From: a virus
Strand: one strand, 5' to 3'
IMG/VR virus record: IMGVR_UViG_3300021062_000001
Length of the DNA: 64,000 nt
The notes below the pieces were generated by a model. That model ran no database searches and was not told the DNA's origin. It worked only from the letters and a program-made list of their open reading frames with translations. Shown here in pieces: positions 1-64,000 of this stretch. The position numbers and the translations under genes were made by a program. How positions within the stretch are numbered: the stretch's first letter is position 1; each line of letters begins with the position of its first letter.

Positions 1-7
1 GAAGAAG

Positions 8-241
8 ATGAACGTGCTCCCGCTGTCGATGTGGTACCCTAACTCGGACCACCGCGACATCGAGGAGGCGGTGAAGCCCCGGGATTATAAGTACCTCACC
101 TGGAACTCGGTCCTGAAGGCACGCGGCTTGCGGGACGAGTTCAAGGATTGGAAAGGTCCGGGAATTGACGTAGGATTGGATCTGAAGTTGGCTACCCGGT
201 TGGCGTCGCAGCTGGGGATGCTGAACGAGACGGACGGGTGA
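8..241 (+). CDS. hypothetical protein (frame stays open to the window edge, true start may be upstream)
   Basis: ORF track 8..241; strong G/C at codon position 3; terminator hairpin follows at 292-326. Confidence 0.5.
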   Translation: MNVLPLSMWYPNSDHRDIEEAVKPRDYKYLTWNSVLKARGLRDEFKDWKGPGIDVGLDLKLATRLASQLGMLNETDG

Positions 242-291
242 CGGCGGAGCGTGGTAACGACGCGGCGACGCCGTCAGCCTAGTGAGAGGGA

Positions 292-326
292 AGCCCCGGC
301 CGGTGGCCGGTCCGGGGCTTTTCTTT
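292..326 (+). terminator. intrinsic terminator-like hairpin
   Basis: GC stem AGCCCCGG...CCGGGGCT with inner CCGG/CCGG pairs, followed by TTTTCTTT. Confidence 0.65.
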
Positions 327-362
327 AGCCATCGGAGGGGCGTCGGTTTTTGGAGGCCTGTA

Positions 363-665
363 ATGGCAGCGATCTGCTCGTGCCGCTACTGCAACGTGAC
401 CATCTGCGACGCCACCCGGTGCGACGACTGCACCGCCGTCCTCGCCGACGCCCAGGAGCGGGGCGAGACGCTGACGACCGCCGAGGTCGCCGCCCGCGCG
501 ATGTCCAGGCGTGCCACCCGCGTAACGTGCCAGACGTCCGCCAACGTCCGCAAGCTCTCCTCGATCGCGATCAAGCTGCCGTCGCTGCCGCCCGCCCCTC
601 AACCATCGTTCGGCATGAGGCCGAACTTCTTGACCCAAGGACGGGTTCGTCATGCAGTCACCTGA
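363..665 (+). CDS. small Cys-rich protein (putative zinc-binding N-terminus)
   Basis: Internal ATG 363 of ORF 282..665 with GGAGG about 8 nt upstream; GC3-rich; MAAICSCRYCNVTICDATRCDDC. Confidence 0.55.
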   Translation: MAAICSCRYCNVTICDATRCDDCTAVLADAQERGETLTTAEVAARAMSRRATRVTCQTSANVRKLSSIAIKLPSLPPAPQPSFGMRPNFLTQGRVRHAVT

Positions 666-1377
666 GATCGCGCCCAAGTACGAGATGACGTTCGGCCGGG
701 CCGAGCGTCTCGGCGTGTTCGAGCAGTACCGGTTCTTCACCCCGGCGCTGCTGTACCTCCACGGCCGGCTGACCGACGCCCACCTGCTCGACTTCCTCCG
801 CGACGTGGCCGGCAGCTGCCGGCTGATGTTCCACAAGTTCGACCGCCCGATCTTCCGCGGGCTGCAGACCCCGGACGGCGACAAGGACTGGAACCACGGG
901 CTGTGGGCCGTCGAGGCCGACGCGTACCCGCACCTGGAGAGCTTCCTCCTCTCGCTGACCCTCGTCGACCAGCGGGCCAAGCGCGTCTACCGGGCCGGAG
1001 CCCAGGACGTGCTGGTCGCCGACCCGCTGCACGTCGACCGCCGCCCGGCCCTCTCGGCCGCGTGCCCGCTGCTGCCGATCGTGGCGTTCGGGGTCAACGC
1101 CAGCCACCGCCGCGTGAGCCTGTACTGGGACGACAAGGCCCCGGCGGCGTCGCTCCCGATCCTCCGGTACAACCCGCCCGACCCGGACATGGTCGCGTTT
1201 GCCAAGGACGTGCTCGTCGAGGAGAATCTCGACGCGGCGCTGGGCACGCCGGACCCGATGGCCACGGCCGCGGACGAGGGCGACCTCCAGCTGATCGACA
1301 TCCAATCTCTACCGCAGGCGGAGCAGGCGAACCTGATCCGCGACATCGAGGCGTACAAACAGAAGGATCGACGATGA
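652..1377 (+). CDS. hypothetical protein
   Basis: ORF track, 241 aa, GC3-rich, normal amino-acid composition unlike overlapping R/P/G-rich frames. Confidence 0.7.
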   Translation: MQSPEIAPKYEMTFGRAERLGVFEQYRFFTPALLYLHGRLTDAHLLDFLRDVAGSCRLMFHKFDRPIFRGLQTPDGDKDWNHGLWAVEADAYPHLESFLLSLTLVDQRAKRVYRAGAQDVLVADPLHVDRRPALSAACPLLPIVAFGVNASHRRVSLYWDDKAPAASLPILRYNPPDPDMVAFAKDVLVEENLDAALGTPDPMATAADEGDLQLIDIQSLPQAEQANLIRDIEAYKQKDRR

Positions 1378-1748
1378 AGGTGACACTCAAGCCGGCCGCA
1401 GGGTCCGTGCTCAAGATCACGACCAAGGATGGGACCGTCCTCACGAACGACGACGTCAAGGCGATCGAGGTGACGCCGTTCTTCTCGCTGGCCAACGGCC
1501 CGGGCGAGGTCGTGCGGGGCGAGGCGCTGACCGAGGGCGGCGAGTCGCTCGACACGTTCACGCTCACGGCGAGCGGGTCGAACGGGAAGGTCAAGCGGAC
1601 CGACGTGATCGAGCGCGTCGTGCCGCTGGTGGACAAGAAGAAGGCCGAGCCCAAGGCCGTCCCCAAGGCCACGCCCCCGGCGGCCGCGACCACCCCCGGC
1701 GTCAGCTCACAGCCGGTCGGCCGGCGGGAAGGTAACGACCGCCGATGA
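1374..1748 (+). CDS. hypothetical protein
   Basis: ATG 1374 overlaps upstream stop (ATGA); MKVTLKPAAGSVLKITTKDG...; tail of ORF 903..1748. Confidence 0.65.
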   Translation: MKVTLKPAAGSVLKITTKDGTVLTNDDVKAIEVTPFFSLANGPGEVVRGEALTEGGESLDTFTLTASGSNGKVKRTDVIERVVPLVDKKKAEPKAVPKATPPAAATTPGVSSQPVGRREGNDRR

Positions 1749-2161
1749 ACACGATCATCCCCACCCGGCTACACCGGGTGAAGACGTTCGAGTGCCGCGA
1801 GCACTTCCAGTCCGAGAACGGCGGCCGCACGCGGATCGACACGCTCTCGCAGGAGGCTTCGATCGAGGTGCAGATCGACGCCTGGGTGAACGAGACCAAG
1901 AACCTGATCGTCGCCACCGGGCCGCTCCACGTTCAGCAGAGCTACCCGAGCGGCGGCGTCGTGCAGGAGACGCGTACGCTGGCCGTGACCTACGTGCCCG
2001 CCGTGGAGCAGTCCAATGTCAAATACCCCGGAGAGCCCGGAGCGGGACCGATTCAACCAGTGGCTCAGCTCCGTGAGCCCGTCCGCCCGGCACCAGTTGA
2101 AGGGGACGGCGGAGCTGGTGGTCGAGCCCGAGGACCGCTCCGCCTTCCGCCAGTTTCATGA
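1745..2161 (+). CDS. hypothetical protein (3' end overlaps next gene by about 145 nt)
   Basis: ATGA overlap with upstream stop; plausible composition up to about 2015, after which the coding signal moves to the 2016 frame. Confidence 0.55.
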   Translation: MNTIIPTRLHRVKTFECREHFQSENGGRTRIDTLSQEASIEVQIDAWVNETKNLIVATGPLHVQQSYPSGGVVQETRTLAVTYVPAVEQSNVKYPGEPGAGPIQPVAQLREPVRPAPVEGDGGAGGRARGPLRLPPVS

Positions 2162-2648
2162 CGACCTCGACCCGGCGGCCCAGCAGGCGGCCAGGGACGA
2201 GGCGGCGACGAAGAGCGAGTGGCCGCAGGGCCGCAAGCCGAAGTATTGCCTCGCCCTCCAGAAGGACGGGGAGTGGCTGGCCCTCAAGATCTTCCCGGAC
2301 CTCGACACGATGGTCGCCCGGCTGAAGGAGCTTGAGGGCACGGACACCGTCGCGATCCCGTTCCTCGGCATCCCGCTCCCGCTCACCAAGGGGCCGGAAC
2401 GCCTCGTCATGCTGCCGGACAACTCGGCCGTGCGGGCGCGGGACGGCAAGGTGATCGAGGAGATCCACGACGAGGTCACGCTGCAGGACGACTGGTTCCT
2501 CGGGCCGCCCGAGCTGTCGATCGTGACCAGCCGGCCGGACGACGAGGACGAGGACTCGAAGAAGGCGAAGAAGGGCAAGATCCCCGGCCCGCCCGAGGAC
2601 GACGACGAGGACGACGAGCCCGACGAGGCCGGGGAGGACGGCGACTAA
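2016..2648 (+). CDS. hypothetical protein with acidic D/E-rich C-terminal tail
   Basis: ORF track, 210 aa, GC3-rich; ends PPEDDDEDDEPDEAGEDGD. Confidence 0.7.
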   Translation: MSNTPESPERDRFNQWLSSVSPSARHQLKGTAELVVEPEDRSAFRQFHDDLDPAAQQAARDEAATKSEWPQGRKPKYCLALQKDGEWLALKIFPDLDTMVARLKELEGTDTVAIPFLGIPLPLTKGPERLVMLPDNSAVRARDGKVIEEIHDEVTLQDDWFLGPPELSIVTSRPDDEDEDSKKAKKGKIPGPPEDDDEDDEPDEAGEDGD

Positions 2649-2716
2649 ATCCCCGGCCGAAACGCGGCATAATAGGTGAGCAGACGCTTACAGCTTCCGC
2701 TCGGCTCCCCCTAGCT

Positions 2717-2755
2717 AACCGGGACGTGCCCCACGGGCGTCCCGGTTTTCTATTG
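2717..2755 (+). terminator. intrinsic terminator
   Basis: Stem AACCGGGACG / CGTCCCGGTT, 11-nt loop, then TTTTCTATT. Confidence 0.7.
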
Positions 2756-2844
2756 CGCCGTTGCGTTGACGGCGTTCGGAGCTAACGTGCTCGTCGCGCG
2801 GCCGACGTTACCCGGCCGACGAGCGAAGGTCTCTCACTAGGAGT

Positions 2845-4509
2845 TTGGCCATGAGCCAACAGAATCACCCCGCGTCGTTCACGTCCTTCGATGCGTTCAA
2901 GCAGGCCGGCGAGAGCCCCCTGCACGCACAGTGGCGGCAGGACCGGACGGTCCGCCACCGCGTCCCCCTCACCGAGGCGTGGCGCGGCTGCGTCGGCCTC
3001 GCGGCGTTGTTCCGCAACGCGGAGCACGCGCTGAACCACGGCGACCTGATGCTGATGCCGAACAGCCACATGCAGTGGCTGGTCCTGCGGGACGTGCCGA
3101 TCGGGCACTTCCCCGGCAGCCAGCCGATGAACCGCCGGGACGTGAACCTCGCCTCCCTGGCCCAGGCGGAGTTCCGCTACGGCATGCCGGTGATCGACTT
3201 CACCCGCGACCCGCGTAACAGCTGGGACTTCAAGTTCGAGCCGTCGACGGGGCTGGTCCCGCCGAGCCCGGCCGAACTCGACACCCTGGCCAAGCTGGGC
3301 TTCAAGCCCGAGGAGATGACGAAGCTCCTGTCCGCCGAGCTGCCCGTGCCGGGCGACACGCTCCACGCGGTCAAGGACGCCCGCGAGTTCGGCGTGCTGA
3401 ACAAGCTCAGCGCCGAGATGACCCGGTTCGCGTTCGCGGCCAAGGACCACCAGGGCCGCCCCGTGCGGCCCAGCTGGCACAAGGCCAAGCCCGAGGGCGT
3501 CGGCACCGTCGAGGTGGAGCCGCCGTACAAGTGGTTCCCGTCCTCGTACCTCGGCTTCCCGATCGCCAAGGCCGACCAGATCTACTGGGAGGCGACCGAG
3601 TCGAAGCCGGAGGGCCACGCGATCATGTGCTCCAAGTGCAAGGAGCACGTCGACGCGAAGGTGTTCCGGTTCCGGGCGAAGAGCTTGCACGTCCAGACGT
3701 TCGAGAGCGGCGACTTCGTGGCCGACTGCCCGGCCTGCCGCCAGCGTCACAAGTGGCACCTGGAGGACATGGTGCCGGCGAAGATCGTGCGTCACTTCCC
3801 GATCGCGTTCAAGGACCGGTTCACCCGGGACCTGGGGGAGGGGCTCCCGCTGCGGAGCGTCGGGAAGAGCGTGTACTGCGGCCCGCTGCAGTACGCCCGC
3901 GAGCGGGACAACGCCAACCTGCCCGACGCGGTCACGCGGTGCGCGGCCGACCTGGTGCCGCACCGGTTCCGGTCCGAGGTGACGGGCGACAAGTACCTCG
4001 TGTACCTGCCGGCCTTCTCGCGGATCGTGGCCAAGCAGGGCCAGGTGCTCGACGCCGGCGAGGTCTGGGCGTACGGGCTGCACGAGAACCCGAGCCCGAG
4101 CTGGTCGTCGCAGGACCGGCTGGCGAAGTGGCAGCAGCTCGAAGGCGTCTGCGGCGGGCACGACTACGTCGGCCTGTTCCAGCAGGCGTGGTTCGAGCAC
4201 CAGGCCGTCGTCGACGCCGACGCGCCCGGCCAGATCCTGTGGCCGTCCGACCTCGTCGGGCTGGCGGCCAAGGGCATCGAGCCCACGGGCATCTGGTGGG
4301 ACATCTGCCCCGCCGGCCGCTTCACGGACTCGGACCTGGACGCGATCGTGTTCCCGCCCCTGCGGGTGCACGAGTGGGACAAGCTGCGGTTCAGCCTCCC
4401 CGGCGACGTCGCCTTGGACGCCGGGATCAACGACGACCGGTTCGACCGCCGGGTCGGACGCGGTGAGCTGAAGAAGCACAAGGCGCGTCGGGCTACCGTC
4501 AAGGCCTGA
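2845..4509 (+). CDS. hypothetical protein with internal zinc-ribbon-like CxxC...CxxC
   Basis: 554 aa ORF, GGAG upstream of ATG; CSKCKEH...CPACRQRH; no Walker A seen, so not called terminase. Confidence 0.75.
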   Translation: MAMSQQNHPASFTSFDAFKQAGESPLHAQWRQDRTVRHRVPLTEAWRGCVGLAALFRNAEHALNHGDLMLMPNSHMQWLVLRDVPIGHFPGSQPMNRRDVNLASLAQAEFRYGMPVIDFTRDPRNSWDFKFEPSTGLVPPSPAELDTLAKLGFKPEEMTKLLSAELPVPGDTLHAVKDAREFGVLNKLSAEMTRFAFAAKDHQGRPVRPSWHKAKPEGVGTVEVEPPYKWFPSSYLGFPIAKADQIYWEATESKPEGHAIMCSKCKEHVDAKVFRFRAKSLHVQTFESGDFVADCPACRQRHKWHLEDMVPAKIVRHFPIAFKDRFTRDLGEGLPLRSVGKSVYCGPLQYARERDNANLPDAVTRCAADLVPHRFRSEVTGDKYLVYLPAFSRIVAKQGQVLDAGEVWAYGLHENPSPSWSSQDRLAKWQQLEGVCGGHDYVGLFQQAWFEHQAVVDADAPGQILWPSDLVGLAAKGIEPTGIWWDICPAGRFTDSDLDAIVFPPLRVHEWDKLRFSLPGDVALDAGINDDRFDRRVGRGELKKHKARRATVKA

Positions 4510-4564
4510 CGCTGTCCTGGGGCCGCCGCCCGTGCGGGGCGGCCCCGCAACAGCCAACGCAAGG

Positions 4565-4605
4565 AAGGCAGGGTGGCCCCGCGAGGGGCCGCCTTGCTTT
4601 TCTTT
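4565..4605 (+). terminator. intrinsic terminator (second of two hairpins; first is a 9-bp GC hairpin at 4519-4546)
   Basis: GGCCCC-GCGA-GGGGCC core with outer AAGGC/GCCTT pairs, followed by GCTTTTCTTT. Confidence 0.65.
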
Positions 4606-4681
4606 ACCTATCAGCGGAACCTACCCCTTTGTGGGGGAGGGCTCGCGTTGCTAAGATGCCCGGGGCATCGAGGTCAAGGAC

Positions 4682-4707
4682 GATCTAAAAACCGGTTTTG
4701 AGAAGGA
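4682..4707 (+). promoter_or_regulatory. palindromic box copy 1 (GATCTAAAAACCGGTTTTGAGAAGGA)
   Basis: Core AAAACCGGTTTT 4688-4699; 14 nt before ATG 4714; preceded by terminator. Confidence 0.6.
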
Positions 4708-4713
4708 ACTCCA

Positions 4714-6405
4714 ATGTCCCGAGCAGGCATGCGAAGCTCAGCGGCCGGCGGCCACGTCGCACCGTGGTGGCAGGCGAACAACCAGGGCGGCGACAACGAC
4801 GTCGTCGCCCACACGCCCGACCCGACCAAGTACCACTCGACCAGCTCGGACGGCGACCAGGCGAACAAGCTCGGGCACGGCCCCCGCGGCCTGATGGGTG
4901 CCGTGATCCCCCGGGCACGCAACGACGGCAGCTCCCGCGGCTTCGACCACAACCGCGCGGGCGTCGTCGTCGTCGACCCCAACGCCCCGGACGGCGGCGT
5001 CGTGCTCGACCTCGACAACCTCCAGAACGCCGAGACGCAGGACGCGCTCGAACAGGTCGGCTACAACGTCGGCTACGGCCGCGAGACGGACCAGGAGACG
5101 TACGCCGCGATCGCGATGCTCAGCAAGCCGATCAGCGAGGCGACGCTGGAGGACGTGACGCCCGAGTACCTGATCGACTCGGTGGCGTCCGGCCCCGTCA
5201 AGCGTGCCGCCGACCAGGCCGTCAACCAGATGCGGTCGAACCGGTACGCCCCCAACTCGTACGTCACCCCGCGGGGCGACAGCGAGGGCCGCCAGCGTCA
5301 CGACCTCGGCACCTCGGCCAACCGGCCCGTCCGCCGCCGCGTCGAGCCCGTGCGGGACGAGCCCGTCGCCCGCCCCGCCCCGCAGCGGCGGGCACCGGCG
5401 CACGCCAAGCCCGCGCCGCAGCCCCAGCGCCGGGCGGTCACCCGCCCGCAACCGACAGCCCCGGTGCTCGACGTCGAGCCCGAGTACGAAGAGAAACTCC
5501 CCTACGAAGAGGAAGCACCAGTCATGGCCAAGCAAGGAAGCGCCCGCCCCGCCCAACGCCCCGCCCCGCAGCAGCCGGCCCGCCGGCCAGCCGCCCGCCC
5601 GCAGCCCGTCGCCGAGGAGGTCGAGGTCGACCCGCTGGAGCTGCTGACCAAGCTGGCCGCGTCGCAGGGCATGAAGCTCGCCCCCGCCCGCCCGCAGCCC
5701 CGCCGCCGCGTGGCCGAGCTGCCGCCCGAGGAGGAGGCGTACGACGAGCAGCCGGAGGCGTTCGTCGACGAGGACGAGGAGATCCTCGACGAGCAGGAGG
5801 TCGACTTCCCGCCCCAGGCCCAGGCCCCTCGCCGGGCTCAGCAGCCGGCCCACCGCCACCCGCCCACGTCGGCGATCCACCGCCCCGGGACGCCCACGCC
5901 CCGCCAGGGCCGCGCCCAGGCCCCGCAGCGTCGCCCGGTGCCCCGCCAGCGGCCGCAGGAGCAGTTCTACGAGGAGGACGCCCCCGAGGCCGCGCAGCGT
6001 GGCCCGGACATGGGCGAGCTGTTCTCCGCCCTGGCCCTGTCGTTCGTCTCGGGCGTCGAGGCGGAGAAGCCGAAGAAGACCGCCGTGTTCGACCTCGGGC
6101 CGGGCGGCATCCTCCGCAAGCGGTACCACGAGATCATCCAAGGTGCGGACTGCGTGGTTCTGGTGTACGATACTCGTTACGAGGACGGCGAGCAGTGGGT
6201 GCCGCCCCAGACCGACGAGGCGTTCACCGTCGCGATCCCGGACGCCAAGAAGGCCGGGAAGCCGGGCGACCCGATCGCCGTCCGGTCGTTCGGGCTGCAG
6301 TTCAGCCTCGGCTGCATGGACGTGATCGTCCTCGTCAACGCCGAGGACGCCGCCCCCGAACACGCCCTGATGGGCGACGCCGACGAGGAGGACCTGAACG
6401 GCTGA
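4714..6405 (+). CDS. hypothetical protein with long P/A/Q/R-rich disordered middle
   Basis: 563 aa; globular-looking N and C ends; competing frame 4698..6431 is an R/P/G artefact. Confidence 0.7.
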   Translation: MSRAGMRSSAAGGHVAPWWQANNQGGDNDVVAHTPDPTKYHSTSSDGDQANKLGHGPRGLMGAVIPRARNDGSSRGFDHNRAGVVVVDPNAPDGGVVLDLDNLQNAETQDALEQVGYNVGYGRETDQETYAAIAMLSKPISEATLEDVTPEYLIDSVASGPVKRAADQAVNQMRSNRYAPNSYVTPRGDSEGRQRHDLGTSANRPVRRRVEPVRDEPVARPAPQRRAPAHAKPAPQPQRRAVTRPQPTAPVLDVEPEYEEKLPYEEEAPVMAKQGSARPAQRPAPQQPARRPAARPQPVAEEVEVDPLELLTKLAASQGMKLAPARPQPRRRVAELPPEEEAYDEQPEAFVDEDEEILDEQEVDFPPQAQAPRRAQQPAHRHPPTSAIHRPGTPTPRQGRAQAPQRRPVPRQRPQEQFYEEDAPEAAQRGPDMGELFSALALSFVSGVEAEKPKKTAVFDLGPGGILRKRYHEIIQGADCVVLVYDTRYEDGEQWVPPQTDEAFTVAIPDAKKAGKPGDPIAVRSFGLQFSLGCMDVIVLVNAEDAAPEHALMGDADEEDLNG

Positions 6406-6465
6406 GCCGCCGGGTCCGTACTGACAACTGAAGCCTGACCCTTAGCCGACACGGAGGTCGCTACC

Positions 6466-6678
6466 ATGATCGAGAAGAACGGCGCTATCACGGACGAGAC
6501 GCCCGAGGAGATCACGCCCGTCAAGGGCACGCCCGGCGGCCGGTTCTACGGCTCGCCCAGCGGGTGTGCCAAGCCCAACTGCTGCCGCACGAAGGCCGCG
6601 AACGACGCCAACAGCTCGCGGACCGACCACGCCGCCACCCGGGCGGCCGACGCGGTGGCCAACGCCGCCCGCAAGTGA
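6466..6678 (+). CDS. small hypothetical protein
   Basis: 70 aa ORF with GGAGG upstream of the ATG. Confidence 0.45.
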   Translation: MIEKNGAITDETPEEITPVKGTPGGRFYGSPSGCAKPNCCRTKAANDANSSRTDHAATRAADAVANAARK

Positions 6679-6734
6679 CTGAGTAGGACCGGCACGGACT
6701 CGCCGGTCACCGCACTCGTTCAAGGACGAACACG

Positions 6735-8663
6735 ATGAGCGCTGGCATCATGCGCGGGATCGGTCGGGGCAGTGGTGGTCTCGACAACTTCCCCGACCCC
6801 TTCCTCGACGTCGCCTCACTCAGCATGCCGCAGTCGATGCGGAACGCGCTGCAGTGGTGCGAGTACATTTACATGTCCCACGGGACGTACCGGATGGCCC
6901 TTGAGCGGATCATCTCGTACTTCCTCACGGACATCGAGTTCGTCGACGACGAGGCCAGCGACGACGAGAAGGACAAGTGGGAAGAGTTCATGCGTGACAC
7001 GCTCGACGTGTTCACGAACCTGCAGTGCTGCTACCGCAACCGGATGTGCTACGGCAACGGCTTCACGAGCGTGCTCGTGCCGTTCAAGCGGTTTCTGGTG
7101 TGCCCGAAGTGCGGCAGCTCCTACCCGCTCAAGGTCGTCTACAACAACAAGGTCTTCAACTTCGCCTGGCAGGAGATGAAGTTCACGGCCACCTGCCCCG
7201 TGTGCAAGGTGGGCCGCGGGTACCGGGGGCCGTGGAAGGTCGACGACAAGCCGGACGACGAGGAGCGGAAGATCCGCATCAAGCACTGGAACCCGCACGA
7301 GATCGAGATCCTCGAAGACTACTACACGAACGAGACCGCCTACCTCTGGCGCATCCCCGAGGACTACAAGCAACAGGTCCGCAAGGGCAACCTGTACCAC
7401 CTGGAGCGGGCGAGCGTCCCGGTCCTCGACGCGATCAAGAAGAACCAGATGTTCCGCTTCAACGCGGACGTCATCCACCACATGAAGGAGCCGACGCTCG
7501 CCGGCATCCGCAACCGCGGGTGGGGCATCCCCCGCACGCTGTCGAACTTCAGGCAGATCTACTACGTGCAGGTGCTGCGTCGCTACAACGAAGCGATCGC
7601 CCTCGACTACGTCATCCCCTTCCGCCTCATCACGCCCGCACCCCGGCCCGGGGCCGGCGGCGCTGGCGGCGGTGCCCAGACGATGGACCCGATGATGGCG
7701 TTCAACATGGGCGACTTCCGCTCGTCGGTGCAGTCGATGCTCCGCAAGCGGCGGCGTGACCCGGCGAGCTGGAACGTGCTGCCCTTTCCGGTGCAGTACC
7801 AGATGCTCGGCGGCGACGCCTCGAACCTCGCCCCGGTCGACCTGATCGCCAACGGCACCGAGCAGCTCCTGAACGACGTCGGCACGCCCGTCGAGCTGTA
7901 CAAGGGCACGCTCCAGCTCCAGACCGCCCCGGTCGCCCTCCGCCTGTTCGAGGCGACGTGGCACCCGCTCGTGCACGACGGGAACAACTGGCTGCGGTGG
8001 CTGGCCCGCCAGGTCGGCCAGATCATGAGCTGGGAGGTCGTCAAGCCGACCCTGCAGCGCGTGACGATCGCCGACGACATCCAGAAGCAGATGATGCGGC
8101 TGCAGCTCATGATGGGCCAGCAGGTGTCGGGCACGGACGGCCTCAAGAGCGTCGGCCTCGACTGGAAGCAGCAGCAGAAGCGGATGTCCGAGGAGGCACG
8201 CTTCCAGGCCGAGCAGCAGGCCCGCATGCAGGAGGAGATGGACCAGGCGGGCTTCGCCGCACAGATGGCCAAGGGCAACGTCAGCCCGGGGCCGGGCGGC
8301 GGGCCGCAGCAGAGCGGGCCGGGCGGGGCACCTCCGGGACAAGGCGGCGGGGCTCAGGGGGGAGCCCCTGCCGCCGCCCCGGGCATGATGCCGGGCGGCG
8401 GTCCCGTGGACCAGTGGCTGGCGAACATGGGGCCGAACACGCCCGTGCAGCCGCAGGAGATGGTGGCGGCGGCCGACAGCCTCGCCCAGCAGCTCCTCGG
8501 CCAGCCCGAGGGCGTCAAGGACAGCCAGCTCCGGCTGCTCAAGCAGAAGAACGAGGTCATGCACGCGATCGTGCGGTCGCGACTCGACACGATCCGCAAC
8601 CAGGCCAAGACGCAGGGCGGGGCTCAGGTGCTCGCCCAGGCGGGGGGACAAGCCCCGGCGTAA
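6735..8663 (+). CDS. large hypothetical protein, possible portal/head-tail connector (call weak)
   Basis: 642 aa; N-terminal block FPDPFLDVASLSMPQSMRNALQWCEYIY; zinc-ribbon insert CPKCG...CPVCK; Q/G/P-rich tail. Size and virion-like neighbourhood only, not verified. Confidence 0.4.
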   Translation: MSAGIMRGIGRGSGGLDNFPDPFLDVASLSMPQSMRNALQWCEYIYMSHGTYRMALERIISYFLTDIEFVDDEASDDEKDKWEEFMRDTLDVFTNLQCCYRNRMCYGNGFTSVLVPFKRFLVCPKCGSSYPLKVVYNNKVFNFAWQEMKFTATCPVCKVGRGYRGPWKVDDKPDDEERKIRIKHWNPHEIEILEDYYTNETAYLWRIPEDYKQQVRKGNLYHLERASVPVLDAIKKNQMFRFNADVIHHMKEPTLAGIRNRGWGIPRTLSNFRQIYYVQVLRRYNEAIALDYVIPFRLITPAPRPGAGGAGGGAQTMDPMMAFNMGDFRSSVQSMLRKRRRDPASWNVLPFPVQYQMLGGDASNLAPVDLIANGTEQLLNDVGTPVELYKGTLQLQTAPVALRLFEATWHPLVHDGNNWLRWLARQVGQIMSWEVVKPTLQRVTIADDIQKQMMRLQLMMGQQVSGTDGLKSVGLDWKQQQKRMSEEARFQAEQQARMQEEMDQAGFAAQMAKGNVSPGPGGGPQQSGPGGAPPGQGGGAQGGAPAAAPGMMPGGGPVDQWLANMGPNTPVQPQEMVAAADSLAQQLLGQPEGVKDSQLRLLKQKNEVMHAIVRSRLDTIRNQAKTQGGAQVLAQAGGQAPA

Positions 8664-8757
8664 TTCGATTTGATACGGGCTCGGCCGAGGGTATGATTGC
8701 CCGCCGATCCAGGGCCAATTCAAGGAAGAGGTCACGCCGCGTCCGCCGCTGGCCGGT

Positions 8758-9579
8758 GTGCCGTCTGCACCGATGCGAGACGACGACTGCCCGAACATCC
8801 TGGTGATCGTCCCGACCTACGGGGCGTTCGATTACGCACGCAAGACGCTCCAGTCCATGTTCGAGCACTCGAACAAGGAGCGGGTGGCCGCCGTGGTCGT
8901 CGACGACGGCAGCCCCGACTGGCACGACCAGTGGTACAAGGACGTGGGCGGCGGCTCGATCGGGATCATCAACTACTTGAACAACGGCGGGCTGACCAAG
9001 GCGTGGAACGTCGGGTTCCACTTCGCCTTCGACCAGTGCGCGGAGGCGGCGGACTTCGTCGTCGCCACGAACAGCGACGTGATCTTCACCGCCGGCTGGT
9101 GGCGGCCGATGGTCCACGCCCTCGAACACGGGTGGGACCTCGTCGGCCCGCTGTCCAACGCCCCGGGTGCCAGCTCCAAGGGCGTGCAGGACATCAAGCG
9201 GTGGGCGAGGGGCGTGGGCACCACCGACACGCGGACCTCGCTCGCCAACGTCCCCCGCATCGTCCAGAAGGCGTACGGCAACAACGTCGCCCCGTGCGAC
9301 GTCAACGGCTTCTTCATGATGGCGAAGAAGTCGACGTGGCTCGCCCACGCCCACGACGCCCCGCTGCACATGTTCCCGCCCTCGATCGACGTCATGCCCA
9401 GCGGCCGGCGGAACCCCACGCCCCTGATGACGGGGCAGGAGGACTGGCTCAACCACAGGATCAAGAAGGCGGGCGGCCGCACCGGGGCGTGCACCGGCTC
9501 GTACATCTTCCACTACCGCTCGGTCACCCGCGGCGAGCAACACGCGCAGGGGGACTGGCACAGGATGAAGGCAGGATGA
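8758..9579 (+). CDS. glycosyltransferase family 2-like (GT-A fold)
   Basis: ILVIVPTYGAFDYARKTLQS...VVVDDGSPD...ATNSDVIF matches the GT2 N-terminal pattern. Confidence 0.8.
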   Translation: MPSAPMRDDDCPNILVIVPTYGAFDYARKTLQSMFEHSNKERVAAVVVDDGSPDWHDQWYKDVGGGSIGIINYLNNGGLTKAWNVGFHFAFDQCAEAADFVVATNSDVIFTAGWWRPMVHALEHGWDLVGPLSNAPGASSKGVQDIKRWARGVGTTDTRTSLANVPRIVQKAYGNNVAPCDVNGFFMMAKKSTWLAHAHDAPLHMFPPSIDVMPSGRRNPTPLMTGQEDWLNHRIKKAGGRTGACTGSYIFHYRSVTRGEQHAQGDWHRMKAG

Positions 9580-9580
9580 G

Positions 9581-10282
9581 ATGCTCGTCGTGTACACCGC
9601 CATCATCGGCGGCAAAGGACCAGACCGGCTCCGGCCGCTGCCGGTAGCCCGCGACCCGATGGGCCGCCCGGTGAAGTACGTGTGCTTCACGGACGGCTTC
9701 AGCTTCAACTTCACCGACCCGCCCAACCCGCCCGGTGCCCCCGACTGGGAACTCCGCCTCCCGGCGTGGGAGCACGAGGACTCGCCCCGCCGCACCGCCC
9801 GCTGGCACAAGGTCATGGCCCACCAGGCCCTGGCCGCCGACGCCCCGCACTACAGCCTCTGGCTCGACGGGTCGCACCAGCTCGACGTCGAGCCGTGGTC
9901 GCTCGTCGACCGCTACCTCTCCAGGACGGCGGCGATCGCCACGTTCAAGCACTGCCAACGGGACTGCGTGTACGAGGAGGGCAAGGCGTGCGTACAGCTC
10001 CGCAAGGACGACCCGGCCGTGATCGCCCGGCAGCTCGACCGCTACCGCAAGGAAGGCGTGAAGCCGCACGCCGGGCTGTTCGAGACCAGCGTGTTCCTCC
10101 GCCGCCACCACCAACGGCCCGAGGTCGACCGGTTCAACGAACTGTGGTGGGCCGAGATGACGGCCGACAGCCTGAGGGACCAGCTCAGCGTGAACTACGC
10201 CGCGCGCAAGGTCGGGCTGCCGTACAACCACGTCGCCGGCACCAGGTACAAGAGCCCCTACTTCACCTTCTACCCCCACTGA
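9581..10282 (+). CDS. DUF616-type putative glycosyltransferase
   Basis: MLVVYTAIIGGKGPDRL...CFTD...ARWHKV...LWLDGS resembles the DUF616 (TOD1/MUCI70-like) pattern. Confidence 0.55.
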   Translation: MLVVYTAIIGGKGPDRLRPLPVARDPMGRPVKYVCFTDGFSFNFTDPPNPPGAPDWELRLPAWEHEDSPRRTARWHKVMAHQALAADAPHYSLWLDGSHQLDVEPWSLVDRYLSRTAAIATFKHCQRDCVYEEGKACVQLRKDDPAVIARQLDRYRKEGVKPHAGLFETSVFLRRHHQRPEVDRFNELWWAEMTADSLRDQLSVNYAARKVGLPYNHVAGTRYKSPYFTFYPH

Positions 10283-10292
10283 GGTGAACCAC

Positions 10293-11363
10293 ATGCGTCT
10301 GGGCATCTTCGCACCCTACAACCGTGGCGAGGCGACGGCGATGGCCGTCCGCCTGGCCTTCGCGGCCATGCGCGGCGGCTGGACCGTCCGCTGGCTCGCC
10401 CCCTGCAAGACGGACCGCATCCACCCGTACTGGGACGACAACGTCCGCCTCGCCACCCGCGGCCGCGTGCCCGAGTGGTCGAGGAAGACGGACTGCCGCG
10501 TGTGGTTCGGCCTCGACAACAAGATCCTCCGCCTCGCCCAGTCGGCCAACCACCGGGCCAAGGACATCCTCGTGCCGCCCTGGCACTCGATCGTCGCCGC
10601 CGACCACGCGACGATCGCCGCGTTCAACACGATCGTGTGCCCCAACCGCCCGATGATGCGAGCCCTTGAGGCGGCCTTCGGCAACCAGGGGGCCTTCCGG
10701 GTGTGCGAGTGGCCCAGCGGCATCAAGCCCACGCTCCGCCACGGCTTCCTCCGCCACGGCAGCCCCAAGGCGATCCTCGTCGCCGACTCGCACACCTGCC
10801 GGCACCACGGGCTCGACGTGCTGACGGCCGCCGGCCGCCTGCTGGCCGACATGCCCACGCTCCGGCTCGCCCTCGCCCTCGACCTCGCCCCCGACCGCCG
10901 GGAGCACGCCGCCCTCCGCCGGCTCATGGCCGACAACGAGGACCGCCTCTCCGCCGGCCTGCGGGTCGGAGTCGACACGCTGATGTCCGAGATCAACCAG
11001 GCCGACTGGCTGGTGGACGCGAGCCTGCGGCACGGGAGCGGGCTGCTCGTCAGCCAGGCCCGGGCGATGGGCGTGGCCCCGGTGGCGTGGCGGGTCAACC
11101 CGATGGACGGCGTGATCTGCGACGACCTGTTGCGGGGCCGCGACGGCCTGCTGGTCGACTGCGGGCACACGACGAGCATGTGCGGGGCCGAGACGGCCGA
11201 GTGGGACACGGACGCCCTGGTGGCGGCCTGCGACGACACGCTGTGCGACCCGCACAAGCTGATCCGCAAGCAGACGTACAGCTTCCGCCGGGCCGAGATG
11301 ACGCACGACGAGATCTTCCGGTCCTTCTGGCAGGAGGCCCTGGAAGTGCAGACGGTCCGCTGA
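10293..11363 (+). CDS. putative GT-B (GT4-like) glycosyltransferase
   Basis: ATG 10293 after GAGGTG; MRLGIFAPYNRGEATAMAVRLA start and HGSGLLVSQARAMGVAPVAW resemble GT4 N- and C-terminal motifs. Confidence 0.5.
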   Translation: MRLGIFAPYNRGEATAMAVRLAFAAMRGGWTVRWLAPCKTDRIHPYWDDNVRLATRGRVPEWSRKTDCRVWFGLDNKILRLAQSANHRAKDILVPPWHSIVAADHATIAAFNTIVCPNRPMMRALEAAFGNQGAFRVCEWPSGIKPTLRHGFLRHGSPKAILVADSHTCRHHGLDVLTAAGRLLADMPTLRLALALDLAPDRREHAALRRLMADNEDRLSAGLRVGVDTLMSEINQADWLVDASLRHGSGLLVSQARAMGVAPVAWRVNPMDGVICDDLLRGRDGLLVDCGHTTSMCGAETAEWDTDALVAACDDTLCDPHKLIRKQTYSFRRAEMTHDEIFRSFWQEALEVQTVR

Positions 11364-11391
11364 CTCGCTATTGTCACCCTTTTGTGGGATA

Positions 11392-11420
11392 GTTTTCAAA
11401 ACCGGTTTTTAGAAGAAGGA
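11392..11420 (+). promoter_or_regulatory. palindromic box copy 2 (GTTTTCAAAACCGGTTTTTAGAAGAAGGA)
   Basis: Core 11398-11409; 22 nt before ATG 11432 (tubulin gene). Confidence 0.6.
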
Positions 11421-11431
11421 GCTTCGCACCG

Positions 11432-12703
11432 ATGTCCAACGACGCAGAACAACGCATGGCCGCCAGCACCGACGCCGCCGCCCGCAAGCCCGCCGCCGTG
11501 GCCGTCTCGGCCCCGCGGCCCCGCCCCGGGATCGCGAACGTGGCCGCCCAGGTCGCCAACGCAAACCGCTCGACCGCCACCAAGCCCCAGAAGATCGAGG
11601 ACGCGTTCGACCACGAGGTCGCGTTCCGCTTCGCCTTCCTCGGTGCCGGGCAGGGCGGCGGCCGGATCGCCAACGCGTTCTACGAGCTGGGCTACCGCCG
11701 GGTGGGCGTGTTCAACACGACCGACTCCGACTTCAACGGGCTGAACGAGGACATCGTCAAGCTGAACCTGAAGACGGGCGGGTCGGCCAAGGACACCGAG
11801 CTGGCCCGCCGCTCGCTCTCGGGCCGGGAAGAGGAGGTCCGCGACCTCCTGACCAAGGCGTGGGGCCAGGACGTCGACGTCGCCATGATCTCGGCCAGCC
11901 TCGGCGGCGGCACGGGCAGCGGCACGGCCCCCGAGCTGGTGAAGATCGCCCGCCAGTACCTCAAGGACCAGGGCAAGCCCGCCCGCGTCGGCGCGATCGT
12001 CAGCCTGCCCAACCGGGCCGAGGGCTTCCAGGTCTGCCGCAACGCCGTGAACGGGTTCAAGGCCCTGCAGGAGATGGGGGTCAGCCCGCTGATCGTCATC
12101 GACAACGCCCGGGTCGAACAGGTCTACCAGCCGTCGTTCACGAAGGTGTTCGCCACGGCCAACCAGACGGCCAGCACCTACCTGCACCTGTTCAACCAGC
12201 TCGCCGCCGTCCACTCCGAGTTCATCACGTTCGACAAGAGCGAGTTCGCCCAGCTGCTCGACAGCGGGCTCGTCGTGATGGGCACGAGCGACATCCAGCA
12301 GATCGACAGCCCGGCCGACATCAGCTCGGCCATCCGCGACCAGATCGCCGGCAGCGTGCTCGCCCAGGTCGACCTGACCACGGGCAACACGGCCGCCTGC
12401 CTGTTCGTCGGGTCGCAGGACGTGCTCGACCGCTTCACCACGGCGTACTTCGACGCCGGGTTCACCCAGCTCAACCGTACGCTCGCCACGAACAAGCCCG
12501 AGGGCACGCGGACCGTCGTGCACCGGGGCGTGTACCTCGGGGCCGACCCGGGGCTGCAGGCGTACGTCATGGTCGGCGGGCTCGCCCTGCCGTTCGCGTT
12601 GCTCGCCGATCTGGCCAAGGAGGGCGGTATCCCCGCCGGCGGGGGCGGCAACAGCCGTCTCGCCTCGTACCTGGGAGTGGAAGACGCACAGGCCCCGAAG
12701 TAG
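11432..12703 (+). CDS. tubulin/FtsZ-superfamily GTPase (PhuZ/TubZ-like)
   Basis: GAGQGGGRIANAF (T1-like), tubulin signature SLGGGTGSGTAPE (GGGTGSG), VIDNARV. Confidence 0.85.
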   Translation: MSNDAEQRMAASTDAAARKPAAVAVSAPRPRPGIANVAAQVANANRSTATKPQKIEDAFDHEVAFRFAFLGAGQGGGRIANAFYELGYRRVGVFNTTDSDFNGLNEDIVKLNLKTGGSAKDTELARRSLSGREEEVRDLLTKAWGQDVDVAMISASLGGGTGSGTAPELVKIARQYLKDQGKPARVGAIVSLPNRAEGFQVCRNAVNGFKALQEMGVSPLIVIDNARVEQVYQPSFTKVFATANQTASTYLHLFNQLAAVHSEFITFDKSEFAQLLDSGLVVMGTSDIQQIDSPADISSAIRDQIAGSVLAQVDLTTGNTAACLFVGSQDVLDRFTTAYFDAGFTQLNRTLATNKPEGTRTVVHRGVYLGADPGLQAYVMVGGLALPFALLADLAKEGGIPAGGGGNSRLASYLGVEDAQAPK

Positions 12704-12765
12704 GGTTTCCCGGTCGCGCCTAACATCCCGGGCCGTCTGACGTGTCATGGTCATGGAGGACCGAG

Positions 12766-13113
12766 ATGCGACTGCTGCTCGTGGAGGATACGCCGTGCAT
12801 CGGTAGGGCGTTCCAACGCCTACTCCAGTCTCTCGGCCACGAGGTCGAGTGGGCGCAGACGTTCTCGGCCGGCGTGGCGCTGTGCAGGGAGTGCGAGTAC
12901 GACCTCGTGCTCACGGACATCGGGTTGCCGGACGGCGACGGCATGGACCTGATCCCCACCGTGGGGCGGGTCCGTGCCGTCGTCATTTCCGCCTACTCCG
13001 ACCCCGAGCGCATCGCGGCGGCCCGAGCCCTCGGCTACCTCGACTACATCGTGAAGCCGTGCGACTTCGACATGCTCAAAGCGGTCGTCGAGCGGTGTGC
13101 CCTCGCCTCTTGA
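12766..13113 (+). CDS. stand-alone response-regulator receiver (CheY-like REC) domain
   Basis: ATG 12766 after GGAGG; MRLLLVEDT, DLVLTDIGLPDGDG (phospho-acceptor Asp), VISAYS, YIVKP (Lys). Confidence 0.85.
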   Translation: MRLLLVEDTPCIGRAFQRLLQSLGHEVEWAQTFSAGVALCRECEYDLVLTDIGLPDGDGMDLIPTVGRVRAVVISAYSDPERIAAARALGYLDYIVKPCDFDMLKAVVERCALAS

Positions 13114-13138
13114 CTTCCACCCGTTCGGGGGAGAGACT
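13110..13138 (+). promoter_or_regulatory. sigma70-like promoter candidate with GC mini-hairpin spacer
   Basis: TTGACT-N17(tccaCCCGTTCGGGGGa)-GAGACT; -10 ends 8 nt before ATG 13147 (possibly leaderless). Confidence 0.35.
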
Positions 13139-13146
13139 CCTCCCCC

Positions 13147-13542
13147 ATGCCACCTCCGAACAAACCCATCCCGACCCTGATGCAGCACCTGCGTCGGGCG
13201 TACGGCGAGCGTGTGCTGGAGCTTCGCAAGGCCTCCGACGCGTCTCGCTCCCCGGCCCCGGAAGGGACCAAGCACGCCTCGGCCTACCCGGACACGCCCG
13301 AGGGCAAGGCGTACCAGGCCGCGATCAGCCTCGACGGGTTCGTCGGCTTCTGCGAGGACTACCTCAACGAGCACCGCGTCACGGCCCCGTGGTACGCCGA
13401 CGACGGGCTCGGGCTCATCTTCGCCGACAACACCCGGGTCACGATCAACGTGCAGGGCGAGAACGCCAACAGCGGGCAGATGCAGCCCAGCGGGGCGGTC
13501 GACGTGATGGAAGGCAAGGGGTTCGGCTCCCACCCGATCTGA
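13147..13542 (+). CDS. hypothetical protein
   Basis: 131 aa ORF, GC3-rich. Confidence 0.65.
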   Translation: MPPPNKPIPTLMQHLRRAYGERVLELRKASDASRSPAPEGTKHASAYPDTPEGKAYQAAISLDGFVGFCEDYLNEHRVTAPWYADDGLGLIFADNTRVTINVQGENANSGQMQPSGAVDVMEGKGFGSHPI

Positions 13543-13546
13543 CGCC

Positions 13547-13861
13547 ATGGTCGACTCCACCGACACCGACGTGGTCTACTTCGCCAGCATGTACGGCGGC
13601 GGGGACCTCATCCGCGTCGACGCCTGCACGCTGGAGAAGTTCGAGGCGTTCGCTCGCCGCAAGTACGGCACGCCCGAGGATCACAAGGACTGGTTCTCGA
13701 AGCTGTTCGTCGACGAGCGGCCCATGCAGATGCTGGAGCTGCTCAAGGCCGGCAAGCCGGTCGAGGCGTGGGAGAGCAAGCAGGGCTGGATCGCCGCCGC
13801 ACGGTCGAGGATCGAGGCCGTCCGGCAGCTGATCGGCGTGATGGAGCGGCTGAAACTATGA
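13547..13861 (+). CDS. hypothetical protein
   Basis: 104 aa ORF, GC3-rich; stop overlaps next start (ATGA). Confidence 0.65.
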   Translation: MVDSTDTDVVYFASMYGGGDLIRVDACTLEKFEAFARRKYGTPEDHKDWFSKLFVDERPMQMLELLKAGKPVEAWESKQGWIAAARSRIEAVRQLIGVMERLKL

Positions 13862-14577
13862 AGAACCACGGATACTTCAAGACGCCCGAGCACGGCCTCC
13901 AGCTGGAGGAGACGATCACGGCCAACGACGCCGAGGGCGTGCGTCACCTGTTCCGCTACTGGTGGGCGTTCGACGTCGGCCGGCTGATGAACACGGCCCG
14001 CGTCCACGACCTCGGGTGCGGCGGCGGGTACGGCTCCCGCATCCTGCTGGAAATCCCCGAGGTCAAGCGGGTCGTCGGCGTGGACCTGCAGCCCGCCGCC
14101 CTGAACATGGCCCGGGGCGACTACGCCGATCCGCGGCTGGCGTGGGCCGAGTTCCACCTGGAGAACCACTGGGAGGACCACAAGGAGACGGCGGAGCCGG
14201 CCGACCTGATCGCCGCCTTCGAGGTCTTCGAGATGCTCAAGCACCGGGAGTTCTTCCTGGAGCAGGCGGCGGCCAAGCTCGCCAACGACGGCGTCCTGCT
14301 GCTGTCGGCGAACTTCGTCGGCCGGCAGAAGTGCCACTCGGCCCCGACCGACGCGTACTTCCATTACAACCGCCCGGTCCTCGAACGGCTGCTGAAGCGG
14401 TACTTCGGCGTCGTGAAGTTCGCCCAGGACTCCAAGCCCGAGGACGGCGACGTCCTGTTCAAGCTGAAGCACCACTACGACGCGGTCGTCCGCAAGGCGG
14501 CCGTGAACACCACGAAGAAGTTCGAGCCCTACCCCGTGGGCGACAACGCGATCTTCTGTGCCCAGCCGCTGCGGTAA
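13858..14577 (+). CDS. class I SAM-dependent methyltransferase
   Basis: ATG 13858; motif I VHDLGCGGGYGSRILLE, then VVGVDL; Rossmann-type layout. Confidence 0.75.
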   Translation: MKNHGYFKTPEHGLQLEETITANDAEGVRHLFRYWWAFDVGRLMNTARVHDLGCGGGYGSRILLEIPEVKRVVGVDLQPAALNMARGDYADPRLAWAEFHLENHWEDHKETAEPADLIAAFEVFEMLKHREFFLEQAAAKLANDGVLLLSANFVGRQKCHSAPTDAYFHYNRPVLERLLKRYFGVVKFAQDSKPEDGDVLFKLKHHYDAVVRKAAVNTTKKFEPYPVGDNAIFCAQPLR

Positions 14578-14629
14578 GGTCCGCACGCGGCACGTTCCCC
14601 TGACCCGTAAAGAAGAGAAGGAGCCCACC

Positions 14630-15487
14630 ATGGGCGGTAGCAACCACGCCTCCGAGCCCGAGCAGAAGCCCGAGCCCGTCGAGTCGAAGCAGATGGGCAA
14701 GATCCCTCGGCCCGACATCCGCGACGAGCACCTGAAGGCGATCGGCGGCCTGTTCTTCGACAACTTCTGCGCCGAGCACAACGTGCCCGACCAGATGCGG
14801 CCGAGCGTCGACCCCAAGCCGTTCATGAACTGGCTGCCGACGCAGGTGGCGAAGTACACGTACGAGACCCTGCAGGCGGCGCTGGAGCCGGTGAAGATCA
14901 CGCCCGACTCCGCCCGGTTCATGCTGGAGCTGCCGTTCAAGGGCTACGGGCCGAACCACATCATCGCCCTGTGGCCGTTCCTGACGCTCAAGGACCGCCC
15001 CCGCAGGCACCAGGTCCACAGCGTGAACATGATGGTGGCGATCCAGTTCGTCGACGGCACGGTCGTGCCGATCAACATGCTGGCCCACAAGGACGTCAGC
15101 AGCGAGCCGCTCGACGACGCCCACGTCGTGCACCTGGTCATCACCCGCACGCCGGACATCGCCACCCAGATCAGCCTCGCCGGCCTCGACGTGCTGCACG
15201 ACAAGCACGCCCCCAAGATGCAGGGCTTCGTCTCGCCGAAGATCGTGGGCCTGGTCAGGCAGCTGATCGCCAAGGCACCCACGGCCGCGGGGCACAGCGG
15301 CGAGGGCGTCGTGGACGTCGCCGACCCGACCGCGATCCGCCTCACCGACGAGGACCGGCACAAGGCCAACATGCTGATCTCGTTCGTCGAGCAGCTCTTC
15401 CCGGGCGAGATCCCGGACAACGTGAAGGCCAAGATCACCGGCCAGCACCTGAAGCAGGAGACGCCGGGCGGGTTCGACGAGGGTTGA
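14630..15487 (+). CDS. hypothetical protein
   Basis: ATG 14630 after AAGGAG; 285 aa; GC3-rich. Confidence 0.65.
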   Translation: MGGSNHASEPEQKPEPVESKQMGKIPRPDIRDEHLKAIGGLFFDNFCAEHNVPDQMRPSVDPKPFMNWLPTQVAKYTYETLQAALEPVKITPDSARFMLELPFKGYGPNHIIALWPFLTLKDRPRRHQVHSVNMMVAIQFVDGTVVPINMLAHKDVSSEPLDDAHVVHLVITRTPDIATQISLAGLDVLHDKHAPKMQGFVSPKIVGLVRQLIAKAPTAAGHSGEGVVDVADPTAIRLTDEDRHKANMLISFVEQLFPGEIPDNVKAKITGQHLKQETPGGFDEG

Positions 15488-15533
15488 GCCCCCGAAACGA
15501 GTTGCACGCCTCCGTGCGATGTGAGGAAGCGGG

Positions 15534-15564
15534 CCGTCCCGGTCGGGGCGGCTCGTCTTCGTTG
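15534..15564 (+). terminator. weak terminator-like hairpin
   Basis: CCGTCCC-GGTC-GGGGCGG stem-loop followed by CTCGTCTTCGTT. Confidence 0.35.
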
Positions 15565-15590
15565 ACGCTAAACGTGCGGGCGGCGATGAT
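15562..15590 (+). promoter_or_regulatory. sigma70-like promoter candidate
   Basis: TTGACG-N17-GATGAT upstream of the 15638 gene. Confidence 0.35.
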
Positions 15591-15596
15591 GGGTTC

Positions 15597-15610
15597 TGTC
15601 AAGGATGACA
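15597..15610 (+). promoter_or_regulatory. leader hairpin with AAGGAU hexaloop (candidate CsrA site)
   Basis: UGUC-AAGGAU-GACA; second GGA in the SD at 15628-15630, 25 nt away. Confidence 0.4.
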
Positions 15611-15637
15611 ACGCCCCCGAAGTCAAAGGAGTGACAG

Positions 15638-16237
15638 ATGCCCGCCAAGAGTAAGAGCCAGCAGCGGTTCTTCGGTATGGTCCACGCCGCGCAGAAGGGC
15701 GGGAAGGGGACCAAGAACCCCGCCGTCGCCTCCGCCGCCAAGAAGATGAGCCCCGACAGCGTCGGGCACTTCGCCAAGACGAAGCACAAGGGCCTGCCGG
15801 ACAAGAAGGCCGCCGCCAAGTTCGCCGCCGACGCCGCCACCGTGCTCGCCGTCGAGGAGCCCGCGTTCTCGAAGGTGGCCGCGGACGTGCTCCGCTCCCA
15901 CGACCTCCACTGGGCGATCTTCAACGCCTTCCCCACCCGGACCAAGCAGGCCCGGGAGCGGATCTTCTCCGTCATCGTCAAGGCCGCCTCCGCCCTCCAG
16001 AAGCGGGCGAACGGCATGGGCATGGGCGGGGCCGCCCCGATGCCGGCCGGTGCCGACGCCGGCGGGGCGGGCGGGGACATGATGGGCATGGGGGCCGCCC
16101 TCGGCGGCATGGGCGCTGCCCCGGGCGGGATGGCCAGCGCCGGCAGCGGCATGGGCTCGCCGCCCGCCCAGAACGTCCCGACCACGAGCCCGATGAGCTT
16201 CAACGGCAGCCCCACCCAGGGCTTCGCAGGCTTCTAA
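15638..16237 (+). CDS. DUF3008-like protein with Met/Gly-rich C-terminal half
   Basis: KSKSQQRFFGMVHAAQKGGKG...MSPDSVGHFAKTKHKGLP resembles the DUF3008 pattern common in phages. Confidence 0.6.
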   Translation: MPAKSKSQQRFFGMVHAAQKGGKGTKNPAVASAAKKMSPDSVGHFAKTKHKGLPDKKAAAKFAADAATVLAVEEPAFSKVAADVLRSHDLHWAIFNAFPTRTKQARERIFSVIVKAASALQKRANGMGMGGAAPMPAGADAGGAGGDMMGMGAALGGMGAAPGGMASAGSGMGSPPAQNVPTTSPMSFNGSPTQGFAGF

Positions 16238-16325
16238 CCACCTCGTCGTGATCTGTCCGAGACGGCTTTACCTTAGGACCGGCGGGCGGGGCCTGGTAAT
16301 CCCGCCCGCCGCCTGAGGTGACCGC

Positions 16326-16349
16326 GATCTCAAAACCGGTTTTTGGATC
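16326..16349 (+). promoter_or_regulatory. palindromic box copy 3 (GATCTCAAAACCGGTTTTTGGATC)
   Basis: Core 16332-16343; 29 nt before ATG 16373; GATC on both flanks. Confidence 0.6.
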
Positions 16350-16372
16350 TCCTCAAGGAAGAGGGTATTCGC

Positions 16373-17410
16373 ATGCAACACAACGCCCGCATGGACGCGA
16401 ACAAGCTGTACGTCGTCACCGCGATCTCGAACCCGGTGAGGTACGCCAGCCGCTACAAGCTGTACTTCGAGTTCGAGAAGCGGATGCGGGACGCCGGCGT
16501 CACGCTCATCACGGTCGAGGTGCAGCTGGGCGACCGCCCGTTCTGCGTCACCGAGCGTGACAACGTGAACCACGTCCAGCTCCGCACCTGGTCCGAGATC
16601 TGGCACAAGGAGAACGCCCTCAACATCGGCGTGCAGCACCTGTCGCAGATCCACCCGGACTGGGAGTACGTCGGCTGGTTCGACGCGGACATCAGCTTCG
16701 CCAACCCGGCCTGGGCCACGGAGACGATCCAGGCCCTCCAGCACCACATGCTCGTGCAGCCGTGGTCGCACACGCTCGACCTGAAGCCGGACTTCGCCCC
16801 GTGCGAGTGGTTCTACAAGACGGGGAAGGAGACGCTGAAGCCCGCGAGCTGGGGCTACTGCCACGTCAACGGCGTGCCGATGGCCAACACGGACCTGGGC
16901 AAGAGCCTGGCCAACGGCGGGAAGATGGACCGCAGCTGTGACGGGTACGGCGAGCAGGGCGGCACGTACTACTGGCACCCGGGCTTCGCCTGGGCCGCGC
17001 GGCGTGAGGCGTGGGACCACCTGGGCGGGCTGATCGACTACAGCATCCTCGGGGCCGCGGACTACATCATGGGGGCGGCGCTCACGGGGAAGGGAGAGGT
17101 CGGCCTCGCCTCGTGGATGCACCCGAACTACGTCCGGTGGATCAAGCAGTGGAAGGACCGGGCCGACAAGTACATCCAGGGCGACGTCGGGTACGTGCCC
17201 GGCCTGCTCCTGCACTACTGGCACGGGAAGAAGGCCCAGCGGGGCTACAAGGACCGGTGGCGGATCTTCCACGACCACGGCTTCGACCCCGAGCTGGACC
17301 TGAAGCGTGACAGCCAGGGCCTGTACCAGCTGACCGACCGCAGCCCCGGCCTCCGCGACGGGTGCCGGGCGTACTTCCGCCAGCGGAACGAGGACAGCGT
17401 CGACTGCTAG
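16373..17410 (+). CDS. putative GT-A fold glycosyltransferase
   Basis: ATG 16373 after AAGGAAGAGG; LYVVTAISNPVRY..., DxD-like WFDADISF. Confidence 0.5.
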   Translation: MQHNARMDANKLYVVTAISNPVRYASRYKLYFEFEKRMRDAGVTLITVEVQLGDRPFCVTERDNVNHVQLRTWSEIWHKENALNIGVQHLSQIHPDWEYVGWFDADISFANPAWATETIQALQHHMLVQPWSHTLDLKPDFAPCEWFYKTGKETLKPASWGYCHVNGVPMANTDLGKSLANGGKMDRSCDGYGEQGGTYYWHPGFAWAARREAWDHLGGLIDYSILGAADYIMGAALTGKGEVGLASWMHPNYVRWIKQWKDRADKYIQGDVGYVPGLLLHYWHGKKAQRGYKDRWRIFHDHGFDPELDLKRDSQGLYQLTDRSPGLRDGCRAYFRQRNEDSVDC

Positions 17411-17495
17411 GGGCGACCGTCCCCGCAAACGACCCTCGGCGGTTTTCAGACCCCGTTAGACCAGTAGCATCACCAGCACAGAGGAGACCAGACAG

Positions 17496-20400
17496 ATGAG
17501 CATGATCCCCGGACAGCAGATGGGCGGACCGATGGGTAGCCCCGGCATGGGCATGGCCCCGAGCATGAGCGGCAGCATGGCGTTCCCCCGCAGCCTGTTC
17601 GGTGGCATGGGGCGAGGCATGAAGGCACCGCCCAACCCGGCCGCACACCCCCAGGCACCCCAGAGCCAGCCCGCCACCGCAGACGTGGTCGGGCAGATGG
17701 CACAGCAGGCCCACCAGCAGAACGCCCAGGCCAAGATCGCCGGTTTCGAGGCGCGCCGTAACGAGCCCGGTCTGCAGCAGCCCAGCAGCGTCGACCCGGT
17801 GAAGACGGCCTACGAGCAGTATCAGGCCCAGCTAGGCCAGAGCCAGAGCACGGGGAGCACCGTTGCCCAGGCCCAAACCGGGGTGGACGGCCTCCCCAAG
17901 GGCCAGAAGACGGCGGCGGCTGCCGTAACTGCTGCTGCCTCGACGGCGGCGGCGGATTTCCACGGCAATCCGTCCACATGGGCCGCCCTTCGAGCCCTGC
18001 CACTAACGAACAAGCGCGCCAGCGCCGTGCCGCCCCCCGCCCAGGCCCTCCCCGCCGACCCGGGCATGGGGCCGATGAGCACGGCCATCTCCGCACCGCC
18101 CGCAGCACCGGCAGCGGCGGCTCCGGCACCCGTTGGAGGGACGCCCCCAGCGCAGCCGGACCCCGCCATGGGCGGACAGGCGGGCGGGATGGCCCAGGCT
18201 CCGGCCCCTGCCCCGGCGGCGGGCGGGATGGCGGCACCGGCACCGGCACCGGGCATGCCGCCCGTCCCCGGTCAGGCACCGGCCCAGATGCCCCCGGGCA
18301 CGATGCAGCAGGACGCCGGCGTGCAGCAGTCCATGGGGGAACTCTTTCAGGAAGCGAACGCTCCCGACTCCGCAGGTGACGACATGAAGTTCCAGAACAT
18401 CGTGCAGGCCTCCGACCACTGGGGGCTCGAACGCTTCGCGAAGACCGCCGCGCCGGGCGACCTGTTCGACGTCGAGGGCGACCTCGCCGCGATGGACGCC
18501 GAGCAGCAGCCCGCCGTGAAGCAGAAGCCCGCCCTCCCGCCCGTGGCCGCCAAGCCGCCCGCGACGCGTCCGGCGGCCCCCGCCACGCAGCCCGCAGGAG
18601 CCCCGCAGGGCGTTCGACCCCCTCAGGGCACACCCCAGGCCCCGAAAATCGCTCCTGGGCCGTCTGGTAGCCTCCCCGGGGCATCCCGGCCGCCCGTCCA
18701 GCCGCGTCCCGTGCCGGTTCAGCCCGGTGCGGGGCGGGCTCAGCCGCTGCCGACCGCCCCGCCGGCCGCCAAGCCCGTGCCCGTGCGTCCGCCCGCCACC
18801 CGTCCGGCCCCGGTCGCCCCCGGCTCGGGGATGATTAACGGGAAGCCGGCGAGCCAGGTGCTCAAGGGCATCCCGAAGCAGGGCTCGACCGTGCAGGACG
18901 ACGCGGCCGAGGCGGCCCTCCGCACGTTCGTGTTCGGCAAGCAGGCGTGGCAGGACAACGGCGTGAAGGACCGCACCTCGGCGAGCGGCGAGAGCACGAA
19001 CGTCGGGTTCGCCCACCGCAACGACGACTACGACCGCGGCCCGGCCGCGTGGGAGAACAGCGCGAAGTACCTGAAGCACGGGGCCAAGGGCGGCGACCGC
19101 CGCATCCCGTCGAGCAGCACCACGAAGCTCGCCAAGGCCCGCCAGGGCGAGACGACGTTCGGGCAGGACAGCAAGCCGGGCGACAAGCTCGCCCAGCTCG
19201 TGAAGAAGATCCTGTCCAAGCGGGGCGTGAAGCCCGCCCCGGGGACCAAGCAGGCGGCCAACCTCGCCAACGAGGCCAAGCGGCAGGGCATCTACCAGGG
19301 GGCGACGCAGGCCCCGGCACCGGCCCCCGCCGGCCGCCCCGCCGCCGCGACCAAGCTCCCGCCGATGGTGACGGGTGCCGCCCCGGCCATGCCGAAGGCG
19401 GCCGGGTACGGCGCGTTGGCCGGTGTCGGGGCCGCCCTCGGCGGCCTGCTCGGCGGCGGGGCGTACGTGGCTGCGAACCCGACCGCCCCCTCGCGGCTGG
19501 CGGCGATGGGCACGGACTCCACCGCCTTCCCCGGGGCGGTCAACAGCGTCGGCGGCGGGGCGTTGCTCGGCGGGGCCGGCGGTGCCCTCGTCGAATACCT
19601 CCGCCGCCGCAAGGCCGAGGCGGAACAGCCGGCGACGCTCCCGGGCACGGCCAAGGCGGCCGCCGCGGTCGCCGCCAAGAAGCCGTTCCCCGCCACGGCC
19701 GGGCTCCTGCAGACGGAGAACGACCTGCGGGAGGACGAGGAGGCCGAGAAGGTGGCCCTGACCGTCGAGGACGGCGGGCTGCCGAGCCGCGCCCTGGCGA
19801 ACACGGTCGGGCACGTCGGCAACACGCTCGGGCTGGCCGGGCCGATCATGTCCCTGCGGTCGTACGTGAACCCGCAGGGCACGCCGCAGCGGCGGCAGAA
19901 GCACGAGGAGTCGGCCGGGCTGCTGGAGGCGGCCGAGCCGGACGCCCTCTCGGGCACGAAGCTCCGCCTCGGCGGGTCGGACCTGGTCGACGACCTCCTG
20001 TGGAAGCGGGAGGAGCCCGGGCAGGACCTCCCGTGGACGCAGCAGATCGGCGGGCGGAACTTCCAGAACCCCCGCACCGGGCCGCTCGGCAAGGCGCTGG
20101 GACTGATCTCGACCCCGCTGGCCGCCCTGCAGGGCAACCTGCTGCGTGCGCCGCACTACAACCCCGAGACCGACGTCGCCACGAACTACTGGGACGAGCG
20201 GGGCGTGACCGAGCACGAGCTGGGCCACGCGATCGACTTCAACACCGTGTCGAGCGAGAAGGGCAAGGGCAAGGTCAGCGACTCGTGGCTCGGCCGCCAG
20301 GGCCGCGGGACGGTGCGGGACCTGTACCGCCTCGCCTACGGCATCCCGGGCGTCAACCTGTGGCACGAGGCCCAGGCGAACCGCAAGAGCTGGAAGGCCC

Positions 20401-21140
20401 TCGAATCGCAGCTCGGCAAGGGGAGCGACAAGCTCCTGGAGCACGAGTACGACCGGGCGAAGGTCCTGCCGGCCGGGTACGGCTCGTACATCGGCAACAC
20501 GCTGTCCCCGCTCCTCGGCCCGGCCGGGGCGATCGGCGGCATGGTCGGCGGCAAGGTGGTCGGCACCGCCCGCCGCGACGCGATCGAGAGCGAGCAGCGA
20601 GCCCGGGCCGCCGAGAAGCGCCGGGGGTGGAGCGAGCGTGACGGCGACAACGACGGGCACGTCAACGACGGCCGCCCGGACGAGCGGGACTACCGCAAGG
20701 CCGCCGGCTTCCTCGACAACGTCAAGAACACGGACTGGAAGGCCGCCCTCCCGGGCGTCGCCGGCCGGGCCGGGGTCGGGGCGGCGCTGGGCGGCGGCGT
20801 GGCCGGGATCGCCCACCTGATGAAGGGCGACGAGGAGAAGAAGCGGAAGGGCAACGGTGCCCTGGCCACGGTCGGCAAGGGAGCCCTGCTCGGCGGCGGG
20901 ATCGGGACGGGCATCGGCCTGTCCCGCGAGGTGGTCGGCCCGGCCCTGAAGAAGGGGTCGGCCGTCGACCGGCTCGTCAAGCGTGCCGCCCTCCGCGCGT
21001 TCGTGAAGAAGGCGGCCGTCACGCCGGGCCTGGCCCAGCGGCTGCGGAAGATGAAGGCGGAGAAGACCGTCCGCCAGTACCAGCCCGCCACGGACTCGAT
21101 CCGCAGCGGGGACAGCGACAACGACGTGAAGGCGGCCTGA
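17496..21140 (+). CDS. giant low-complexity protein with zincin-like metallopeptidase module
   Basis: 1214 aa; M/G/P/Q/A-rich N-terminal ~550 aa; HExxH in GVTEHELGHAIDFN with downstream WHEAQAN; Gly-rich hydrophobic segments. Confidence 0.75.
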   Translation: MSMIPGQQMGGPMGSPGMGMAPSMSGSMAFPRSLFGGMGRGMKAPPNPAAHPQAPQSQPATADVVGQMAQQAHQQNAQAKIAGFEARRNEPGLQQPSSVDPVKTAYEQYQAQLGQSQSTGSTVAQAQTGVDGLPKGQKTAAAAVTAAASTAAADFHGNPSTWAALRALPLTNKRASAVPPPAQALPADPGMGPMSTAISAPPAAPAAAAPAPVGGTPPAQPDPAMGGQAGGMAQAPAPAPAAGGMAAPAPAPGMPPVPGQAPAQMPPGTMQQDAGVQQSMGELFQEANAPDSAGDDMKFQNIVQASDHWGLERFAKTAAPGDLFDVEGDLAAMDAEQQPAVKQKPALPPVAAKPPATRPAAPATQPAGAPQGVRPPQGTPQAPKIAPGPSGSLPGASRPPVQPRPVPVQPGAGRAQPLPTAPPAAKPVPVRPPATRPAPVAPGSGMINGKPASQVLKGIPKQGSTVQDDAAEAALRTFVFGKQAWQDNGVKDRTSASGESTNVGFAHRNDDYDRGPAAWENSAKYLKHGAKGGDRRIPSSSTTKLAKARQGETTFGQDSKPGDKLAQLVKKILSKRGVKPAPGTKQAANLANEAKRQGIYQGATQAPAPAPAGRPAAATKLPPMVTGAAPAMPKAAGYGALAGVGAALGGLLGGGAYVAANPTAPSRLAAMGTDSTAFPGAVNSVGGGALLGGAGGALVEYLRRRKAEAEQPATLPGTAKAAAAVAAKKPFPATAGLLQTENDLREDEEAEKVALTVEDGGLPSRALANTVGHVGNTLGLAGPIMSLRSYVNPQGTPQRRQKHEESAGLLEAAEPDALSGTKLRLGGSDLVDDLLWKREEPGQDLPWTQQIGGRNFQNPRTGPLGKALGLISTPLAALQGNLLRAPHYNPETDVATNYWDERGVTEHELGHAIDFNTVSSEKGKGKVSDSWLGRQGRGTVRDLYRLAYGIPGVNLWHEAQANRKSWKALESQLGKGSDKLLEHEYDRAKVLPAGYGSYIGNTLSPLLGPAGAIGGMVGGKVVGTARRDAIESEQRARAAEKRRGWSERDGDNDGHVNDGRPDERDYRKAAGFLDNVKNTDWKAALPGVAGRAGVGAALGGGVAGIAHLMKGDEEKKRKGNGALATVGKGALLGGGIGTGIGLSREVVGPALKKGSAVDRLVKRAALRAFVKKAAVTPGLAQRLRKMKAEKTVRQYQPATDSIRSGDSDNDVKAA

Positions 21141-21162
21141 TCTCAAAACCGGTTTTGGGATC
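21139..21162 (+). promoter_or_regulatory. palindromic box copy 4 (GATCTCAAAACCGGTTTTGGGATC)
   Basis: Core 21145-21156; starts inside the stop codon of the 17496 gene; 41 nt before GTG 21198. Confidence 0.6.
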
Positions 21163-21197
21163 GCTCGCCGCCCGGGGCTCGGACAAGGAGGTCCACC

Positions 21198-21773
21198 GTG
21201 CGTAGGCGAACAGCCCTTAGCGTTGCAGCGTTCATCCTCGCCCTCCTGACCGGGTGCATCGCCCGGCAGGAGGCGAGGATGCACGACCCCGAGCCGATCC
21301 GGCTTGAGGTCACGCTGCCGGTCCCGAAGCCGCAGGCCCCCCGGCCGTCGTACGCCGCGAGCACGCAGCCCACGACCAGGCCCGGCCCGCCCGTCTGGTC
21401 GAAGCACACGCAGTGGGTGACCCTGAACGGGGACATCAGCGGCGGCGAGCAGATGTGGGCCGACGAGTTCCGCTACCACCTGACCGAGGCCCCGATCGTC
21501 CTCGTCTGCCACGGGGACACGGTCACGCACAAGGGCCAGTGGTGGCTGATCCCCGACGTCGGCCCCTCGATCAGGGCGGACGGCGAGGACGGGGCGATCG
21601 CCAGGCTGCAGCGGAAGTACCCGGGGCAGCCGGTCGTCCTGATCTCGTGCAACGAGGCGGGCATGGAGCTGCGGATGCCCGGCGTCTGGTACGCCCGCCA
21701 GAAGGTCTGGAGCCGCCCCACCACCAAGCCCGAGCACGCAAAGCGGTGGAGCGACTTTGAGGTCGGCCGCTGA
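21198..21773 (+). CDS. lipoprotein
   Basis: Signal peptide plus lipobox: MRRRTALSVAAFILALLTGC; AAGGAGG upstream. Confidence 0.75.
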   Translation: MRRRTALSVAAFILALLTGCIARQEARMHDPEPIRLEVTLPVPKPQAPRPSYAASTQPTTRPGPPVWSKHTQWVTLNGDISGGEQMWADEFRYHLTEAPIVLVCHGDTVTHKGQWWLIPDVGPSIRADGEDGAIARLQRKYPGQPVVLISCNEAGMELRMPGVWYARQKVWSRPTTKPEHAKRWSDFEVGR

Positions 21774-21790
21774 CCGGGTACGATGAACGG

Positions 21791-24085
21791 GTGCCACGGA
21801 CGGCACGGGACGCTAGGCAAGGACGCCCACGCATGACCCTCGACTTCAGCACGCTCGCCAGGGAAGCCGCCGTCAGCCTGACCAAGCAGGCCAAGGGTCC
21901 GGGCTTCGGCATGGCCGCCGTCAGCGCCGCCACGACCGCCGACGAGCCCCGCCGCCGCCGTGCCCCCGCGATCGAGCCCGACCCGATCGTCGCCCCCGAC
22001 GACGTCCGCCGCCTCGGCGAGGTGCTCACCCCGCCCCGCCGCCGCCCCCGCCCCCGCCAGACGATCCGCCGCCGGCCCGCCGCCCCGGTGAAGGCCGCCG
22101 GGCTGGTCAACCTCCCGCAGTTCGACCTGGACATCAGCCAGCCGACCATCGACGCCGCGATCGACGCGAGCTACCCCCGCACCACGCTGACCGACAAGGG
22201 GCTGTGGGAGTCGCTCAAGGGCATGTTCCGCGGCCCCGACGAAGAGGAGGACGACAAGCAGGCCCTGGACCTCCGCTGGCTGGCCAAGCAGGCGGCCGGC
22301 GGCGGTGCCGTGGCGGACGACGTGGCCCGCGTCGCCGGCCCGGTCGCCCAGAAGGTCGCCCCCAAGGCCACGCAGGCCCTGACGGCCGCCGCCGCCAAGG
22401 CCGCCCCCGCCGTCGCCCAGCCCGTGGCCGGTGCGGCCGGCGGTGCGATGAAGCTCAACCTGGGCGGGCTCGCCGACGAGGCGGCCGGCGCTGCCAACGC
22501 CGTGCGTCCCCCGACGCCCGGCGGCACGTTCTCCCTGCCCGCGGGCGGCCCCAAGCCCGTCACGCCCCCGCCGGCGGCCCCCGCGGCCCCTGCCGTCGCC
22601 CCTGCGGCCCAGCAGGCGGCACAGGCGGCCACCACGGGCATGCGGGGCCAGACCGCCCTGAACATGGCCGCCCGCACGCCCGGTGCCGTGGGCTCCGGCG
22701 CGTCCGCCTACTTCGACCCCAACTGGGACCGGAACAACGTCGGGTACGCCGACCCCCGCCGGCTCGCGACGGCGGCCGGTGCGACGGCGGCCGGGTACAC
22801 CGGAGCGGGCCAGCGGATGGCGGTCGGGCACTCGGTCGGGTTCGGCGGCGACATGGTCCGCGGGATGGCCGGTGCCGAGGGCGACGCGGGCCTGCGGTAC
22901 TTCGGTGCCATGGCGGGCCTCGGGACGAACGCCCCGGGCCTCCGCCAGCGGACCGGCAACATGTTCGCCCCCGGCACGGTGGGCGGGACGCTCGGCCCCA
23001 AGGCCCTGATGGCCGGCGGGATGGCCGCGACCGGCGTGGGCGGCGTGCAGCTCGCCCGGGACGTCGTCGGGCGGGAGATCACGACCCGGGCCACGCAGGA
23101 GACGGACAAGGCGTTCCGCCAGGCCGGGATCGGCGACGCGGCCCGCCAGCGGTTCGCCCAGATCACGGACGCCGAGAACGCGATCTTCCACGGGGCGAAC
23201 GACGGGTACGCGAAGCTCAAGCAGCTCCGCCCCGACCTGTACGAGGCGAGCATCGACCCGCAGACCGGCCAGTTCAACCCCGAGCTGGCCGCCAACGCCC
23301 TCCGCACGGAGAAGCTGGGCGTCGGGATGCAGAACTACGGCGTCCCGATCAACCCCCAGCAGGCGGCGGGGCTGATGGACACGGTCAGCCAGTTCCGGGA
23401 GAACCCCTCGGCCCTGATCGACCACGCGGTCAAGAGCGTCACGCCCGAGCAGAAGACGCAGTGGCTCGCCCAGCTCGTGCGGGGCACGCCCGTCGAGGGC
23501 CTGCTCGGCGGGGCCGGCGGCGGGCTGCTCGGGCTCCTGAGCGGCGGGGGCGGCGCTGCGGCGGGGATCATGGGCGTGCTCGACGGCGTCGCCAACAAGA
23601 TGCTCGGGCTCTTCGGCATGGACGGCTCGAAGATGAGCGGCGTGCAGAAGGTCCTGGTCATGCTGGGCGGGATCGGCGTGGTCGCCGGCGGCGTGTCGGC
23701 CCTGCTGGGCGGCAAGGGCCTCGGGGCCGGGCTGGCCGTCGTCGGCGGGCTCGGGATGGCCGCCGGGCTGTTCGGGGACAAGCTGGGCATCGGCAAGGAA
23801 CAACCGGCGGCCGGCGGCGGGGGCGGCGACGCCAACCCGACCGCCGCCGCCCCCAAGCAACAGCAGGGCGACCAGGGCTTCGAGTCCGCCCTGCAGTCCG
23901 AGGTCGTCAGCCTGCTGCAGGGCAACGGCCTGCCCCCGGACGCGTTCACGAGCCAGGACCCGGCCGTGAAGCAGCTGCTGGAGGTGAAGATGCAGGACCC
24001 GCAGTTCCGCCAGCAGCTCGAACAGCTGCAGCAGGCGGGCGAGGCGGGCGTTCTACCGCCGCGGGAGACGGGGAACATGATGTGA
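21791..24085 (+). CDS. large Gly/Ala-rich protein with glycine-zipper membrane segments (internal virion/ejection or tape-measure-like, unverified)
   Basis: 764 aa; VLVMLGGIGVVAGGVSALLGGKGLGAGLAVVGGLGMAAGLFG; start may be ATG 21833. Confidence 0.65.
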   Translation: MPRTARDARQGRPRMTLDFSTLAREAAVSLTKQAKGPGFGMAAVSAATTADEPRRRRAPAIEPDPIVAPDDVRRLGEVLTPPRRRPRPRQTIRRRPAAPVKAAGLVNLPQFDLDISQPTIDAAIDASYPRTTLTDKGLWESLKGMFRGPDEEEDDKQALDLRWLAKQAAGGGAVADDVARVAGPVAQKVAPKATQALTAAAAKAAPAVAQPVAGAAGGAMKLNLGGLADEAAGAANAVRPPTPGGTFSLPAGGPKPVTPPPAAPAAPAVAPAAQQAAQAATTGMRGQTALNMAARTPGAVGSGASAYFDPNWDRNNVGYADPRRLATAAGATAAGYTGAGQRMAVGHSVGFGGDMVRGMAGAEGDAGLRYFGAMAGLGTNAPGLRQRTGNMFAPGTVGGTLGPKALMAGGMAATGVGGVQLARDVVGREITTRATQETDKAFRQAGIGDAARQRFAQITDAENAIFHGANDGYAKLKQLRPDLYEASIDPQTGQFNPELAANALRTEKLGVGMQNYGVPINPQQAAGLMDTVSQFRENPSALIDHAVKSVTPEQKTQWLAQLVRGTPVEGLLGGAGGGLLGLLSGGGGAAAGIMGVLDGVANKMLGLFGMDGSKMSGVQKVLVMLGGIGVVAGGVSALLGGKGLGAGLAVVGGLGMAAGLFGDKLGIGKEQPAAGGGGGDANPTAAAPKQQQGDQGFESALQSEVVSLLQGNGLPPDAFTSQDPAVKQLLEVKMQDPQFRQQLEQLQQAGEAGVLPPRETGNMM

Positions 24086-24127
24086 TCGAGCTGTAGCGTG
24101 CGGGGTCCACCGAACGTGGAGGCGGTC

Positions 24128-24337
24128 ATGGAGGACCGAGGCCCGTGTCTCTGGTGGTTCATGTGCGAGGTCACGATGGTGGCGACGGCCTGCCAGGCCC
24201 TCGGCGTGACCCCCGCGGACGTGCTGTACAGGCGTCACCAGATCGGCGTGGTCGACGACCCGCTGCGGCTGGCGACCGAGACCGAACTGCGTGCGGAGGG
24301 CTGGCAAGTCGTGCTGCCCCTCCAGCACCGAATGTAA
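24128..24337 (+). CDS. small hypothetical protein
   Basis: ATG 24128 within ORF 24098..24337; GC3-rich. Confidence 0.45.
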   Translation: MEDRGPCLWWFMCEVTMVATACQALGVTPADVLYRRHQIGVVDDPLRLATETELRAEGWQVVLPLQHRM

Positions 24338-24619
24338 GTGTGCGAGGCACGAGGCCTCTCCGCCGGCTGGGCAGGGCGACTAACGGGACGCCCGAGACCA
24401 TGGCGGCGGGGCCTTAGCGGCGGCGGGTGGCGGGAAACCGCCCGCCGTCGCAGGTGCCCTCCCCGGGAGGAAGCCCCAGCCAGCAGGGGCACCCGGCACG
24501 GACGTGGCGTGGCGGGGCGAGGGTTATCACCCCGCCCCGGGCGGACCCTTCGCCCTTCGACCCCCGCCCGCGCGAACGTACGGTGAAAGCCCTGCGTGCG
24601 TCCGTGTCGCCTCGCACCC

Positions 24620-24645
24620 GATCCAAAAGCCGGTTTTTGAAAGGA
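24620..24645 (+). promoter_or_regulatory. palindromic box copy 5, variant (GATCCAAAAGCCGGTTTTTGAAAGGA)
   Basis: One-base insertion in the left arm; 17 nt before GTG 24656. Confidence 0.55.
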
Positions 24646-24655
24646 CTCATCCACC

Positions 24656-25348
24656 GTGCAAGCCACCACCTTCGAGACGTACACCCCGCCGCTCACCCCC
24701 GACCTCGGCCTCCGCGTCGGCGACCAGGCCCTGTTCGGCGTGTTCCTCGCCACCGACCAGGACCTCGACCGCCCGGTGCGGGTGTGGGTCAAGCCGAGCG
24801 ACGGCCTCCAGGTCACGCCCCGCCTGCTCCAGCTCTCCCCGCAGGCCCGCTCGGCCACGTTCGGCGTGACCGCCGCGGCCGTGGGGCGGAACACGCTGCG
24901 GTTCGAGAACGACGGGGACCTGCGGAACCCGCCGCCGGTCGAGTTCGGGTCGTACCGCCTGCGGGAGGACGGCCAGCCGCTGGTCCTGCCGCCCGCCGTC
25001 GAGCCCGAGCCCAAGGCCGAGGAGCGGAAGCCCGAGCCGACGCCGCCGGCCGTGGACGCGCAGCCGGCCAGCCCGCCGCCCCCGCCGGACGACGGCTCGG
25101 CCCCGATGCCCCCGGAGATCGTCCCGAACGGCGGGCCGTTCACCCACCCGGTCACGGTCGAGCTGCGGTGCGAGATCCCGGCCTGCGAGATCTGGTACAC
25201 GCTCAACGGGGCGGACCCCGGCGTGAACGAGGGCTACCCGTACGTCGAGCCGTTCGTCGTGCACAAGAACACCATGGTGCGCGCCGTGGCCGTCCGCAAC
25301 GGGCTGGCCAGCCAGCACGCGGTCGCCCGGTTCGTGAAGCGAGGCTGA
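24656..25348 (+). CDS. protein with C-terminal chitobiase/beta-hexosaminidase C-terminal-like (carbohydrate-associated) domain
   Basis: CEIWYTLNGADPGVNEGYPYVEPFVVHKNTMVRAVAVRNGLASQ resembles the IYYTLDGSDP...Y..P pattern; P-rich linker. Confidence 0.55.
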   Translation: MQATTFETYTPPLTPDLGLRVGDQALFGVFLATDQDLDRPVRVWVKPSDGLQVTPRLLQLSPQARSATFGVTAAAVGRNTLRFENDGDLRNPPPVEFGSYRLREDGQPLVLPPAVEPEPKAEERKPEPTPPAVDAQPASPPPPPDDGSAPMPPEIVPNGGPFTHPVTVELRCEIPACEIWYTLNGADPGVNEGYPYVEPFVVHKNTMVRAVAVRNGLASQHAVARFVKRG

Positions 25349-25351
25349 GCC

Positions 25352-26062
25352 GTGGCCGACGAGACGATCGTGCTGTTCGGCACCCACGCGTGGGACGACC
25401 TGGCCCGCCACCACTGGGCGCTGCTGACGCGGCACAACCCGGGCCTGCGGTGCGTGCCCGTGGCGTGGGCGGGCCGCAACCTGCCGGCCGAGGTGCGGAC
25501 GGTGCGGCACCCGCCGTTCCGCACCAGGGAGCCCGACTGGGAGTGGGCGAGCCCCGACAAGCTGCTCGTCGGGGCCGTCCGCCAGCTCGACCTGCGGGCG
25601 GACCGCTACCTGTGGCTGGAGTACGACACCGAGGTCACCGGGGACCTGTCCGTCGCCCTCGCCGCCGCCTGGCACGCGGAGCTGGGCTGCAGCCGGTTCT
25701 TCACCCGCAAGGACGTCCCGGTGTGGAACCACTGGCACCGGTGCCCGAGCTTCCACCGCGGGTGGACCGACCCGGCGAGCTACGCGGTCTGCCACCCGTT
25801 CAACGGCCTGCTGTTCGACCGCCGCACGATGGAGCGGTTCTGCCACCACGGCGACGAGCTTGACTACTGCGAGGCCCGCGTCGGGACGTTCGCCCTCCGC
25901 CACGGTATTGTGCCCGTCCAATACGACCCGCAGATGCGGTTCAACCACTGGATGGAGTCGCGGCTCGACCCGAAGGTCAGCTGCGGCATGCGGCACCCCA
26001 CGAAGACGATCCGAGGAGAGACGCCCCGTGCTCATGTTCACCTACGTCTACCGGGATGCTGA
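25352..26062 (+). CDS. hypothetical protein (adjacent to glycosyltransferase genes)
   Basis: 236 aa ORF, GTG start, GC3-rich. Confidence 0.6.
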   Translation: MADETIVLFGTHAWDDLARHHWALLTRHNPGLRCVPVAWAGRNLPAEVRTVRHPPFRTREPDWEWASPDKLLVGAVRQLDLRADRYLWLEYDTEVTGDLSVALAAAWHAELGCSRFFTRKDVPVWNHWHRCPSFHRGWTDPASYAVCHPFNGLLFDRRTMERFCHHGDELDYCEARVGTFALRHGIVPVQYDPQMRFNHWMESRLDPKVSCGMRHPTKTIRGETPRAHVHLRLPGC

Positions 26063-28019
26063 CCTCCTCCCGCACTTCGTCGACCACTACGCCGCCCGGG
26101 GCTGCCGGGTCGTCGCGATCGTCAACCTGAACACCGCCCCGCCCGGCCTCCGCGAGAAGGTCGAGGCCGTCCTCGCCTCCCGCCCGGCCGAGTTCCAGGT
26201 GCTGGCGTGGGAGGACGTGCCGTACGACGTCCGCACCGCCACCGACGTGCGGCTGGAGGCCCACCGCCGGCGGCTCGTGCCCGAGGGCGGCTGGTGGGCC
26301 AAGGCGGACGTGGACGAGCTGGTCGAGCTGCCGGCCGGGCACGCGTCGTTCCCCGCCCTCGCCGGGGCCGCCGATGCCTCGGGGGCGAACTGCGTGCACG
26401 GCTACTGGGTCGACCGCGTGGCCGCCGGCGGCGAGATGCCCGCCGTGCTGCCGGGCGTCCCGCTCGACTGGCAGTTCCCGCTCGGCGGGGACGTGACCCG
26501 CCGCCTGTGCCCCCGGGTGAACCACCGCAAGCTCGTCCTGTTCAAGGCCGTGCCGGGCATGACGATGATCGGCGGCTGCCACGGCTGCCCCGGCGTCGAG
26601 CAGCGGCTGCGGGGCGTCGACCTACGCGTCCACCACTTCAAGTGGACGGCGACGCTCGGGGACCGCCTGCGGGACCGGTGGGAGCGGTACCGCGACCTGG
26701 ACGTGCCGTGGTGGCGGGAGAGCAAGGACATCTGCGAGGCGCTGGAGCGGAACGGGTGGCGGGTGCCGACCGACCGGCTCCGCGAGGTCAAGCCGGCCCC
26801 CAGGCACTCGCACAAGGGCTGGTCGGTCGATGCCCAGGACGTGGCGGCCATGCGGGAGGTGGCGACGACGCACGGGGCCAGGACGGTGCTGGAGTTCGGC
26901 CCCGGGGCGAGCACGGCCGCCTTCCTCGACCTCGGGCTCGACGTGACCTCGTACGAGCACGACCCGGCGTGGCTGGCGAAGCTGCGGGCCGAGCTGCCGG
27001 CGGGGGCCAAGCTGCACGGGTACGCCAACGCCGAGCGGCTGTCGCTGCCGGAGATCGAGGGGCGGGCGTTCGACCTCGCCCTCGTCGACGGCCCGCCCGG
27101 CATCCCCGAGGCCCCGCCGTACAACCGGTTCAACGCCGCCGCCGTCTGCGCCGCCGCCTCGCCGCTGGTGCTCGTGCACGACGCCCGCCGCGACCGCGAG
27201 CGCGCCCTGGTCGCCGGGTACGCCGCCAGGGGCTGGGGCGTGCGGGCGTGGGACACGCACCGGGGGCTCGCCCTGCTGACCCGCCCCGTGCGGATCTCGT
27301 ACTGCACGACGTGCGGCAACCGCCTCGACGACCTGAAGGCCACGCTGCCGGTCAACCTGTCCCTGCTCGGCCCCGGCGAGGAGCTGGTGCTCGTCGTGTA
27401 CGCCGACCGCAGCGGCACGGCCGAGTGGGTCACGGCCGCGTTCCCCCGCGAGCTGGCCGCCGGCCGCCTCCGCCTTTACACGGCCAGCGCCGACCGCTTC
27501 CTCCGATCGCACGCCAAGAACGTCTGCCACCTGCTCGGGCGGGGCTCGGTGCTGGTCAACGTCGACGCCGACAACCGCCTGGACCCCCGCTACCTGTACA
27601 AGCTCCGCCGCCACGACTTCCGGCACGCCGCCGTCCTGTACGCCGGCTACGGCGCGGGCGGGCACAAGGGGCGGGTGGCGATCACGTCGGCCCTCTTCCG
27701 CCAGATGGGCGGGCACAACGAGCAGCTGCGGGGGTACGGGCAGGAGGAGGTCGACCTGATCCGCCGCGTGTGGGCCGTGGGCGTGAACACCGTGCCGCTC
27801 TGGGTCGACCCGGCGACGGCCATCCCGACCAGCGACGAGGTGCGGGCCGAGGCGAACGACCCGGGCCTCTCCGCCCAGGACTCCGACCGCCTCCACGCCG
27901 AGCTGACGCAGGCCGACGTGGACGCCGGCCGGCTCGTGGCGAACGCCGGCCAGCCGTGGGGCGTCGCCGACCTCGTCGACCACGCCGGCAGGGCTCGGGC
28001 GGCGGGTTGTTTTCCCTGA
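26034..28019 (+). CDS. three-module glycosyltransferase / methyltransferase-like / glycosyltransferase protein
   Basis: ATG 26034 after GAGGAGAG. N-terminal GT-A-like (MFTYVYRDADLLPHFVDHY...DVDELV). Middle Rossmann VLEFGPGASTAAFL...LVDGPPG. C-terminal GT-A-like VNVDADN...GYGQEEVDLIRR. Confidence 0.65.
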   Translation: MFTYVYRDADLLPHFVDHYAARGCRVVAIVNLNTAPPGLREKVEAVLASRPAEFQVLAWEDVPYDVRTATDVRLEAHRRRLVPEGGWWAKADVDELVELPAGHASFPALAGAADASGANCVHGYWVDRVAAGGEMPAVLPGVPLDWQFPLGGDVTRRLCPRVNHRKLVLFKAVPGMTMIGGCHGCPGVEQRLRGVDLRVHHFKWTATLGDRLRDRWERYRDLDVPWWRESKDICEALERNGWRVPTDRLREVKPAPRHSHKGWSVDAQDVAAMREVATTHGARTVLEFGPGASTAAFLDLGLDVTSYEHDPAWLAKLRAELPAGAKLHGYANAERLSLPEIEGRAFDLALVDGPPGIPEAPPYNRFNAAAVCAAASPLVLVHDARRDRERALVAGYAARGWGVRAWDTHRGLALLTRPVRISYCTTCGNRLDDLKATLPVNLSLLGPGEELVLVVYADRSGTAEWVTAAFPRELAAGRLRLYTASADRFLRSHAKNVCHLLGRGSVLVNVDADNRLDPRYLYKLRRHDFRHAAVLYAGYGAGGHKGRVAITSALFRQMGGHNEQLRGYGQEEVDLIRRVWAVGVNTVPLWVDPATAIPTSDEVRAEANDPGLSAQDSDRLHAELTQADVDAGRLVANAGQPWGVADLVDHAGRARAAGCFP

Positions 28020-28062
28020 GGCACCGGAGTAACCTATCCCCCGAAAGGGTGAGAGGTCTCCT

Positions 28063-29217
28063 ATGCCGAAGATCCGCTACCAGAAGATCACGATCCGCGA
28101 CGCCGACAAGCTCGACGCCATCGAGAAGGCGAACGTGCTGATCGAGTCCTACCAGTCGCAGGGGTACATGCTCACCCTGCGGCAGCTCTACTACCGGTTC
28201 GTCGCCGGCGACCTCTTCCCCGCCAGCCGCAAGTGGTCCAAGATCCCGGGCACGGACAAGTGGGTCCGCGACCCGAACGGGACGATCAACGCCGAGCCGA
28301 ACTACAAGTGGCTCGGGGACGTCGTCAGCGACGCGCGGATGGGCGGGTTCATGGACTGGGAGGCGATCGAGGACCGCACCCGCGAGGTCGACGAGGTCCC
28401 GCACTGGGAGACGCCGGCCGCGATCCTCTCGGCCTGCCACAACAGCTTCCGCGTCGACAAGTGGCTGACCCAGCGGAACCGGATCGAGGTCTGGGTCGAG
28501 AAGGACGCCGTCGAGGGCATCGCCAAGCAGGCCGCCCACGCCCACGACGTGCCGATCTTCTCGTGCCGCGGGTACAGCAGCCTGTCGAGCCTGTGGGAGT
28601 CGGCCAACCGCCTGAAGAAGCACATCAAGAACCGCCAGCGGGTCGTAATTCTCCACCTGGGCGACCACGACCCCTCGGGCATCGACATGAGCCGGGACAT
28701 CGAGGACCGGCTGAACACGTTCATCCACACCGACCTCCTGCACGAGACGATGGAGGACATCAAGGACTCGGGGCTGACGTTCCGCGACGACAAGGGCAAG
28801 GTGAAGGTCGACATGGTCTGCGCCCGGGCCGAGGACCTGTTCGGCATCCCCGCCGGCCGCTTCCTCGAAGGCAAGATGATCGAGGTCCGCCGCATCGCCC
28901 TGACCATGGAGCAGGTGGAGCAGTACAATCCCCCGCCCAACCCGGCGAAGACGACCGACGCCCGGTACAAGAAGTACCAGGAGGAGCACGGCGACGAGAG
29001 CTGGGAGCTGGACGCGCTGGAGCCCTCGGTGCTGGACCAGCTGATCCAGGACTCGATCGAGGGGATCAAGGACGCCGACCTGTACGCCGACCGCGAGGAG
29101 CTGGAGAACAAGCACCGGAAGAACCTCAAGATCTGCTGCGACAACTGGGACAACGGGCTGGCCGAGGTCGTGGCGAACTACAAACCCAAGCCCGCCAAGA
29201 AGGGTAAGAAGAAATGA
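28063..29217 (+). CDS. Topo VI subunit A/Spo11-like protein (mini-A type; 5Y-CAP plus Toprim)
   Basis: LTLRQLYYRFV (catalytic Tyr context), VWVEKDAVEG (Toprim Glu), LGDHDPSGIDM (DxD). Confidence 0.7.
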   Translation: MPKIRYQKITIRDADKLDAIEKANVLIESYQSQGYMLTLRQLYYRFVAGDLFPASRKWSKIPGTDKWVRDPNGTINAEPNYKWLGDVVSDARMGGFMDWEAIEDRTREVDEVPHWETPAAILSACHNSFRVDKWLTQRNRIEVWVEKDAVEGIAKQAAHAHDVPIFSCRGYSSLSSLWESANRLKKHIKNRQRVVILHLGDHDPSGIDMSRDIEDRLNTFIHTDLLHETMEDIKDSGLTFRDDKGKVKVDMVCARAEDLFGIPAGRFLEGKMIEVRRIALTMEQVEQYNPPPNPAKTTDARYKKYQEEHGDESWELDALEPSVLDQLIQDSIEGIKDADLYADREELENKHRKNLKICCDNWDNGLAEVVANYKPKPAKKGKKK

Positions 29218-29429
29218 CGATCACCGGCACCGTGAAGTCCGTCCAGATCATCAGCTACACCAACGGCGGCCCGAACAAGGAGCCCACGCCGGGCACCGTG
29301 GAGGTCGGCGTCGTGCTGGGCGAGTGGCACAACGACGGGGAGCTGAAGTTCCGCGTCCCGCACGGCAAGGCGGCCCCGTACCAGGTCGGCCGCGAGGTCA
29401 CCCTCACCATCAAGCCGAAGGGCAAGTGA
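29214..29429 (+). CDS. small hypothetical protein
   Basis: 71 aa; ATGA overlap with upstream stop. Confidence 0.55.
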   Translation: MTITGTVKSVQIISYTNGGPNKEPTPGTVEVGVVLGEWHNDGELKFRVPHGKAAPYQVGREVTLTIKPKGK

Positions 29430-29433
29430 CGCC

Positions 29434-29691
29434 ATGGCAGACGAGGTCGAGTTCGTCGAGATCACGATCGAGAAGGCCCCGCGGTGCCACTGGCACTCGA
29501 ACTGCACGACCCCGAGGGCGGGGAGCGGCGTCATGAAGATCGTGCGGGAGGACGCCGAGGCCCAGCGCACGGTCTTCGAGTGCCTGGGCTGCGGCAAGTG
29601 GGGCTACGTTCCCTACGGCCACTCCTTCGGCGTCCCGTTCCGCTCGCCCCCTCTACCGCCGGAGGCCGTCGCATGTGCACCGGAACCCTGA
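29434..29691 (+). CDS. small protein with zinc-ribbon-like Cys/His pairs
   Basis: CHWHSNC...CLGCGKWG. Confidence 0.55.
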   Translation: MADEVEFVEITIEKAPRCHWHSNCTTPRAGSGVMKIVREDAEAQRTVFECLGCGKWGYVPYGHSFGVPFRSPPLPPEAVACAPEP

Positions 29692-29900
29692 TCGAGATCC
29701 GACGTGACGCGGAGCTGATCCACGCCGAGCTTGTCGCCGGCGGGATGCAGGACTTCGACGTCTTCCTCTACCGGTACGCCAACGCCTGCTGTGCCCTCGA
29801 ACTCCTCCGGGAGGAGGGACGGGTGACCCGCAGCGCGTTCATGGTGTTGGCGGCCGATCCAAAAACCAGTTTTGAGAAGGAGCAACAGCCATGTGGATGA
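29673..29900 (+). CDS. small hypothetical protein
   Basis: ATG 29673 inside ORF 29484..29900; its 3' end runs through box copy 6. Confidence 0.45.
   Translation: MCTGTLIEIRRDAELIHAELVAGGMQDFDVFLYRYANACCALELLREEGRVTRSAFMVLAADPKTSFEKEQQPCG
29856..29881 (+). promoter_or_regulatory. palindromic box copy 6, variant (GATCCAAAAACCAGTTTTGAGAAGGA)
   Basis: G to A change in the core; 17 nt before ATG 29891. Confidence 0.55.
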
Positions 29901-30556
29901 TCGAGTTCTTCGCCGGCGTTCACCTCGTGACCAAGGGCGTCAAGAAGCCGGGCCGGACGCTGACCCCGCGGATCAACGCCGACGTCGGCGAGTGGTCGAG
30001 CCCCCGAGCCTTCGTCGACCAGGTCGGCGAGATGTGCGGGGCCGTGGTCGCCGAGGTCCACGCCAAGATGCAGCACGTCGCCCAGACGGCCGGCGACAAG
30101 GAGTTCCTCCCGTTCACGGCCGAGCCGTTCATCTACTTCGTGTTCGGCGGCCGCCCGCTGACGTTCCGGTCGTGGACGCCGACGTCGTTCATCGACCCGC
30201 GCGCCGACTTGGAGGCCGGGCTCGAAGGCGGGCACCTGCTCGTGCTCCGCAAGCGGTTCGGAGCCCTGCTCGGCGAGCTGCACGAGGAGATCCGCAAGGC
30301 GGGCGGCCTGCAGTTCATGTGCCCGACGATCCGCAACGACGGCATGGGCATCCCGGTGCCGGTCACCAACCTGCCCCGCGCCGTGTCCGTGCCGTTCGCC
30401 ACGCACCCGACCGCCCTGTACATGAAGCCGAGGGACAAGCATGAAGACCAGACTGGCGATCCTGCGGGAGTACCGGCGGGCGAACCTGGCGGTGGCGCAG
30501 AGCAGCCTGCGGCTCCGGGGCCTGCGGCTCCGGGGCCTGCGGCTCCTGTCGCCTGA
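29891..30556 (+). CDS. hypothetical protein
   Basis: 221 aa; last ~115 nt overlap the next gene. Confidence 0.65.
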   Translation: MWMIEFFAGVHLVTKGVKKPGRTLTPRINADVGEWSSPRAFVDQVGEMCGAVVAEVHAKMQHVAQTAGDKEFLPFTAEPFIYFVFGGRPLTFRSWTPTSFIDPRADLEAGLEGGHLLVLRKRFGALLGELHEEIRKAGGLQFMCPTIRNDGMGIPVPVTNLPRAVSVPFATHPTALYMKPRDKHEDQTGDPAGVPAGEPGGGAEQPAAPGPAAPGPAAPVA

Positions 30557-30770
30557 CGCCAAGCAGCAGCTCGAACGTCACGCCCAGCTCCAGGCGATCC
30601 AACAGTCGCTCGCCTGGGTGCTGGGGGACAACGCGATGGCCCCACTGAGGTCCCTATGCAGCCACAGCTCGTCCCAGCCGACCGGAGCACCGTCAGGGCG
30701 AACCCGCACGCCGGCCGCACCGCGTACCCGATCGCCGGCCGCCCGCGGACGCACCAGATCGGGGACATGA
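30441..30770 (+). CDS. hypothetical protein
   Basis: GC3-rich from ATG 30441 to about 30655; tail overlaps next gene. Confidence 0.5.
   Translation: MKTRLAILREYRRANLAVAQSSLRLRGLRLRGLRLLSPDAKQQLERHAQLQAIQQSLAWVLGDNAMAPLRSLCSHSSSQPTGAPSGRTRTPAAPRTRSPAARGRTRSGT
30506..30546. repeat. 15-bp tandem repeat, about 2.7 copies (CCTGCGGCTCCGGGG)
   Basis: Read directly; lies in the overlap of two ORFs (PAAPG x3 in one frame, LRLRG x3 in the other). Confidence 0.9.
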
Positions 30771-31120
30771 CGCTGGTCGTCAACGAGATCCAGTACGTCT
30801 ACAGCCTCTCCCCGGAGCCGGCGTACTTCTACGAGCACGTCCCGACCCGGCTGGCGTGCGGGTGCGAGGTCGGGCCGCTGCACACGGACGTCGAGCACGA
30901 CGAGGTGGGCGACGGGGAGGGCGGCGAGATCCCGATCGTCGTCTGCCCCGTGTGCCGCGAGGTCGTGGCGTTTACACTGGAGCGGCTGACGGACCAACAG
31001 TGCAAGGAGGCGCTCGATGGGGCTGGCGAGGCAACACAAGCTGGACGAGCTGCGGCGGCGGTTCAAGATGGCGGCCAAGCGGAAGCGCATGGCGGCCCGG
31101 GACACGTCCGTCTACCGTAA
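30656..31120 (+). CDS. hypothetical protein with CxC...CxxC
   Basis: LACGCEV...VCPVCREV; tail overlaps next gene. Confidence 0.55.
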   Translation: MQPQLVPADRSTVRANPHAGRTAYPIAGRPRTHQIGDMTLVVNEIQYVYSLSPEPAYFYEHVPTRLACGCEVGPLHTDVEHDEVGDGEGGEIPIVVCPVCREVVAFTLERLTDQQCKEALDGAGEATQAGRAAAAVQDGGQAEAHGGPGHVRLP

Positions 31121-31199
31121 CGCCGACGACGAGATGCGTAAGGTCGAGCAGGAGATGCGGGAGTTCTTCCGCGGGCAGAAGAAGCAAGGAGGCAAGTGA
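31017..31199 (+). CDS. small basic coiled-coil-like protein
   Basis: 60 aa; K/R/E-rich; GC3-rich. Confidence 0.55.
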   Translation: MGLARQHKLDELRRRFKMAAKRKRMAARDTSVYRNADDEMRKVEQEMREFFRGQKKQGGK

Positions 31200-31909
31200 T
31201 GGCCGGCGAGCTGACCGTCGTGATGCTGAACTGGATGCGGCCGGAGAACGTCCGCCGCTTCGTGCACTTCTACGCCATGCACGACGCCGTGGCCCAGGTG
31301 CTGGTGGGCGACAACAACCCGCACGCCGGCCCGAGGCCGCACAGCCTGAACCTGGCGAACCACCTGCCGCCCGACGCAGCCGAGAAGATCGTCGTGGCGT
31401 CGTTCAGCCAGGACGTCGGCCTGCCGTCGCGGTTCGCCCTGGCCGCCATGGCACGCACGGACCACGTCCTGATCTGCGACGACGACATCGACCTCCCCGA
31501 CGACACGGTCCGCCGGCTGCTCGCCGAGTTCCAGCGGAACAACGCCGGGGCCGTGGGCCTGCACGGCCGCAAGCCGGCGGAGGACGGGCGGTACACGATC
31601 GACAACCACTACGGCCCGGTGCCGATCCTGCTGACGCGGGCCGTCGTCACCACGCCCCGCGTCGCCGGCGAGGCGCTGTGGCAGAGCGTCCGCATGGCCC
31701 GAGCCCTCGGCGGCGTCCCGTTCGGCAACGGCGAGGACATCGTGATGAGCTACGTCGCGATGCGGCAGGCGGGCCGCCCGAACATCGCCGTGAGGCTGCC
31801 GTACAAGAACGTGGGGTTCAACGACGCCAACGCGATCAGCGTCCGCTACCCCAAGCACGAGGAGCACCGATCGAAAGTAGTTCAATGGTGCCGCGAGCAC
31901 GTTCTCTGA
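31199..31909 (+). CDS. GT64/exostosin-like GT-A glycosyltransferase
   Basis: TGATG overlap, AAGGAGG upstream; VVMLNWMRPEN, ICDDDIDLPDD (DxD), GNGEDIVMSY (compare NCEDI.MN of GT64). Confidence 0.6.
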   Translation: MAGELTVVMLNWMRPENVRRFVHFYAMHDAVAQVLVGDNNPHAGPRPHSLNLANHLPPDAAEKIVVASFSQDVGLPSRFALAAMARTDHVLICDDDIDLPDDTVRRLLAEFQRNNAGAVGLHGRKPAEDGRYTIDNHYGPVPILLTRAVVTTPRVAGEALWQSVRMARALGGVPFGNGEDIVMSYVAMRQAGRPNIAVRLPYKNVGFNDANAISVRYPKHEEHRSKVVQWCREHVL

Positions 31910-31915
31910 AGTTTC

Positions 31916-31944
31916 TTGACACGTCCCCCCATCGGGGGTAACTT
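31916..31944 (+). promoter_or_regulatory. sigma70-like promoter candidate with GC mini-hairpin spacer
   Basis: TTGACA-N17(cgtCCCCCcatcGGGGG)-TAACTT, immediately after the stop of the 31199 gene. Confidence 0.45.
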
Positions 31945-32212
31945 TCCTGACGCTGGACGGGCATGGACGTGGAACGGGGCCAGGGATGGCCACTGGGGAC
32001 AAGGATGTCACCACCGCGTCCGGCCGGTTCGGTGGGCGTTTTGACGGACGCCCTAAGAGCCGCAGAGGAGATGAGGTGTGCCGACGCAGCTCGACCCTGC
32101 GACGGGAGCCTCAACAAGAAACGGGGGCGGCCAGTGACTCCTTGGCCGCCCCTACATTGAAATCTTCCCTCCACAGCCCGACCGGCTCACCCACGCGGTC
32201 GGGCTTCTTTGT
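31945..32212 (+). ncRNA. candidate GGA-rich small RNA (possible CsrA/RsmA-titrating decoy)
   Basis: About 270 nt with low GC3 in all frames. 9 GGA. Hairpins with AGGGAU (31978-31991) and AAGGAU (31994-32013) hexaloops. ACAAGGATGT at 31999-32008. Ends at terminator 32176-32212. Confidence 0.4.
32176..32212 (+). terminator. intrinsic terminator
   Basis: Stem GCCCGACCG / CGGTCGGGC, 11-nt loop, then TTCTTTGT. Confidence 0.65.
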
Positions 32213-32277
32213 AACTGGAGGTTCTAACCCGCCCCGGCCCAGCCGGCACGGGGCATACTCGTAGCAAGGAGGCTCAG

Positions 32278-33939
32278 ATGCCTGACCTTCGCCCGCCGCC
32301 CGGTTCCGACCTGTCCAAGCTCCGCAACCTCAAGGACACGCGCGTCGTCCTGCAGCGCGGGGCGACCTACCAGGCCTCCAGCGACTGGGGGCTCAAACGC
32401 AACGTCGAGGTCGTGGCCGAGGGGACCGGCGGCCCACGCCCGCGGGTCGACTTCCTCGACAGCGGTGCCGGCGTCCACCTCCTCGGCGCGCAGAACATTG
32501 CCGTCTCCGACGTCGCCCTGATCTGCGTCCACCCCCAGCCGTCCTCGGGCGGCGTCCGCTCGGTCAGCTCGAAGGACGTCCGCCTCACCCGCGTCGAGGT
32601 CGCCGGCTTCCGCAACGGCATGACCAGCGAGGGCAAGCCCGGCGAGCGCAGCTCGAACTTCACGGTCGAGCAGTGCTACGTCCACAACAACTTCAACGCC
32701 AAGCCGCCTACCGGCAGCCCGCACGGCGGCGGCCACAGCCAGGGCATCTTCACGAGCTACACGGACGGCCTCCGGCTCCTCCGCACGGTCTGGGACACCA
32801 ACGGGTGGACGCCGGGCAAGGGGATCGCGACGCAGTTCAACCACAACGCCTACCTGAACGCCTCGTGCGGACCGGCCGAGGTGGTCGGCAACCTGTTCTA
32901 CAACGGGGCGGCGACCGGCCTGCAGCACCGGTGCGGCGGGCCGAACTCGTACAACCTGTTCCTCAACAACCCGATCGGCCTGACGTACGGCCTGGTCAAC
33001 GGCGGCGGCCCGCTGTGCCAGGGCGGCGTCAGCGGCGACGTGCACCACCTCGTGTTCGTCGGCGGCCGGGACATCAACGGCAGCCCGCGCGGCAACGCGA
33101 TGTCGTTCGCCAACTGCAAGCGGGTCCGCGTACGCGACGTGCTGATCGCCCACGCCCCGCAGGACAAGTTCCAGGCCGTTGCCCTCGAACGGTGCCGGAT
33201 GGGTGCCGACAGCGAGTACCTGAACAAGCCGGGCGGCATCGACATCGGGATCGCCGACCTGGAGTTCGACCGGGTCTACGTCTGGGACTGGCCCAAGGGC
33301 GAGTGGATTCAGTCGATCGGCGGCCAGGACGTGAAGCGGCTGGTCAAGCCGCAGAGCTGGGCTCCGCCGAAGCGGCCCGACCTCCGCGAGTGGATCGAGG
33401 AGCGGGGCGTGCTCGCCAACGCCCGGGCGAGCTACGCGACGTTCGACGCCAAGCCGCTGATCGACCAGATGTTCGCCCTCGCCGGCGCTGGCCAGGCCCC
33501 GACGCCCACGCCGACCCCGCCGCCCCCGCCCACCCCGCAGCCGACCCCGCCGAGCGAGCCGCGGCTCGACCTGATCGCGGTCAAGCTCGACGGCAAGCCG
33601 GTCGGCCGGCTGCAGGGCTCGTCGCTGCACTCCCCGGTCGCGGTCAAGGCCGTGCCCGTGCTGCCGGGCGGCCGGGGCATCGACCGCGTGCACTTCAGCC
33701 TCGACAAGCTCGGGGACGAGAAGCCGCCGCTGCTGGAGAAGGAGGAGCGGACCCCGCCCTACGCCTTCCCCGGCGACACGGGCGGCGACCGGTTCACCAA
33801 GTTCCCGTGGACCAGCGGGGCGTACCGCATGGTCGCCCGGGGGTACGCCGGGACCAAGGAGGTCGTCAAGCAGGTGGCGGAGTTCAGCGTCTGCACCGAC
33901 GAGGAGGTCGCGGCCGCGCTGGCGGCGAAGGACGACTAG
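32278..33939 (+). CDS. right-handed beta-helix protein (tailspike/polysaccharide depolymerase-like)
   Basis: Repeated beta-helix-type segments (VHNNFN, NHNAYLN, GNLFYNG, NLFLNNP); PTPTPTPPPPPTPQPTPP linker; C-terminal extra domain. Confidence 0.65.
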   Translation: MPDLRPPPGSDLSKLRNLKDTRVVLQRGATYQASSDWGLKRNVEVVAEGTGGPRPRVDFLDSGAGVHLLGAQNIAVSDVALICVHPQPSSGGVRSVSSKDVRLTRVEVAGFRNGMTSEGKPGERSSNFTVEQCYVHNNFNAKPPTGSPHGGGHSQGIFTSYTDGLRLLRTVWDTNGWTPGKGIATQFNHNAYLNASCGPAEVVGNLFYNGAATGLQHRCGGPNSYNLFLNNPIGLTYGLVNGGGPLCQGGVSGDVHHLVFVGGRDINGSPRGNAMSFANCKRVRVRDVLIAHAPQDKFQAVALERCRMGADSEYLNKPGGIDIGIADLEFDRVYVWDWPKGEWIQSIGGQDVKRLVKPQSWAPPKRPDLREWIEERGVLANARASYATFDAKPLIDQMFALAGAGQAPTPTPTPPPPPTPQPTPPSEPRLDLIAVKLDGKPVGRLQGSSLHSPVAVKAVPVLPGGRGIDRVHFSLDKLGDEKPPLLEKEERTPPYAFPGDTGGDRFTKFPWTSGAYRMVARGYAGTKEVVKQVAEFSVCTDEEVAAALAAKDD

Positions 33940-34027
33940 GGGTAGCATTTATGGTCTCATGCGGTTTCGGGCCGCCCGCAACCCCACAGCGGCCCAGTCC
34001 AGCGTTTCGTGAAAGGAGTCACGCACC

Positions 34028-34435
34028 ATGCGGACTTTCCGTTCCCGGTTCTCGGCCCTCGTGGCCGTCGCGTTCCTGTCCTCGCTCCTGCTCGGCCTGA
34101 CCGGCTGCGGCGGGAAGAACATCAACACCGCCAACACCGGCGGCACGCTGACCGGCGTCGTCGACCGGCACGACAAGTACGTGCAGGCCGACCCCAACGT
34201 CGACCAGGCCGAGGCCCTCGCCGACTCGGCGGTGCTCAGGCAGGCGTGGCAGGCGGAAAGCGTACCGGCCAACGCGATCGAGGCCCCCTTAAACCGCGTC
34301 GCCGACCGGCACGACGGGTACGTCCAGTCGGACGGGACCCTGCCGCCCTACAAGCAACGCGCGAACCTACGCGACACCGCGATCCTGCGGGAGCTGCTGA
34401 AGGTCGGGAGGGCGACACCCGCCACCAACCCCTAA
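34028..34435 (+). CDS. lipoprotein
   Basis: MRTFRSRFSALVAVAFLSSLLLGLTGC lipobox. Confidence 0.75.
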   Translation: MRTFRSRFSALVAVAFLSSLLLGLTGCGGKNINTANTGGTLTGVVDRHDKYVQADPNVDQAEALADSAVLRQAWQAESVPANAIEAPLNRVADRHDGYVQSDGTLPPYKQRANLRDTAILRELLKVGRATPATNP

Positions 34436-34513
34436 CGGCCGTCGCCCCGTAGCGGCGGCCCGCACCGCGTCCACGGACGGACGCACGAGACGACGTGACA
34501 AGGAGGTCACCCA

Positions 34514-34837
34514 GTGCCCAACCCCGAGAACGACAACCTCAAGCAGCAGGCGACGCAGGCCCTCGTCGAGAGCCTGAACGACCTGATCGTCGGTGCCCGG
34601 TCCGACCTGCAGAACTTCGCCCAGGCGATCATCGCCGACTCGGTCGACGCGGCGGCGGCCGGCGACCAGGAGACGTTGGCCCAGCTCCGCAACCAGACGA
34701 AGTCCCTCATGGAACTGAACCGCCTCCGGGCGGTACACGGTGCCGAGCGGACGATCTTCCGGCTGGTGGGGCTGGCCCTGAACCTGGTCCTGAAGTTCGT
34801 GGTCCCGATCCCCCTCACCGGCGTCCAGCAGATCTAA
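34514..34837 (+). CDS. hypothetical protein with C-terminal hydrophobic segment
   Basis: 107 aa; GTG start after AAGGAGG; IFRLVGLALNLVLKFVVPIPL. Confidence 0.6.
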   Translation: MPNPENDNLKQQATQALVESLNDLIVGARSDLQNFAQAIIADSVDAAAAGDQETLAQLRNQTKSLMELNRLRAVHGAERTIFRLVGLALNLVLKFVVPIPLTGVQQI

Positions 34838-34868
34838 CCCACCTGCTGATCCCACGACGCCACCGCCC

Positions 34869-34904
34869 AGAGCCCCCGGTCCGCCGCCGGGGGCTCTTTG
34901 TTTT
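34869..34904 (+). terminator. strong intrinsic terminator
   Basis: 11-bp stem AGAGCCCCCGG / CCGGGGGCTCT, 7-nt loop, then TTTGTTTT. Confidence 0.8.
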
Positions 34905-34910
34905 CCCTCG

Positions 34911-34934
34911 GATCTCAAAACCGGTTTTTGGGAC
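34911..34934 (+). promoter_or_regulatory. palindromic box copy 7 (GATCTCAAAACCGGTTTTTGGGAC)
   Basis: Core 34917-34928; directly after the terminator; next start codon is 134 nt away (35063). Confidence 0.6.
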
Positions 34935-35062
34935 TTTGCCGTAGACCCGATCGGGGGATGGTGGTTAAGATGGCCTCGCTCGAAGGAGTGTCACGGCACG
35001 GATGCCCCGCCCGCGTTGGGCGGTAAACAAGGACTTCTCTTGACCGTACCAGGCCCGCAATC

Positions 35063-35302
35063 ATGTTCTCAGTGGCCGCGAAAGTTCGGCCCTACTGCCC
35101 GGACGAGCACATCACCGCTCGCCAGCTCCGGGGGTTAGGCTTCTACCTCTCCGAGATGATCCCGGACGAGGCCTTCGTGCGCCGGGTGGCCGTGGGGTTG
35201 AACGACGACGAGGAGCTGGACGACGGCTCCTCGACCCTCGGCCTCCGGGTGGACGAGCCGTTCGCAGTCGCGAGTGAGCTGGAGCTGGCAGCCGTGGCAT
35301 AA
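35063..35302 (+). CDS. small acidic hypothetical protein
   Basis: 79 aa ORF. Confidence 0.45.
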   Translation: MFSVAAKVRPYCPDEHITARQLRGLGFYLSEMIPDEAFVRRVAVGLNDDEELDDGSSTLGLRVDEPFAVASELELAAVA

Positions 35303-35331
35303 TGCCCTCGACGTGCAAAGGAGTGCACACC

Positions 35332-35742
35332 ATGAACCGCATCGGCTTCCTCTTCCGTTCCCTGCTCGCCCTGGTCGTCTCCCTGTTCCGCGTCTCGCGA
35401 CGGCGGTACCGGGCCGCCCGCGCGAGCTGGTTCCCCCGCCAGCGGCCCGCGAACGCCTACGCCAAGCCGCTCCAGACCTGTAAGGACATCGCCCGGATCA
35501 CGGCGACGGCGATGCGGCAGAACCGCAGCGCCAACATCGTCGTCGACGCCGGCGGGTACGTGTACGAGTCGGACGTGACCATCCCGCAGGGGAAGGGTTA
35601 CATGCCGCTCGAAGGCGTGCTCGTCGACGACTCGGCCTACTACGTCGGGGCCAAGTTCGACGTGCGGCACGACGGCCGCAAGAGCGTGGTCAACCTGGGC
35701 CGGTCTCGGCCCGCCACGCTGAAGACGCTCACCGCCGCCTGA
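35332..35742 (+). CDS. hypothetical protein with N-terminal signal-anchor
   Basis: ATG 35332 after AAGGAG; MNRIGFLFRSLLALVVSLF. Confidence 0.6.
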   Translation: MNRIGFLFRSLLALVVSLFRVSRRRYRAARASWFPRQRPANAYAKPLQTCKDIARITATAMRQNRSANIVVDAGGYVYESDVTIPQGKGYMPLEGVLVDDSAYYVGAKFDVRHDGRKSVVNLGRSRPATLKTLTAA

Positions 35743-35825
35743 AGACGCGGCCGGCTGACACACAGAGACCAGCGGGGACGGCCGTCGCGCGTGCGGCGGC
35801 CGTCTTCGCGTCACGAGGAGACGCC

Positions 35826-36056
35826 ATGGAAGAGAGCACGGACAACAAGACGTTCGCCACCGAGGTGAAGGACCACGTCCACACGATCACGGTCCACGGG
35901 GCCGACGACAGCCTCCAGTGGGCCGTGGCCGACAAGGGGGCCAAGGCACCGGTCGCGGTGACCCGCTCGGGCTCGACCCTGACCGCCACGACCCGCGACG
36001 AGGCCACCGCCGCCGAGATCCAGGCCTTGCTGAAGGCTGCCGGGTACCGCGGGTAG
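35826..36056 (+). CDS. small hypothetical protein
   Basis: 76 aa ORF, GGAG upstream. Confidence 0.5.
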   Translation: MEESTDNKTFATEVKDHVHTITVHGADDSLQWAVADKGAKAPVAVTRSGSTLTATTRDEATAAEIQALLKAAGYRG

Positions 36057-36065
36057 GCCGTTTCC

Positions 36066-36094
36066 TTGCCCGTTATCCCCCGTTCGGGTACTGT
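36066..36094 (+). promoter_or_regulatory. sigma70-like promoter candidate with GC mini-hairpin spacer
   Basis: TTGCCC-N17(gttatCCCCCGTTCGGG)-TACTGT; SD AAAGGAG and ATG 36117 follow. Confidence 0.4.
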
Positions 36095-36116
36095 CTTGCG
36101 TCAAAGGAGACCCCCG

Positions 36117-37163
36117 ATGAACTCACGACGCGACTTCCTCCGAACGGCCGTGGCGGCCGGGACTGCAGCCTTGGTCCCGGCCGCCGCTTTCGGGCACGTC
36201 CAGAAGCGAACCGTGCTCAACAAGGAGTGGGCGGTCACGCTCGCCCCCGAGCTGCCGCCCAACCCGTTCGTCATCACGACGGACTTCGGCCGCAACACGA
36301 CCTTCAGCCTCGACGACGCGAAGCTCTCCGGCCTGTGCGTCCAGTCGGTGACCGCCTTTCACCACCGGGCCAACGGCCCCGGGCGTGACGACGAGTACCA
36401 CGTCACGATCGACGCGATCTACGTCACCCCGCCCAAGACCAAGCCCAAGCGGGAGCCGGTCACCCGCACGGTCATCCTGGCCCGCGCCGACATCGCCAAG
36501 GCCGAGCGCGGCCTGACGCCGCGGATCTCGCGGCTGGAGTGCTACGACGTCGTGAAGTGGATGCGGCACCCGGACCTCGACATCACCCAGCCGGTCGTCC
36601 CCCAGGTGCTCAAGTACCTGCACCGCGTCACCGACATTCACTGGGCCGCCTACAACGACATCTTCGAGCAGGCCCCGATCGAGCCGACGTACGCCGGCCA
36701 CGCGATCGTCGACCCCGTCGTCGGCAAGGTGCCGATGCTGGCGGACGGCACGAAGCTCCCGCTCCGGGTCATCTCGACCAACCGCGACGACTTCAGCTGC
36801 GTCCACAAGGTGACGCTGTGCGGCGTGGCGACCGTGAAGTTCGCCGTCGACATCGAGGCGGACTACTGGAAGGCCCTGCCGGTCGGCCGGCACACGTTCA
36901 AGAGCTTCCGGCTGGCCGTCCACGAGGACGGCTTCCTGCACGTCTTCAGCGAGCCCGAGGGCGAGGCCGACCCCAAGCTGTTCAGCTTCGGGCTGCCGGC
37001 GACCTACGGCCCGCCGCTGCGGTACATCACCCCGCGCGTCGACGTCAACCCGGACACGGTGGCCAAGATCAGGTCGATGTTCCAGGAGAGCCGCAAGGGC
37101 GACTGGCACGTCATGCCGTACCCGGTCGAGTACCAGCCCCTGACGCCCACGATCGGAGGCTGA
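36117..37163 (+). CDS. exported protein with twin-arginine (Tat) signal
   Basis: MNSRRDFLRTAVAAGTAALVPAAAFG. Confidence 0.7.
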   Translation: MNSRRDFLRTAVAAGTAALVPAAAFGHVQKRTVLNKEWAVTLAPELPPNPFVITTDFGRNTTFSLDDAKLSGLCVQSVTAFHHRANGPGRDDEYHVTIDAIYVTPPKTKPKREPVTRTVILARADIAKAERGLTPRISRLECYDVVKWMRHPDLDITQPVVPQVLKYLHRVTDIHWAAYNDIFEQAPIEPTYAGHAIVDPVVGKVPMLADGTKLPLRVISTNRDDFSCVHKVTLCGVATVKFAVDIEADYWKALPVGRHTFKSFRLAVHEDGFLHVFSEPEGEADPKLFSFGLPATYGPPLRYITPRVDVNPDTVAKIRSMFQESRKGDWHVMPYPVEYQPLTPTIGG

Positions 37164-37166
37164 CCC

Positions 37167-38054
37167 GTGACGACGCTGCCCGTCATCGGCGTGATGCTGA
37201 CGCAGCCGTCCCGCGAGGGCCTGGCGGTGCGGGCGATCACTGACTTCGTCAACCAGACGGTCCCCCGCAAGTCGCTGTACGTCTACACGACGGACCACGA
37301 CTACGCGATCCGCCTGATGAACCGGTTCATGCCGCAGCTCGGCACCGTGTTCGTCGTCGCGGCCCGCCCGGGCTCGACCCCGCAGGACATGCTGCGGGCC
37401 GGGCTCTCGCAGGCCCGGGAGACGATGGGGTACGTCGCCCTCTGGGACGACGACATCCGCCACCACCCGGGCCGGCTGGAGCGGCAGACCGTCCAGACGG
37501 ACGACGCGAACCGCCCCAGCCTGCTCAGCTCCGGCGTCTGGCACTTCTTCGACAGCGACGAGCTGTTCGTGTACCGCCTCGACAAGCGGCACGAGCCGCT
37601 GAAGGTGCGGCTGGTCGGCTCCACGCTCGTCTGCCGGGCCGAGCGGGTGACGGACGACCTGATCCCGGTGAAGTACACTGGCAGCCCGACGCACGCCCTC
37701 GGCATGTCGGTCGTGCAGCGGTACGACGCCGTGCGGCCCACGGACGAGTGGTGGTGGATGGTGTTCGGCGTCCGCGGCGACAACGCGGGCGGTTACGAGT
37801 TTCACAGGAAGTGGGCCACGAACAAGGACCGGTGCCCTAGCGCCGCGTGGCTCCGAGAGAACCAGGTACTCCTGCGGCACTGGCTCGGTCAGTACGCGTG
37901 GGACGTTCCCAGGCTGGACGTCTGTGGCCAGGACGGCGTGGCGTTCCAGTTCGAGCCGCCCACGCTGTGGGGTCCAGAGGTGCCGCCGGTCGGCGAGCCC
38001 GAGGGCTTCGAGCGCGTGCGGGAAGTGCTGCAAGAGGAAACCAACAATGGCTAA
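37167..38054 (+). CDS. GT2-like glycosyltransferase
   Basis: LPVIGVMLTQPSREGLAVRAITDFVNQT...ALWDDDIRHHPGRLERQ (DxD). Confidence 0.55.
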   Translation: MTTLPVIGVMLTQPSREGLAVRAITDFVNQTVPRKSLYVYTTDHDYAIRLMNRFMPQLGTVFVVAARPGSTPQDMLRAGLSQARETMGYVALWDDDIRHHPGRLERQTVQTDDANRPSLLSSGVWHFFDSDELFVYRLDKRHEPLKVRLVGSTLVCRAERVTDDLIPVKYTGSPTHALGMSVVQRYDAVRPTDEWWWMVFGVRGDNAGGYEFHRKWATNKDRCPSAAWLRENQVLLRHWLGQYAWDVPRLDVCGQDGVAFQFEPPTLWGPEVPPVGEPEGFERVREVLQEETNNG

Positions 38055-38334
38055 GAAGACCAACGCCCTCGACCCCGAGACGACGCCGAACCACCCGGAG
38101 CTGACGCTGCGGGAGGTGCAGATCGCCATCGGGATCGCCGAGGGCAAGACCTACCCCGAGATCGGCGACGCGCTGGGCCTCGGGTACGAGACCGTCCGGT
38201 CGTACGTCAACCGGCTCCGCGAGAAGACCTGCAGGCGGCGGAAGGCCGAGCTGGCCATCTGGGCGTCGCAGGAGCGGAGCTGGCTCGAACACCAACAGAC
38301 CGACCTCACCGCGAAGGGCCAGACCGATGTTTGA
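38047..38334 (+). CDS. LuxR/GerE-type HTH transcription regulator (no receiver domain)
   Basis: ATG 38047; LTLREVQIAIGIAEGKTYPEIGDALGLGYETVRSYVNRLREK. Confidence 0.8.
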   Translation: MAKKTNALDPETTPNHPELTLREVQIAIGIAEGKTYPEIGDALGLGYETVRSYVNRLREKTCRRRKAELAIWASQERSWLEHQQTDLTAKGQTDV

Positions 38335-38878
38335 ACTCGTCAAGGGCTGGAACCTGCTCAAGGGGCAGGACGACTGGGAGGAGTACCGGAAGCAGTTCGC
38401 CGAGAACCAGGGCTGGGCCACCGACCAGGTCGCGTGGGGTGCCGGCCCGGTGAAGTTCCCGGCGATGGTCGTGTCGTACGCCCCGATGTACGCCAAGGTG
38501 GTCAGCTGCTACTTCTACGACGACGAGGCACGCAAGCTGCTGTCGGCCGCGACCGGCGTGCCCCTGCGGCCGCTGAAGGGCTGGCCGCCGCCGCAGACGC
38601 TCGACGGCCCGCAGCCCGAGCGGATCGTCGAGCGGGTCAACACGGTCGGCCCCAACCAGGGCGAGACGAACAAGCACGTCGCGGCGACCCTGCTGAGCGT
38701 CGTGCAGGTGCTGCTCGACAAGCGGCTCATCACGGCCGAGGCGTTCGAGGCCAAGATGCAGGCGAACCTCGCGGCCGTCGACGGGTTCAAGACCGAGCAC
38801 CAGGCGACGATCGCGTCCCTGGTCGACCCCACGCACATGCTCGGCGGCCTGCTGCCCGAGCCCGACACCGAGGGCTGA
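38327..38878 (+). CDS. hypothetical protein
   Basis: 183 aa ORF, GC3-rich. Confidence 0.65.
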   Translation: MFELVKGWNLLKGQDDWEEYRKQFAENQGWATDQVAWGAGPVKFPAMVVSYAPMYAKVVSCYFYDDEARKLLSAATGVPLRPLKGWPPPQTLDGPQPERIVERVNTVGPNQGETNKHVAATLLSVVQVLLDKRLITAEAFEAKMQANLAAVDGFKTEHQATIASLVDPTHMLGGLLPEPDTEG

Positions 38879-39172
38879 GTGGTCGACGAGATCATCGACG
38901 TCGAGTTCGTGCAGGCCGGACCGGTGATCGTCCACGCTCACCGGTCCGCCCTCGTCTGCATCACGATCGAGAGCCCCAAACCGCCGACCAAGCAGGAGCT
39001 GATCGCCAAGGTCCTGTACAATGCCGGGTACGACCCGGTCGCCTTCGCGGCCAACCCCGCGGGCCAGATGATGATCCAGGAGTGCGTCGCCGGCCGGATG
39101 AACCGCGACGGGCTCCTGCACACGGCGAAGAACATCGCCGTGCTGGACCCGACGATCATCCGGCGTCGCTGA
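38879..39172 (+). CDS. hypothetical protein
   Basis: 97 aa; GTG start abutting the upstream stop. Confidence 0.55.
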   Translation: MVDEIIDVEFVQAGPVIVHAHRSALVCITIESPKPPTKQELIAKVLYNAGYDPVAFAANPAGQMMIQECVAGRMNRDGLLHTAKNIAVLDPTIIRRR

Positions 39173-39194
39173 TCCAAAAACCGGTTTTGAGATG
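39171..39194 (+). promoter_or_regulatory. palindromic box copy 8 (GATCCAAAAACCGGTTTTGAGATG)
   Basis: Core 39177-39188; begins at the stop of the upstream gene; 18 nt before ATG 39207. Confidence 0.6.
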
Positions 39195-39206
39195 TGAGGG
39201 AGAGAC

Positions 39207-40109
39207 ATGGACGTCGGTATCCCCGGCAAGATCTGGCCCGCCCGGCTGCTGGAGCCGCCGGTGCCGTGCCCCAACTGCCAGCAGCCCGTCAACGGGTTCG
39301 TCAGCGGCGAGAGCCTGTACAGCGGCAACTCGATCACCCGGTCGGAGTCGATCGAGGGCGTGCCCGCCTCGAAGCTCAAGTCGACGATCGTCTACACCCT
39401 CCACCCGTGCTACTGCCAGGTCGACCAATACTGGATGAGCGCGTTCTCCGAGGAGATGGGCCGCCGCGAGAAGGGCCGCCCGCCCCGCAGCGTCGAGGGC
39501 CGGTCCCAGGCGAACAAGGAGGCGATGGTCGAGGAGCTGCAGGGCCGGCTCCGCGCCCTGTACACGAAGCGGGACGCCGCGATCGTGGCCGACATCCCCA
39601 GCCGCAAGGCCGCGATCGAGCGGGAGATCTGCCTGCTGGTCACCGAGCTGGCCCGGGCGATCCCCGGGTCGCACAACAAGGTCGCCGCGATCGCGCTGGA
39701 GCCCGAGGTCCTGCAGTGGGCCAGGCAGTCCAAGCTGAACGTCCCGCCCGGCTCCGGCTCCAACCCCGAGCGGGCCGTTAAGCTCACGCTGGAGCAGATC
39801 CACAAGCACCTGCAGCTCGACCCGGAGTTCAACGAGAAGCAGACCGGCCGCCGGCTGCTCGTGCTCGCCCAGGCGATGTTCAAGGAGCTGCAGGACTTCG
39901 TGAACAAGGGCAAGCCGGTCAGCCAGCAGACCCTTCGCGTCGCCGGCAAGCTAGTACCCGGGGCCGAGGGCTTCATCGTCGGCCGCGAGGTCGAGGGGCC
40001 GGTGATCGACGACCCGGAGACCGTCTTCCAGGACTCCTTCGCCCGCCGCCGGCGTCGGCGGCTCGACGTGCGGAACGACGACGACGGCAAGGATGTGGAT
40101 GACGAGTGA
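39207..40109 (+). CDS. hypothetical protein (N-terminal CPNC...CYC, basic/acidic tail)
   Basis: 300 aa ORF, GAGGGAGAG upstream. Confidence 0.65.
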   Translation: MDVGIPGKIWPARLLEPPVPCPNCQQPVNGFVSGESLYSGNSITRSESIEGVPASKLKSTIVYTLHPCYCQVDQYWMSAFSEEMGRREKGRPPRSVEGRSQANKEAMVEELQGRLRALYTKRDAAIVADIPSRKAAIEREICLLVTELARAIPGSHNKVAAIALEPEVLQWARQSKLNVPPGSGSNPERAVKLTLEQIHKHLQLDPEFNEKQTGRRLLVLAQAMFKELQDFVNKGKPVSQQTLRVAGKLVPGAEGFIVGREVEGPVIDDPETVFQDSFARRRRRRLDVRNDDDGKDVDDE

Positions 40110-40453
40110 GGTCGCGGTGGACGGGACACGCTTCGGCGGGGTATGCTAGTAGCAGGTAAGCCGTTGGCCGCGAGCGTCGGCCGGTAATGGACGGGTGGCG
40201 ATGCCAAGGATGGCGACACCACCCACGGAACGGCGTCATGGCGTGAAGGCCCGACGCCCGGTGGTGCGACGGAACGCTCAATTCGCCGTCGCAAACGGAG
40301 TCACGCTTAGCGGCGTGATACCACGGAGCCGGAAACCGACTCGGACGCGGCGGGCGAACCGCCGTGACAACCCCGAGGTGGCTGGGGAAACCGGCAGCGA
40401 GCTTACCGCAGTACAACGCACGGACGTACCCGTAGAGTCACGGAGGACTCGCC
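40110..40453 (+). ncRNA. GGA-rich structured non-coding region (candidate CsrA-titrating RNA or long CsrA-controlled leader of the 40454 gene)
   Basis: 344 nt with no credible ORF. 14 GGA, including six ACGGA. Long imperfect hairpin 40193-40224 capped by an AAGGAU hexaloop. 7-bp stem GCGACGG/CCGTCGC at 40266-40291. CGGCGG-GCGAA-CCGCCG at 40348-40364. Confidence 0.35.
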
Positions 40454-40927
40454 ATGCCCGGCCACATTCTCGCCCAGAGCCTCGACACCTGGAACCCGCT
40501 GACCGTCATCATCGCAGCGGCGGTCCTGATCTACGTCGCCTGCCAGGGGGCCGTGATGGTCATCCGCGCCCTCCGCGGCGACAAGGAGAAGACCAGCTTC
40601 GAGCAGCAGATGGGCGGCATCCTGAGCCGGCTCGGCAACGTCGAGCAGCAGACCGGGAGCATCGCCAAGGACTTCGTCCCGCCCGACGCCTTCGCCGGGA
40701 TGCTCAAAGGCCAGGTCCTCGACACGATCCTCGAAATCCAGCGGAGCCAGGACCAGCACGCGGCACTCGCGCGGCCGGTCGTCCCCCCGGCTCCGGTGGG
40801 CACCACGCAGACCACGGTCGCCGCCACGACGACCACGACGCAGCCCGTTCGGGCCGCAGCCCCCCGCCCGGCTCCAGCGCCGGGCACCGCCGTCCACACG
40901 GCGGCCGGGGCACTCGGTCAGCGATAG
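40454..40927 (+). CDS. membrane protein (one N-terminal TM)
   Basis: LTVIIAAAVLIYVACQGAVMVI; GGAGGA SD. Confidence 0.65.
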   Translation: MPGHILAQSLDTWNPLTVIIAAAVLIYVACQGAVMVIRALRGDKEKTSFEQQMGGILSRLGNVEQQTGSIAKDFVPPDAFAGMLKGQVLDTILEIQRSQDQHAALARPVVPPAPVGTTQTTVAATTTTTQPVRAAAPRPAPAPGTAVHTAAGALGQR

Positions 40928-40959
40928 ACCAGCGGGGAAGGAAGGCGTGACGGGTCAGG

Positions 40960-41544
40960 ATGGCCAAGTCGCGACGTAAACCCGAACGCACGGAGGCGTT
41001 TGTGCCAGTCAACGAAACCGAGTTTGACGCCGTTAAGGATCGGCTCACACGCACGGAGTCGACCCTCTCCCAGGTCGTCGACTCGGTGGGCCAGGTAGCC
41101 GCCACCCAGCAGCAGCAGCAGGCGGCCCTCGGCTCCCTGTCGAGCGACATGCAATCGCTGCTGACGCTGATGAAGACCAAGGACGGCCGCCTGGACATCC
41201 GCCTGCTGATGGCGGTGATCGGCGGGCTGGCCGCCGTCATCGTCCCGCTCGGGGCCATGTTCCTCGCCCCGCTCAAGACCCAGGTCGACAACCTGCAGCT
41301 GCAGATGATCCGCGATTTGGGCAACACCCGGACGGACATCGACGTGCTTCGCAAGGACGGGGCACCCGTGATCCGCGAGCGGCTGGCGGTCGACGAGGAG
41401 CGGGCTAGGATCACCGCCGCTCAGATCGCCGAGCTGCAGGACCGTGAGCGGGCCAGGCTGGAGGCGGAGGCCGCCGCCGGCCGGCGGTTCCTCTACGGCG
41501 GCACCCCGGCCCCGCACGTCCCCGCCCCGAAGGACACGCCATGA
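40960..41544 (+). CDS. coiled-coil protein with central TM segment
   Basis: LLMAVIGGLAAVIVPLGAMFLAPL flanked by Q/E/R-rich helices. Confidence 0.65.
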   Translation: MAKSRRKPERTEAFVPVNETEFDAVKDRLTRTESTLSQVVDSVGQVAATQQQQQAALGSLSSDMQSLLTLMKTKDGRLDIRLLMAVIGGLAAVIVPLGAMFLAPLKTQVDNLQLQMIRDLGNTRTDIDVLRKDGAPVIRERLAVDEERARITAAQIAELQDRERARLEAEAAAGRRFLYGGTPAPHVPAPKDTP

Positions 41545-42095
41545 TCGAAGTGCTCGACGGCCCCGGCTACTGGGACAGGCAGGCGTACGCCCTCGGCAGG
41601 CTCAAGGCCGCCGAGGACGACACGCCGACGCCCTCCTACAGCATGTCCGGCCTCCTGTACGTCTCCGAGGCGTCGGGGCGGCCGTGGGCGTGCCTGTCCG
41701 TGCCGAACGCCCTGGTCCGTGGCATGTTCGACGCGCTGACCGAGCCGGGGATCGAGCTGCCGATGACGGACGGGAAGCTGAACGCGCACATCAGCGTCTT
41801 CCGGCCCGAAGAGATCGAGATGCTGGGCGGACCCGAGGCACTAAAAAACGACCGAGGGAAGCCCTTTCGGTACTCCCTCGGTCGTCTGGTCGAGTTGACC
41901 CCGGCGGCTTGGGCCGACATGGCCAAGTGCTGGGTGCTTAGGGTTCATTCGCCCGAGCTGCAACAGCTGCGTCGAAGCCATGGGCTCTCGGGGCTGCCGA
42001 AGGACGGCGAGTACGACTTCCACATCACGGTGGCTGTCAGGCGGAAGGGCGTACTCGGTCGCAACGACACCGCCAAGGCTACGGACGCGGCTTAG
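41541..42095 (+). CDS. 2H phosphoesterase superfamily protein (LigT/cyclic phosphodiesterase-like)
   Basis: Two HxT/S motifs: NAHISVF and DFHITVAV; ATGA overlap with the upstream gene. Confidence 0.6.
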   Translation: MIEVLDGPGYWDRQAYALGRLKAAEDDTPTPSYSMSGLLYVSEASGRPWACLSVPNALVRGMFDALTEPGIELPMTDGKLNAHISVFRPEEIEMLGGPEALKNDRGKPFRYSLGRLVELTPAAWADMAKCWVLRVHSPELQQLRRSHGLSGLPKDGEYDFHITVAVRRKGVLGRNDTAKATDAA

Positions 42096-42583
42096 CAGGC
42101 CAGGCTAGGGGCGAAAGGGGACGGGGCCGCCTGACGGTTCTCGCGGCGGATCGCCTCGTACACTTCCTTACGGTGGACCGGGACGTCGGCCGGGGCCACG
42201 AACCCGAGCCGGACCTTGTCGCCGCGGATGTCGACGACCGTGTACTCGCAGGCCGTGGGTACCTTGTACCCCTCGCCCCTGCCGGCCGCGACCGCGTCGG
42301 CGAACTTCTGCAGCTCCGCGGGCTCCACCAGCACGATCGACTCGTCCCGCTGGCGGGAGAGGACGAGGTTGCCCCCGCCCTTGCGCTCGCGGACCGGCGG
42401 CGGCTGGTTGCCCCGGGCGATGTCCTGTAGGATCTGGACGTAGAGTTCCTTGCGGTAGACCTGGTACTGCTCCGGGGCCTTGATGCCGGTACGGACCTTG
42501 TCGCCGCGGATGTCAACGACGGTGACCTCGACGTCATCGCCGATGAGCGTGGACTCGTCTCGTTGACGGGAGAGAACGAGCAT
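42092..42583 (-). CDS. csrA: tandem (two-domain, single-chain) CsrA/RsmA-family RNA-binding protein
   Basis: MLVLSRQRDESTLIGDDVEVTVVDIRGDKVRTGIKAPEQYQVYRKELY, then NLVLSRQRDESIVL...EYTVVDIRGDKVRLGFVAPADVPVHRKEVY; AAGGAG SD on the minus strand. Confidence 0.85.
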   Translation of the reverse strand: MLVLSRQRDESTLIGDDVEVTVVDIRGDKVRTGIKAPEQYQVYRKELYVQILQDIARGNQPPPVRERKGGGNLVLSRQRDESIVLVEPAELQKFADAVAAGRGEGYKVPTACEYTVVDIRGDKVRLGFVAPADVPVHRKEVYEAIRRENRQAAPSPFAPSLAC

Positions 42584-42619
42584 GATCGACTCCTTTCGAT
42601 GCAGGAAGAATCGGGAAAA

Positions 42620-42648
42620 TTGACTTCCTGACAGCCGGTAAAGATACT
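42620..42648 (+). promoter_or_regulatory. sigma70-like promoter candidate for the 42693 gene
   Basis: TTGACT-N17-GATACT in a locally AT-rich intergenic island. Confidence 0.5.
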
Positions 42649-42672
42649 ACCCCCGAACGGGGGACGACACAA
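42644..42672 (-). promoter_or_regulatory. sigma70-like promoter candidate for csrA, GC mini-hairpin spacer
   Basis: Minus strand reads TTGTGT-N17(cgtCCCCCgttcGGGGG)-TAGTAT; its -10 overlaps the + strand -10. Confidence 0.45.
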
Positions 42673-42692
42673 GCAACACTGGACACATTGCC

Positions 42693-44396
42693 ATGGATGG
42701 CACGACGACCGCGCAAATCTGTCTTCCGCGGGTGGAGCTGCCCCCGAGCGGACTGAACAACGCCCGCTTGGCCTTGTCGAAGCTGGGTGAGGCCCGAGCC
42801 CTCGCCGAAGAGGTGGCTTCCGCGGCTGCCGCCACGGACGTAAAACCCACCCTCGCTCAGCGTAAAGCCGGTAACTACAAGAAGGGGAAGGTCGCCATCC
42901 ATGGCCTTGTGGTCTCCGTCGAAAACCCTCGGGGCTCATACCGCGAGGGGACCGCACCGGACGGAAGCAAGTGGCGTACCAAGATGGAGCACCACTACGG
43001 CGCGATCACGGGTACGACAGGACGTGACGGCGACGCGGTCGACGTGTTCGTCGGCCCCGACCCCGACTGCGAGCTGGTGTTCGTGGTCAACCAGAACGAC
43101 CCGGCGACCGGCCGGTTCGACGAGCACAAGGTCATGCTCGGGTTCACGACCGAGGCCGACGCGCGGGCCGGGTACCTGGCCTGCTACGAGAAGGGGTGGA
43201 AGGGGCTCGGCTCGATCAAGCCGATGACCCTCGACGATTTCAAAAACCGGTTTTTGAAAGGCGACCTCACCAAGAGGGCCAAGGAAGGCGACCATGCCCG
43301 TAGCGAAGATGCCGCCGCAGAAGGTGAACCTGACCGGGAAGATCCTGCGGGGGAAGGACGGCCGCCGGCGGCAGATGGTCAGCGGCCAGCTCGTGATGCT
43401 CGACGGCCCGACGACGCCGGCGAGCAGGGCGGCGACTCCATCCTCGCCGGCCTCCCCGACGCCGCCGACCGGGAACCACCTGCTGTCGCCGCCGATGGTG
43501 ATCGCGGACGCGGACGGCCTGGCGAAGGCGGCGAGCCGGGGGCTGAAGGTGGGCGTGCTGCGGTACCCGGACGGGTCGCTGGCGGTGGTGCACGGCCTGT
43601 CGGGGAAGAACCTGCTGACGGACCGCGGCCGGATCGACATGATGGTGACGCAGGCGGGCCACGACCCGAAGCGGCTGGTGAAGTTCGGGGAGATGAAGGC
43701 GGCGGACGTGATCCGCTACCGGCGGGAGAACGCGAAGCTCGCGAACCAGCCGAGCGGGCGGATGAAGGAGGCGGACGCGGACGCTGGACCGATCTACTCG
43801 CTGGTCTCGTCGGGCCTGCTGACGAGCGAGGAGGCGATGGCGATCCTGGGGACGATCACGACGCCGACGCCGCAGACGCCGCACGGCCGGCTCCGGGCGA
43901 TGGGCTTCAAGGACGAGCTGATCGAGACGATCGTGCGGGACAGCCCGGCGTCGCCGACGATGCTGGCGTCGCCGGCGGCGGCCCCGCCGATGATCCCCAA
44001 GCCGGCCAAGGAGAGGAAGCGGCGGATCGACCAGCTCCCCGACCCAAGACCGTAGCCGTCGACCTCGACGGCACGCTCGCCGAGGAGTACGAGACGTTCG
44101 ACCCGAAGGTGATCGGCGAGCCGATGCCCGACGTCGTCGCCTGGCTCCGCAAGTTCAAGGCGACCGGGGCCGTCGTCATCATCTGGACCGTCCGCGGCGA
44201 CGACGCCCTGGTCAAGGCCTGGGCCGACAAGCACCAGATCCCGTACGACTACATCAACGAGAACCCGCACCAGCCGCCGGACAGCAGCGGCAAGCTCGTC
44301 GCCGACGTCTACCTCGACAACCGGGCGATCCGGGCGGAGGGGACGTGGGACGAGTTCGCGCCGGCGGTGCTGGAGCAACTTCAGGAGGCCGCATGA
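42693..44396 (+). CDS. open frame joining an InPase-like domain (N-terminus) and a HAD-phosphatase domain (C-terminus) through a ~260-codon off-frame-looking linker; gene structure unresolved
   Basis: N-terminus: AGNYKKGKVAIHGLVVSVENPRGSYREG...GRDGDAVDVFVGP. C-terminus: VAVDLDGTLAEE...IIWTVRGD. No stop in between and no start codon in front of the HAD part. Confidence 0.5.
   Translation: MDGTTTAQICLPRVELPPSGLNNARLALSKLGEARALAEEVASAAAATDVKPTLAQRKAGNYKKGKVAIHGLVVSVENPRGSYREGTAPDGSKWRTKMEHHYGAITGTTGRDGDAVDVFVGPDPDCELVFVVNQNDPATGRFDEHKVMLGFTTEADARAGYLACYEKGWKGLGSIKPMTLDDFKNRFLKGDLTKRAKEGDHARSEDAAAEGEPDREDPAGEGRPPAADGQRPARDARRPDDAGEQGGDSILAGLPDAADREPPAVAADGDRGRGRPGEGGEPGAEGGRAAVPGRVAGGGARPVGEEPADGPRPDRHDGDAGGPRPEAAGEVRGDEGGGRDPLPAGEREAREPAERADEGGGRGRWTDLLAGLVGPADERGGDGDPGDDHDADAADAARPAPGDGLQGRADRDDRAGQPGVADDAGVAGGGPADDPQAGQGEEAADRPAPRPKTVAVDLDGTLAEEYETFDPKVIGEPMPDVVAWLRKFKATGAVVIIWTVRGDDALVKAWADKHQIPYDYINENPHQPPDSSGKLVADVYLDNRAIRAEGTWDEFAPAVLEQLQEAA
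43236..43261 (+). promoter_or_regulatory. palindromic box copy 9 (GATTTCAAAAACCGGTTTTTGAAAGG)
   Basis: Core 43243-43254; inside ORF 42693..44396; 39 nt before ATG 43294. Confidence 0.55.
43294..44055 (+). CDS. hypothetical protein embedded in another frame of ORF 42693..44396
   Basis: AAGGAAGG SD. Very strong G at codon position 3 (GCG, CCG, ACG, CTG, GTG), unlike the GCC/GTC preference of flanking genes. Confidence 0.65.
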   Translation: MPVAKMPPQKVNLTGKILRGKDGRRRQMVSGQLVMLDGPTTPASRAATPSSPASPTPPTGNHLLSPPMVIADADGLAKAASRGLKVGVLRYPDGSLAVVHGLSGKNLLTDRGRIDMMVTQAGHDPKRLVKFGEMKAADVIRYRRENAKLANQPSGRMKEADADAGPIYSLVSSGLLTSEEAMAILGTITTPTPQTPHGRLRAMGFKDELIETIVRDSPASPTMLASPAAAPPMIPKPAKERKRRIDQLPDPRP

Positions 44397-44872
44397 CGTT
44401 CGATCCGAACAAGGTCCAGGTCGTTCCCGCGACCGAGGGCACGACCTACTCGATGATCCTCGGGCCGGACGGCAAGCCCGCCCCGGTCCCGCCCCCGGAG
44501 CCGCCGAAGCACCAGGTCGGCTTCTACGCCTACGAGACGGTCGGCTACACGCCGGTCGACCCGTACCCGCAGCCGGTGCCGACCGTCGAGGAGATCGCGG
44601 CCCGGTTCCGCGAGGCGCTGGTGCCGTTCATCGGGAAGACGAACGTGACGCAGCAGCTCGTCACGGCGATCAAGGAGCAGGTGGCAGACATCCTCGACGC
44701 GCACGGCCCGCGGTTCACGGTCGAGGCGGTGCCCGAGGAGTCGACGCCCGACAAGCTGACCGTGCGGATCAGGACCGACGACCCGGTCCTCGGCGCGATG
44801 CTCCGCGAGGCGATGAACGCCCCGACCGGCGACGCGTCGATCGAGATGGACTTCCAACCCGAGAAGCAGTGA
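44393..44872 (+). CDS. hypothetical protein
   Basis: ATG 44393 (ATGA overlap), CAGGAGG upstream. Confidence 0.65.
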   Translation: MTFDPNKVQVVPATEGTTYSMILGPDGKPAPVPPPEPPKHQVGFYAYETVGYTPVDPYPQPVPTVEEIAARFREALVPFIGKTNVTQQLVTAIKEQVADILDAHGPRFTVEAVPEESTPDKLTVRIRTDDPVLGAMLREAMNAPTGDASIEMDFQPEKQ

Positions 44873-45216
44873 TGCCCACAGCACAAGAGAAGGCCCACCG
44901 CCTGGAACGGCTGATCGCCCTGTACGGAACCGACGACGTCGAGGAGATCGCCCGCGCGCTGGGCTGCTCCGTCAACGACGTGACGCTCGACCACCTGCCC
45001 AACATGGGCGGCGACGGGTTCGGCAACCCGCCCCTCCCGCTGGTCATGAACACAACAACGGACAACACCCAAAATCCGTTGTTCAAATTGTGGCAGGACG
45101 GACAGACGAGGCCGTTGCATCCCCCGAAGAGGGGGTCCACAATAGGCGGTGCCGCACTGGAGGCCGCGGTGGCCGCAGTGGTAGACGGCTTGAAGGGTCC
45201 GGGTTTGCGTAAGTAG
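44869..45216 (+). CDS. hypothetical protein (possible HTH at N-terminus); 3' half has atypical low-GC3 codons
   Basis: GTG 44869 or ATG 44872; RLIALYGTDDVEEIARALGCSVNDV. Confidence 0.45.
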   Translation: MMPTAQEKAHRLERLIALYGTDDVEEIARALGCSVNDVTLDHLPNMGGDGFGNPPLPLVMNTTTDNTQNPLFKLWQDGQTRPLHPPKRGSTIGGAALEAAVAAVVDGLKGPGLRK

Positions 45217-45234
45217 CTGCCGCTCAGCTATACT
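45205..45234 (+). promoter_or_regulatory. sigma70-like promoter candidate upstream of nrdB
   Basis: TTGCGT-N18-TATACT. Confidence 0.4.
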
Positions 45235-45368
45235 GCCCCGGGCAATTTCAACGAATCGTGCGAAGGCAAGGAGGCCACACGTCAGCCTCCTCTTCGCGAC
45301 TATGTCAGGCCCGACCTAACCGCCGGCAAACGGTGGGTCGGGCGAGGAAGTTCTAGGAGAGCTGGACT

Positions 45369-46694
45369 ATGTCCCAGGTTCCAACAGCCGCGTCGCCGTC
45401 CCCCGACATCAAGGTCCGCAAGCGGTCGGGCAAGGTGGTCGACTTCGCGACGAAGAAGATCGTGCAGGCCGTGCGGCTCTGCCTCGTGAACGGGTGCCGC
45501 CGCGAGGACAACGACGACACGACGACGCTCGCCACGCGGGTCGCCGAACGCATCACGGTGATCCTCTCCCGCAACCCCGGCTCCACCGTCACGGTCGAGC
45601 ACATCCAAGACCTCGCCGAGACGGTGCTCATGTCGTTCGGCGAGCACGACGCCGCCAAGCACTACATCCTGTTCCGCGACGAGCGCCGCCGCCTGCGGGA
45701 AGAGCAGGAGGCCAAGCGGGTCTCGATCTTCAAGAAGCGCGAGGCGTTCAAGCCGTTCGAGTACCCCGACGTCGTCGCCTACAAGAAGGCGATCCAGCAC
45801 GCCTACTGGACCGTCGACGAGTTCGAGTTCATCAGCGACCACCACGAGTTCCACGTCAAGCTGCAGCCGTACGAGCGGGAGGCGATCACCCGCGCCCTGC
45901 TCGCCATCGCGCAGATCGAGGTCAGCGTCAAGCGGTTCTGGGCGAACATCGGGCTCCGCTTCCCGAAGGCCGAGATCGAGCAGGTGGGCATGGTGTTCGC
46001 GGAGAGCGAGGTCCGCCACGCCGACGCCTACTCGCACCTGCTGCAGGTCCTCGGGCTCGACAGCGCGTTCGACGACATCCTCAAGGTCCCGGCCATCCGC
46101 GCCCGCGTCGACTACCTGCAGGAGTCCCTCAAGGGGGCCGGCAAGTCGGAGGACGACGAGTACGCCATGACCCTCGCCCTGTTCTCCCTGTTCGTGGAGA
46201 ACGTCTCGCTGTTCAGCCAGTTCGCGATCGTGAAGAGCTTCAACAAGCACCGGCAGGTGCTCAAGGACGTCGACAACGTCGTCCAGGCGACGCAGAAGGA
46301 AGAGCAGGTTCACGCCCTGTTCGGCGTCTGCCTCGTCAACCACATCCGCGCCGAGCGGCCCGAGTGGTTCGGGTCCGACTTCTACGACAGGCTCAACGCC
46401 ATCGCCCAACGGGCGTTCGAGGCGGAGTCCAAGATCATCGACTGGATCTTCGCGGAGGGCGAGCTGCCCTTCCTCCCGAAGGCGTCGCTGGTCGAGTTCA
46501 TCAAGCACCGCATGAACGAGAGCATCGCCATGATCGGCGGCTCGGGCCACTTCATCGTGGACGAGCAGGCGATCGAGGGCATGCGGTGGTTCACCGACGA
46601 GATCGCGGCCGACGTTCGCGCTGACTTCTTCCACAAGCGGAACGTGCTGTACACGCAGGGCGAGAAGGCGTACGACGCCAACTCGCTCTTCTGA
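45369..46694 (+). CDS. nrdB: class I ribonucleotide reductase small (radical-generating) subunit with N-terminal ATP-cone
   Basis: ATP-cone-like IKVRKRSGKVVDFATKKI...AAKHYILFR. Di-metal ligands ESEVRHADAY (E..H, Tyr at H+4), LFVENVSLF, KEEQVHALF. Confidence 0.85.
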   Translation: MSQVPTAASPSPDIKVRKRSGKVVDFATKKIVQAVRLCLVNGCRREDNDDTTTLATRVAERITVILSRNPGSTVTVEHIQDLAETVLMSFGEHDAAKHYILFRDERRRLREEQEAKRVSIFKKREAFKPFEYPDVVAYKKAIQHAYWTVDEFEFISDHHEFHVKLQPYEREAITRALLAIAQIEVSVKRFWANIGLRFPKAEIEQVGMVFAESEVRHADAYSHLLQVLGLDSAFDDILKVPAIRARVDYLQESLKGAGKSEDDEYAMTLALFSLFVENVSLFSQFAIVKSFNKHRQVLKDVDNVVQATQKEEQVHALFGVCLVNHIRAERPEWFGSDFYDRLNAIAQRAFEAESKIIDWIFAEGELPFLPKASLVEFIKHRMNESIAMIGGSGHFIVDEQAIEGMRWFTDEIAADVRADFFHKRNVLYTQGEKAYDANSLF

Positions 46695-46771
46695 TTTCCC
46701 GGCGGACGCTTCCCGACACTCGACCGGACCACGGCGGCCCCGCGCCGCCACGACGACCTTTGGGACAACTC

Positions 46772-48499
46772 ATGAGCACGAACGATTACGTCTGGCTGAA
46801 CCCCGACTCGCAACGCTTCCTCGAAATGGACTACCTGCTGCCCGGCCAGACGGTCGACCAGCGGGTCGACATCATCTGCAACCGCGCCGAAGAGATCCTG
46901 AACCGCGACGGCGTGAAGCGGCCGGGGTGGGCCGCGAGGTTCAAGGCGAACGTCAAGAAGGGCTGGTACAGCTTCTCGTCGCCGGTGTGGGCCAACTTCG
47001 GCGTCACCCGCGGGCTGCCGATCAGCTGCTTCGGCTGCAACATCAACGACAGCGTGAAGAGCATCATGCAGGCCCACTACGAGGCCGGCATGATGTCCAA
47101 GTACGGCGGCGGGACCAGCGGCTACTTCGGCAACATCCGACCGCGCGGCACCCCGATCAAGGACAACGGCGAGTCGGCCGGCACGGCCAACTTCGCCCTG
47201 ATGTTCGAGACGCTCATCAAGGTCATCAGCCAGGGCAGCACCCGCCGCGGGCAGTTCGCCGGCTACTGGCCGATCGAGCACGGCGACATCATGGAGGTCC
47301 TGCAGTTCCGCTCGAAGGGGCACGACATCAAGCAGATGTCCTTCGGCGTGTGCGTCCCCGACGAGTTCATGGAGCGGATGATCGGCGGCGACATGAAGGC
47401 CCGCCAGATCTGGGCCGAGGTCCTCAAGGCCCGCGCCCGCACCGGCTACCCGTACATCCTGTTCATCGACAACGCGAACAAGTACGCCGTCGACGTCTAC
47501 CGCGACAAGGGGATGCGGATCGTCGCGAGCAACCTGTGCACGGAGATCATGCTCCCGGCGACGGCCGGCGACTCGCTGACCGAGCAGGCGACCGGCGTCC
47601 GCACGACGGGCGGCGCGGCCGAGGAGGGCGAGAGCTTCGTGTGCGACCTCGGCTCGATGAACGACCGGTACTACGACGACTGGAAGGACACCGACGCCGT
47701 CCAGCTGAAGGTCGAGTTCCTCGACGCCGTCATGACGGACTTCATCGACCGGGCCACGGGCAAGGCCGGGATGGAGCGGGCCGTGCGGTTCGCGACCCGA
47801 CACCGCGCCCTCGGACTCGGACAGCTCGGGTACCACGACTACCTGCAGTACAAGAACGTGCCGTTCGAGAGCATGCAGGCCAAGCGGTACAACGCCGAGA
47901 TCTCGCAGACGATCCAGCGGCAGGCCCTCGAAGCGTCCCGCCGGCTCGCGGCCGACTACGGCGAGCCGGAAGTGCTCAAGGGGTACGGCCGGCGGAACAC
48001 GACGCTGACCGCGATCGCCCCGACGATGTCGTCCAGCTTCATCCTCGGCGGCGCGTCGCAGGGCATCGAGCCGTGGCAGGCGAACTACTTCATCCGCGAC
48101 CTGCAGAAGGGGAAGTTCACCATCGTCAACCAGCAGCTCAAGGCGGTGCTGGCGGCGAAGGGCAAGGACGACCGCGAGACGTGGGAGTCGATCCTCAAGC
48201 ACGGCGGCAGCGTCCAGCACCTCGACTGCCTCGACGCCCACGAGAAGGACGTCTACAAGACGTTCGCCGAGATCAACCCGATGGAGATCGTCGTGCAGGC
48301 GGCGCAGCGGCAGAAGTACCTGTGCCAGGGCCAGTCGACGAACCTGCTGATCGACCCCAAGGTGTCGGTGAAGGACGTCAACGCCCTGTACGTCGAGGCC
48401 TGGCGTCTCGGGGTGAAGTCGCTGTACTATCAGATCAACGAGAACGCCGCGCAGCAGTTGAGCCGGTCGATCCTCACCTGTTCGAGCTGCGAGGGCTGA
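46772..48499 (+). CDS. nrdA: class I ribonucleotide reductase large subunit (short form, no ATP-cone)
   Basis: ATG 46772; active-site SNLCTEIMLP; C-terminal CSSCEG Cys pair. Confidence 0.85.
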   Translation: MSTNDYVWLNPDSQRFLEMDYLLPGQTVDQRVDIICNRAEEILNRDGVKRPGWAARFKANVKKGWYSFSSPVWANFGVTRGLPISCFGCNINDSVKSIMQAHYEAGMMSKYGGGTSGYFGNIRPRGTPIKDNGESAGTANFALMFETLIKVISQGSTRRGQFAGYWPIEHGDIMEVLQFRSKGHDIKQMSFGVCVPDEFMERMIGGDMKARQIWAEVLKARARTGYPYILFIDNANKYAVDVYRDKGMRIVASNLCTEIMLPATAGDSLTEQATGVRTTGGAAEEGESFVCDLGSMNDRYYDDWKDTDAVQLKVEFLDAVMTDFIDRATGKAGMERAVRFATRHRALGLGQLGYHDYLQYKNVPFESMQAKRYNAEISQTIQRQALEASRRLAADYGEPEVLKGYGRRNTTLTAIAPTMSSSFILGGASQGIEPWQANYFIRDLQKGKFTIVNQQLKAVLAAKGKDDRETWESILKHGGSVQHLDCLDAHEKDVYKTFAEINPMEIVVQAAQRQKYLCQGQSTNLLIDPKVSVKDVNALYVEAWRLGVKSLYYQINENAAQQLSRSILTCSSCEG

Positions 48500-48576
48500 G
48501 CACGCCGGTAGTCGTGCGGGTGACGTAGCCCGCCGACGCTCACGGCAAGAGACCCCTCCGTTCTAGGAGACGCGCC

Positions 48577-48654
48577 ATGGCCACGAAGAAGGCTCCCGCG
48601 AAGAAGCCGGCCGCCAAGAAGCCGGCCGCGAAGAAGACGACCAAGGGCAAGTAA
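48577..48654 (+). CDS. 25-aa lysine-rich micro-ORF (MATKKAPAKKPAAKKPAAKKTTKGK)
   Basis: Not on the ORF track; AGGAG 7 nt upstream; followed by a strong terminator. Confidence 0.45.
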   Translation: MATKKAPAKKPAAKKPAAKKTTKGK

Positions 48655-48680
48655 GCCCGGTCGCCACGCACCACGAACAC

Positions 48681-48718
48681 GGACGCCCCGGGCCACGCTC
48701 GGGGCGTCCTGCTTTATT
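48681..48718 (+). terminator. strong intrinsic terminator
   Basis: 10-bp stem GGACGCCCCG / CGGGGCGTCC, 9-nt loop, then TGCTTTATT. Confidence 0.8.
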
Positions 48719-48771
48719 AGTCGGCCCCGCCCGTGGTATCATCGAAGGGCTGACAACACTGGAGACGCGAC

Positions 48772-49920
48772 ATGGAGGTCGAACCCATCCCCAGCGTTGA
48801 GGAGATGGCCGCTTGGATGCGGCTGCCCCTCGCCGCCCTCAAACAGGCAGAGGACCTGGCCGCGACGGCCTGGGACCTCCGCCAGTCGTTGCGCGGCGTC
48901 TACACGTCCGTCCCGGTCGGCGTGTACGTCCGCAGCCTGCACGACGGGTCGGTCAAGCTGGCCGCCGTCTGCGACGACACCGGCCTCGCCACCCCGCAGG
49001 ACCTCGCCCTCGTCAAGTCCGCCGTCTCCCGCGTGGCCGACAACGCCGGCTGCCTCGACCTCACCGAGTTCAACGCCGAGGCCGCCCTGAGCCAGTGGAC
49101 GAAGGTCGCGTACAGCCCCTTCCTCCGCCGCACCGGCGAGCTGCTGAACTTCTTCCCCGGCAAGTACCCCGGCGGCATCCCCAACTCGCCCGGCCCCGTC
49201 CAGTCGATGCTGACGAGCGGGCTGGTCGGCGCTGGCCTCGGGTACGGTGCCGGGTGGGCCGCCGAGAAGCTGATGCCGCAGACGTGGAAGAAGGGGCGGC
49301 TTCGCAAGACGCTGGCCGTCGCCGGCGGGCTGGCCGGGGCCGTGCCCGGGGCGATCTGGGCCGGCTCGAACCTGCAGCAGGGGAAGGGCTTCAACGACAA
49401 CTCGCTCCTCACGCAGCCCACGCAGATGAGCCCACAGGACATGCCGTGGAAGGCGGCGTTCGACTCGATCAAGCTGGGCACCCGGTACACCGAGGCGTGC
49501 GCCGCGTACGCCGAGAAGCTCGCCGCCGACAACGAGGGGATGCTCAAGGAGGCGTTCGGCGACTCCTTCGCGACCAGCTACGGCTCCGCCCCGCCGCCGA
49601 GCCCCATGAGCGTCAACGTCGACGCGATGGGCCGCACGCTGTGGGAGACCGGGGCCAGCCCGCAGACGGCGGGGATGACGATGGGTGCCCTCGCGGCCGC
49701 CCAGCAGATGCCCGGCGGCGACCAGCCCGGCTTCGTCACCCCGGCTCAGATGGCGAACCTGGCCGTCCACATGGGGGCCGGGTATCTTTCCGGGGCCGTC
49801 GTGGGTCACACGCTCGGCCTCCTCACCGGCATGCCGGATTCCACCGTGGATCGTCTGAAGCAGACGGGCATGTACCTCGGGATCGTGAAGTCCGTTGTCC
49901 CGAGGCTGTTCGGTCAGTGA
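48772..49920 (+). CDS. hypothetical protein with Gly-rich hydrophobic segments
   Basis: 382 aa; LTSGLVGAGLGYGAGWAA, LAVAGGLAGAVPGAIWAG. Confidence 0.65.
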   Translation: MEVEPIPSVEEMAAWMRLPLAALKQAEDLAATAWDLRQSLRGVYTSVPVGVYVRSLHDGSVKLAAVCDDTGLATPQDLALVKSAVSRVADNAGCLDLTEFNAEAALSQWTKVAYSPFLRRTGELLNFFPGKYPGGIPNSPGPVQSMLTSGLVGAGLGYGAGWAAEKLMPQTWKKGRLRKTLAVAGGLAGAVPGAIWAGSNLQQGKGFNDNSLLTQPTQMSPQDMPWKAAFDSIKLGTRYTEACAAYAEKLAADNEGMLKEAFGDSFATSYGSAPPPSPMSVNVDAMGRTLWETGASPQTAGMTMGALAAAQQMPGGDQPGFVTPAQMANLAVHMGAGYLSGAVVGHTLGLLTGMPDSTVDRLKQTGMYLGIVKSVVPRLFGQ

Positions 49921-49955
49921 GACGGACACGCGCGCGAAGCAAGGAGGCTTCGATC

Positions 49956-50300
49956 ATGGGACAGAAACAGCACGGCGTCGAAGGCCAGACCTCGGTCCCC
50001 CCGGGACTGCAGGCCCTTTACCGCTCGCTCAAGGAGATCAAGGACAGCGCCCAGTGCGGCGTCGACAAGCCCGAGGCCGTTACGCGGATGGTCGTGCTCG
50101 ACGCGCTCATGCTGTTCGCGAAGCTGACGGGCAGGCCGCCCCGCCTGATCCACATCCCGCCCTCGCTGGAGGCCGTGCTGCAGATCGACCGGGGCCAGAA
50201 CCTGGGCATGCCGTCCAAGACGCACGGCAAGCTCCGGGAGCACGAGCTGGTGTTCACCTGCCGCCCCGTGTGGGACGCGGCCGAGTTTCGTGTAGAATGA
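49956..50300 (+). CDS. hypothetical protein
   Basis: ATG 49956 after AAGGAGG; tail of ORF 48813..50300. Confidence 0.6.
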   Translation: MGQKQHGVEGQTSVPPGLQALYRSLKEIKDSAQCGVDKPEAVTRMVVLDALMLFAKLTGRPPRLIHIPPSLEAVLQIDRGQNLGMPSKTHGKLREHELVFTCRPVWDAAEFRVE

Positions 50301-50320
50301 ACCCGAACGGGGGGACGGGC

Positions 50321-50346
50321 GTTCTAAAAACCGGTTTTGAGAAGTT
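50321..50346 (+). promoter_or_regulatory. palindromic box copy 10 (GTTCTAAAAACCGGTTTTGAGAAGTT)
   Basis: Core 50327-50338; 29 nt before ATG 50368. Confidence 0.6.
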
Positions 50347-50367
50347 TCCCACGGAAGGGTTTGACAG

Positions 50368-50772
50368 ATGGCTATCCCGATCATTCGCGGCCGCAACGGC
50401 GTCATCTTCGAGTCCGTCGACCCCAAGACGGGCCGGACGAACGAACGGTACCGCTGGTGGGCCGAACGCGGGCTGATGCACTGGGAGAACCAGAGCAACG
50501 GCAACTACGGGTCGGTCTCGATCCGCCTCGTGCTCCAGCGGCTCCAGGCGATCCAGGACATGATCCGCAACAGCCGCACGGAGCGCGGCTACATGAAGCC
50601 GGACGACGTGAACCGCTACCAGCGGTACGTCGACGACATGATCGTCGAGATCCAGAAGGCGAAGGAGCAGGGCGACCCGCACAACGCCAAGCACTCGAAG
50701 CAACACGCCGAGGACTGGAAGGCCAAGCGGCACAGCCGCCTGGTCGTCGTCCCCGGCCTGCGGACGTTCTGA
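50368..50772 (+). CDS. hypothetical protein
   Basis: 134 aa ORF. Confidence 0.65.
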   Translation: MAIPIIRGRNGVIFESVDPKTGRTNERYRWWAERGLMHWENQSNGNYGSVSIRLVLQRLQAIQDMIRNSRTERGYMKPDDVNRYQRYVDDMIVEIQKAKEQGDPHNAKHSKQHAEDWKAKRHSRLVVVPGLRTF

Positions 50773-50810
50773 ACGACCGGTAACTGACTGACGGACCGAC
50801 AAGGAGGCGC

Positions 50811-51173
50811 ATGGACGCGCGTACCGCATTTAAGCAGGGCTTCATCGCCCACTGCATCGAGCTGGGACACACCGACCCGGCCGCGATCCGCGACATCGTC
50901 AAGCAGGCGTTCGTCACGGAGGCGGTCAACAAGGTCACGAACTTCGCCACCGGGGCCGGCAAGCTCGGCCTCGGGCTCGCCCTCGCCGCCCCGCCGATCG
51001 TCGGCGGCGTCGCCGGCCACCTCGCGGCCAAGGCGACCGACGTCTCGGACTACGACGTCGAGGAGGCCAAGAAGCAAGAGGTCATCGACGAGTACCGCCG
51101 CCAGGCCGAGCGCATGCGGCGGTCCGGGCTGCTGCGTCGGTACACGGCGGGCGGGCCGGGCAACCTGCTCTAA
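50811..51173 (+). CDS. hypothetical protein with central TM segment
   Basis: GKLGLGLALAAPPIVGGVAGHLAA; AAGGAGG upstream. Confidence 0.6.
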   Translation: MDARTAFKQGFIAHCIELGHTDPAAIRDIVKQAFVTEAVNKVTNFATGAGKLGLGLALAAPPIVGGVAGHLAAKATDVSDYDVEEAKKQEVIDEYRRQAERMRRSGLLRRYTAGGPGNLL

Positions 51174-51182
51174 AGGACGGCC

Positions 51183-51584
51183 ATGGCCAGCTCCAGCATC
51201 TTCAAGTTCGCGAACCAGACGAACGGCGGCAAGGGCCGCATCCTGCACTGGGGCCGCGCCGACATCGACGGTGCCCCGTTCCGCGGGTCCGCCCCGCCGA
51301 TGCTGCAGGGCGAGGAGATGGAGGACCGGCTCGTGCGGGTCGCCGACCCGCACGTCCGCATCTTCGACCTGAGCAACGAGCACGACACGAAGGCCTACCT
51401 CGAAGTGCGGGACATGATCGTGAACGGGTGGGCGCACACGGTCTACTGCAAGCGGGTGGTGACACGGAACCGGAAGACGGACCTGATCCGCGTTCGCATC
51501 GTCCTTGAGTGGGTCCAGTTCTACATGCAAGACGGCCAGCCGATGATGTCGCAGCGGCCGTACATCGGGAGGTCCAATGACTAG
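51183..51584 (+). CDS. hypothetical protein
   Basis: 133 aa ORF. Confidence 0.6.
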   Translation: MASSSIFKFANQTNGGKGRILHWGRADIDGAPFRGSAPPMLQGEEMEDRLVRVADPHVRIFDLSNEHDTKAYLEVRDMIVNGWAHTVYCKRVVTRNRKTDLIRVRIVLEWVQFYMQDGQPMMSQRPYIGRSND

Positions 51585-52467
51585 CGCGAACCCCTTCGTC
51601 ACCCTCGGCCGCTTCGCCGCGAGCGAGAAGCAGGCCCTCGACCCGGCCGCGTACGAGCAGCAGCTCGCCAGCGCCGGCATGAAGGACATCATGCACACCG
51701 GGCTGGCCGCCCTCGGCGTCGGCGCGGCCGCCCGCGGCGCGATGGGCCTGGCGAACCTCGTCAAGCGGCACACGAACCCGCCCCGGCCGAAGTACCCGCA
51801 GGCGATCGTGACCCGCGTGCCCGTCCCCGTCGAGGAGGACGAGGAGAAGACCGCCGCGATCACGGCCAAGGACGCCCACCCGTGGTACTACCCGGGCATG
51901 CTGCTGGCCGGCGGGGCGGGCCTGGTCGGCGGGTGGAAGGGCGTGGACTTCCTGCTGGAGAAGCAGCGGACCGCCCAGAAGGAGCACGAGCTGCGGCGGG
52001 CCAAGGGCGACTTCGAGGAGGCCCTGCTGTCGAGCTACGGCCAGCCCCGCAAGATCGGGCCGGGCGGGGTCGCGACCAAGACGGCCGCCGCCGAGCTGGG
52101 CGAGCTGCTCGACGGCGTGTTCGACGGCATGCAGCAGAAGCAGGCGTTCAACTGGGACAACCTCAAGGGCCGGATCGGCGGCATGTACGGCATGTACGCC
52201 CTGGCGACCGGCATCCCCGCCGCGATGTGGCAGTACAACCGCACGAGCAGCACGGGCCGCGGGGCCACGCTCGACAAGGCGATGAAGCTCCGCAGCCGCA
52301 AGGCGTACATGAACCGCCCGAGCGAGATCTACGCGGTCCCGGAGCCGGTGCTGCGACGCAAGCCGGCCCCGGCCGCCGACGCCGCCGCGCTGGCCGAGGT
52401 CGAGGGCGAGCCGACGCTTGAGGGCGACGCGCCGCTCAAGCCCCGCCGCCGCGTCGACTTCCTGTAA
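51577..52467 (+). CDS. hypothetical membrane protein
   Basis: 296 aa; GLAALGVGAAARGAMGL, WYYPGMLLAGGAGLVGGW. Confidence 0.6.
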   Translation: MTSANPFVTLGRFAASEKQALDPAAYEQQLASAGMKDIMHTGLAALGVGAAARGAMGLANLVKRHTNPPRPKYPQAIVTRVPVPVEEDEEKTAAITAKDAHPWYYPGMLLAGGAGLVGGWKGVDFLLEKQRTAQKEHELRRAKGDFEEALLSSYGQPRKIGPGGVATKTAAAELGELLDGVFDGMQQKQAFNWDNLKGRIGGMYGMYALATGIPAAMWQYNRTSSTGRGATLDKAMKLRSRKAYMNRPSEIYAVPEPVLRRKPAPAADAAALAEVEGEPTLEGDAPLKPRRRVDFL

Positions 52468-52500
52468 CCGCCGCTGCCGCACGCTCAGGGAAAGGACGCC

Positions 52501-55500
52501 ATGGGCCGCCTCGGATCTGGCATCAACATCATGGGGGATTCGGACCTCGGCATCATGGACGCGATGCCGGGGTTCGTCTCCGCGCCCATGCAGCTGCAGG
52601 CCCCGAAGCCCGTCGAGGAGGTCGAGGCCGAGCCCGAGGGGCTGCGGGCGTTCGGCGACGTGGACGCGACCCGCAAGGCGATCTACGACTCCGTGTTCGA
52701 GGCCGCCTCGAAGATGGAGCCGACGAAGAACCAGAAGCACACGCTCCGGCTGACCGGCGTGCAGTGGCAGGACCCGGACAAGTTCACGATCCGCCAGCGG
52801 AAGGAGGCCCTGCTGCGGGGCGAGACGCTCGGCCGCCGGCTCAAGGGCACCTGGGAGCTGCTCGACAACGCGACGAACCAGGTGATCGACCGCCGCGAGC
52901 AGACCGTGCTCCGCGTCCCGCACCTGACCGGGGGCGGCACGTTCGTCCACAACGGAAGCGACTACGCGCTGGGCAACCAGCAGCGGCTCCGCTCGGGCAT
53001 CTTCGCCCGCGTGAAGGACAACGGCGAGTACGAGTCGCACGTCAACGTGCTGGAGGGCGGCCCCTCGCACAAGATCCAGCTGAACCCGGAGAAGGGCGTC
53101 TTCTACGTCAACATCGGGCAGGCGAACATCCCGCTGCTGCCGCTGCTGCAGACGCTCGGGGCGAGCGAGAAGGACCTCCGCGCGGCGTGGGGCGACGACC
53201 TGTACGCCCGGAACTACCAGAAGGCGGACGGGACGGCGATGGCGAAGATCGTCGCCAAGTTCCTGAAGAAGCCGCCGGTCGACGGCACGAGCACGGCCGA
53301 CGCCCTCCGCCAGACGTTCGAGAACATGCGGCTCGACCCCGAGGTCACCAAGCGGACGCTCGGCCAGCCGTACGACCGCCTGGGCAAGGACGCGCTGGTC
53401 GCCGCGACCGCCAAGCTCCTGCGGGTCCACCGCAAGGAGGAGGAGCCGGACGACCGCGACCACCTCGCGTACCAGACGTTCCTCGGCCCCGAGGACCTGT
53501 TCGCCGAGCGGCTCCGCAAGGACCGCGCCGGCGTCCGCCGCAACATGCTCTTCAAGATCAGCGGCAAGGGCAGCCTGCGGGCGATGGGCTCCAGCCCGCT
53601 GCAGGACCAGATCGACTCGGCGATCATGTCGTCGGGGCTCGGCCAGGCCCTCGAAGAGATCAACCCGGCGGAGATCCTCGACAAGAACACGAAGATCAGC
53701 CGGATGGGCGAGGGCGGCATCCCGAGCTACGACGCGGTCCCCGACGAGGCCCGCGCCGTGCAGCCGTCGCACTTCGGGTTCATGGACCCGCTCCGCACCC
53801 CGGAGAGCTTCAAGGCCGGCGTGGACGTGTTCCTGAGCGGCAACGTCCGCAAGGGCCGCGACGGGAAGCTGTACGGCCGGTTCGTCGACGCCCGCACCGG
53901 CAAGCCGGCGTGGAAGACGCCGCAGGAGGTCGCGGACGCCGTCGTCACGTTCCCGGGGGCCGACAAGCTCCCGTACAAGCGCATCCCCGCGATGAAGAAC
54001 GGGCGGATGGGCTGGGCGACCCGCGAGGAGGTCGGCCTGGTGCTGCCGACGATGGAGCACGCGTTCAGCCCGATCGACAACCTGATCCCGCTCAAGAGCC
54101 AGCTCAAGGGCCAGCGGGCCAGCATGGCGAGCCGGATGACCACCCAGGCCCTGCCGCTGGTCGGCGCTGAGGCCCCGCTGGTGCAGAGCGGCCTGCCCGG
54201 CTCCAAGGGCGAGCGGAGCTACGAGGAGGAGTACGCGAAGCACATGGGGGCCGTCGTCGCCGACCGCGGCGGCAAGGTCCTGGCCGTGACGCCGGACGCG
54301 ATGACGGTGAAGTACGACGACGGCAAGGTCGACACGATCGAGCTGTACAACAACTTCCCCTACAACCGCAAGACGGGCATCACGCAGACGCCGACCGTCA
54401 AGCCCGGCCAGCGGTTCGAGGCCAAGCAGCCGATCGCCCGGTCGAACTTCACGGACGACAAGGGGGCCGCCGCGCTGGGGCTCAACGCCCGCGTCGCGTA
54501 CATGCCGTGGGGCGGCCAGAACTTCGAGGACGCGATCGTCATCAGCGAGGGCATGGCCAAGCGGATGACGTCCGAGCACATGTACCAGAACGGGCTGGAG
54601 GTGAACGACCGCACGAAGGTCGGCCGCAAGGAGTTCATCTCGCTCTTCCCGTCGAAGTACGACAAGGCCACGCTGGCGAAGCTCGACGATAAGGGCCTCA
54701 TCAAGCCCGGCACCCAGGTCCACTTCGGCGACCCGCTGATCCTCGCCGCCGAGGAGCGGAGCACGGCCCAGAACAAGATCCACAAGAAGGGCACGCCCGC
54801 GTTCAACGACGTGTCCGTCACCTGGGACCACCACGACCCCGGCATCGTCACCGACGTCGTCGAGGGCAAGAACGGCCCGGTCGTCCTGGTGAAGAGCCAG
54901 CACCCGATGCAGGTCGGCGACAAGATGAGCGGGCGGTACGGCGACAAGGGCGTCGTCAGCGCGATCATCCCGGACGACCAGATGCCGCACGACAAGGACG
55001 GCAAGCCGTTCGAGGTGCTGCTGAACGACCTGGGCGTCATCAGCCGGACGAACCCGAGCCAGTGGGCCGAGGCCAAGCTCGGGGCGATCGCCGCCAAGCT
55101 GGGCAAGGCGATGAAGGTCGAGGACTTCGACCCGGCGGTCGAGGACCGCGCGGCGTGGGTCGAGGAGCAGATGCGGAAGCACGGCATCCCCGACCAGGAG
55201 GACGTGACCGACCCGGTGCGGGGGACGAAGATCCCGGGCATCTCGACCGGCAACCGCTTCTTCATGAAGCTCCACCACACGGCCGAGTCCAAGGGGCAGG
55301 GCCGCGGGTCGGGCGCGTACGCCTCGGACGACACGCCGGCCAAGGGCGGCGAGACGGGCAGCAAGCGGAACTCGCTGCTGAACGTGAACGCCCTGCTCTC
55401 GCACGGGGCGACCGACTACCTGCAGGACGTCGGGGCGATCAGCGGCCAGCGGAACGAGGACTACTGGCTCCAGTTCATGCAGGGGTTCTCGCCCCGCAAG

Positions 55501-57006
55501 CCGAAGGTCCCGCTCGTGTACGAGAAGTTCGTCAACGAGCTGAAGGGGGCCGGGATCAACGTCGTCCGCGAGGGCAGCCAGCTCCACGTCATGGCGCTGA
55601 CGGACAAGGACGTCGACCACCTGGCCGGCGACCGCGAGATCGAGGTCGGCGACACGGTCGACTTCTACAACGAGCTGAAGCCCGTGAAGGGCGGCCTGTT
55701 CGACAAGACGAAGACCGGCGGCCACCACGGCAACCGGTGGGCGGCGATCAAGCTCGCGGAGCCGATGCCGAACCCGGTCATGGAGGAGCCGATCCGCCGC
55801 GTGCTCGGGCTGACGCAGAAGCGGTTCGAGGACGTGATCGCCGGCCGCGAGCCGCTGAACCCGCAGACCGGGGCGACCGGCCCGCGGGCGATCGCCGAGG
55901 CCCTGAAGACGATGAACGTCGACCGGGAGATCGCGATCGCCCGGGCGAAGATCCAGAACGGCACGAAGGCCGAGCGGGACATGGCCGTGCGGAAGCTCGG
56001 CTACCTCAAGAGCGCGAAGAAGACGGGCGTCCTGCCGGGCGACTGGGTGCTGAACCGCGCCCCGGTCCTGCCGCCGCAGTTCCGCCCCGTGAACGTGATG
56101 GGCGGGAAGAACGTACCGCTCGTCGCGGACGCGAACTTCCTCTACAAGGAGCTGTTCGAGGCGAACAAGAACCTCCGCGACATGAGCGAGCAGGTGGGCG
56201 ACGACGTCGGCGACGAGCGGCTGGCGGTGTACCACGCGTTCAAGGCGGTCACGGGCCTCGGCGAGCCGATCACGCAGAAGAGCCAGGAGAAACAGGTCAA
56301 GGGAATCCTAAAATCGGTTTTTGGATCTTCGCCGAAGTTCGGCACCGTGCAGCGGAAGCTGATCGGCTCCACGGTCGACAACGTCGGCCGGGGCGTCGTC
56401 GTCCCGAACCCGGACCTCGACATGGACAGCGTCGGGCTCCCGGAGGACCGGGCGTTCGACGTCTACAGCCGGTTCGTCGTCCGCCGCCTCCGCCGCTCGG
56501 GCATGCCGATGGCCCAGGCCCTGCGGCACGTCAAGGACAAGAGCCCGCTGGCCCGGAAAGTGCTGGTCGAGGAGATGGACCACCGGCCGGTGGTCGTCAA
56601 CCGCGCCCCGGTGCTCCACCGGTTCGGCATCATGGCGTTCCGCCCCAAGCTCGTGAAGGGCTCGGTGCTGCACGTCCCGCCGCTGATCGTGAAGGGCTTC
56701 GGCATGGACTTCGACGGCGACGCGGTGCAGTACCACGTCCCGACGAGCGAGGACGCCCGGGCCGAGGCCCTCGACCGGATGCTGCCCAGCCGGCAGCTGC
56801 TGAGCCCCGGCGACTTCAAAAGCCCCGTGCACGTCCCGGGGCAGGAGTACGTCGGCGGGCTGTACAAGGCGACGAGCGGCCGCAGCAAGCGGCCGGTCCG
56901 CTACTTCCGCAGCGCCAAGGACGTCCGCCACGCCTGGGAGCACGGTGAGGTCGCGATCGACGACGTCATCAAGGTCCTGGGCGACGCGGTCGCGGCGAAG
57001 CGGTAG
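52501..57006 (+). CDS. multisubunit RNA polymerase: beta-like subunit fused to the N-terminal (RpoC1-like) half of beta'
   Basis: Beta motifs: RAVQPSHFGFMDPLRTPES, GQNFEDAIVISE, GDKMSGRYGDKGVVS, FFMKLHHTAESK. Beta' motifs: NRAPVLHRFGIMAF and catalytic MDFDGDAVQYHVP. Confidence 0.9.
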   Translation: MGRLGSGINIMGDSDLGIMDAMPGFVSAPMQLQAPKPVEEVEAEPEGLRAFGDVDATRKAIYDSVFEAASKMEPTKNQKHTLRLTGVQWQDPDKFTIRQRKEALLRGETLGRRLKGTWELLDNATNQVIDRREQTVLRVPHLTGGGTFVHNGSDYALGNQQRLRSGIFARVKDNGEYESHVNVLEGGPSHKIQLNPEKGVFYVNIGQANIPLLPLLQTLGASEKDLRAAWGDDLYARNYQKADGTAMAKIVAKFLKKPPVDGTSTADALRQTFENMRLDPEVTKRTLGQPYDRLGKDALVAATAKLLRVHRKEEEPDDRDHLAYQTFLGPEDLFAERLRKDRAGVRRNMLFKISGKGSLRAMGSSPLQDQIDSAIMSSGLGQALEEINPAEILDKNTKISRMGEGGIPSYDAVPDEARAVQPSHFGFMDPLRTPESFKAGVDVFLSGNVRKGRDGKLYGRFVDARTGKPAWKTPQEVADAVVTFPGADKLPYKRIPAMKNGRMGWATREEVGLVLPTMEHAFSPIDNLIPLKSQLKGQRASMASRMTTQALPLVGAEAPLVQSGLPGSKGERSYEEEYAKHMGAVVADRGGKVLAVTPDAMTVKYDDGKVDTIELYNNFPYNRKTGITQTPTVKPGQRFEAKQPIARSNFTDDKGAAALGLNARVAYMPWGGQNFEDAIVISEGMAKRMTSEHMYQNGLEVNDRTKVGRKEFISLFPSKYDKATLAKLDDKGLIKPGTQVHFGDPLILAAEERSTAQNKIHKKGTPAFNDVSVTWDHHDPGIVTDVVEGKNGPVVLVKSQHPMQVGDKMSGRYGDKGVVSAIIPDDQMPHDKDGKPFEVLLNDLGVISRTNPSQWAEAKLGAIAAKLGKAMKVEDFDPAVEDRAAWVEEQMRKHGIPDQEDVTDPVRGTKIPGISTGNRFFMKLHHTAESKGQGRGSGAYASDDTPAKGGETGSKRNSLLNVNALLSHGATDYLQDVGAISGQRNEDYWLQFMQGFSPRKPKVPLVYEKFVNELKGAGINVVREGSQLHVMALTDKDVDHLAGDREIEVGDTVDFYNELKPVKGGLFDKTKTGGHHGNRWAAIKLAEPMPNPVMEEPIRRVLGLTQKRFEDVIAGREPLNPQTGATGPRAIAEALKTMNVDREIAIARAKIQNGTKAERDMAVRKLGYLKSAKKTGVLPGDWVLNRAPVLPPQFRPVNVMGGKNVPLVADANFLYKELFEANKNLRDMSEQVGDDVGDERLAVYHAFKAVTGLGEPITQKSQEKQVKGILKSVFGSSPKFGTVQRKLIGSTVDNVGRGVVVPNPDLDMDSVGLPEDRAFDVYSRFVVRRLRRSGMPMAQALRHVKDKSPLARKVLVEEMDHRPVVVNRAPVLHRFGIMAFRPKLVKGSVLHVPPLIVKGFGMDFDGDAVQYHVPTSEDARAEALDRMLPSRQLLSPGDFKSPVHVPGQEYVGGLYKATSGRSKRPVRYFRSAKDVRHAWEHGEVAIDDVIKVLGDAVAAKR
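56304..56328 (+). promoter_or_regulatory. palindromic box copy 11, variant, inside the RNAP ORF (AATCCTAAAATCGGTTTTTGGATCT)
   Basis: AT-rich island in a GC-rich gene; nearly identical to copy 3; encodes ILKSVFGSS. Confidence 0.45.
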
Positions 57007-57026
57007 CGTCAAGGAGGACGCGCACC

Positions 57027-57341
57027 ATGGAACTGATCGCTCGACCACTGAAGTTCGGCGGGCCGAAGCTGCGGCGGGTCGCCCAGGCCGCCCGGGACCG
57101 CAGCGGGCGGCTGGCGGTGAACACCCCGATGCTCCACCTGATCGAGGCGTGCTACGCCGGCGGCCCCGACGACGTGCGGCTGGGCGTGGAGCACTACCAC
57201 GACCCGCTGCTCGACGGGCTGTACGCCGACCCCGTGGCCGTCGCGGTGACCGCCGACCGCTCGCTCGTCGGGCCGGGTCACCCGGACGACCAGTACCGAG
57301 GCATCCCGCCGGAGCGGGCCGCCTGTATCCTGTTCTCCTGA
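57027..57341 (+). CDS. hypothetical protein
   Basis: 104 aa; AAGGAGGA upstream. Confidence 0.6.
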   Translation: MELIARPLKFGGPKLRRVAQAARDRSGRLAVNTPMLHLIEACYAGGPDDVRLGVEHYHDPLLDGLYADPVAVAVTADRSLVGPGHPDDQYRGIPPERAACILFS

Positions 57342-57435
57342 CCGCCGCAGCGCACGGGGCTGGCGGCGGACCCGGTAGTTGTTACACTAACGGGTGAGCA
57401 CGCAAGGAAGCACTCAACACGCAAGGACGCGACCT

Positions 57436-58203
57436 ATGTCGAAGCACCTCGTCAACCCCCAGCTCCTCGGAATGGCGTACCAGAGCGTCGCCGGGTCGCT
57501 GGCCAAGCACGCCGCCGCACCGCAGCCCGTCGCGCGGTCGTTCAACCTGATGGACCCGAACGGGTACGACAAGGCAGCCTTCGTGCCGGCCGGCGACCCG
57601 AGCATGGACCCCGCGGCGGCGGCCGGCGGCGGCGCTCCCCCGCCCCCGGGTGGCGACCCTGCGGCCGGCGGCGGCGGTGCTCCCCCGGCCCCACCGGCGG
57701 CCCCGCCGGTCGACCCGAACATGATCGCCCAGCAGGTGCTGTCGATGATCCAGTCGCAGGGCGGCGGGATGGGCGGCGGCGGGGGCATGGGCGGCGTCGA
57801 GCCGATCAAGCCGAAGATCGACGTCAACGTCGAGATGCTCCAGATCAAGAAGATGCTCGCCAAGATCTGCGACACGCTCGGCATCGTCATCCCCGCGAGC
57901 GACATGGCCGTCACCAGCCAGGACCTGACCCAGATGGCCCAGCAGCAGGGCCAGGCGGGCGGGGCCGGCGGCGGTGCCCCGCAGCAGAGCGCGATCGCCC
58001 CGATCTCCCCGATGCAGCCGGCCGCGCCGGGCATGGGCGGGGGCGGCGACGCCGGCGGCGGCATGGGCGGCGGGCCGAAGATGGCCAGCGCCAAGCAGGC
58101 CGCGGTCAACAACGGCCGCGGGTTCAGCACCGAGGGCCTCGGCAACCTGACCAACAAGGCGGCCGCGATCGCTCAGCTCCGCAGCCGCCGCCGGGCGGGG
58201 TAA
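57436..58203 (+). CDS. hypothetical protein with Gly/Met/Pro-rich low-complexity blocks
   Basis: ATG 57436 (ORF from GTG 57394); QGGGMGGGGGMGG, GMGGGGDAGGGMGGG. Confidence 0.6.
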   Translation: MSKHLVNPQLLGMAYQSVAGSLAKHAAAPQPVARSFNLMDPNGYDKAAFVPAGDPSMDPAAAAGGGAPPPPGGDPAAGGGGAPPAPPAAPPVDPNMIAQQVLSMIQSQGGGMGGGGGMGGVEPIKPKIDVNVEMLQIKKMLAKICDTLGIVIPASDMAVTSQDLTQMAQQQGQAGGAGGGAPQQSAIAPISPMQPAAPGMGGGGDAGGGMGGGPKMASAKQAAVNNGRGFSTEGLGNLTNKAAAIAQLRSRRRAG

Positions 58204-58212
58204 GCAGCGACC

Positions 58213-58491
58213 ATGTTCGTCGAGATCCTGTCCAAGTTCGGGGGCGAGCCGATCCGCATCGAGGCGGCCCAGCTCGTCGTGCGTAACGACTCCGGCACGC
58301 CCGTGATGGTGGCGGGGGAGTACGGCCCGAACAGCACGATCCGCGTCTCGCACGGCGCGGACGAAGACTTCAACCAGTCGCTCAGGGCCTTCGGCTACGG
58401 TCAGGAGACCGTGGTCATGGAGACCGTGAGCACCAGCAACACGCCGATCCCGGCCGGTGCCCGCCGCGTTGGCGGCCCGTTTGGTCGGTGA
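58213..58491 (+). CDS. hypothetical protein
   Basis: 92 aa ORF. Confidence 0.55.
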   Translation: MFVEILSKFGGEPIRIEAAQLVVRNDSGTPVMVAGEYGPNSTIRVSHGADEDFNQSLRAFGYGQETVVMETVSTSNTPIPAGARRVGGPFGR

Positions 58492-58519
58492 CACCCCGTT
58501 CTCCGAAGGAGACACCCCG

Positions 58520-59536
58520 ATGGCAGCGAACGAAAGCTCGAACAAGGCCTACTACGGCAGCGGCCAGAAGTCCGTCATCAACAACAAGAACCCCCTGTAC
58601 CGCACGGGCAACGTCAACGACCCGCTCCAGGCCAACGCCTCCCCCGTCCACGTCGCCGGCGACACCTCGACCGACCAGTATTACAAGAACGGCGGCTCGA
58701 AGATGCAGCGGCGGGCGGCCGAGCCCGCGAAGTTCATCCCGGTCGACCCCCGCGCCGACTCCAAGGCCCGCCCGGCCGCCGGTGCCGCGTACACGACGCC
58801 GCTGGAGGGCGACCTCCGCCGGCCGCTGCTGGTGAAGGAGGGCCACCCCGCCGCGATCCGCGCCGCCGTCGCCCGCATCGTCGAGCTGCTGCTCGGCGGC
58901 ACGAGCCCGGTAATCGTCCACGTCGCCGACGTCGGCTTCGAGCCGGACATCCGCACGGGCCTCGACATCCGCGTCGCCCGCGAGGAGATCTCCCGCGACC
59001 AGTACCGCGACGTCCAGTTCTCCCTGGCCCCGAAGACCGGCACCGAGCTGGCCGACCAGACGTTCGGCGCGATCGACCCGGCGAGCCTGCCCGAGGTCAA
59101 GGTCGGCGAGGACCCCGAGGACGCGATCCCCGACGACATCGAGGCGTTCGTCAAGGGCAACACCGACGCGGACGACGTCGCCCCGGCCGCCCCCGAGGCG
59201 AGCCGCGTCCAGACGATCTCCGCCCCGGCCGCCCCGGCCGAGGACAACGACGACACGGACGACGACGTGACCAACACGCAGGGCTCGGACGGCCCGCAGG
59301 GTCCGGCCGGCGTCGCCGACGAGGCCCCGGTCGGCAACGTCCCCCGTCCCGAGGCCGTCAAGGCGGCCCCCGAGGCGAGCAACGAGGAGCCGGCGATCTC
59401 CACGACCGCCCCGGCGGCCGCCGACACCGACGACGAGGCCGAGACGGCCGACGAGCCGGCGGCCACGGGCGACGCCGCCCCCGCCGCCGCCGCCGACGCA
59501 CCGGCGACCGGCAAGAAGGGCCGCAACCGCCGCTGA
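58520..59536 (+). CDS. hypothetical protein with acidic disordered C-terminal half
   Basis: ATG 58520 after AAGGAG; 338 aa. Confidence 0.65.
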   Translation: MAANESSNKAYYGSGQKSVINNKNPLYRTGNVNDPLQANASPVHVAGDTSTDQYYKNGGSKMQRRAAEPAKFIPVDPRADSKARPAAGAAYTTPLEGDLRRPLLVKEGHPAAIRAAVARIVELLLGGTSPVIVHVADVGFEPDIRTGLDIRVAREEISRDQYRDVQFSLAPKTGTELADQTFGAIDPASLPEVKVGEDPEDAIPDDIEAFVKGNTDADDVAPAAPEASRVQTISAPAAPAEDNDDTDDDVTNTQGSDGPQGPAGVADEAPVGNVPRPEAVKAAPEASNEEPAISTTAPAAADTDDEAETADEPAATGDAAPAAAADAPATGKKGRNRR

Positions 59537-59560
59537 TCCTGACAGTCCGCACGCGACGAC

Positions 59561-59606
59561 GACGCACCCCGCGGACCGGCCTCGGCTGGCTACCACGGGG
59601 TGCGTC
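59561..59606 (+). terminator. terminator-like hairpin (no clear T-tract)
   Basis: 11-bp stem GACGCACCCCG / CGGGGTGCGTC with a 24-nt loop. Confidence 0.45.
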
Positions 59607-59613
59607 GTGTTAA

Positions 59614-59638
59614 GATCCAAAAACCGGTTTTGAGAAGC
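59614..59638 (+). promoter_or_regulatory. palindromic box copy 12 (GATCCAAAAACCGGTTTTGAGAAGC)
   Basis: Core 59620-59631; after a hairpin; 39 nt before GTG 59671. Confidence 0.6.
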
Positions 59639-59670
59639 CACGGACGGCGACACACAAGGCACGGAGGCCT

Positions 59671-62427
59671 GTGCAAACGACGGTCGGCCAACTCCTCGTC
59701 AACGAGCACCTGCCCGAGGACCTGCGGAACCACGACCGCGTCCTCGACAAGAAGGGCATCAACGCGCTCCTCCGCGACGTCGCCCAGCGGCACCCCGAGA
59801 AGTACCGCGAGATCTCCCACGCCCTCTCGACGATCGGCTGGCGGGCCGCCCAGGAGACGGGCGGCTACAGCTTCGGCATGCAGCACCTCCGCCCGGCGAA
59901 GGCCGCCCTGGCCCTGCGGGCGAAGCTCCGCGAGCAGATGCGGCAGGTGCTCGACGACGACAACCTCGACGACAAGACCCGCGAGGACCGCATCACCCGG
60001 CTGGCCGGCGCGCTCCAGAAGCAGCAGCAGGAGGATGTGTTCAACGAGAGCCTGGCCGAGAAGAACCCGCTCGCCTACCAAGTGCTCTCCGGCTCCCGCG
60101 GCAACAAGATGAACCTCGCGAGCCTGCGGGGCTCGGACATGCTGTACGCCGACCACCGGGACAACGTGATCCCGGTGCCGGTCCTGTCGAGCTACAGCGA
60201 GGGGCTGAAGCCGTGGGAGTATTGGGCCGGGACGTACGGTGCCCGCAAGGGTGTCATGGACGTGAAGTTCGCGACGCAGGACGCCGGCTTCCTGTCCAAG
60301 CAGCTGAACCAGGTCACGCACCGGCTCGTGGTCGAGGCCCTCGACCGCGACGGCGACGGCGAGCCGGACGCCCCGCCCCGCGGGCTCCCGGTCGACACGG
60401 ACGACATGGACAACGAGGGCTCGCTCCTCGCCCACGACGTCGGCCCGTACAAGCGGAACACGGTGCTGACCCCGAAGATCCTGTCGCACCTCCGGCAGAT
60501 CGGGCAGAAGCGCATCCTCGTGCGGAGCCCGGCCGTGGGCGGCACCCCGAACGGCGGCGTGTACGCCCGCGACGTCGGCGTCCGCGAGCACGGCACGCTC
60601 CCCGGCCGGGGCGAGATGCCCGGCCTCGCCGCCGTGCAGGCGCTGTCCGAGCCGCTGACGCAGGCCCAGATCTCCTCCAAGCACACGGGCGGCGTCGCCG
60701 GCGAGGGCAAGGCGATCTCCGGCTTCGAGTACGTCAACCAGCTCGTGCAGGTGCCGAAGAAGATGAAGGGCGGGGCGGCCCACTCCGACGAGGACGGCGT
60801 CGTCGGGCGGATCATCCCCGCCCCGGCCGGCGGCAACTACGTCTACGTGAACGGCAAGGAGCACTACGTCCCCGAGGGCGTCGAGCTGAAGGTCAAGCCG
60901 GGCGACCAGGTCGAGGCGGGCGACGTGCTGACCGCCGGCCTGCCGAACCCGTCCAAGATCGTCGAGCACAAGGGCATCGGCGAGGGCCGGCGGTACTTCG
61001 TCAAGGCGTTCCGGGAGGCGATGGGCGGGGCGAACATGACCGCCAACCGCCGGAACATCGAGCTGCTGTCGCGGGGGCTCATCAACCACGTCCGGCTGAC
61101 GGACGAGGTGGGCGAGCACGCGCCGGACGACCTCGTGCCCTACCACCTGGTCGAGAGCCGGTACCAGCCCCGCGACGACGCCGCCGAGGTCGAGCCGACG
61201 CTGGCCGGCAACCAGTACCTCGAACAGCCCGTGCTGCACTACACGGTCGGCACCCGCGTCCGCCCGAGCGTGATGCGGGACCTGCAGGAGTTCGGCGTGA
61301 AGAAGGTCCGCGTCCACCGCGACCCGCCGCCGTTCAAGGCCGAGATGGTCCGCGGCATGACCAGCCTGGCGAACGACCCGGACTGGATGACACGGATGTA
61401 CGGCTCGGGGCTCAAGGGCGGGCTGCTGAAGGCGGTCCACCGGGGCGGCACGAGCGACGAGGCGGGCACGAGCTTCGTCCCGAGCCTGGCCAAGGCCGTC
61501 GACTTCGGCCGCACGCCCGGCGGCATCGTCCGCAAGCCGTCGCCCGGGTGGGCACCCGAGCCGCCCGCCGCGATCAAGGTCGGCAGCTCCCCCGGCGTCC
61601 CGGGCGGACCGGCCGCCGGCGACGCCCCCGGCGCGCCGGGCGGGATCGGCTCGCCCCCGGGCGGGCTCGCCCCGCCGAAGCTCGCGCCGGCACCCGCCGC
61701 TCCGAAGCCCGCAGCGCCGGCCCCGCCGCCGGCGGCGACGCCCGCCCCCGCGCCGGCACCGGTGAAGCAGTACATGCCCGACACGGCCGCCCCGGAGCCA
61801 CAGGCCCCGCTGTGGTTCGGCGGGTACCAGCCGCAGCGCGGGTTCAACCAGCAGGCGGCGACCGCCCTGATGCCGTACGCCCAACACCTGGGGCCGCTCG
61901 CCCCGCTGGCGGTCATGGCCGGCGTCGACTTCAAGGCCCTCGGCACGCTGACCGGGCAGAAGGACTGGACGCACGGCACCGACTACACGCAGGGCCTTAG
62001 GACGCCGCAGACGCCCGCACCCGCCCTCCCGGCCCCTCCGACGCCCCCGGCGGCTCCTGCGACGCCCCAGGCCCCTCCGGCGGCCCCTGCGGTCCCGCCC
62101 CAGCAGCCGCCGGCACCCGTCCAGCCGCCGCCGGCCGCCCAACAACCGGGCTCAGCCGCTCCGAAGCCGCCTCTGCAGTTCAAGAGCGAGGCCGAGTTCT
62201 TCGCCCACCCGCCGGTGCAGACCGCGCTGCAGGGCTTCCGGGGCAAGCTGTTCAGCCAGGTGACGCCGCAGGGCTTCCACTGGGCAGGCGAGATCGCCGG
62301 CATGCCGCAGATGCAGCAGGCGGTGAAGTGGGAGCTGGAGCAGTACGTGCACCACCAGGACCCGGCCCGCCTGCAGGCCGGGCTCGACGCCGTGTACCAA
62401 GTCGTGATGAAGGCGAGGCAGCCATAA
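59671..62427 (+). CDS. multisubunit RNA polymerase beta' C-terminal (RpoC2-like) half with ~280-aa Pro/Ala-rich C-terminal extension
   Basis: Starts at the conserved TTVGQLLVNEHLP; trigger-loop region GLAAVQALSEPLTQAQISSKHTGGVAG; tail from about residue 630 is P/A-rich. Confidence 0.85.
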   Translation: MQTTVGQLLVNEHLPEDLRNHDRVLDKKGINALLRDVAQRHPEKYREISHALSTIGWRAAQETGGYSFGMQHLRPAKAALALRAKLREQMRQVLDDDNLDDKTREDRITRLAGALQKQQQEDVFNESLAEKNPLAYQVLSGSRGNKMNLASLRGSDMLYADHRDNVIPVPVLSSYSEGLKPWEYWAGTYGARKGVMDVKFATQDAGFLSKQLNQVTHRLVVEALDRDGDGEPDAPPRGLPVDTDDMDNEGSLLAHDVGPYKRNTVLTPKILSHLRQIGQKRILVRSPAVGGTPNGGVYARDVGVREHGTLPGRGEMPGLAAVQALSEPLTQAQISSKHTGGVAGEGKAISGFEYVNQLVQVPKKMKGGAAHSDEDGVVGRIIPAPAGGNYVYVNGKEHYVPEGVELKVKPGDQVEAGDVLTAGLPNPSKIVEHKGIGEGRRYFVKAFREAMGGANMTANRRNIELLSRGLINHVRLTDEVGEHAPDDLVPYHLVESRYQPRDDAAEVEPTLAGNQYLEQPVLHYTVGTRVRPSVMRDLQEFGVKKVRVHRDPPPFKAEMVRGMTSLANDPDWMTRMYGSGLKGGLLKAVHRGGTSDEAGTSFVPSLAKAVDFGRTPGGIVRKPSPGWAPEPPAAIKVGSSPGVPGGPAAGDAPGAPGGIGSPPGGLAPPKLAPAPAAPKPAAPAPPPAATPAPAPAPVKQYMPDTAAPEPQAPLWFGGYQPQRGFNQQAATALMPYAQHLGPLAPLAVMAGVDFKALGTLTGQKDWTHGTDYTQGLRTPQTPAPALPAPPTPPAAPATPQAPPAAPAVPPQQPPAPVQPPPAAQQPGSAAPKPPLQFKSEAEFFAHPPVQTALQGFRGKLFSQVTPQGFHWAGEIAGMPQMQQAVKWELEQYVHHQDPARLQAGLDAVYQVVMKARQP

Positions 62428-64000
62428 TGCGATCCACGTTCGCCCCTCTCCTCGAACCGTTGCTCAAGGCCGCCGAGGGCGTGCCCGGCAGCACCGGCGC
62501 GGCTACGGTCCCGGGCGGCGGCGGTGCCCCCAAGCCGATCGGCCTGAACTTCGGCGGCGGCGGTGCCGGCGGCGGCGGCACGAACCCGTACCTCAAGCCC
62601 GCGACCCAGCCCACGACCGTGCCGCCCGGCACGCTCGCCCCGGCCCCGAACCGGCCGGCGGCGGCGGCACCCGCCGCCCCCGCGCCCGCGCAGCCCGTGC
62701 AGCCCAACGCCAACGGCGGCGGCTTCCACCTGCCCGGACCCGGCGGCGGCCAGCCGCAACCGCAACAGCAGCAGCAGCCCGCGCCGGCACCGCCCCCGGC
62801 CGGCGGCAACCCGTTCCTGTCGAACCCGTACCTCCAGGGTCCGCCCAAGCTCGACCCGAGCGCGTACGACCAGCAGACGCTGGCCAACGCCGGCACGAGC
62901 TGGGCCGGCGGCACCCCGCCGCCCGAGGTCGCGGCCCGTTGGGATTCGGTGCGGAACCCGCCGTGGCGGCCGAGCGTGCGGTCGCAGATGAGCCGCGACC
63001 GGTGGCCCAACGTCCCGTTCGTGGGGCTGCAGGACCCGACGAACACCGGGCAGGGCGTCCCCGGCGGCGCGATGGCGATGCAGAACAACCTGTTCGCCGG
63101 CACGCTCGCCAACGACTTCGCCCTCCGCCCGACCGCGTGGGGCGCGGGCCAGGGCGCGAGGCTGCTCACCGGCTCGACCCCGGCGTGGCTCGGCGGCACG
63201 AGCCGGTTCCTCGGCGGGGCCAGCCACCTCGGCAACGCGGCCGCCCCGCTGATGCTGAACTACGACGTGACCGAGGACGGCAGCGGGAACATGAACCAGG
63301 CGGTCATGTCGCCGGCCATGCTCCGCATGCTCGCGACCGGGAAGTACGCCCCCACCGCTGCCCCCGGCGCGACGGCGCTCGGCCGGGCCGGTGCCGCCGG
63401 CGGTCGCGTCCTGCCGTACGCCTACTGGGCGGCCGAGCTGGGCAAGGAGGGGTACGGCAGCTACGCCCGGGGCAAGGAGCTGGACCCGAACGCGAACTGG
63501 CTCGTGGCGACCGGGAAGGGCAACGCCGACCGGTACATGCAGCTGACGCGGGCGAACGACCGGGCCGCCCACGGCAGCTGGGCCGACGTCATGGCCCAGG
63601 CGGGCGAGAACATGGACCACCCGGTCCAGATGCTCGAACACGCCCCCGAGGTCGTCTACCGGGGCGGGCAGGCGATCAACGCCGGTGCCGGGGCCTGGTC
63701 GTCCGCCCGCGACGTGAACGCCGGCTCGGGCCGACTGGACACGGCGCTGGAGGCCGCCAACGCCGCGCGGCAGCAGTCCGGGGCGACGCCGTACGAGCGG
63801 CGGATCGGCAGCACCCAGGTCGACTTCACCGACCGGACCTCGAACGCCTGGCAGCTCGGGTTCCTGCCCGACGACAAGCGGGTCCGGCCGAAGCACCTGG
63901 GCACGGGCGAGGTGTACGAGGACGAGCGGCTCTTGCCCCAGCGGTGGCAGGTTGCCCGCCGGCTCGACGCGGCCCGGCCGTTCATCCACCCGAACCTCCC
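62427..64000 (+). CDS. hypothetical protein, 3'-truncated by the window edge (not on ORF track)
   Basis: ATG 62427 overlaps the TAA of the upstream gene (TAATG). Frame is open and GC3-rich to position 64000. MRSTFAPLLEPLLKAAEG..., G/P/Q-rich N-terminus. Confidence 0.7.
   Translation, partial: MRSTFAPLLEPLLKAAEGVPGSTGAATVPGGGGAPKPIGLNFGGGGAGGGGTNPYLKPATQPTTVPPGTLAPAPNRPAAAAPAAPAPAQPVQPNANGGGFHLPGPGGGQPQPQQQQQPAPAPPPAGGNPFLSNPYLQGPPKLDPSAYDQQTLANAGTSWAGGTPPPEVAARWDSVRNPPWRPSVRSQMSRDRWPNVPFVGLQDPTNTGQGVPGGAMAMQNNLFAGTLANDFALRPTAWGAGQGARLLTGSTPAWLGGTSRFLGGASHLGNAAAPLMLNYDVTEDGSGNMNQAVMSPAMLRMLATGKYAPTAAPGATALGRAGAAGGRVLPYAYWAAELGKEGYGSYARGKELDPNANWLVATGKGNADRYMQLTRANDRAAHGSWADVMAQAGENMDHPVQMLEHAPEVVYRGGQAINAGAGAWSSARDVNAGSGRLDTALEAANAARQQSGATPYERRIGSTQVDFTDRTSNAWQLGFLPDDKRVRPKHLGTGEVYEDERLLPQRWQVARRLDAARPFIHPNL

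Follow-up and report, generated by a model that had tools for sequence, protein, structure and literature searches.

Evenly spaced palindromic boxes along the gene array of an mReC-clade phage as candidate operators of a phage-encoded dimeric regulator

The window, that is, the whole stretch of 64,000 nucleotides of IMG/VR virus record IMGVR_UViG_3300021062_000001 analysed here, carries a long co-directional gene array punctuated by copies of an AT-rich palindromic box. The interpretation that we tentatively favour is that these boxes are operators through which a dimeric regulator encoded by the phage gates transcription into gene blocks of ~5 kb. Each box would be a double-stranded DNA site made of two inverted half-sites, roughly (GA)TCYMAAAACC, bound by a phage-encoded homodimer whose best candidate is the LuxR/GerE-type helix-turn-helix (HTH) protein encoded at 38047-38334. 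One such site would stand at the head of nearly every ~5 kb block, usually ahead of the Shine-Dalgarno sequence (SD) of the next gene and behind any terminator or sigma70-like promoter present, and would be embedded in coding sequence when no spacer is available. The bound dimer would gate the RNA polymerase that enters a block or initiates there: at the visible promoters it would cover the start site or lie shortly downstream, and elsewhere it would act as a roadblock to read-through. A single factor could in this way time the whole array. If the boxes are operators, control would probably be negative, that is, gating, with positive control a lesser but substantial possibility. The features on which the analysis rests are collected in Table 1.

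Table 1. Boxes, promoter elements and relevant genes in the window
Feature	Position	Strand	Remarks
Box 1	4682..4705	+	GATCTAAAAACCGGTTTTGAGAAG; core ends 14 nt before ATG 4714; right arm overlaps SD; 30 nt downstream of TGcTAAGAT -10 element
Box 2	11392..11415	+	22 nt before tubulin-like gene, ATG 11432
Box 3	16326..16349	+	GATCTCAAAACCGGTTTTTGGATC, near-perfect 24-bp palindrome; ends 29 nt before ATG 16373; starts 11 nt after a hairpin of -39.8 kcal/mol
Box 4	21139..21162	+	left arm overlaps TGA stop of 1214-aa ORF; 41 nt to GTG 21198
Box 5	24620..24643	+	core AAAGCCGGTTTT; 18 nt before GTG 24656; 3′ end of a 318-nt spacer containing strong hairpins
Box 6	29856..29879	+	core AAAACCAGTTTT; 17 nt before ATG 29891; SD supplied by right arm
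Box 7	34911..34934	+	after intrinsic terminator; core (34917) 134 nt before 35063; ~55 nt upstream of start site predicted for conserved TGgTAAGAT promoter
Box 8	39171..39194	+	overlaps upstream TGA stop; 18 nt before ATG 39207
Box 9	43237..43260	+	inside conserved C-terminal coding part of inorganic-pyrophosphatase (InPase) ORF; 39 nt before ATG 43294; orthologous copy at L356:15631
Box 10	50321..50344	+	heads RNAP operon; 28 nt downstream of TAGAAT -10; 29 nt before ATG 50368
Box 11	56304..56327	+	core AAAATCGGTTTT; inside RNAP beta/beta′N ORF; encodes GILKSVFGS
Box 12	59614..59637	+	abuts TGtTAAGAT -10, after hairpin of -42.8 kcal/mol; 39 nt before beta′C GTG 59671
Extended -10 TGcTAAGAT, sigma70-like	4649..4657	+	
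Promoter block GTAGACCCGATCGGGGGATGGTGGTTAAGAT	34941..34971	+	heads operon containing GerE-like gene; 30/31 nt conserved with relative L356
TAGAAT, -10-like hexamer	50293..50298	+	doubles as stop codon of upstream ORF; conserved in L043 and L064
Extended -10 TGtTAAGAT	59608..59616	+	
Candidate box-binding dimer, stand-alone LuxR/GerE/NarL-type HTH protein	38047..38334	+	95 aa
RNAP beta fused to N-terminal half of beta′	52501..57006	+	1501 aa; Pfam Rpb2_6, Rpb1_2; 62 IMG/VR relatives
RNAP beta′ C-terminal half	59671..62427	+	918 aa; Pfam Rpb1_5

A preliminary description of this DNA had reported nine exact copies of the core AAAACCGGTTTT and three one-base variants, far more than expected by chance. 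The coordinates of the exact copies agree with ours, and 100 dinucleotide-preserving shuffles gave an expectation of 0.00 for the nine exact copies and of 0.01 for the 12 copies found with at most one mismatch, the variants starting at 24626, 29862 and 56310. The element is a palindrome, as had been outlined, and its true unit proved longer and more symmetric than described: a 20-24 bp AT-rich inverted repeat, (GA)TC-YM-AAAA-CCGG-TTTT-KR-GA, with an information content of ~30 bits, whose position weight matrix scores nearly as high on the minus strand as on the plus strand. Asymmetry is limited to the outermost bases, the GA of the left arm being G in 10/12 and A in 9/12 copies, and the right arm ending in AG in eight copies and in TC in the other four; an exact GATC lies upstream in eight of the 12 copies rather than in the nine previously counted. 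All copies had been said to share one orientation. Indeed, no inverted copy occurs and the outer flanks always point in the direction of transcription, but this polarity is carried by the outermost 2 nt of each arm only. The T-tract is followed by a purine in every copy, which is G in 14 of 15 copies. The half-sites vary independently, without compensatory changes at the outer arm positions, and independently varying half-sites within a dyad are the signature of a dimeric DNA-binding protein. Sites of NarL and DosR, as well as lux boxes, have the size of this 20-24 bp dyad. An intrinsic terminator or structured RNA element was considered and rejected because the boxes fold weakly as RNA (minimum free energies mostly of -0.4 to -6 kcal/mol, z near 0), show no compensatory changes (at 0.149 the covariation score is the same as the shuffled mean, and pair 8-21 is unpaired in 11/15 copies) and gave no match in an Rfam search.

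Within the window the boxes follow one another at intervals of 3.3-7.1 kb (CV 0.24), far more evenly than chance would have it (P ~2e-5 against random gene starts). The series extends beyond the window, with further boxes near -7.8, -0.5 and +68 kb, which makes 15 boxes in 76 kb at intervals of 3.3-8.4 kb and, by extrapolation, an estimated ~40 sites per genome. The box at window coordinate -7805, GAGAAGGAGcgtgcATG, lies upstream of thyX with an SD close behind its core, and that at -523 sits within an ORF. In all, two copies lie wholly within ORFs and a third in the 3′ coding end of the InPase ORF. Regular spacing outweighs closeness to gene starts, copies being forced into ORFs at 56310, at -523 and, in relative L356, at position 9263; at 56310 it is the single core mismatch that makes a Ser codon possible. 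Regular spacing is kept at ~5 kb even where this puts sites into coding sequence, which is unusual and points to a mechanism limited by distance (gating, roadblocking or loading, for example) instead of control gene by gene.

With respect to genes, the ten copies said to end 14-41 nt before a start codon were all found at those distances, as were the two exceptions, one 134 nt upstream of 35063 (34917) and one inside the RNAP ORF (56310). When window and relatives are taken together, about 30 of 41 boxes end 9-54 nt before an SD-preceded start. In several copies, that at -7805 among them, 0-3 nt separate the core from the SD, which implies that the box is transcribed or overlaps +1; in at least five, the SD starts a few nt at most from the core or overlaps the right arm, which would place the start site inside or upstream of the box. 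The three terminator-like hairpins previously noticed before boxes (4565-4605, 34869-34904 and 59561-59606) are robust, with energies of -38, -26 and -43 kcal/mol and z of -6.7, -3.0 and -6.6, respectively. Two further hairpins precede the boxes at 16332 and 24626, and hairpins of -20 kcal/mol or stronger lie upstream of 13/41 boxes versus downstream of 3/41 (Wilcoxon P = 0.001).

The genome also contains separate sigma70-like promoters, with an extended -10 element TGnTAAGAT. Four of the eight plus-strand matches to TA[AGT][AGT]AT outside boxes fall at most 60 nt from a box, at variable offsets. Measured from the predicted start sites, the box centres lie at about +29, +27, +2 and -56, of which the first three are positions of the repressor type and the last, that of the box at 34917, is an activator position. 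This last position counts against the operator reading, as does the lack of a recognisable promoter to repress at most boxes.

The candidate regulator matches the Pfam GerE domain (5e-7, over the curated cut-off), NCBIfam NarL/VisN output domains and the DNA-binding domains of NarL, DosR and VraR in the PDB, and it retains a C-terminal AIWA dimerisation helix. Domain scans of about 60 window ORFs revealed no specific DNA-binding domain other than its HTH. The gene lies behind the conserved sigma70-like promoter at 34941-34971, in the operon that this promoter heads, and is syntenic in the five box-bearing relatives that cover the region. In a comparison of six genomes only, the recognition helix is identical in the window and in L356, the boxes of which are near-identical, and differs in the four genomes with different boxes, where four different helices accompany four different boxes. 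Against the operator reading, a search near the syntenic site gave no GerE homologue in L029/L366, which does carry boxes, nor was one detected in the other mReC clades. Of the alternatives raised in the preliminary description, a dimeric-regulator operator with the LuxR-type protein as candidate is the better supported, while the intragenic copies and the lack of RNA structure speak against a standardised 5′-UTR module.

Related genomes bear on this choice and on the first reading of the boxes, namely that they are unit promoters of the phage's own RNA polymerase. Relatives of the RNAP-encoding mReC clade keep a cognate box ahead of the orthologous genes, both before the RNAP operon and before beta′C; this favours the first reading, which the absence of such boxes had been said to refute. 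Such a core promoter would be read by the multisubunit enzyme or by a dedicated specificity subunit, with initiation at the purine after the T-tract, as in T7-type initiation regions, and leaders of 14-41 nt. The box is a high-information, phage-specific, co-oriented motif ahead of SD-preceded starts and comes after terminator-like hairpins. From 16 to 35 kb, where four boxes lie and no sigma70-like promoter was found, no other intergenic signal recurs. In L041 there is no room for another promoter, since terminator, box and SD/ATG are contiguous; this layout is what a promoter would show and, like the position after strong hairpins, speaks against an operator. Moreover, both RNAP gene clusters have a sigma70-like promoter plus a box, as would fit a hand-over from host to phage RNAP, and box sequences diverge between relatives as T7, T3 and SP6 promoters do. 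Against this reading, every box-bearing relative has a palindrome, in a sequence of its own (AAAAGTACTTTT, AAAAACGTTTTT, CTAGAWWCCGGWWTCTAG, GTTTASAAAAG-AA-CTTTTSTAAAC, TTCATAAGCACTTATGAA and AAATCCGGATTT), whereas RNAP-promoter complexes are asymmetric and, to our knowledge, all characterised RNAP promoters have an asymmetric recognition sequence. In addition, some copies inside ORFs lie at least 700 nt from the next start (56310; L356:9263), the order at L300:9610-9652 is stop, box, terminator, and palindromes of other mReC clades occur mid-ORF in all three frames. Finally, sigma70-like promoters are present here, and a cultured member of the clade has a sigma70-family factor in its virion (PMC10585845). 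The gene-proximal, phage-specific signal thus stands, whereas its identity as a promoter, given the dyad half-sites, the SD overlap, the sigma70-like promoters and the intragenic copies, we consider less likely than an operator role.

Rather unlikely, in our judgement, are sites with a role at the DNA level and not primarily in gene expression, that is, organising or loading sites for a dimeric protein in genome coating or condensation, in segregation with the tubulin system or in replication or recombination entry, or else strong topoisomerase sites. An AT-rich site fits most easily into the intergenic spacers of a genome with 69% GC, and regular spacing, with copies forced into coding sequence where there are no spacers, would be natural for such a function. 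Between close relatives, boxes shift to neighbouring positions and keep a spacing of a few kb. Another mReC clade has a 16-bp palindrome, GTGGAGACGTCTCCAC, in 5-12 copies per contig, within ORFs and in all three frames, and GCAAAGATATCTTTGC behaves similarly, including one copy inside an RNAP gene; among the genes of the phage itself are those of a tubulin homologue and of a PHROG ‘topoisomerase’. However, in five of the six spacers of at least 130 nt the box hugs the downstream SD, it lies downstream of hairpins, and its outer-flank asymmetry follows transcription. Pfam scans of the window ORFs revealed no ParB-type domain, and no ParB-type or comparable gene, such as those of ParB-parS or KorB systems, was detected in the ~85 kb examined. 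The palindromes of the other clades may, for their part, be unrelated systems.

We give a similarly low probability to a broader proposal, in which each mReC lineage would have its own 16-24 bp palindrome every 5-15 kb, in spacers in GC-rich genomes and otherwise in ORFs in all frames, together with a co-evolving dimeric factor, here a sigma-region-4-like GerE dimer serving as promoter-specificity or loading subunit of the phage RNAP. If true, a dyad-symmetric initiation or loading signal would be unprecedented among bacterial-type polymerases. Very improbable is an RNA-level module in the 5′ leader (an A/U-rich translation enhancer, an endoribonuclease site or an RNA-binding-protein site): the box adjoins the SD, stands out as A/U-rich in a very GC-rich transcript, punctuates long polycistronic arrays like the RNase III sites of T7 and, as CCGG|UUUU, agrees with the RNase E preference for RN|WUU, but it has no stable or covarying structure, keeps across relatives a dyad symmetry that a single-stranded site does not need, occurs deep in ORFs with no start codon nearby and, at 34917, lies upstream of its promoter and is therefore absent from that leader.

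In the papers searched we found nothing on the organisation of transcription in mReC phages, and the boxes are the first candidate cis-regulatory code for this clade. They come with a concrete candidate trans-factor and with a second promoter class (TGnTAAGAT). Between relatives, specificity has been swapped naturally (CCGG, GTAC, ACGT, TCCGGA and others), and this comparative series opens the protein-DNA code to direct tests.

As operators, the boxes resemble the site sets of global repressors, namely RK2 KorB, the stoperators of mycobacteriophage L5, P1 C1 and the conserved inverted repeats of phiC31, which comprise at least 12 high-information sites of element-specific sequence dispersed over the whole replicon, mostly in short intergenic spacers near gene starts or stops. 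The 12 OB sites of RK2 KorB, TTTAGCSGCTAAA, are likewise palindromes with AT arms and a GC centre, bound by an HTH dimer; L5 stoperators and P1 C1 operators are asymmetric, and the polarity of the former follows transcription, as that of the boxes does. Unlike the elements that carry these sets, the present phage is apparently of ~224 kb, virulent-type and equipped with its own RNAP. The part covered here, ~85 kb of the ~224 kb genome with about 60 window ORFs plus flanking loci, yielded neither an integrase nor an immunity repressor, and the lack in it of any sign of a temperate lifestyle that would require a global repressor counts against the operator reading. The boxes are also unusually regular in spacing, and their candidate binder has a GerE-type HTH. 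With the operators of the LuxR/NarL/GerE/DosR family (lux box, NarL 7-2-7, DosR box) they share an inverted repeat of 18-20 bp with independently read half-sites, and a GerE-type HTH with C-terminal dimerisation helix, the candidate reader, is encoded in the same element. Cellular members of this family, in contrast, act at few promoters, from about -40 or overlapping -10/+1, whereas the phage candidate, a stand-alone output domain, would serve an estimated ~40 sites, most without a visible promoter.

Among RNAP-encoding phages, the 23-bp promoters of T7, T3 and SP6 and those of the phiKZ and AR9 non-virion RNAPs (PMC7598289) are, like the boxes, conserved co-oriented motifs immediately ahead of genes, often after terminators and with a specificity that diverges between relatives, but they are asymmetric, whereas the boxes are dyads. 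The phiKZ and AR9 enzymes use no sigma factor and recognise short AT-rich motifs at -10 to +1. By contrast, mReC phages have a bacterial-type RNAP that branches outside the cellular lineages (PMC7481178), and the nearest cultured relative packages the sigma70-family factor in its virion together with beta and beta′ (PMC10585845). In halovirus HF2, promoters have been conjectured in AT-rich motifs of the repeated intergenic elements, and the title of the report has the repeats carrying promoters (PMC8707807). The HF2 repeats differ from the boxes in being of archaeal TATA/BRE type, 29-58 bp long and neither dyad-symmetric nor regularly spaced.

The repeated box in this genome is real, statistically overwhelming and richer than first described. 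Its 12-nt core, AAAACCGGTTTT, occurs nine times exactly in the window against 0.00 expected, and 12 times when one mismatch is allowed against 0.01 expected; all 12 copies were found where the preliminary description had placed them. As also described there, the core ends 14-41 nt ahead of a start codon preceded by a Shine-Dalgarno sequence (SD) in ten copies, while copy 34917 (copies are named by their core start) lies 134 nt upstream of 35063 and copy 56310 lies within the RNAP ORF. The upstream GATC attributed to nine copies was present exactly in only eight. The GC content of the window is 66-76%, the boxes make up most of its few AT-rich islands, and the plus strand holds nearly all of its genes.

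A position matrix of the box copies confined the information to positions -6 to +18 and described an inverted repeat, (GA)TC-YM-AAAA-CCGG-TTTT-KR-GA-(TC or AG), whose minus-strand score nearly equals its plus-strand score. The outermost dinucleotides, GA at the left end and AG (eight copies) or TC (four copies) at the right end, are the sole source of box polarity. The claim that all copies share one orientation holds in that no inverted copy was found, and is weak in that the polarity comes from these dinucleotides only. The inner variable pairs, -1/+12 and -2/+13, showed no mutual compensation, and the covariation score of 15 copies equalled the shuffled mean (244 of 500 shuffles scored at least as high). 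Box RNA folded mostly at -0.4 to -6 kcal/mol, not better than shuffles, and a search of the box against Rfam gave no match. RNA hairpin, cruciform and terminator readings were rejected on these grounds, and the box was therefore read as two half-sites in duplex DNA.

Involvement of GATC (Dam) was also rejected, since GATC is neither depleted nor enriched (ratio 1.09) and is not conserved in L356, the closest relative of the window. A GATC flanks 11 of 15 boxes. Close to the left edge of the window, at L360:6153-7049 (window coordinates about -3200 to -2300), is a gene for an N6/N4 DNA methyltransferase (Pfam N6_N4_Mtase, 3e-39). GCGC is strongly depleted across the whole window (217 observed vs about 600 expected, ratio 0.36), which may reflect restriction-site avoidance; the other 4-bp palindromes are near expectation.

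Successive boxes are separated by 6710, 4934, 4813, 3481, 5236, 5055, 4260, 4066, 7084, 5983 and 3310 nt, a spacing with a coefficient of variation of 0.24 that is more even than random choices of gene starts (P = 2e-5) or uniform placement (P = 5e-6). This spacing predicted another box within about 2.4 kb left of the window. On the 224-kb source contig (ENA ERZ27257313 k141_2268), three further boxes were found: one upstream of thyX (window coordinate -7805), one inside an ORF (-523) and one at 68000, the second of them in the predicted interval. Translation of copy 56310 gives GILKSVFGS, which matches a conserved beta' segment, LKSLADMIKGKQGRFR in E. coli; its single core mismatch is the one that a Ser codon needs, and its flanks fit the consensus. 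Since the gap without this copy would reach 9.3 kb, selection seems to act on the spacing itself.

The element that carries the boxes is a large phage. Its RNAP beta subunit forms a single 1501-aa in-frame fusion (52501-57006) with the N-terminal half of beta', which contains the catalytic domain, and the C-terminal half (beta'C) is a separate 918-aa gene about 2.7 kb downstream (59671-62427). This unusual layout is kept in the relatives found in IMG/VR (62 loci, 40-72% identity). In our reading the clade corresponds to the 'mReC' lineage that Weinheimer and Aylward described (PMC7481178) in a paper without promoter analysis. Among cultured phages, Salmonella phage Arash is the nearest relative, with an RNAP about 30% identical; beta, beta' and a sigma factor are present in its virions (PMC10585845). 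No BLAST-detectable homologue of this sigma factor (gp10) was present in the contigs searched, no repeated palindrome of this kind was seen in the first 50 kb of Arash, and a Megablast search of GenBank phages with the RNAP region gave no match. The conserved RNAP-neighbour genes 57394 and 51183 were discarded as sigma- or alpha-like factors, one being low-complexity and the other uninformative. Other window genes encode a tubulin homologue, ribonucleotide reductase, glycosyltransferases, a REC-only protein, tandem CsrA, an inorganic pyrophosphatase (InPase) and a PHROG 'topoisomerase' to which Pfam, NCBIfam and PDB sequence searches assigned no type. The 2H-SAK gene returned no loci as a single-protein query, and an alignment query was required. 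The InPase ORF (42693-44396) has no in-frame stop before 44396 and runs through gene 43294-44055, coded in another frame, into a HAD/PNKP-like segment; its orthologue in L043 ends at a TGA made by the right flank of the box. This may come from a homopolymer (A5) difference, from a frameshift or from a true overlap.

Relatives carry boxes at orthologous positions, each genome with its own palindrome and all of them dyads (Table). The L043 and L042 forms also occur upstream of beta'C. L356 has degenerate versions of the window box, two of them orthologous to 34917 and 43243 and the rest moved to neighbouring positions, one within an ORF. Across 41 boxes of the window and its relatives, hairpins of -20 kcal/mol or lower lie upstream of 13 and downstream of 3 (P = 0.001), and an SD-preceded start follows within 9-54 nt in about 30. 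Exact-motif scans of metagenome and genome contig collections brought up only unrelated single matches and tandem repeats from coral, and neither blastn nor tblastx linked any of them to the window; literature searches on the 12-mer and on palindromic phage-RNAP promoters found nothing relevant.

Table. Sites of the sigma70-like promoter class in the window, and palindromic boxes of related genomes.
Feature	Location	Strand	Sequence or basis
Extended -10 TGnTAAGAT	4649-4657	+	sequence pattern
Extended -10 TGnTAAGAT	34963-34971	+	sequence pattern
Extended -10 TGnTAAGAT	59608-59616	+	sequence pattern
TAGAAT hexamer	50293-50298	+	sequence pattern
Promoter block	34941-34971		GTAGACCCGATCGGGGGATGGTGGKTAAGAT
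Promoter site	8670-8697		
Promoter site	15562-15590		
Box, L041	upstream of RNAP operon's first gene		TCTCAAAACCGGCTTTTAGGAAC
Box, L004	upstream of RNAP operon's first gene		CTAAAATCCGGAATTGAAAGG
Box, L042	upstream of RNAP operon's first gene		TTAGATTCTGGTTTCTAGGAG
Box, L043	upstream of RNAP operon's first gene		TTTTAAAAAACGTTTTTTGGAAT
Box, L065	upstream of RNAP operon's first gene		GTTTACAAAAGAACTTTTCTAAAC
Box, L064	upstream of beta'C		AAAAGTACTTTT
Palindrome, L029			TTCATAAGCACTTATGAA
Palindrome, L305 and L309			AAATCCGGATTT

A candidate binder is encoded at 38047-38334, a 95-aa stand-alone GerE/NarL-type HTH protein with few database homologues, of which the closest, 72% identical, is on L356, a syntenic contig. 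When all collected loci were searched with an HMM, it was found only in the window genome, in L356 and on contigs belonging to L043, L042, L065 and L064. These are box-bearing genomes whose syntenic region was available, and each has the gene at that syntenic place. The recognition helix, ETVRSYVNRLR, is identical in the window and L356, whose boxes are near-identical; in the other four genomes the helices (ETVKSYTSRLR, ETVRTYAARVR, ETIRSILKRLR and DTVKLHLARIR) differ, and so do the boxes. Over these six genomes, a small number, the helix appears to vary with the box, which is suggestive; L029 is boxed and has no detected homologue. Together with a stand-alone response-regulator receiver domain encoded 25 kb away (12766-13113), this output domain has the look of a NarL-type regulator split in two; in L356 a 188-aa REC protein is encoded at another position.

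Dyad symmetry, independent half-sites and the HTH gene all suggest that a dimeric protein binds the DNA; it would read the box as an operator or gate, the interpretation that we tentatively prefer. In several copies the SD comes 0-3 nt after the core, so the box must be transcribed or overlap +1, a position that rules out classical activator placement and is compatible with gating or repression. An activator arrangement of class I or class II was likewise rejected: at least five copies have just 20-25 nt between box centre and start codon, a stretch that also contains the SD. A second, sigma70-like promoter class, with an extended -10 TGnTAAGAT or TTGAYN-N16/17-(T/G)ATGAT, was observed in the window, often after terminators. 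Of the eight plus-strand TA[AGT][AGT]AT matches outside boxes, four have a box no more than 60 nt away; counted from the predicted start sites, the centres of these boxes are at about +29, +27, +2 and -56, that is, at +2 to +29 in three of the four visible promoters. The promoter block GTAGACCCGATCGGGGGATGGTGGKTAAGAT and the leader that follows, GTCACGGCACGGAYGCCCCGC, have hardly changed between the window and L356; the adjoining box has drifted. Scans with generic sigma70 and terminator patterns gave results only slightly above those of shuffles. Short hairpins GGCACGGAKGCC with GGA in the loop, at 59657-59670 (SD of beta'C) and 34994-35007 (leader after the 34966 promoter), look like CsrA sites; this idea was dropped for GCACGGAKGC, a pattern not enriched window-wide. 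The tandem CsrA gene is the sole minus-strand gene of the window (42092-42646).

The preliminary description had preferred the box as a unit promoter, which is possible, and had offered a dimeric-regulator operator as its first alternative, which fits better. That the box is itself a promoter would agree with the lack of another promoter near most boxes, with their position after hairpins (five window boxes follow strong ones, -26 to -48 kcal/mol) and with the contiguous terminator, box and SD of L041. We consider it unlikely, however, because box symmetry is conserved everywhere, the enzyme of the clade is sigma-type, some copies lie deep within ORFs, and at L300:9603-9665 (L042 genome) the order is stop codon, box and then a terminator-like hairpin with a T-rich tail, whereas the usual order is hairpin then box. 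The right arm (TGAGAA) was rejected as a -10, since it has G in place of the essential -11 A and a downstream start site would exclude the SD. Still less probable is that the boxes are DNA-level sites, an organising role kept alive by palindromes that other mReC clades carry within ORFs. In one clade a perfect palindrome, GTGGAGACGTCTCCAC, occurs 5-12 times per contig (L441-L495, with IMG/VR contigs such as IMGVR_UViG_3300027782_000032; also L007, L010 and L051). Its copies lie within long ORFs and use all three frames, with 25 readings as SGDVST, 29 as VETSP and 8 as WRRLH, so this palindrome is an element of the DNA level written into coding sequence. Similarly, GCAAAGATATCTTTGC is found in three reading frames, at 3-5 copies per 24 kb, in L012, L026 (e.g. 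L026:13111), L031, L036 and L060, with one copy within the RNAP gene, elsewhere than the intragenic box of the window. An RNA module is highly improbable.

The box system is similar to dispersed operator sets already known and to operators of the LuxR type; what is new is the host lineage, the regular spacing and the family-wide specificity swaps.

Follow-up and report, generated by a model that had tools for sequence, protein, structure and literature searches.

The leaders of CsrA-regulated genes, such as glgC, cstA and pgaA of E. coli and hag of B. subtilis, display GGA motifs in hairpin loops, both ahead of the Shine-Dalgarno sequence and at it, with two sites placed within bridging distance of each other (PMC7652899). 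CsrA bridges sites that are 10-63 nt apart, with an optimum of approximately 18 nt, and the archetype of the ligands obtained by SELEX is a hexaloop closed by AC/GU, with the consensus RUACARGGAUGU (PMC7652899). At pgaA, CsrA acts via the termination of transcription in the leader, which is Rho-dependent (PMC7652899). The Csr/Rsm sponges (CsrB, CsrC, RsmX/Y/Z) are non-coding RNAs with their own promoter and terminator and with ANGGA hexaloops, and the genome that encodes them also encodes the regulator. Their sites are many, with 22 GGA sequences in CsrB (PMC7652899). The TwoAYGGAY RNA (RF01731) consists of two AYGGAY hairpins with an optional outer stem, for which binding to a single CsrA dimer was proposed (PMC4333381; PMC2864571); there is no report of it from phages, nor is it known to act as a leader. 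Approximately 1% of phage genomes contain csrA, for example PTXU04_00028, and the knock-down of one such gene shrinks plaques (PMC7366521; PMC11879866). The published phage CsrA homologs are single-domain proteins that come without a cognate phage RNA partner or a phage-wide design of binding sites, and our search of the literature on phage csrA did not yield any description of an RNA partner encoded by a phage.

The locus compared here with these systems lies in a 64-kb stretch of DNA, the whole of which was analysed and is referred to as the window. The window has a G+C content of approximately 70%, carries nearly all of its genes on the + strand and is matched by a 224-kb metagenomic contig (ENA ERZ27257313 k141_2268). 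It encodes a tubulin/PhuZ-like protein (11432-12703), the pieces of a split multisubunit RNA polymerase (52501-57006, 59671-62427), a ribonucleotide reductase and a topoisomerase-like protein. This is the gene set of a large (jumbo) phage, and it is therefore reasonable to call the locus virus-encoded. The host is probably a planctomycete, since the closest single-domain CsrA proteins, which are approximately 65-79% identical to repeat-length parts of the phage CsrA, bear Phycisphaeraceae or Planctomycetota labels and a partial beta-helix homolog stems from an uncultured Phycisphaerae bacterium.

Like the phages with published CsrA homologs, the window phage carries csrA, but its gene (42092-42583, - strand) encodes a tandem, single-chain double CsrA of 163 residues that matches the Pfam CsrA model in two stretches (2.9e-35). 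An alignment of 12 tandem CsrAs revealed that the N-terminal LVLSR strand and the arginine of HR(K)E are kept in both repeats. The csrA promoter and leader (42585-42676, - strand) comprise TTGCTT/TTGTGT, the spacer cgtCCCCCgttcGGGGG and TAGTAT at 42649-42644; the leader contains GGAAGUCAA and presents its Shine-Dalgarno sequence in the hairpin AUCGA-AAGGAG-UCGAU (42585-42600, - strand). Orthologs of the tandem csrA are found in the related phages L010, L011 and L041, the L043 contig being too short to tell. The csrA promoter and leader are kept in L010, where the spacer is CCCCCgatcGGGGGG, and in L041, which likewise has a palindrome in the csrA promoter (see below), whereas in L011 the palindrome is degenerate.

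The gap under study (31910-32277; 368 nt) separates a GT64-like glycosyltransferase gene (31199-31909) from the gene of a right-handed beta-helix protein of 553 residues (32278-33939, + strand), which is always the next gene after the element. The earlier note described the gap as locally lower in GC and as non-coding. Both statements hold: its G+C content is approximately 0.65 versus 0.70 in the window, and GC3 is 0.63-0.69 in three ORFs of the gap, compared with 0.96-0.97 in the flanking genes. None of the gap ORFs, including those at 31963-32160 and 31986-32264 that had been judged non-coding, is conserved in the relatives L010 and L043. The + strand of the gap folds better than shuffled sequences (z = -4.4), and a blastn search of the region against a phage collection yielded no match.

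At the start of the gap, a sigma-70-type promoter (31916-31944, + strand) is present as claimed, with TTGACA as -35 (31916-31921), a 17-nt spacer and TAACTT as -10 (31939-31944); transcription would start at approximately 31950-31952. The spacer contains the palindrome CCCCC-N4-GGGGG (31925-31938, + strand). A comparison of this spacer, cgtccccccatcggggg, with that of csrA, cgtcccccgttcggggg, confirmed the identity of 15 of the 17 positions reported previously, and the window contains exactly two copies of the string CGTCCCCC-N4-GGGGGTA, one at the gap promoter and one at the csrA promoter. As a rare GC palindrome is common to both promoters, the gap unit and the tandem csrA are probably switched together. 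The same distribution is seen in L010, where within 21.6 kb the palindrome is confined to the element locus and csrA. The products of GerE/LuxR-type and response-regulator-like phage genes in the neighborhood of csrA are candidate binders of the palindrome. We rejected the alternative that the CCCCC-N4-GGGGG hairpin terminates the upstream gene, because csrA lacks a co-directional upstream gene and the hairpin is flanked by conserved -35 and -10 hexamers.

The terminator that had been placed at the end of the gap was confirmed. It extends from 32175 to 32212 (+ strand) and consists of a 10-bp stem (AGCCCGACCG/CGGUCGGGCU), an 11-nt loop and a following UCUUUGU; its hairpin (32175-32205) is one of only four strong terminator-like hairpins on the + strand in 64 kb, all four of which are intergenic. 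A GC hairpin further upstream, described earlier as 10 bp long at 32124-32152, is indeed present and by computation has 12 bp (32123-32152, + strand; -25 kcal/mol), followed by UACAUUGAAAUCUU. It aligns with GGCGGCUGCC...GGCAGCCGCC-UUUUCAUUU of L043 and is the positional homolog of the terminator of that phage. No pairing that could serve convincingly as an antiterminator was found; that of 32024-32037 with the terminator arm was too weak and unconserved. The Shine-Dalgarno sequence of the beta-helix gene is located in the hexaloop hairpin AGC-AAGGAG-GCU (32263-32280, + strand), with the ATG at 32278. Between 32213 and 32277 no sigma-70-like promoter was found, although the RNA polymerase of the phage may use another type of promoter. 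A candidate at 32222-32259 (GGGGCATACT) was rejected because its start would fall inside the Shine-Dalgarno sequence.

All nine GGA motifs of the gap occupy the positions given previously (31955, 31965, 31971, 31984, 31997, 32003, 32046, 32067 and 32105). Their number does not exceed that in dinucleotide shuffles (9 vs 9.3, p = 0.64; 9 vs 8.4, p = 0.47); compared with genome windows, the whole element ranks no higher than the top 12%. The shuffle counts thus led us to reject an enrichment in the element as a whole, for which a factor of approximately 2 had been estimated by hand. The higher density proposed for 31955-32070 is borne out relative to the genome and marginally relative to shuffles: this 116-nt core contains 8 GGA motifs versus a genome expectation of 2.1 (top 0.3% of windows) and versus 5.0 in shuffles (p about 0.05). 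Three of the GGAs had been assigned to loops. According to the partition function, only those at 31984 and 32003 are loop-unpaired (p unpaired = 1.0), the other seven being mostly in stems, and the minimum-free-energy fold places the third assigned motif, 32046, in a base pairing. The recount of loop GGAs against dinucleotide shuffles that the earlier note had proposed, performed on minimum-free-energy folds, gave 2 observed versus 0.48, which is not significant (p = 0.08).

The predicted 5' domain of the RNA (31950-32033, + strand) is held by an imperfect outer stem (31950-31972 / 32013-32033) that appears in both the minimum-free-energy and the centroid structure, carries three GGAs in its 5' arm and encloses both GGA hairpins; it is not seen in the predicted folds of the L010 or L043 RNAs. 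Hairpin 1 (31975-31995, + strand) has the core GGCC-AGGGAU-GGCC (31978-31991) with the loop GGA at 31984. Hairpin 2 (31996-32012, + strand), GAC-AAGGAU-GUC, places its loop GGA at 32003, 19 nt after that of hairpin 1, and includes ACAAGGAUGU at 31999-32008. The near-consensus CsrA site recognized there earlier is present, with a better score than stated: GGACAAGGAUGU agrees with the SELEX consensus at 11 of 12 positions, rather than 10, and hairpin 2 fits the archetype closed by AC/GU. Next follows hairpin D (32034-32053, + strand), GGGCG-UUUUGACGGA-CGCCC, in which GGA 32046 can pair weakly with a U run.

By architecture, TwoAYGGAY is the nearest described RNA, as both have two adjacent A-N-GGA-Y hexaloop hairpins. 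However, the loops of the element, AGGGAU and AAGGAU (ARGGAU), have a purine at position 2, unlike AYGGAY, and the element is a candidate leader of a phage. A search of the whole window with Rfam at the gathering score found nothing relevant, and the models of the Csr/Rsm clan and of TwoAYGGAY had no match at E <= 10 on either 801 nt or 116 nt; the element is therefore not a member of the TwoAYGGAY family. Nor is the GacA/UvrY box of the gammaproteobacterial members, TGTAAG-N6-CTTACA, found near the element within three mismatches.

The element was seen in three phages: that of the window, L010 and L043. Among 5.8 billion proteins, the beta-helix protein has one full-length relative, P0002 on L010, with 58% identity, and the flanking proteins of the two phages are 58-63% identical. 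L043 was obtained by a search with GT64, which is 65% identical, and its gap comprises 261 nt. More distant GT64-carrying contigs (L011, L044, L045, L047) lack the element. Scans of IMG/VR with the GT64 protein, with two hairpin or promoter DNA patterns and with the csrA-leader pattern did not reveal a relative of the element, and the phages retrieved from it with the tandem CsrA protein (L001-L007), which carry CsrA, are all distant.

All three phages keep the promoter, with TTGACA or TTGACT, 16-17 nt of spacer, TAnnnT and CCCCC-N4-GGGGG within the spacer. The gap between GT64 and the beta-helix gene of L010 is only 95 nt long and reads TTGACT-CCCCCgaacGGGGG-tt-TACGCT, CACAAGGAUGG, GGCC-AGGGAU-GGCC, Shine-Dalgarno sequence and ATG. 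It thus forms a 66-nt leader without a terminator that runs into the Shine-Dalgarno sequence of the orthologous beta-helix gene, from which the hairpins are approximately 30 nt away. The order of the hairpins is swapped relative to the window and the GGA-GGA spacing is again 19 nt. The L043 promoter, TTGACA-cagCCCCCgaacGGGGG-TAGGGT, is followed by eight GGAs and by ACAAGGAUGU, which is not located in a hairpin loop of the minimum-free-energy structure. Only 20 nt separate the end of the strong L043 terminator, the one aligned above, from the ATG of the gene for a distant beta-helix homolog, which leaves no room for another promoter.

Conservation of the loop GGAs in related genomes, named earlier as a check, is observed. 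The 17-nt sequence CGGGGCCAGGGATGGCC of hairpin 1 is matched exactly between the window and L010, a length reached in none of 500 shuffles; TTGACGGACGC is common to the window and L043 (p = 0.026); and no 9-mer other than ACAAGGATG / ACAAGGAUG, the core of the CsrA SELEX consensus, occurs in all three phage transcripts. Counted as sites in orthologous leaders, ACAAGGATG is present in three of three, GGCCAGGGATGGCC in two of three and TTGACGGACGC likewise in two of three. Covariation, also named as a check, is minimal, as only three genomes carry the element. The L043 hairpin GUCGUG-UUGACGGA-CGCGAC corresponds to hairpin D; the loop block TTGACGGACGC is kept and the arms differ yet remain complementary, with the qualification that the loops are of unequal length and the pairs are out of register in the alignment. 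By contrast, the stem of hairpin 1 is invariant and displays no covariation. Moreover, each of the three RNAs has a different predicted fold. What is conserved in the related phages is the promoter, the palindrome and the GGA motifs rather than the remaining sequence.

Hairpins consisting of a stem and an A-N-GGA-N hexaloop number 53 on the coding strand versus 6 on the other strand. In approximately half of the 53, the loop presents the GGAG of a Shine-Dalgarno sequence at a distance of 5-11 nt from the start codon that follows, as is the case for csrA itself. Of the ANGGAN motifs that precede starts, 37% are flanked by a stem of 3 bp or more, compared with 5-8% in register-shift controls. 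The enrichment of hexaloops before starts is found in the window, L041, L043, L010 and L044 and is absent from bacterial tandem-CsrA contigs (L014, L042) and from unrelated CsrA-carrying phages. Since the bacterial contigs with tandem CsrA lack this design, CsrA alone does not impose it. At several genes, the Shine-Dalgarno hairpin is preceded, at a distance of 20-27 nt, by another GGA hairpin. ANGGAU motifs are located in hexaloop hairpins in six of seven intergenic cases versus none of six coding cases; the six intergenic ones include both hairpins of the element. ANGGAU fits the SELEX type and is poor as a Shine-Dalgarno sequence. The gap element thus looks like an unusual instance of a clade-wide design that appears to be made for a CsrA-type clamp.

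Our tentative reading, held with somewhat less than even confidence, is that the gap specifies a CsrA-responsive leader or attenuator RNA of the beta-helix operon that is co-regulated with the tandem csrA. It builds on the non-coding nature of the gap, its promoter and terminator anatomy and the conservation of the promoter, the palindrome and the GGA motifs. From the sequence we infer that the unit is transcribed, that CsrA binds it and in which direction it regulates. The sigma-70-type promoter, with the same spacer palindrome as csrA, would transcribe the leader. The AGGGAU and AAGGAU hexaloops, 19 nt apart, would offer the geometry for one CsrA dimer to clamp two sites, and the clamp may be one tandem CsrA polypeptide with two apparently intact RNA-binding faces or the CsrA of the host. 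Because terminators precede the gene in the window and in L043, most transcripts should stop there, in the window as an RNA of approximately 260 nt; expression of the operon would then depend on read-through, as neither phage has the room or the signal for another sigma-70-type promoter. The L010 hairpins close to the Shine-Dalgarno sequence would match the classical arrangement by which CsrA represses translation. In this way the leader could couple the expression of the beta-helix operon to the level of CsrA in cis, and the terminated by-product could titrate approximately one CsrA clamp per RNA.

The element resembles the CsrA-regulated leaders in having two loop GGAs within bridging distance, ahead of a Shine-Dalgarno sequence that in the window is itself presented in an AAGGAG hexaloop; in L010 the two hairpins are also close to that sequence. 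The 5' GGA hairpin sites, a cognate tandem CsrA in the genome and the conservation of the sites in orthologous leaders were all seen. The element differs from these leaders in that a virus encodes both the element and the single-chain double CsrA with which it is paired, and in having a promoter with a palindrome common to the gene of the regulator itself. Whereas pgaA uses Rho, the window and L043 have an intrinsic terminator between the sites and the gene. CsrA is not known to control a leader via an intrinsic terminator. A cis-acting leader is favored because the element is always directly 5' of the beta-helix gene, because in L010 it consists of a leader only and because no sigma-70 promoter follows the terminator; its anatomy appears to fit a cis-acting CsrA target better than a sponge. 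As a counterpoint, the window hairpins are separated from the Shine-Dalgarno sequence by 265 nt and one terminator, which is too far for direct dual-site bridging. The main uncertainty of the leader reading is the phage's own RNA polymerase, with promoters that are not recognizable here.

Since that multisubunit RNA polymerase could use other promoters to drive the downstream gene, the unit might be a free-standing sRNA, and the earlier note indeed regarded it as a CsrB/RsmZ-like decoy. In this form the proposal is that a dedicated trans-acting RNA of approximately 260 nt sequesters the CsrA of the phage, the host or both and relieves the repression of mRNAs. What is supported of it is a non-coding unit with a csrA-like promoter and two SELEX-type hairpins; the analogy to a multi-site sponge is not. 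We consider the decoy unlikely, though several features agree with it: a promoter and a terminator without an ORF, in the window as well as in L043, the promoter palindrome common to csrA, two optimally spaced hairpins of the SELEX type with the highest affinity, and the GGA-dense core, in the top 0.3% of genome windows. In addition, the many CsrA-type Shine-Dalgarno hairpins on phage mRNAs would need protection or timed release. However, two or three displayed sites contrast with the 22 GGA sequences of CsrB, and neither the GGA count nor the loop GGAs are significantly above dinucleotide shuffles. The element is fixed immediately upstream of one gene, it has neither a match to the Csr/Rsm and TwoAYGGAY covariance models nor a GacA/UvrY box, and in L010, where it lacks a terminator, it is simply an mRNA leader.

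A leader that functions independently of CsrA is rather doubtful. The GGA hexaloops would then belong to a general design of the clade for translation or mRNA stability, with Shine-Dalgarno-like standby sites that stay unpaired in a GC-rich RNA, or would be read by another RNA-binding protein or a nuclease of the phage. The hexaloops with GGAG at starts are compatible with such a role, as they are pervasive, clade-specific and absent from the bacterial tandem-CsrA contigs L014 and L042. The loops of the element, however, contain GGAU instead of GGAG, which is a poorer match to the anti-Shine-Dalgarno sequence and the exact SELEX consensus of CsrA, and its hairpins are not followed by a start codon. 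Moreover, a tandem csrA, with the same motifs in its leader, is present in every member of the phage clade in which this region was observed.

It is improbable that the two-hairpin unit is a passenger, i.e. a small mobile or repeat element without a role of its own, like the multi-copy elements of Gammaproteobacteria. The unit is widespread, as a scan of genomes for the pair GGCCAGGGAUGGCC ... ACAAGGAUG identified 20 stretches in 14 genome assemblies, mostly gammaproteobacterial, in which the outer stem pairs covary. Many copies lie within long inverted repeats, some genomes contain multiple copies and some copies form tandem arrays. None of the 20 stretches had an Rfam match at the gathering score; the gammaproteobacterial tandem array L035 matched TwoAYGGAY only weakly (17 bits, E = 7). 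On L019, a 7-kb bacterial metagenome contig, the pair is intergenic and followed by a GC hairpin. In the phages, by contrast, there is one copy per stretch examined, at the orthologous site, the 19-nt spacing is retained in two phages whose flanking proteins are 58-63% identical, and a conserved long inverted repeat does not flank the unit.

That the gap contains a small protein-coding gene is very improbable, as the open frames of 65 (31963-32160) and 92 (31986-32264) codons have a GC3 of 0.65-0.69 versus 0.96 in real genes, on which ground the coding reading was rejected, lack a Shine-Dalgarno sequence at the proper distance and are not conserved in L010 or L043, where the TTGACGGACGC block is read in different frames.

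Beyond the leader reading of the single locus, it is conceivable, though an unlikely extension, that this clade of jumbo phages, which encode tubulin and RNA polymerase, runs a self-contained Csr-like circuit for the timing of translation, composed of the double CsrA, the phage-wide Shine-Dalgarno hexaloops, often with the second GGA hairpin upstream, and one or more non-coding RNAs that titrate or sense CsrA, among them the gap element. A GGA-rich leader at 40110-40453 might be a second such RNA. If true, the circuit would be the first virus-encoded pair of a Csr-type regulator and an antagonist RNA. Phage-borne csrA genes are known, the RNA partners and the targets of phage CsrA are not; here a phage csrA is accompanied by a conserved non-coding RNA with an optimal two-site clamp motif, a shared promoter operator and a genome-wide design of ribosome-binding sites that resemble CsrA-binding sites. 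If these links are real, they would provide a testable model of how a CsrA-type protein controls translation in a large phage, and CsrA would act there via a leader with an intrinsic terminator or via a minimal decoy for one clamp.

Along the whole plus strand of the window, hexaloops of the form A-N-GGA-G on stems of 3-7 bp systematically display Shine-Dalgarno sequences. These hairpins lie 5-11 nt upstream of start codons, as exemplified on the plus strand by those at 34500, 40440, 49941 and 57011, and csrA, the fused double gene on the minus strand, has its own at 42585-42600. When the more general A-N-GGA-N form was counted in the window, 53 hexaloop hairpins were found on the coding strand vs 6 on the opposite strand, and stems flank 37% of the pre-start motifs, in contrast to 5-8% in register controls. 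In several genes with a Shine-Dalgarno hexaloop a second GGA hairpin is located 20-27 nt upstream. The same display is present in the related phage contigs L010, L041, L043 and L044, and the pattern is specific to the phage clade of the window.

A-N-GGA-U motifs match the SELEX-type CsrA site (RUACARGGAUGU) but are weak as Shine-Dalgarno sequences. In the window they form hexaloop hairpins in six of seven intergenic occurrences (15601, 31982, 32001, 34998, 40206 and 42693), whereas none of the six coding occurrences does so.

A 344-nt gap at 40110-40453 lies upstream of the operon whose end adjoins csrA. It contains 14 GGA and no TCC, compared with 9.2 GGA expected from shuffles (p = 0.027), and includes a UGCC-AAGGAU-GGCG hairpin and one Shine-Dalgarno hairpin; only one of its GGA motifs is held in a predicted hairpin loop. 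The homologous leader in L041 (9668-9968) is likewise long and GGA-rich. By GGA count, the gap is a better candidate for a sponge-like decoy RNA than the element at 31910-32277. Within that element, the hairpin at 32124-32152, read on the minus strand, shows AAGGAGUCAC in its loop, followed by CGUUUCUUG, and therefore this hairpin could be active in both directions; no minus-strand gene occurs near it in the window.

The csrA promoter consists of TTGCTT, a 17-nt spacer and TAGTAT, TAGCAT or TATAGT (window 42644-42676, minus strand; L010 20520-20560; L041 7220-7255; and, in the related phage contig L011, 9470-9500). A CCCCC-N4-GGGGG palindrome within the spacer is kept in three of these phages and is degenerate in L011; it looks like an operator common to csrA and the leader at window 31916. 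Since the csrA leader motifs GGAAGUCAA ... AUCGAAAGGAGUCGAU are conserved in all four phages, their retention suggests that csrA is autoregulated. In L011, an inserted ORF of 152 aa (9549-10007), rich in cysteine and histidine and possibly a homing endonuclease, separates the conserved leader and Shine-Dalgarno sequence from csrA.

Tandem CsrA is not restricted to phages, where it is represented by window 42092-42583 (minus strand). Copies in a bacterial chromosomal context encode 192 aa in L014 (10001-10579), with uvrB and uvrA on either side, and 169 aa in L042 (5972-6481), downstream of ribosomal protein genes. Repeat 2 of the phage-clade proteins carries an additional insertion of up to ~23 aa.

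Two hairpins as in the window element also occur in a repeat family, mostly from Gammaproteobacteria (Alcanivorax, Marinobacter, Sedimenticola, Pseudoxanthomonas, Microbulbifer), found in the genome-scan stretches L021-L040. An AGGGAU loop on an 8-bp stem is combined with xAC-AAGGAU-GUx, and the copies are usually enclosed by a long inverted repeat and in some cases form tandem arrays with a period of 53 (examples: L028 7340-7470, L037 5540-5640, L035 1-240). The family had no Rfam match at gathering score; the TwoAYGGAY model matched one array weakly. In the bacterial metagenome contig L019, an intergenic unit at 3290-3420 comprises GGCC-AGGGAU-GGCC, 11 nt, GCAC-AAGGAU-GUGC and a GC-rich hairpin, and is possibly a small CsrA-binding RNA.

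The window, with 70% G+C, encodes a PhuZ-like tubulin (11432-12703) and split multisubunit RNA polymerase genes (52501-57006, 59671-62427); the phage may be a jumbo phage of the nucleus-forming type with a planctomycete-like host.

Follow-up and report, generated by a model that had tools for sequence, protein, structure and literature searches.

What is a phage protein that carries two CsrA domains in a single chain, and on which mRNAs would it act? CsrA is among the best-studied bacterial translational regulators and works as a symmetric homodimer, the identical faces of which bridge paired GGA sites; separating these faces has required engineered heterodimers. The question is raised by a gene in the present window, a stretch of 64,000 nucleotides (64 kb) of viral DNA that is part of a 224-kb jumbo-phage contig.

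The tandem csrA gene and its two domains

The gene has been found at 42092..42583 on the minus strand, exactly where a preliminary description, made from the letters of the window, had placed a tandem CsrA gene. It is an ORF of 163 aa plus a stop with an ATG start, GAAAGGAG lies upstream of the ATG, and both Pfam and NCBIfam recognize CsrA in two stretches of the product. The stops of this gene and of the convergent 2H-SAK gene overlap by 4 nt; the other neighbour is an InPase-domain gene, and neither fliW nor a flagellin gene adjoins. The identical protein (P0001) is encoded in the 224-kb contig, and the same syntenic position is occupied by a tandem csrA in four further phage contigs (L002, L003/L004, L088, and L234). 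The orthologues, which are 50-59% identical to the window protein, are each encoded by a single ORF convergent with the 2H-SAK gene, and GC contents of the tandem-CsrA phage contigs are 0.57-0.70. The genes of the jumbo phage are otherwise nearly all without known function.

The strand of the gene is exceptional. Under a heuristic on codon-position GC (GC1/GC2/GC3) of ORFs, 42092-42583 is the only convincing minus-strand gene in the window, as had been proposed for the whole 64 kb, and public gene calls in the 20 kb around csrA place all remaining genes on the strand opposite to it. GC1/2/3 of the csrA ORF are 0.70/0.41/0.86. All other minus-strand ORFs of the window with high GC3 are nested in plus-strand ORFs, and their GC1/GC2 pattern is non-coding-like in nearly all cases; the exception, 42936-43715 on the minus strand, is antisense to the InPase gene and its translation resembles junk. 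Three minus-strand tRNA calls by ARAGORN fall within plus-strand genes and appear spurious.

Profile searches have returned two non-overlapping CsrA matches in the chain, as the preliminary description had expected from two CsrA folds. Pfam CsrA (PF02599) matches two stretches (E=2.9e-35; 120.4 bits, cut-off 27), and the NCBIfam models TIGR00202 and NF002469, the cut-offs of which are 73 and 70.1 bits, score 123.7 and 119 bits, again with two stretches each. Domain borders have been taken from a local HMM built on six single-domain CsrAs, which also separates two copies, residues 1-53 and residues 73-85 plus 108-153; copy 2 begins at 72-73, where about 83 had been described before. Copy 1 (42425..42583, minus strand, as are all following parts of the gene) is aligned without gaps to residues 1-52 of RsmA/CsrA; it has MLVLSR as beta1, a canonical GDD turn between beta2 and beta3, and a variant beta5, YQVYRKELY. 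The end of helix 1 and the linker (residues 54-72, 42368..42424, from the AlphaFold2 model) follow. Residue 55, just past copy 1, is Ile, where FliW-partnered CsrAs have Asn, and the linker ends in a Gly-rich hinge, RKGGGN, directly before beta1'; a Gly-rich stretch is found at this place in other tandem CsrAs, too.

Copy 2 is divided by an insertion. Its N-terminal part (residues 73-85, 42329..42367) corresponds to HMM model positions 2-14 and consists of beta1' with LVLSR and beta2'. The insertion occupies the beta2'-beta3' turn (residues 86-107, 42263..42328), lies at HMM position 14, and is indicated by the HMM gap, the BLASTP gap, and AlphaFold2; an insertion after beta2 had been noticed before, and this stands; its length is 22 residues by the HMM (about 26 had been given). 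The C-terminal part (residues 108-153, 42125..42262, model positions 14-59) holds beta3'-beta5' with a canonical VPVHRKEVY, and helix 2 keeps the equivalent of Asn55 (at about residue 150) in REN. When the halves are compared with each other by BLASTP, they are 42% identical with a gap of 23 residues (E=4e-14), and over 52 core columns the identity is 60%. The repeat is real also at the DNA level, GTCGCCGCGGATGTC occurring exactly twice, at 42218-42232 and 42500-42514, with none expected in shuffles, although the positions quoted for it before were 2 bases off. The residues used by CsrA for RNA binding, L2, L4, and R6 in beta1 and R44 and E46 in beta5, occur in copy 1 (MLVLSR...YRKE) as well as in copy 2 (NLVLSR...HRKE), which confirms the retention of LVLSR and the beta5 arginine read from the sequence earlier. 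Across 28 tandem proteins, no variation is seen at R44 and E46 in the first copy or at R138 and E140 in the second.

Other tandem CsrAs, for which the preliminary description had suggested a search, do exist. The architecture is rare, but neither this gene nor viruses are alone in having it: when the family is clustered at 50% identity, roughly 80-100 clusters (about 0.2%) show it, and some of these are cellular. CsrA relatives occur on at least 318 IMG/VR stretches, and among the best 80 of these loci one is tandem, a member of the window clade. No tandem CsrA has been found among 81 csrA-carrying GenBank phages, all matches being single-domain, and no description of a tandem, single-chain, or pseudo-dimer CsrA in open-access papers. 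Cellular tandem CsrAs, such as P0003, a protein of 192 aa whose gene lies between uvrB and uvrA in a contig of 854 kb, likewise have two domains and a Gly-rich hinge. Their copies, however, are near-identical and canonical (85% in P0003), both Asn55 are kept, and there is neither an insertion between beta2 and beta3 nor a change to Tyr in beta5. This near-identity points to separate, recent duplications.

Predicted fold and asymmetry of the two halves

When the structure was predicted, a check proposed together with the tandem reading, AlphaFold2 returned the whole chain as one confident, compact body (pLDDT 92.9, pTM 0.81), with a full beta1-beta5 plus alpha set, in CsrA order, in each half of the model. 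Copy 1 is predicted to have strands at residues 2-5, 11-14, 18-26, 29-35, and 41-44 and a helix at 45-56. Copy 2 has predicted strands at 71-76, 82-86, 112-120, 123-129, and 136-138 and helices at 88-99, within the insertion, and at 139-152. The helix of copy 1 runs up to residue 56 and is followed by coil at 57-70, this block having a pLDDT of 81, and the insertion helix has a pLDDT above 90. By Foldseek, one CsrA-length stretch (51-54 columns) has been superposed on single chains of interleaved CsrA dimers (TM 0.77-0.80, rmsd 2.3 A); because the libraries were searched chain by chain, the comparison is one of single chains, covers about one CsrA-length stretch, and is uninformative on interleaving. 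On the basis of the model we infer that the two halves interleave within one chain as the subunits of a CsrA dimer do.

With the canonical CsrA/RsmA/RsmE homodimer of E. coli and Pseudomonas (PDB 1Y00, 1VPZ, and 2JPP), the phage protein shares the Pfam family, the order of beta1-beta5 and alpha, the key residues L2, L4, R6, R44, and E46, and the expected ligand, an ANGGA hairpin loop overlapping the Shine-Dalgarno (SD) sequence. In place of the homodimer by which the family is characterized, that is, two identical chains of about 60-70 aa, there is one chain of 163 aa with two non-identical domains, its faces are non-identical, and one half carries the 22-residue insertion. Subunit exchange is presumably impossible for such a single-chain CsrA.

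A helix between beta2 and beta3, as predicted in copy 2, is known from RsmN/RsmF of P. aeruginosa (PDB 4KJI and 4K59). RsmN, however, has no C-terminal helix, carries the insert in both subunits, and has its chain re-routed into a non-swapped dimer, whereas the phage protein has an insert in one pseudo-subunit only, its C-terminal helices are kept, and the length of the insert is not conserved among orthologues; the Foldseek similarity to RsmN/RsmF is weak (TM 0.42-0.45). Since copy 1 has the canonical turn, beta2' must remain beside beta3', and by this reasoning an RsmN-like re-routing of copy 2, the C-terminal helix of which is present, has been rejected.

Two non-equivalent faces had been suggested from the window sequence, and this is supported by an asymmetry conserved in six orthologues. 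Canonical Val/His/Ile or Val in beta5 is replaced by Tyr40/Tyr43/Leu47 in copy 1, the change of His43 to Tyr being found in five of the six, and beta5 of copy 2 is canonical. Asn55 of copy 1 is replaced by Ile, Leu, or Met in all six proteins. In copy 2 the length of the beta2'-beta3' loop ranges from 5 to about 26 aa, exceeding that of the canonical GDD turn in every case. Asn55 of copy 2 has been lost in four of the six, REN being kept in the window protein and in P0004, and R44, L2, L4, and R6 are kept by both RNA-binding faces in 6/6.

Shine-Dalgarno hairpins in the phages and in the likely host group

In the csrA leader, the hairpin AUCGA-AAGGAG-UCGAU (42585..42600, minus strand) holds the SD GGA within its hexaloop, one base before the AUG, and from its sequence we propose it as an autoregulatory CsrA operator. 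At the DNA level, ATCGA-AAGGAG-TCGAT is 100% identical in five phage contigs. An ANGGA in a hairpin hexaloop is a structurally defined Rsm/CsrA site (PMC3791407); the leader hairpin matches this canonical site, and would be expected to bind the protein. A self-operator is not a general trait of csrA genes: a hexaloop leader with a 5-bp stem has been found at 1 of 77 viral csrA genes, that one being a tandem csrA, and a self-operator with a stem of at least 5 bp at 4 of 80 cellular csrA genes. A scan of metagenomes with the 18-mer leader gave no new clade members, the L088-type phage being the only tandem csrA, and most of the 63 matches were unrelated genes with the same hairpin.

Further upstream, the block AGGAAGUCAA (42620..42629, minus strand) is a possible second GGA site, 35 nt from the SD GGA. 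It is kept in the window, L002, L003, and L234, and L088 reads AUCGAAGUCAA, retaining GAAGTCAA without GGA; a universal second site in the leader has therefore been rejected. A sigma-70-like promoter candidate for csrA (42644..42672, minus strand) consists of TTGTGT, 17 nt including the palindrome CCCCCGTTCGGGGG, and TAGTAT, with equivalents TTGCTT-N17-TAGCAT in L002, TTGACT-N16-TATCAT in L088, and TTGCTG...TATAGTAT in L234. A consensus promoter scanner did not call this candidate, which is based on hexamer resemblance. An element TTCGG(N0-2)GGGTA..T is found only here and at 40132 (two in the window against 0.03 expected). The promoter-like element of this csrA type at the latter place, TTCGGCGGGGTATGCT (40132..40147, plus strand), includes TATGCT, which is kept in L002.

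Hairpins with the SD in a hexaloop precede 11-13 further genes in the window when 5-bp stems are required, and about 18 when 4-bp stems are allowed; these sets have been picked with a hairpin filter, which inflates the apparent pairing. On the plus strand, they include gaccc-AAGGAC-gggtt (632..647) before gene 652-1377, tggtc-ATGGAG-gaccg (12748..12763) before the CheY-like receiver gene 12766-13113 (Pfam Response_reg, E=4.3e-18), tcctc-AAGGAA-gaggg (16350..16365) before gene 16373-17410, and agtgc-AAGGAG-gcgct (30999..31014) before gene 31017-31199. Three neighbouring leaders follow: cgtga-AAGGAG-tcacg (34008..34023) precedes gene 34028-34435, the L002 orthologue of which has tgtga-AAGGAG-tcacg; two GGA hexaloop hairpins 27 nt apart (34467..34510), gcgtcc-ACGGAC-ggacgc and then the SD hairpin gtgac-AAGGAG-gtcac, precede gene 34514-34837; and gtgca-AAGGAG-tgcac (35313..35328) precedes gene 35332-35742. 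GAGUC-ACGGAG-GACUC (40435..40450) lies before the small membrane-protein gene 40454-40927, cgaagc-AAGGAG-gcttcg (49935..49952) before gene 49956-50300, for which no Pfam or PHROG match was obtained, and gcgtc-AAGGAG-gacgc (57006..57021) before gene 57027-57341. In orthologous phage leaders the stems differ and the loop is retained, as before orthologues of gene 40454-40927, where the stems are cagtc/gactg (L002), tcgtca/tgatga (L003), ggtca/tgacc (L088), and cagtca/tgactg (L234). Pfam and PHROG searches of the hairpin-bearing genes recognized only the CheY-like receiver and DUF3008.

SD hexaloops occur in excess at gene starts (Fisher p=3.8e-5), and 10 were observed where 2000 trials of a flank-swap control averaged 0.74 and never exceeded 5. 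Each of the five phage contigs with a tandem CsrA has 1.5-2.4 of them per 10 kb, compared with 0.07 per 10 kb over 738 kb of other viral loci that carry csrA, and in the window their density is about 25-fold above that of 79 viral loci with an ordinary single-domain CsrA; since the enrichment is limited to one phage clade, phylogeny and CsrA architecture are confounded in these comparisons. The phage hairpins could instead serve the host CsrA, another factor, or RNA stability.

Upstream of gene 40454 and conserved in L002 and L234, a structured leader RNA (40150..40434, plus strand) contains, at about 40193-40224, a long hairpin the loop of which, CCAAGGAUGG, is invariant; this hairpin had already been named in the preliminary description. 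In the comparison with L002 and L234, 24 of 88 predicted pairs are compensatory, and one loop, AAGGAU, is invariant while its stem covaries. Nowhere else in the window are ANGGA motifs as dense (8 here, the mean being 1.5 per 347 nt); several of the GGAs are paired or not conserved, and most ACGGA motifs are unconserved in L002 or paired. No Rfam match was obtained for 40150-40453, and no IMG/VR match for a 28-mer from 40110-40453. This 340-nt intergenic region (40110-40453) has been considered as a possible CsrB/RsmZ-like sponge.

Single-domain CsrAs with 73-79% identity to one half are proteins of Phycisphaerae/Planctomycetota, and, judged by these similarities, this is likely the host group of the phage. 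One such Phycisphaerae csrA (in locus L168) sits in the order flgK-flgL-fliW-csrA-flagellin, and in 43 of 80 Phycisphaerae/Planctomycetota loci the flagellin SD beside fliW-csrA lies in CAATC-ANGGAG-GATTG, with covariation. The hairpin is not a general feature of the cellular loci, being concentrated on flagellin, csrA, and fliW. Compared with the FliW-CsrA-flagellin switch of B. subtilis and of these loci, the phage operators share the ANGGAG-hexaloop form and have other stems; they differ in being placed on phage genes without known function, and Asn55 of copy 1 has been lost. In B. subtilis, Asn55 is needed for FliW binding (bioRxiv 10.1101/2020.07.02.184341). Its loss may insulate the phage protein from FliW; counted against this are the Asn55 retained in copy 2 and the finding that in B. 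subtilis one FliW per CsrA dimer is enough for inhibition (bioRxiv 10.1101/2020.07.02.184341).

Proposed role and alternative explanations

We consider it fairly probable that the protein is an intramolecular CsrA pseudo-dimer that regulates its own synthesis, represses the translation of a set of phage genes, and probably also represses that of the host flagellin. The two domains, joined by a linker of about 15-20 residues, would fold onto each other as an interleaved beta-sandwich and give a monomer with two RNA-binding faces, each made of beta1 of one copy and beta5 and helix of the other. The faces would differ, that with beta5 of copy 1 being variant (Tyr40/Tyr43/Leu47) and that with beta5 of copy 2 canonical. 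By binding hairpins with the SD in an ANGGAG hexaloop, the protein would block ribosome binding; for the hairpin RNAs AUCGAAAGGAGUCGAU and GAGUCACGGAGGACUC, one hairpin per face is expected. The targets would be its own mRNA, at least 11-13 other phage mRNAs in the window, and probably the host flagellin mRNA. With its subunits fused, the phage protein would not enter mixed dimers with the host CsrA, to which it is closely related, and the fusion may have allowed Asn55 of copy 1, one of the determinants of FliW docking, to be lost. Expression from the sigma-70-like promoter would be early. Among the roles considered in the preliminary description, timing of the element's own gene expression is favoured because CsrA-type operators sit on phage genes, and rewiring of the host is plausible because the same operator type is present on flagellin beside fliW-csrA in the likely host group.

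It is rather unlikely that the protein is directed at the host only, repressing mRNAs of flagellin, motility, and carbon metabolism, with the SD hairpins of the phage read by the host CsrA or acting as general translation or stability elements. CsrA homologues of mobile elements, such as plasmid RsmQ (PMC9928087), are generally thought to act on the host (discussion in PMC11879866), and flagellin genes of the likely host group have a perfect operator. However, the operator in the leader of csrA itself is invariant in five phages, the clade phages exceed other csrA-carrying viral loci about 25-fold in SD hexaloops, and in cellular loci the hairpin is concentrated on three kinds of genes. A role as FliW decoy, in which copy 2 binds host FliW and frees host CsrA to shut off flagellin, RNA binding being secondary, is very improbable. 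Although REN is kept in copy 2 of two clade proteins including that of the window and the likely host lineage uses fliW-csrA (PMC4682653), the other four have lost this Asn55, too, and all keep R44, L2, L4, and R6 on both faces; the conserved operator on its own mRNA also argues for RNA binding.

The chain might also form domain-swapped dimers, assemblies with four or more faces, or pairs with host CsrA rather than close on itself. The monomer prediction is compatible with this, and proteins with about four CsrA repeats (P0163, P0176, and P0182) show that higher-order arrangements have evolved. We regard it as improbable because the single chain has a pTM of 0.81, a linker of 14 or more residues is confidently placed, and Gly-rich hinges recur before beta1', as expected for intramolecular closure. 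A fusion of adjacent csrA genes by assembly or sequencing error, or a decaying duplicate, is hardly credible and has been rejected: five independent phage contigs, obtained from different samples with different assemblers, share the same uninterrupted ORF, the architecture is present in dozens of other clusters, and key residues are conserved in both halves.

A wider reading, which we put forward tentatively, is the following: the phage clade may have a self-contained Csr-like circuit made of the single-chain CsrA, spread operators, and a structured leader with GGA loops. In this circuit, an asymmetric single-chain CsrA would have no subunit exchange with the host and one FliW site lost, the flagellin-type operator would be used on a dozen or more phage genes and on the regulator's own mRNA, and the 300-nt structured leader, with the same type of promoter, would buffer or sense the regulator. 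If true, this would be, to our knowledge, the first CsrA-based global translational regulon encoded by a phage, and would suggest that a virus can copy the flagellin operator of its host while insulating its own regulator from host subunits and antagonist. A natural covalent pseudo-dimer, each face of which is under its own selection, would also be a ready-made system for studying the two RNA-binding faces separately. The roles of phage-borne csrA are almost untested; here, operators visible in the sequence provide a testable list of target genes.

A similar way of working is known from T4 RegA, a translational repressor of early phage mRNAs including its own, which binds initiation regions; in both cases a phage protein would act on a set of phage mRNAs. 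RegA, however, recognizes sequence around the AUG and not a GGA hairpin loop, and we know of no relationship in sequence or fold between it and the tandem CsrA.

CsrAs of the RsmM type in Pseudomonas phages, plasmid RsmQ, and gp28 of phage PTXU04 are likewise borne by mobile elements. Other viral csrA loci differ from the window clade in having no set of genes with SD hexaloops. For one phage csrA, knock-down has led to smaller plaques (PMC11879866, 2025).

The csrA gene and its two domains

The csrA gene occupies 42092..42583 on the minus strand and has 163 codons, with GAAAGGAG upstream of its ATG start. Two CsrA domains in one chain had been proposed in the preliminary description, and profile searches have borne this out. 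The Pfam CsrA model matches the 163-aa protein in two stretches with 120.4 bits (E=2.9e-35) against a cut-off of 27, two NCBIfam CsrA equivalogs exceed their cut-offs with two matched stretches each, and a local HMM constructed from six single-domain CsrAs assigns residues 1-53 of this minus-strand product to copy 1 and residues 73-85 and 108-153 to copy 2. The insertion described after beta2 of copy 2 is present exactly at the beta2-beta3 turn and comprises 22 residues by the local HMM. The copies align with E=4e-14 and 60% identity across 52 core columns, and the repeat noticed at the DNA level is a 15-mer that starts at 42218 and again at 42500, where chance would give none.

The view that csrA is the only minus-strand gene also stands: codon-position GC leaves it as the sole minus-strand ORF that is not an antisense shadow of a plus-strand gene, and public gene calls for the surrounding 20 kb agree. 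Three minus-strand tRNAs of 80-89 nt each have been called by ARAGORN (17822-17906, 34292-34380 and 50921-51000); since they lie within plus-strand coding ORFs, they are probably false positives of GC-rich sequence. The stop of csrA overlaps that of the convergent 2H-SAK phosphoesterase gene by 4 nt (42092-42095), and the same is found in the sister phage contigs L002 and L234. Because no space is left for a terminator, the opposite-strand transcripts must be mutually antisense, which is a possible route to switch off csrA under high plus-strand transcription.

AlphaFold2, using an alignment of 28 tandem proteins, has given a compact and confident model of the single chain (pLDDT 92.9, pTM 0.81). 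Its order is beta1-beta5 and a helix, a 14-residue coil, beta1'-beta2', helix 88-99 located within the copy-2 insertion, and beta3'-beta5' and a helix. Over 51-54 columns, a single stretch of CsrA length can be superposed on CsrA chains of crystal dimers (TM 0.77-0.80, rmsd 2.3 A). In this open, swapped conformation a CsrA chain lacks an independent core; since the single-chain model is compact and confident, we infer that the two halves would complete each other's fold within one chain. In RsmN/RsmF, a helix at beta2-beta3 re-routes the chain and the C-terminal helix is absent (PMC3791407). The insertion site in copy 2 is identical, but the tandem CsrA retains its C-terminal helices and has the insert in one half only, and for these reasons an RsmN identity has been ruled out.

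Conserved asymmetry and rarity of the tandem protein

Orthologues with 50-59% identity are present at the same position in sister phage contigs from other samples (L002, L003/L004, L234 and L088, a 104-kb IMG/VR contig), and in each of these csrA is convergent with the 2H-SAK gene and on the strand opposite to most or all neighbours. Asymmetry was compared among six proteins, namely those of the five phage contigs and P0015, a further clade member. Copy 1 has the canonical GDD turn in all six, with three extra residues in P0015, and its beta5 reads [YW/I]-x-[VI]-Y-R-[KS]-E-[LI]-Y in five; the clade member P0002 retains His43. Position 55 of copy 1 is Ile, Leu or Met in all six, whereas FliW-partnered CsrAs have Asn55. 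Copy 2 has a canonical or near-canonical beta5 with Arg44 retained, and its beta2-beta3 loop is longer by 5 to about 26 residues. Since this asymmetry is common to the six proteins, the duplication took place before these phages diverged, and different constraints have shaped the two halves.

When 1.84 billion representatives were searched with a tandem-protein profile, 47,599 CsrA-family clusters were obtained. Because 77 of these have E<=1e-30, and nearly all of about the top 90 cover both domains, tandem CsrA is rare (about 0.2%) yet recurrent. None was found among 81 GenBank phage records with a CsrA match, and the only one among the best 80 IMG/VR csrA loci is L088, a member of the same clade. 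Some tandem proteins are cellular: the gene for the 192-aa P0003 lies on an 854-kb contig, flanked by uvrB and uvrA, and the 85% identity of its copies indicates a separate recent duplication. Further architectures were seen in metagenome proteins: single chains of about four degenerate CsrA repeats (P0163, P0176, P0182), and tandem CsrAs with an extra C-terminal region (P0146, P0166, P0138), which in one case is repetitive and pentapeptide-repeat-like by eye.

Single-domain phage and plasmid csrA genes have been surveyed (PMC7366521) and a knock-down phenotype of one phage csrA has been reported (PMC11879866), while full-text searches of open-access papers gave no description of a tandem or single-chain CsrA; sources naming these proteins label them merely "carbon storage regulator". 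The tandem CsrA is an ordinary CsrA in its parts; it is of note for its conserved asymmetry and for the operator set visible on phage genes.

Shine-Dalgarno hairpins as candidate operators

One base ahead of its AUG, csrA has the leader hairpin AUCGA-AAGGAG-UCGAU, a 5-bp stem with the Shine-Dalgarno (SD) GGA in the hexaloop. This 16-mer is invariant in all five phage contigs despite GC contents of 0.57 to 0.70, and structural work on RsmE and RsmN has characterised ANGGA(N) within a hairpin hexaloop as their recognition module (PMC3791407). In L003, a 152-aa ORF (9549-10007) lies between the conserved hairpin and csrA, and the hairpin there precedes the extra ORF. By eye this ORF has an HNH-like HH...HH motif, but it has no Pfam match; it may be a homing-endonuclease insertion. 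The exact 18-mer leader ATCGAAAGGAGTCGATCA has metagenome matches (L171-L233) before several unrelated gene families, each on multiple contigs, including a MNISMNSMIANTLFG... protein on low-GC contigs and a MHRKDAIAWVVSVC... protein; in L182 it precedes a divergent 67-aa CsrA-like ORF. These matches may be due to chance or may mark CsrA targets in other bacteria.

In the window, ANGGAN hexaloops with stems of at least 5 bp precede the starts at 652, 12766 (a CheY-like receiver), 16373, 31017, 34028, 34514 (with an additional GGA hairpin 27 nt upstream), 35332, 40454, 49956 and 57027, as well as csrA; allowing 4-bp stems adds further genes, among them those for tubulin and the beta'-type polymerase protein. 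Hexaloops are enriched at gene starts, deliberately loosely defined, over other NNGGAN sites (Fisher p=3.8e-5), and when 3' flanks were swapped among sites, 2000 trials gave 0.74 on average and never more than 5, whereas 10 were observed. The density is 13 per 64 kb in the window and lies at 1.5-2.4 per 10 kb in each of the four sister contigs, compared with 5 in 738 kb (0.07 per 10 kb; 0.06 in GC-rich ones) for 79 other IMG/VR loci with single-domain CsrA. A gene for a small membrane protein, separated from csrA by a distance of two or three genes, has a hexaloop hairpin in 5/5 phages with five different stems. Upstream of it, a structured RNA of about 300 nt is conserved in three phages (window 40110-40453, plus strand; L002 12363-12720 and L234 8362-8700, minus strand), and 24 of its 88 predicted pairs show compensatory changes. 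The CCAAGGAUGG loop of its 14-bp hairpin is invariant, ANGGA motifs are denser here than anywhere else in the window, and Rfam has no match. Candidate readings are a CsrA leader with several sites, a sponge and an unrelated RNA.

Since single-domain CsrAs 73-79% identical to one half are from Phycisphaerae and other Planctomycetota, this is the probable host lineage. In a Phycisphaeraceae genome, the csrA closest to the phage halves lies in the order flgK-flgL-fliW-csrA-flagellin, and the flagellin start there reads GACAATC-AAGGAG-GATTGTC-AUG. Among 80 Phycisphaerae/Planctomycetota csrA loci (L008-L087), 43 have the flagellin SD within a conserved CAATC-ANGGAG-GATTG hairpin. Double changes in this stem, in sequences gathered via a hairpin filter, occupy 24 cells against 8.6 expected, a value reached in none of 500 shuffles and also above slid controls. 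The cellular hairpin is concentrated on flagellin, csrA and fliW, a distribution that would be expected of a CsrA operator in a FliW-type system, and no description of it was found in the literature searched. Hairpins were observed on some cellular csrA (gttgg-AAGGAG-ccaac) and fliW (acgaa-ACGGAG-ttcgt) genes.

The best-supported reading, from sequence and the predicted fold, is that the tandem CsrA may act as a monomeric pseudo-dimer that represses translation by occupying SD hexaloops. It would act on the csrA mRNA itself, on a set of phage mRNAs and, given the shared operator type, on the flagellin mRNA of the host. As a fused chain it would be kept from pairing with the host CsrA subunit, a close relative, in mixed dimers, and its two faces would be free to diverge. 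In B. subtilis, FliW binding requires Asn55 (bioRxiv 10.1101/2020.07.02.184341), and its loss from copy 1 could fit a partial escape from this host antagonist, although copy 2 of the window's protein keeps the Asn55 equivalent.

Genome context, promoters and an overprinted gene

An identical tandem CsrA is encoded on a 224-kb metagenome contig. The window has a tubulin/FtsZ-family gene directly followed by a stand-alone CheY-like receiver gene (11432-13113), genes for ribonucleotide reductase and a topoisomerase-family protein, and RNA polymerase genes within 52501-62427, where beta (Rpb2) domains and the beta' (Rpb1) N-terminal domain form one 1501-aa chain and a further beta'-type (Rpb1) domain is on a separate 918-aa protein. 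For most of the large ORFs, Pfam and PHROGs give no match, and the gene content is that of a very divergent jumbo phage.

An AT-rich palindrome, CAAAAACCGGTTTTTG, occurs at 12 sites (4687, 11397, 16331, 21144, 24625, 29859, 34916, 39176, 43242, 50326, 56309 and 59619), and gives 22 strand hits when up to 3 mismatches are allowed, where 0.02 would be expected. Seven or more of the sites are 25-55 nt upstream of plus-strand starts and that at 56309 is within an RNA polymerase gene; the palindrome looks like a phage-specific promoter or operator. It is absent at csrA in a scan of the window, and a sigma-70-like promoter element is shared by csrA and the 40454 transcription unit and absent elsewhere in the window. 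Because these two have their own element while a dozen other intergenic regions carry the palindrome, a separate temporal class is suggested, possibly of early genes read by the host polymerase.

Divergent from csrA, a plus-strand 567-aa ORF (42693-44396) has an N-terminal InPase domain (E=1e-55), overlooked by public gene callers, and its C-terminus is HAD-like (VDLDGTL...); both parts share one frame, here as well as in L002. The 255 codons in the middle show low conservation (35%) and a GC3 like that of non-coding sequence. Over this middle lies a plus-strand 253-aa ORF in another frame (43294-44055) with GC3 of 0.97. It is 47% identical to its counterpart in L002, has a separate SD and a separate palindrome upstream, and seems to be an overprinted gene placed on the linker of a two-domain protein.
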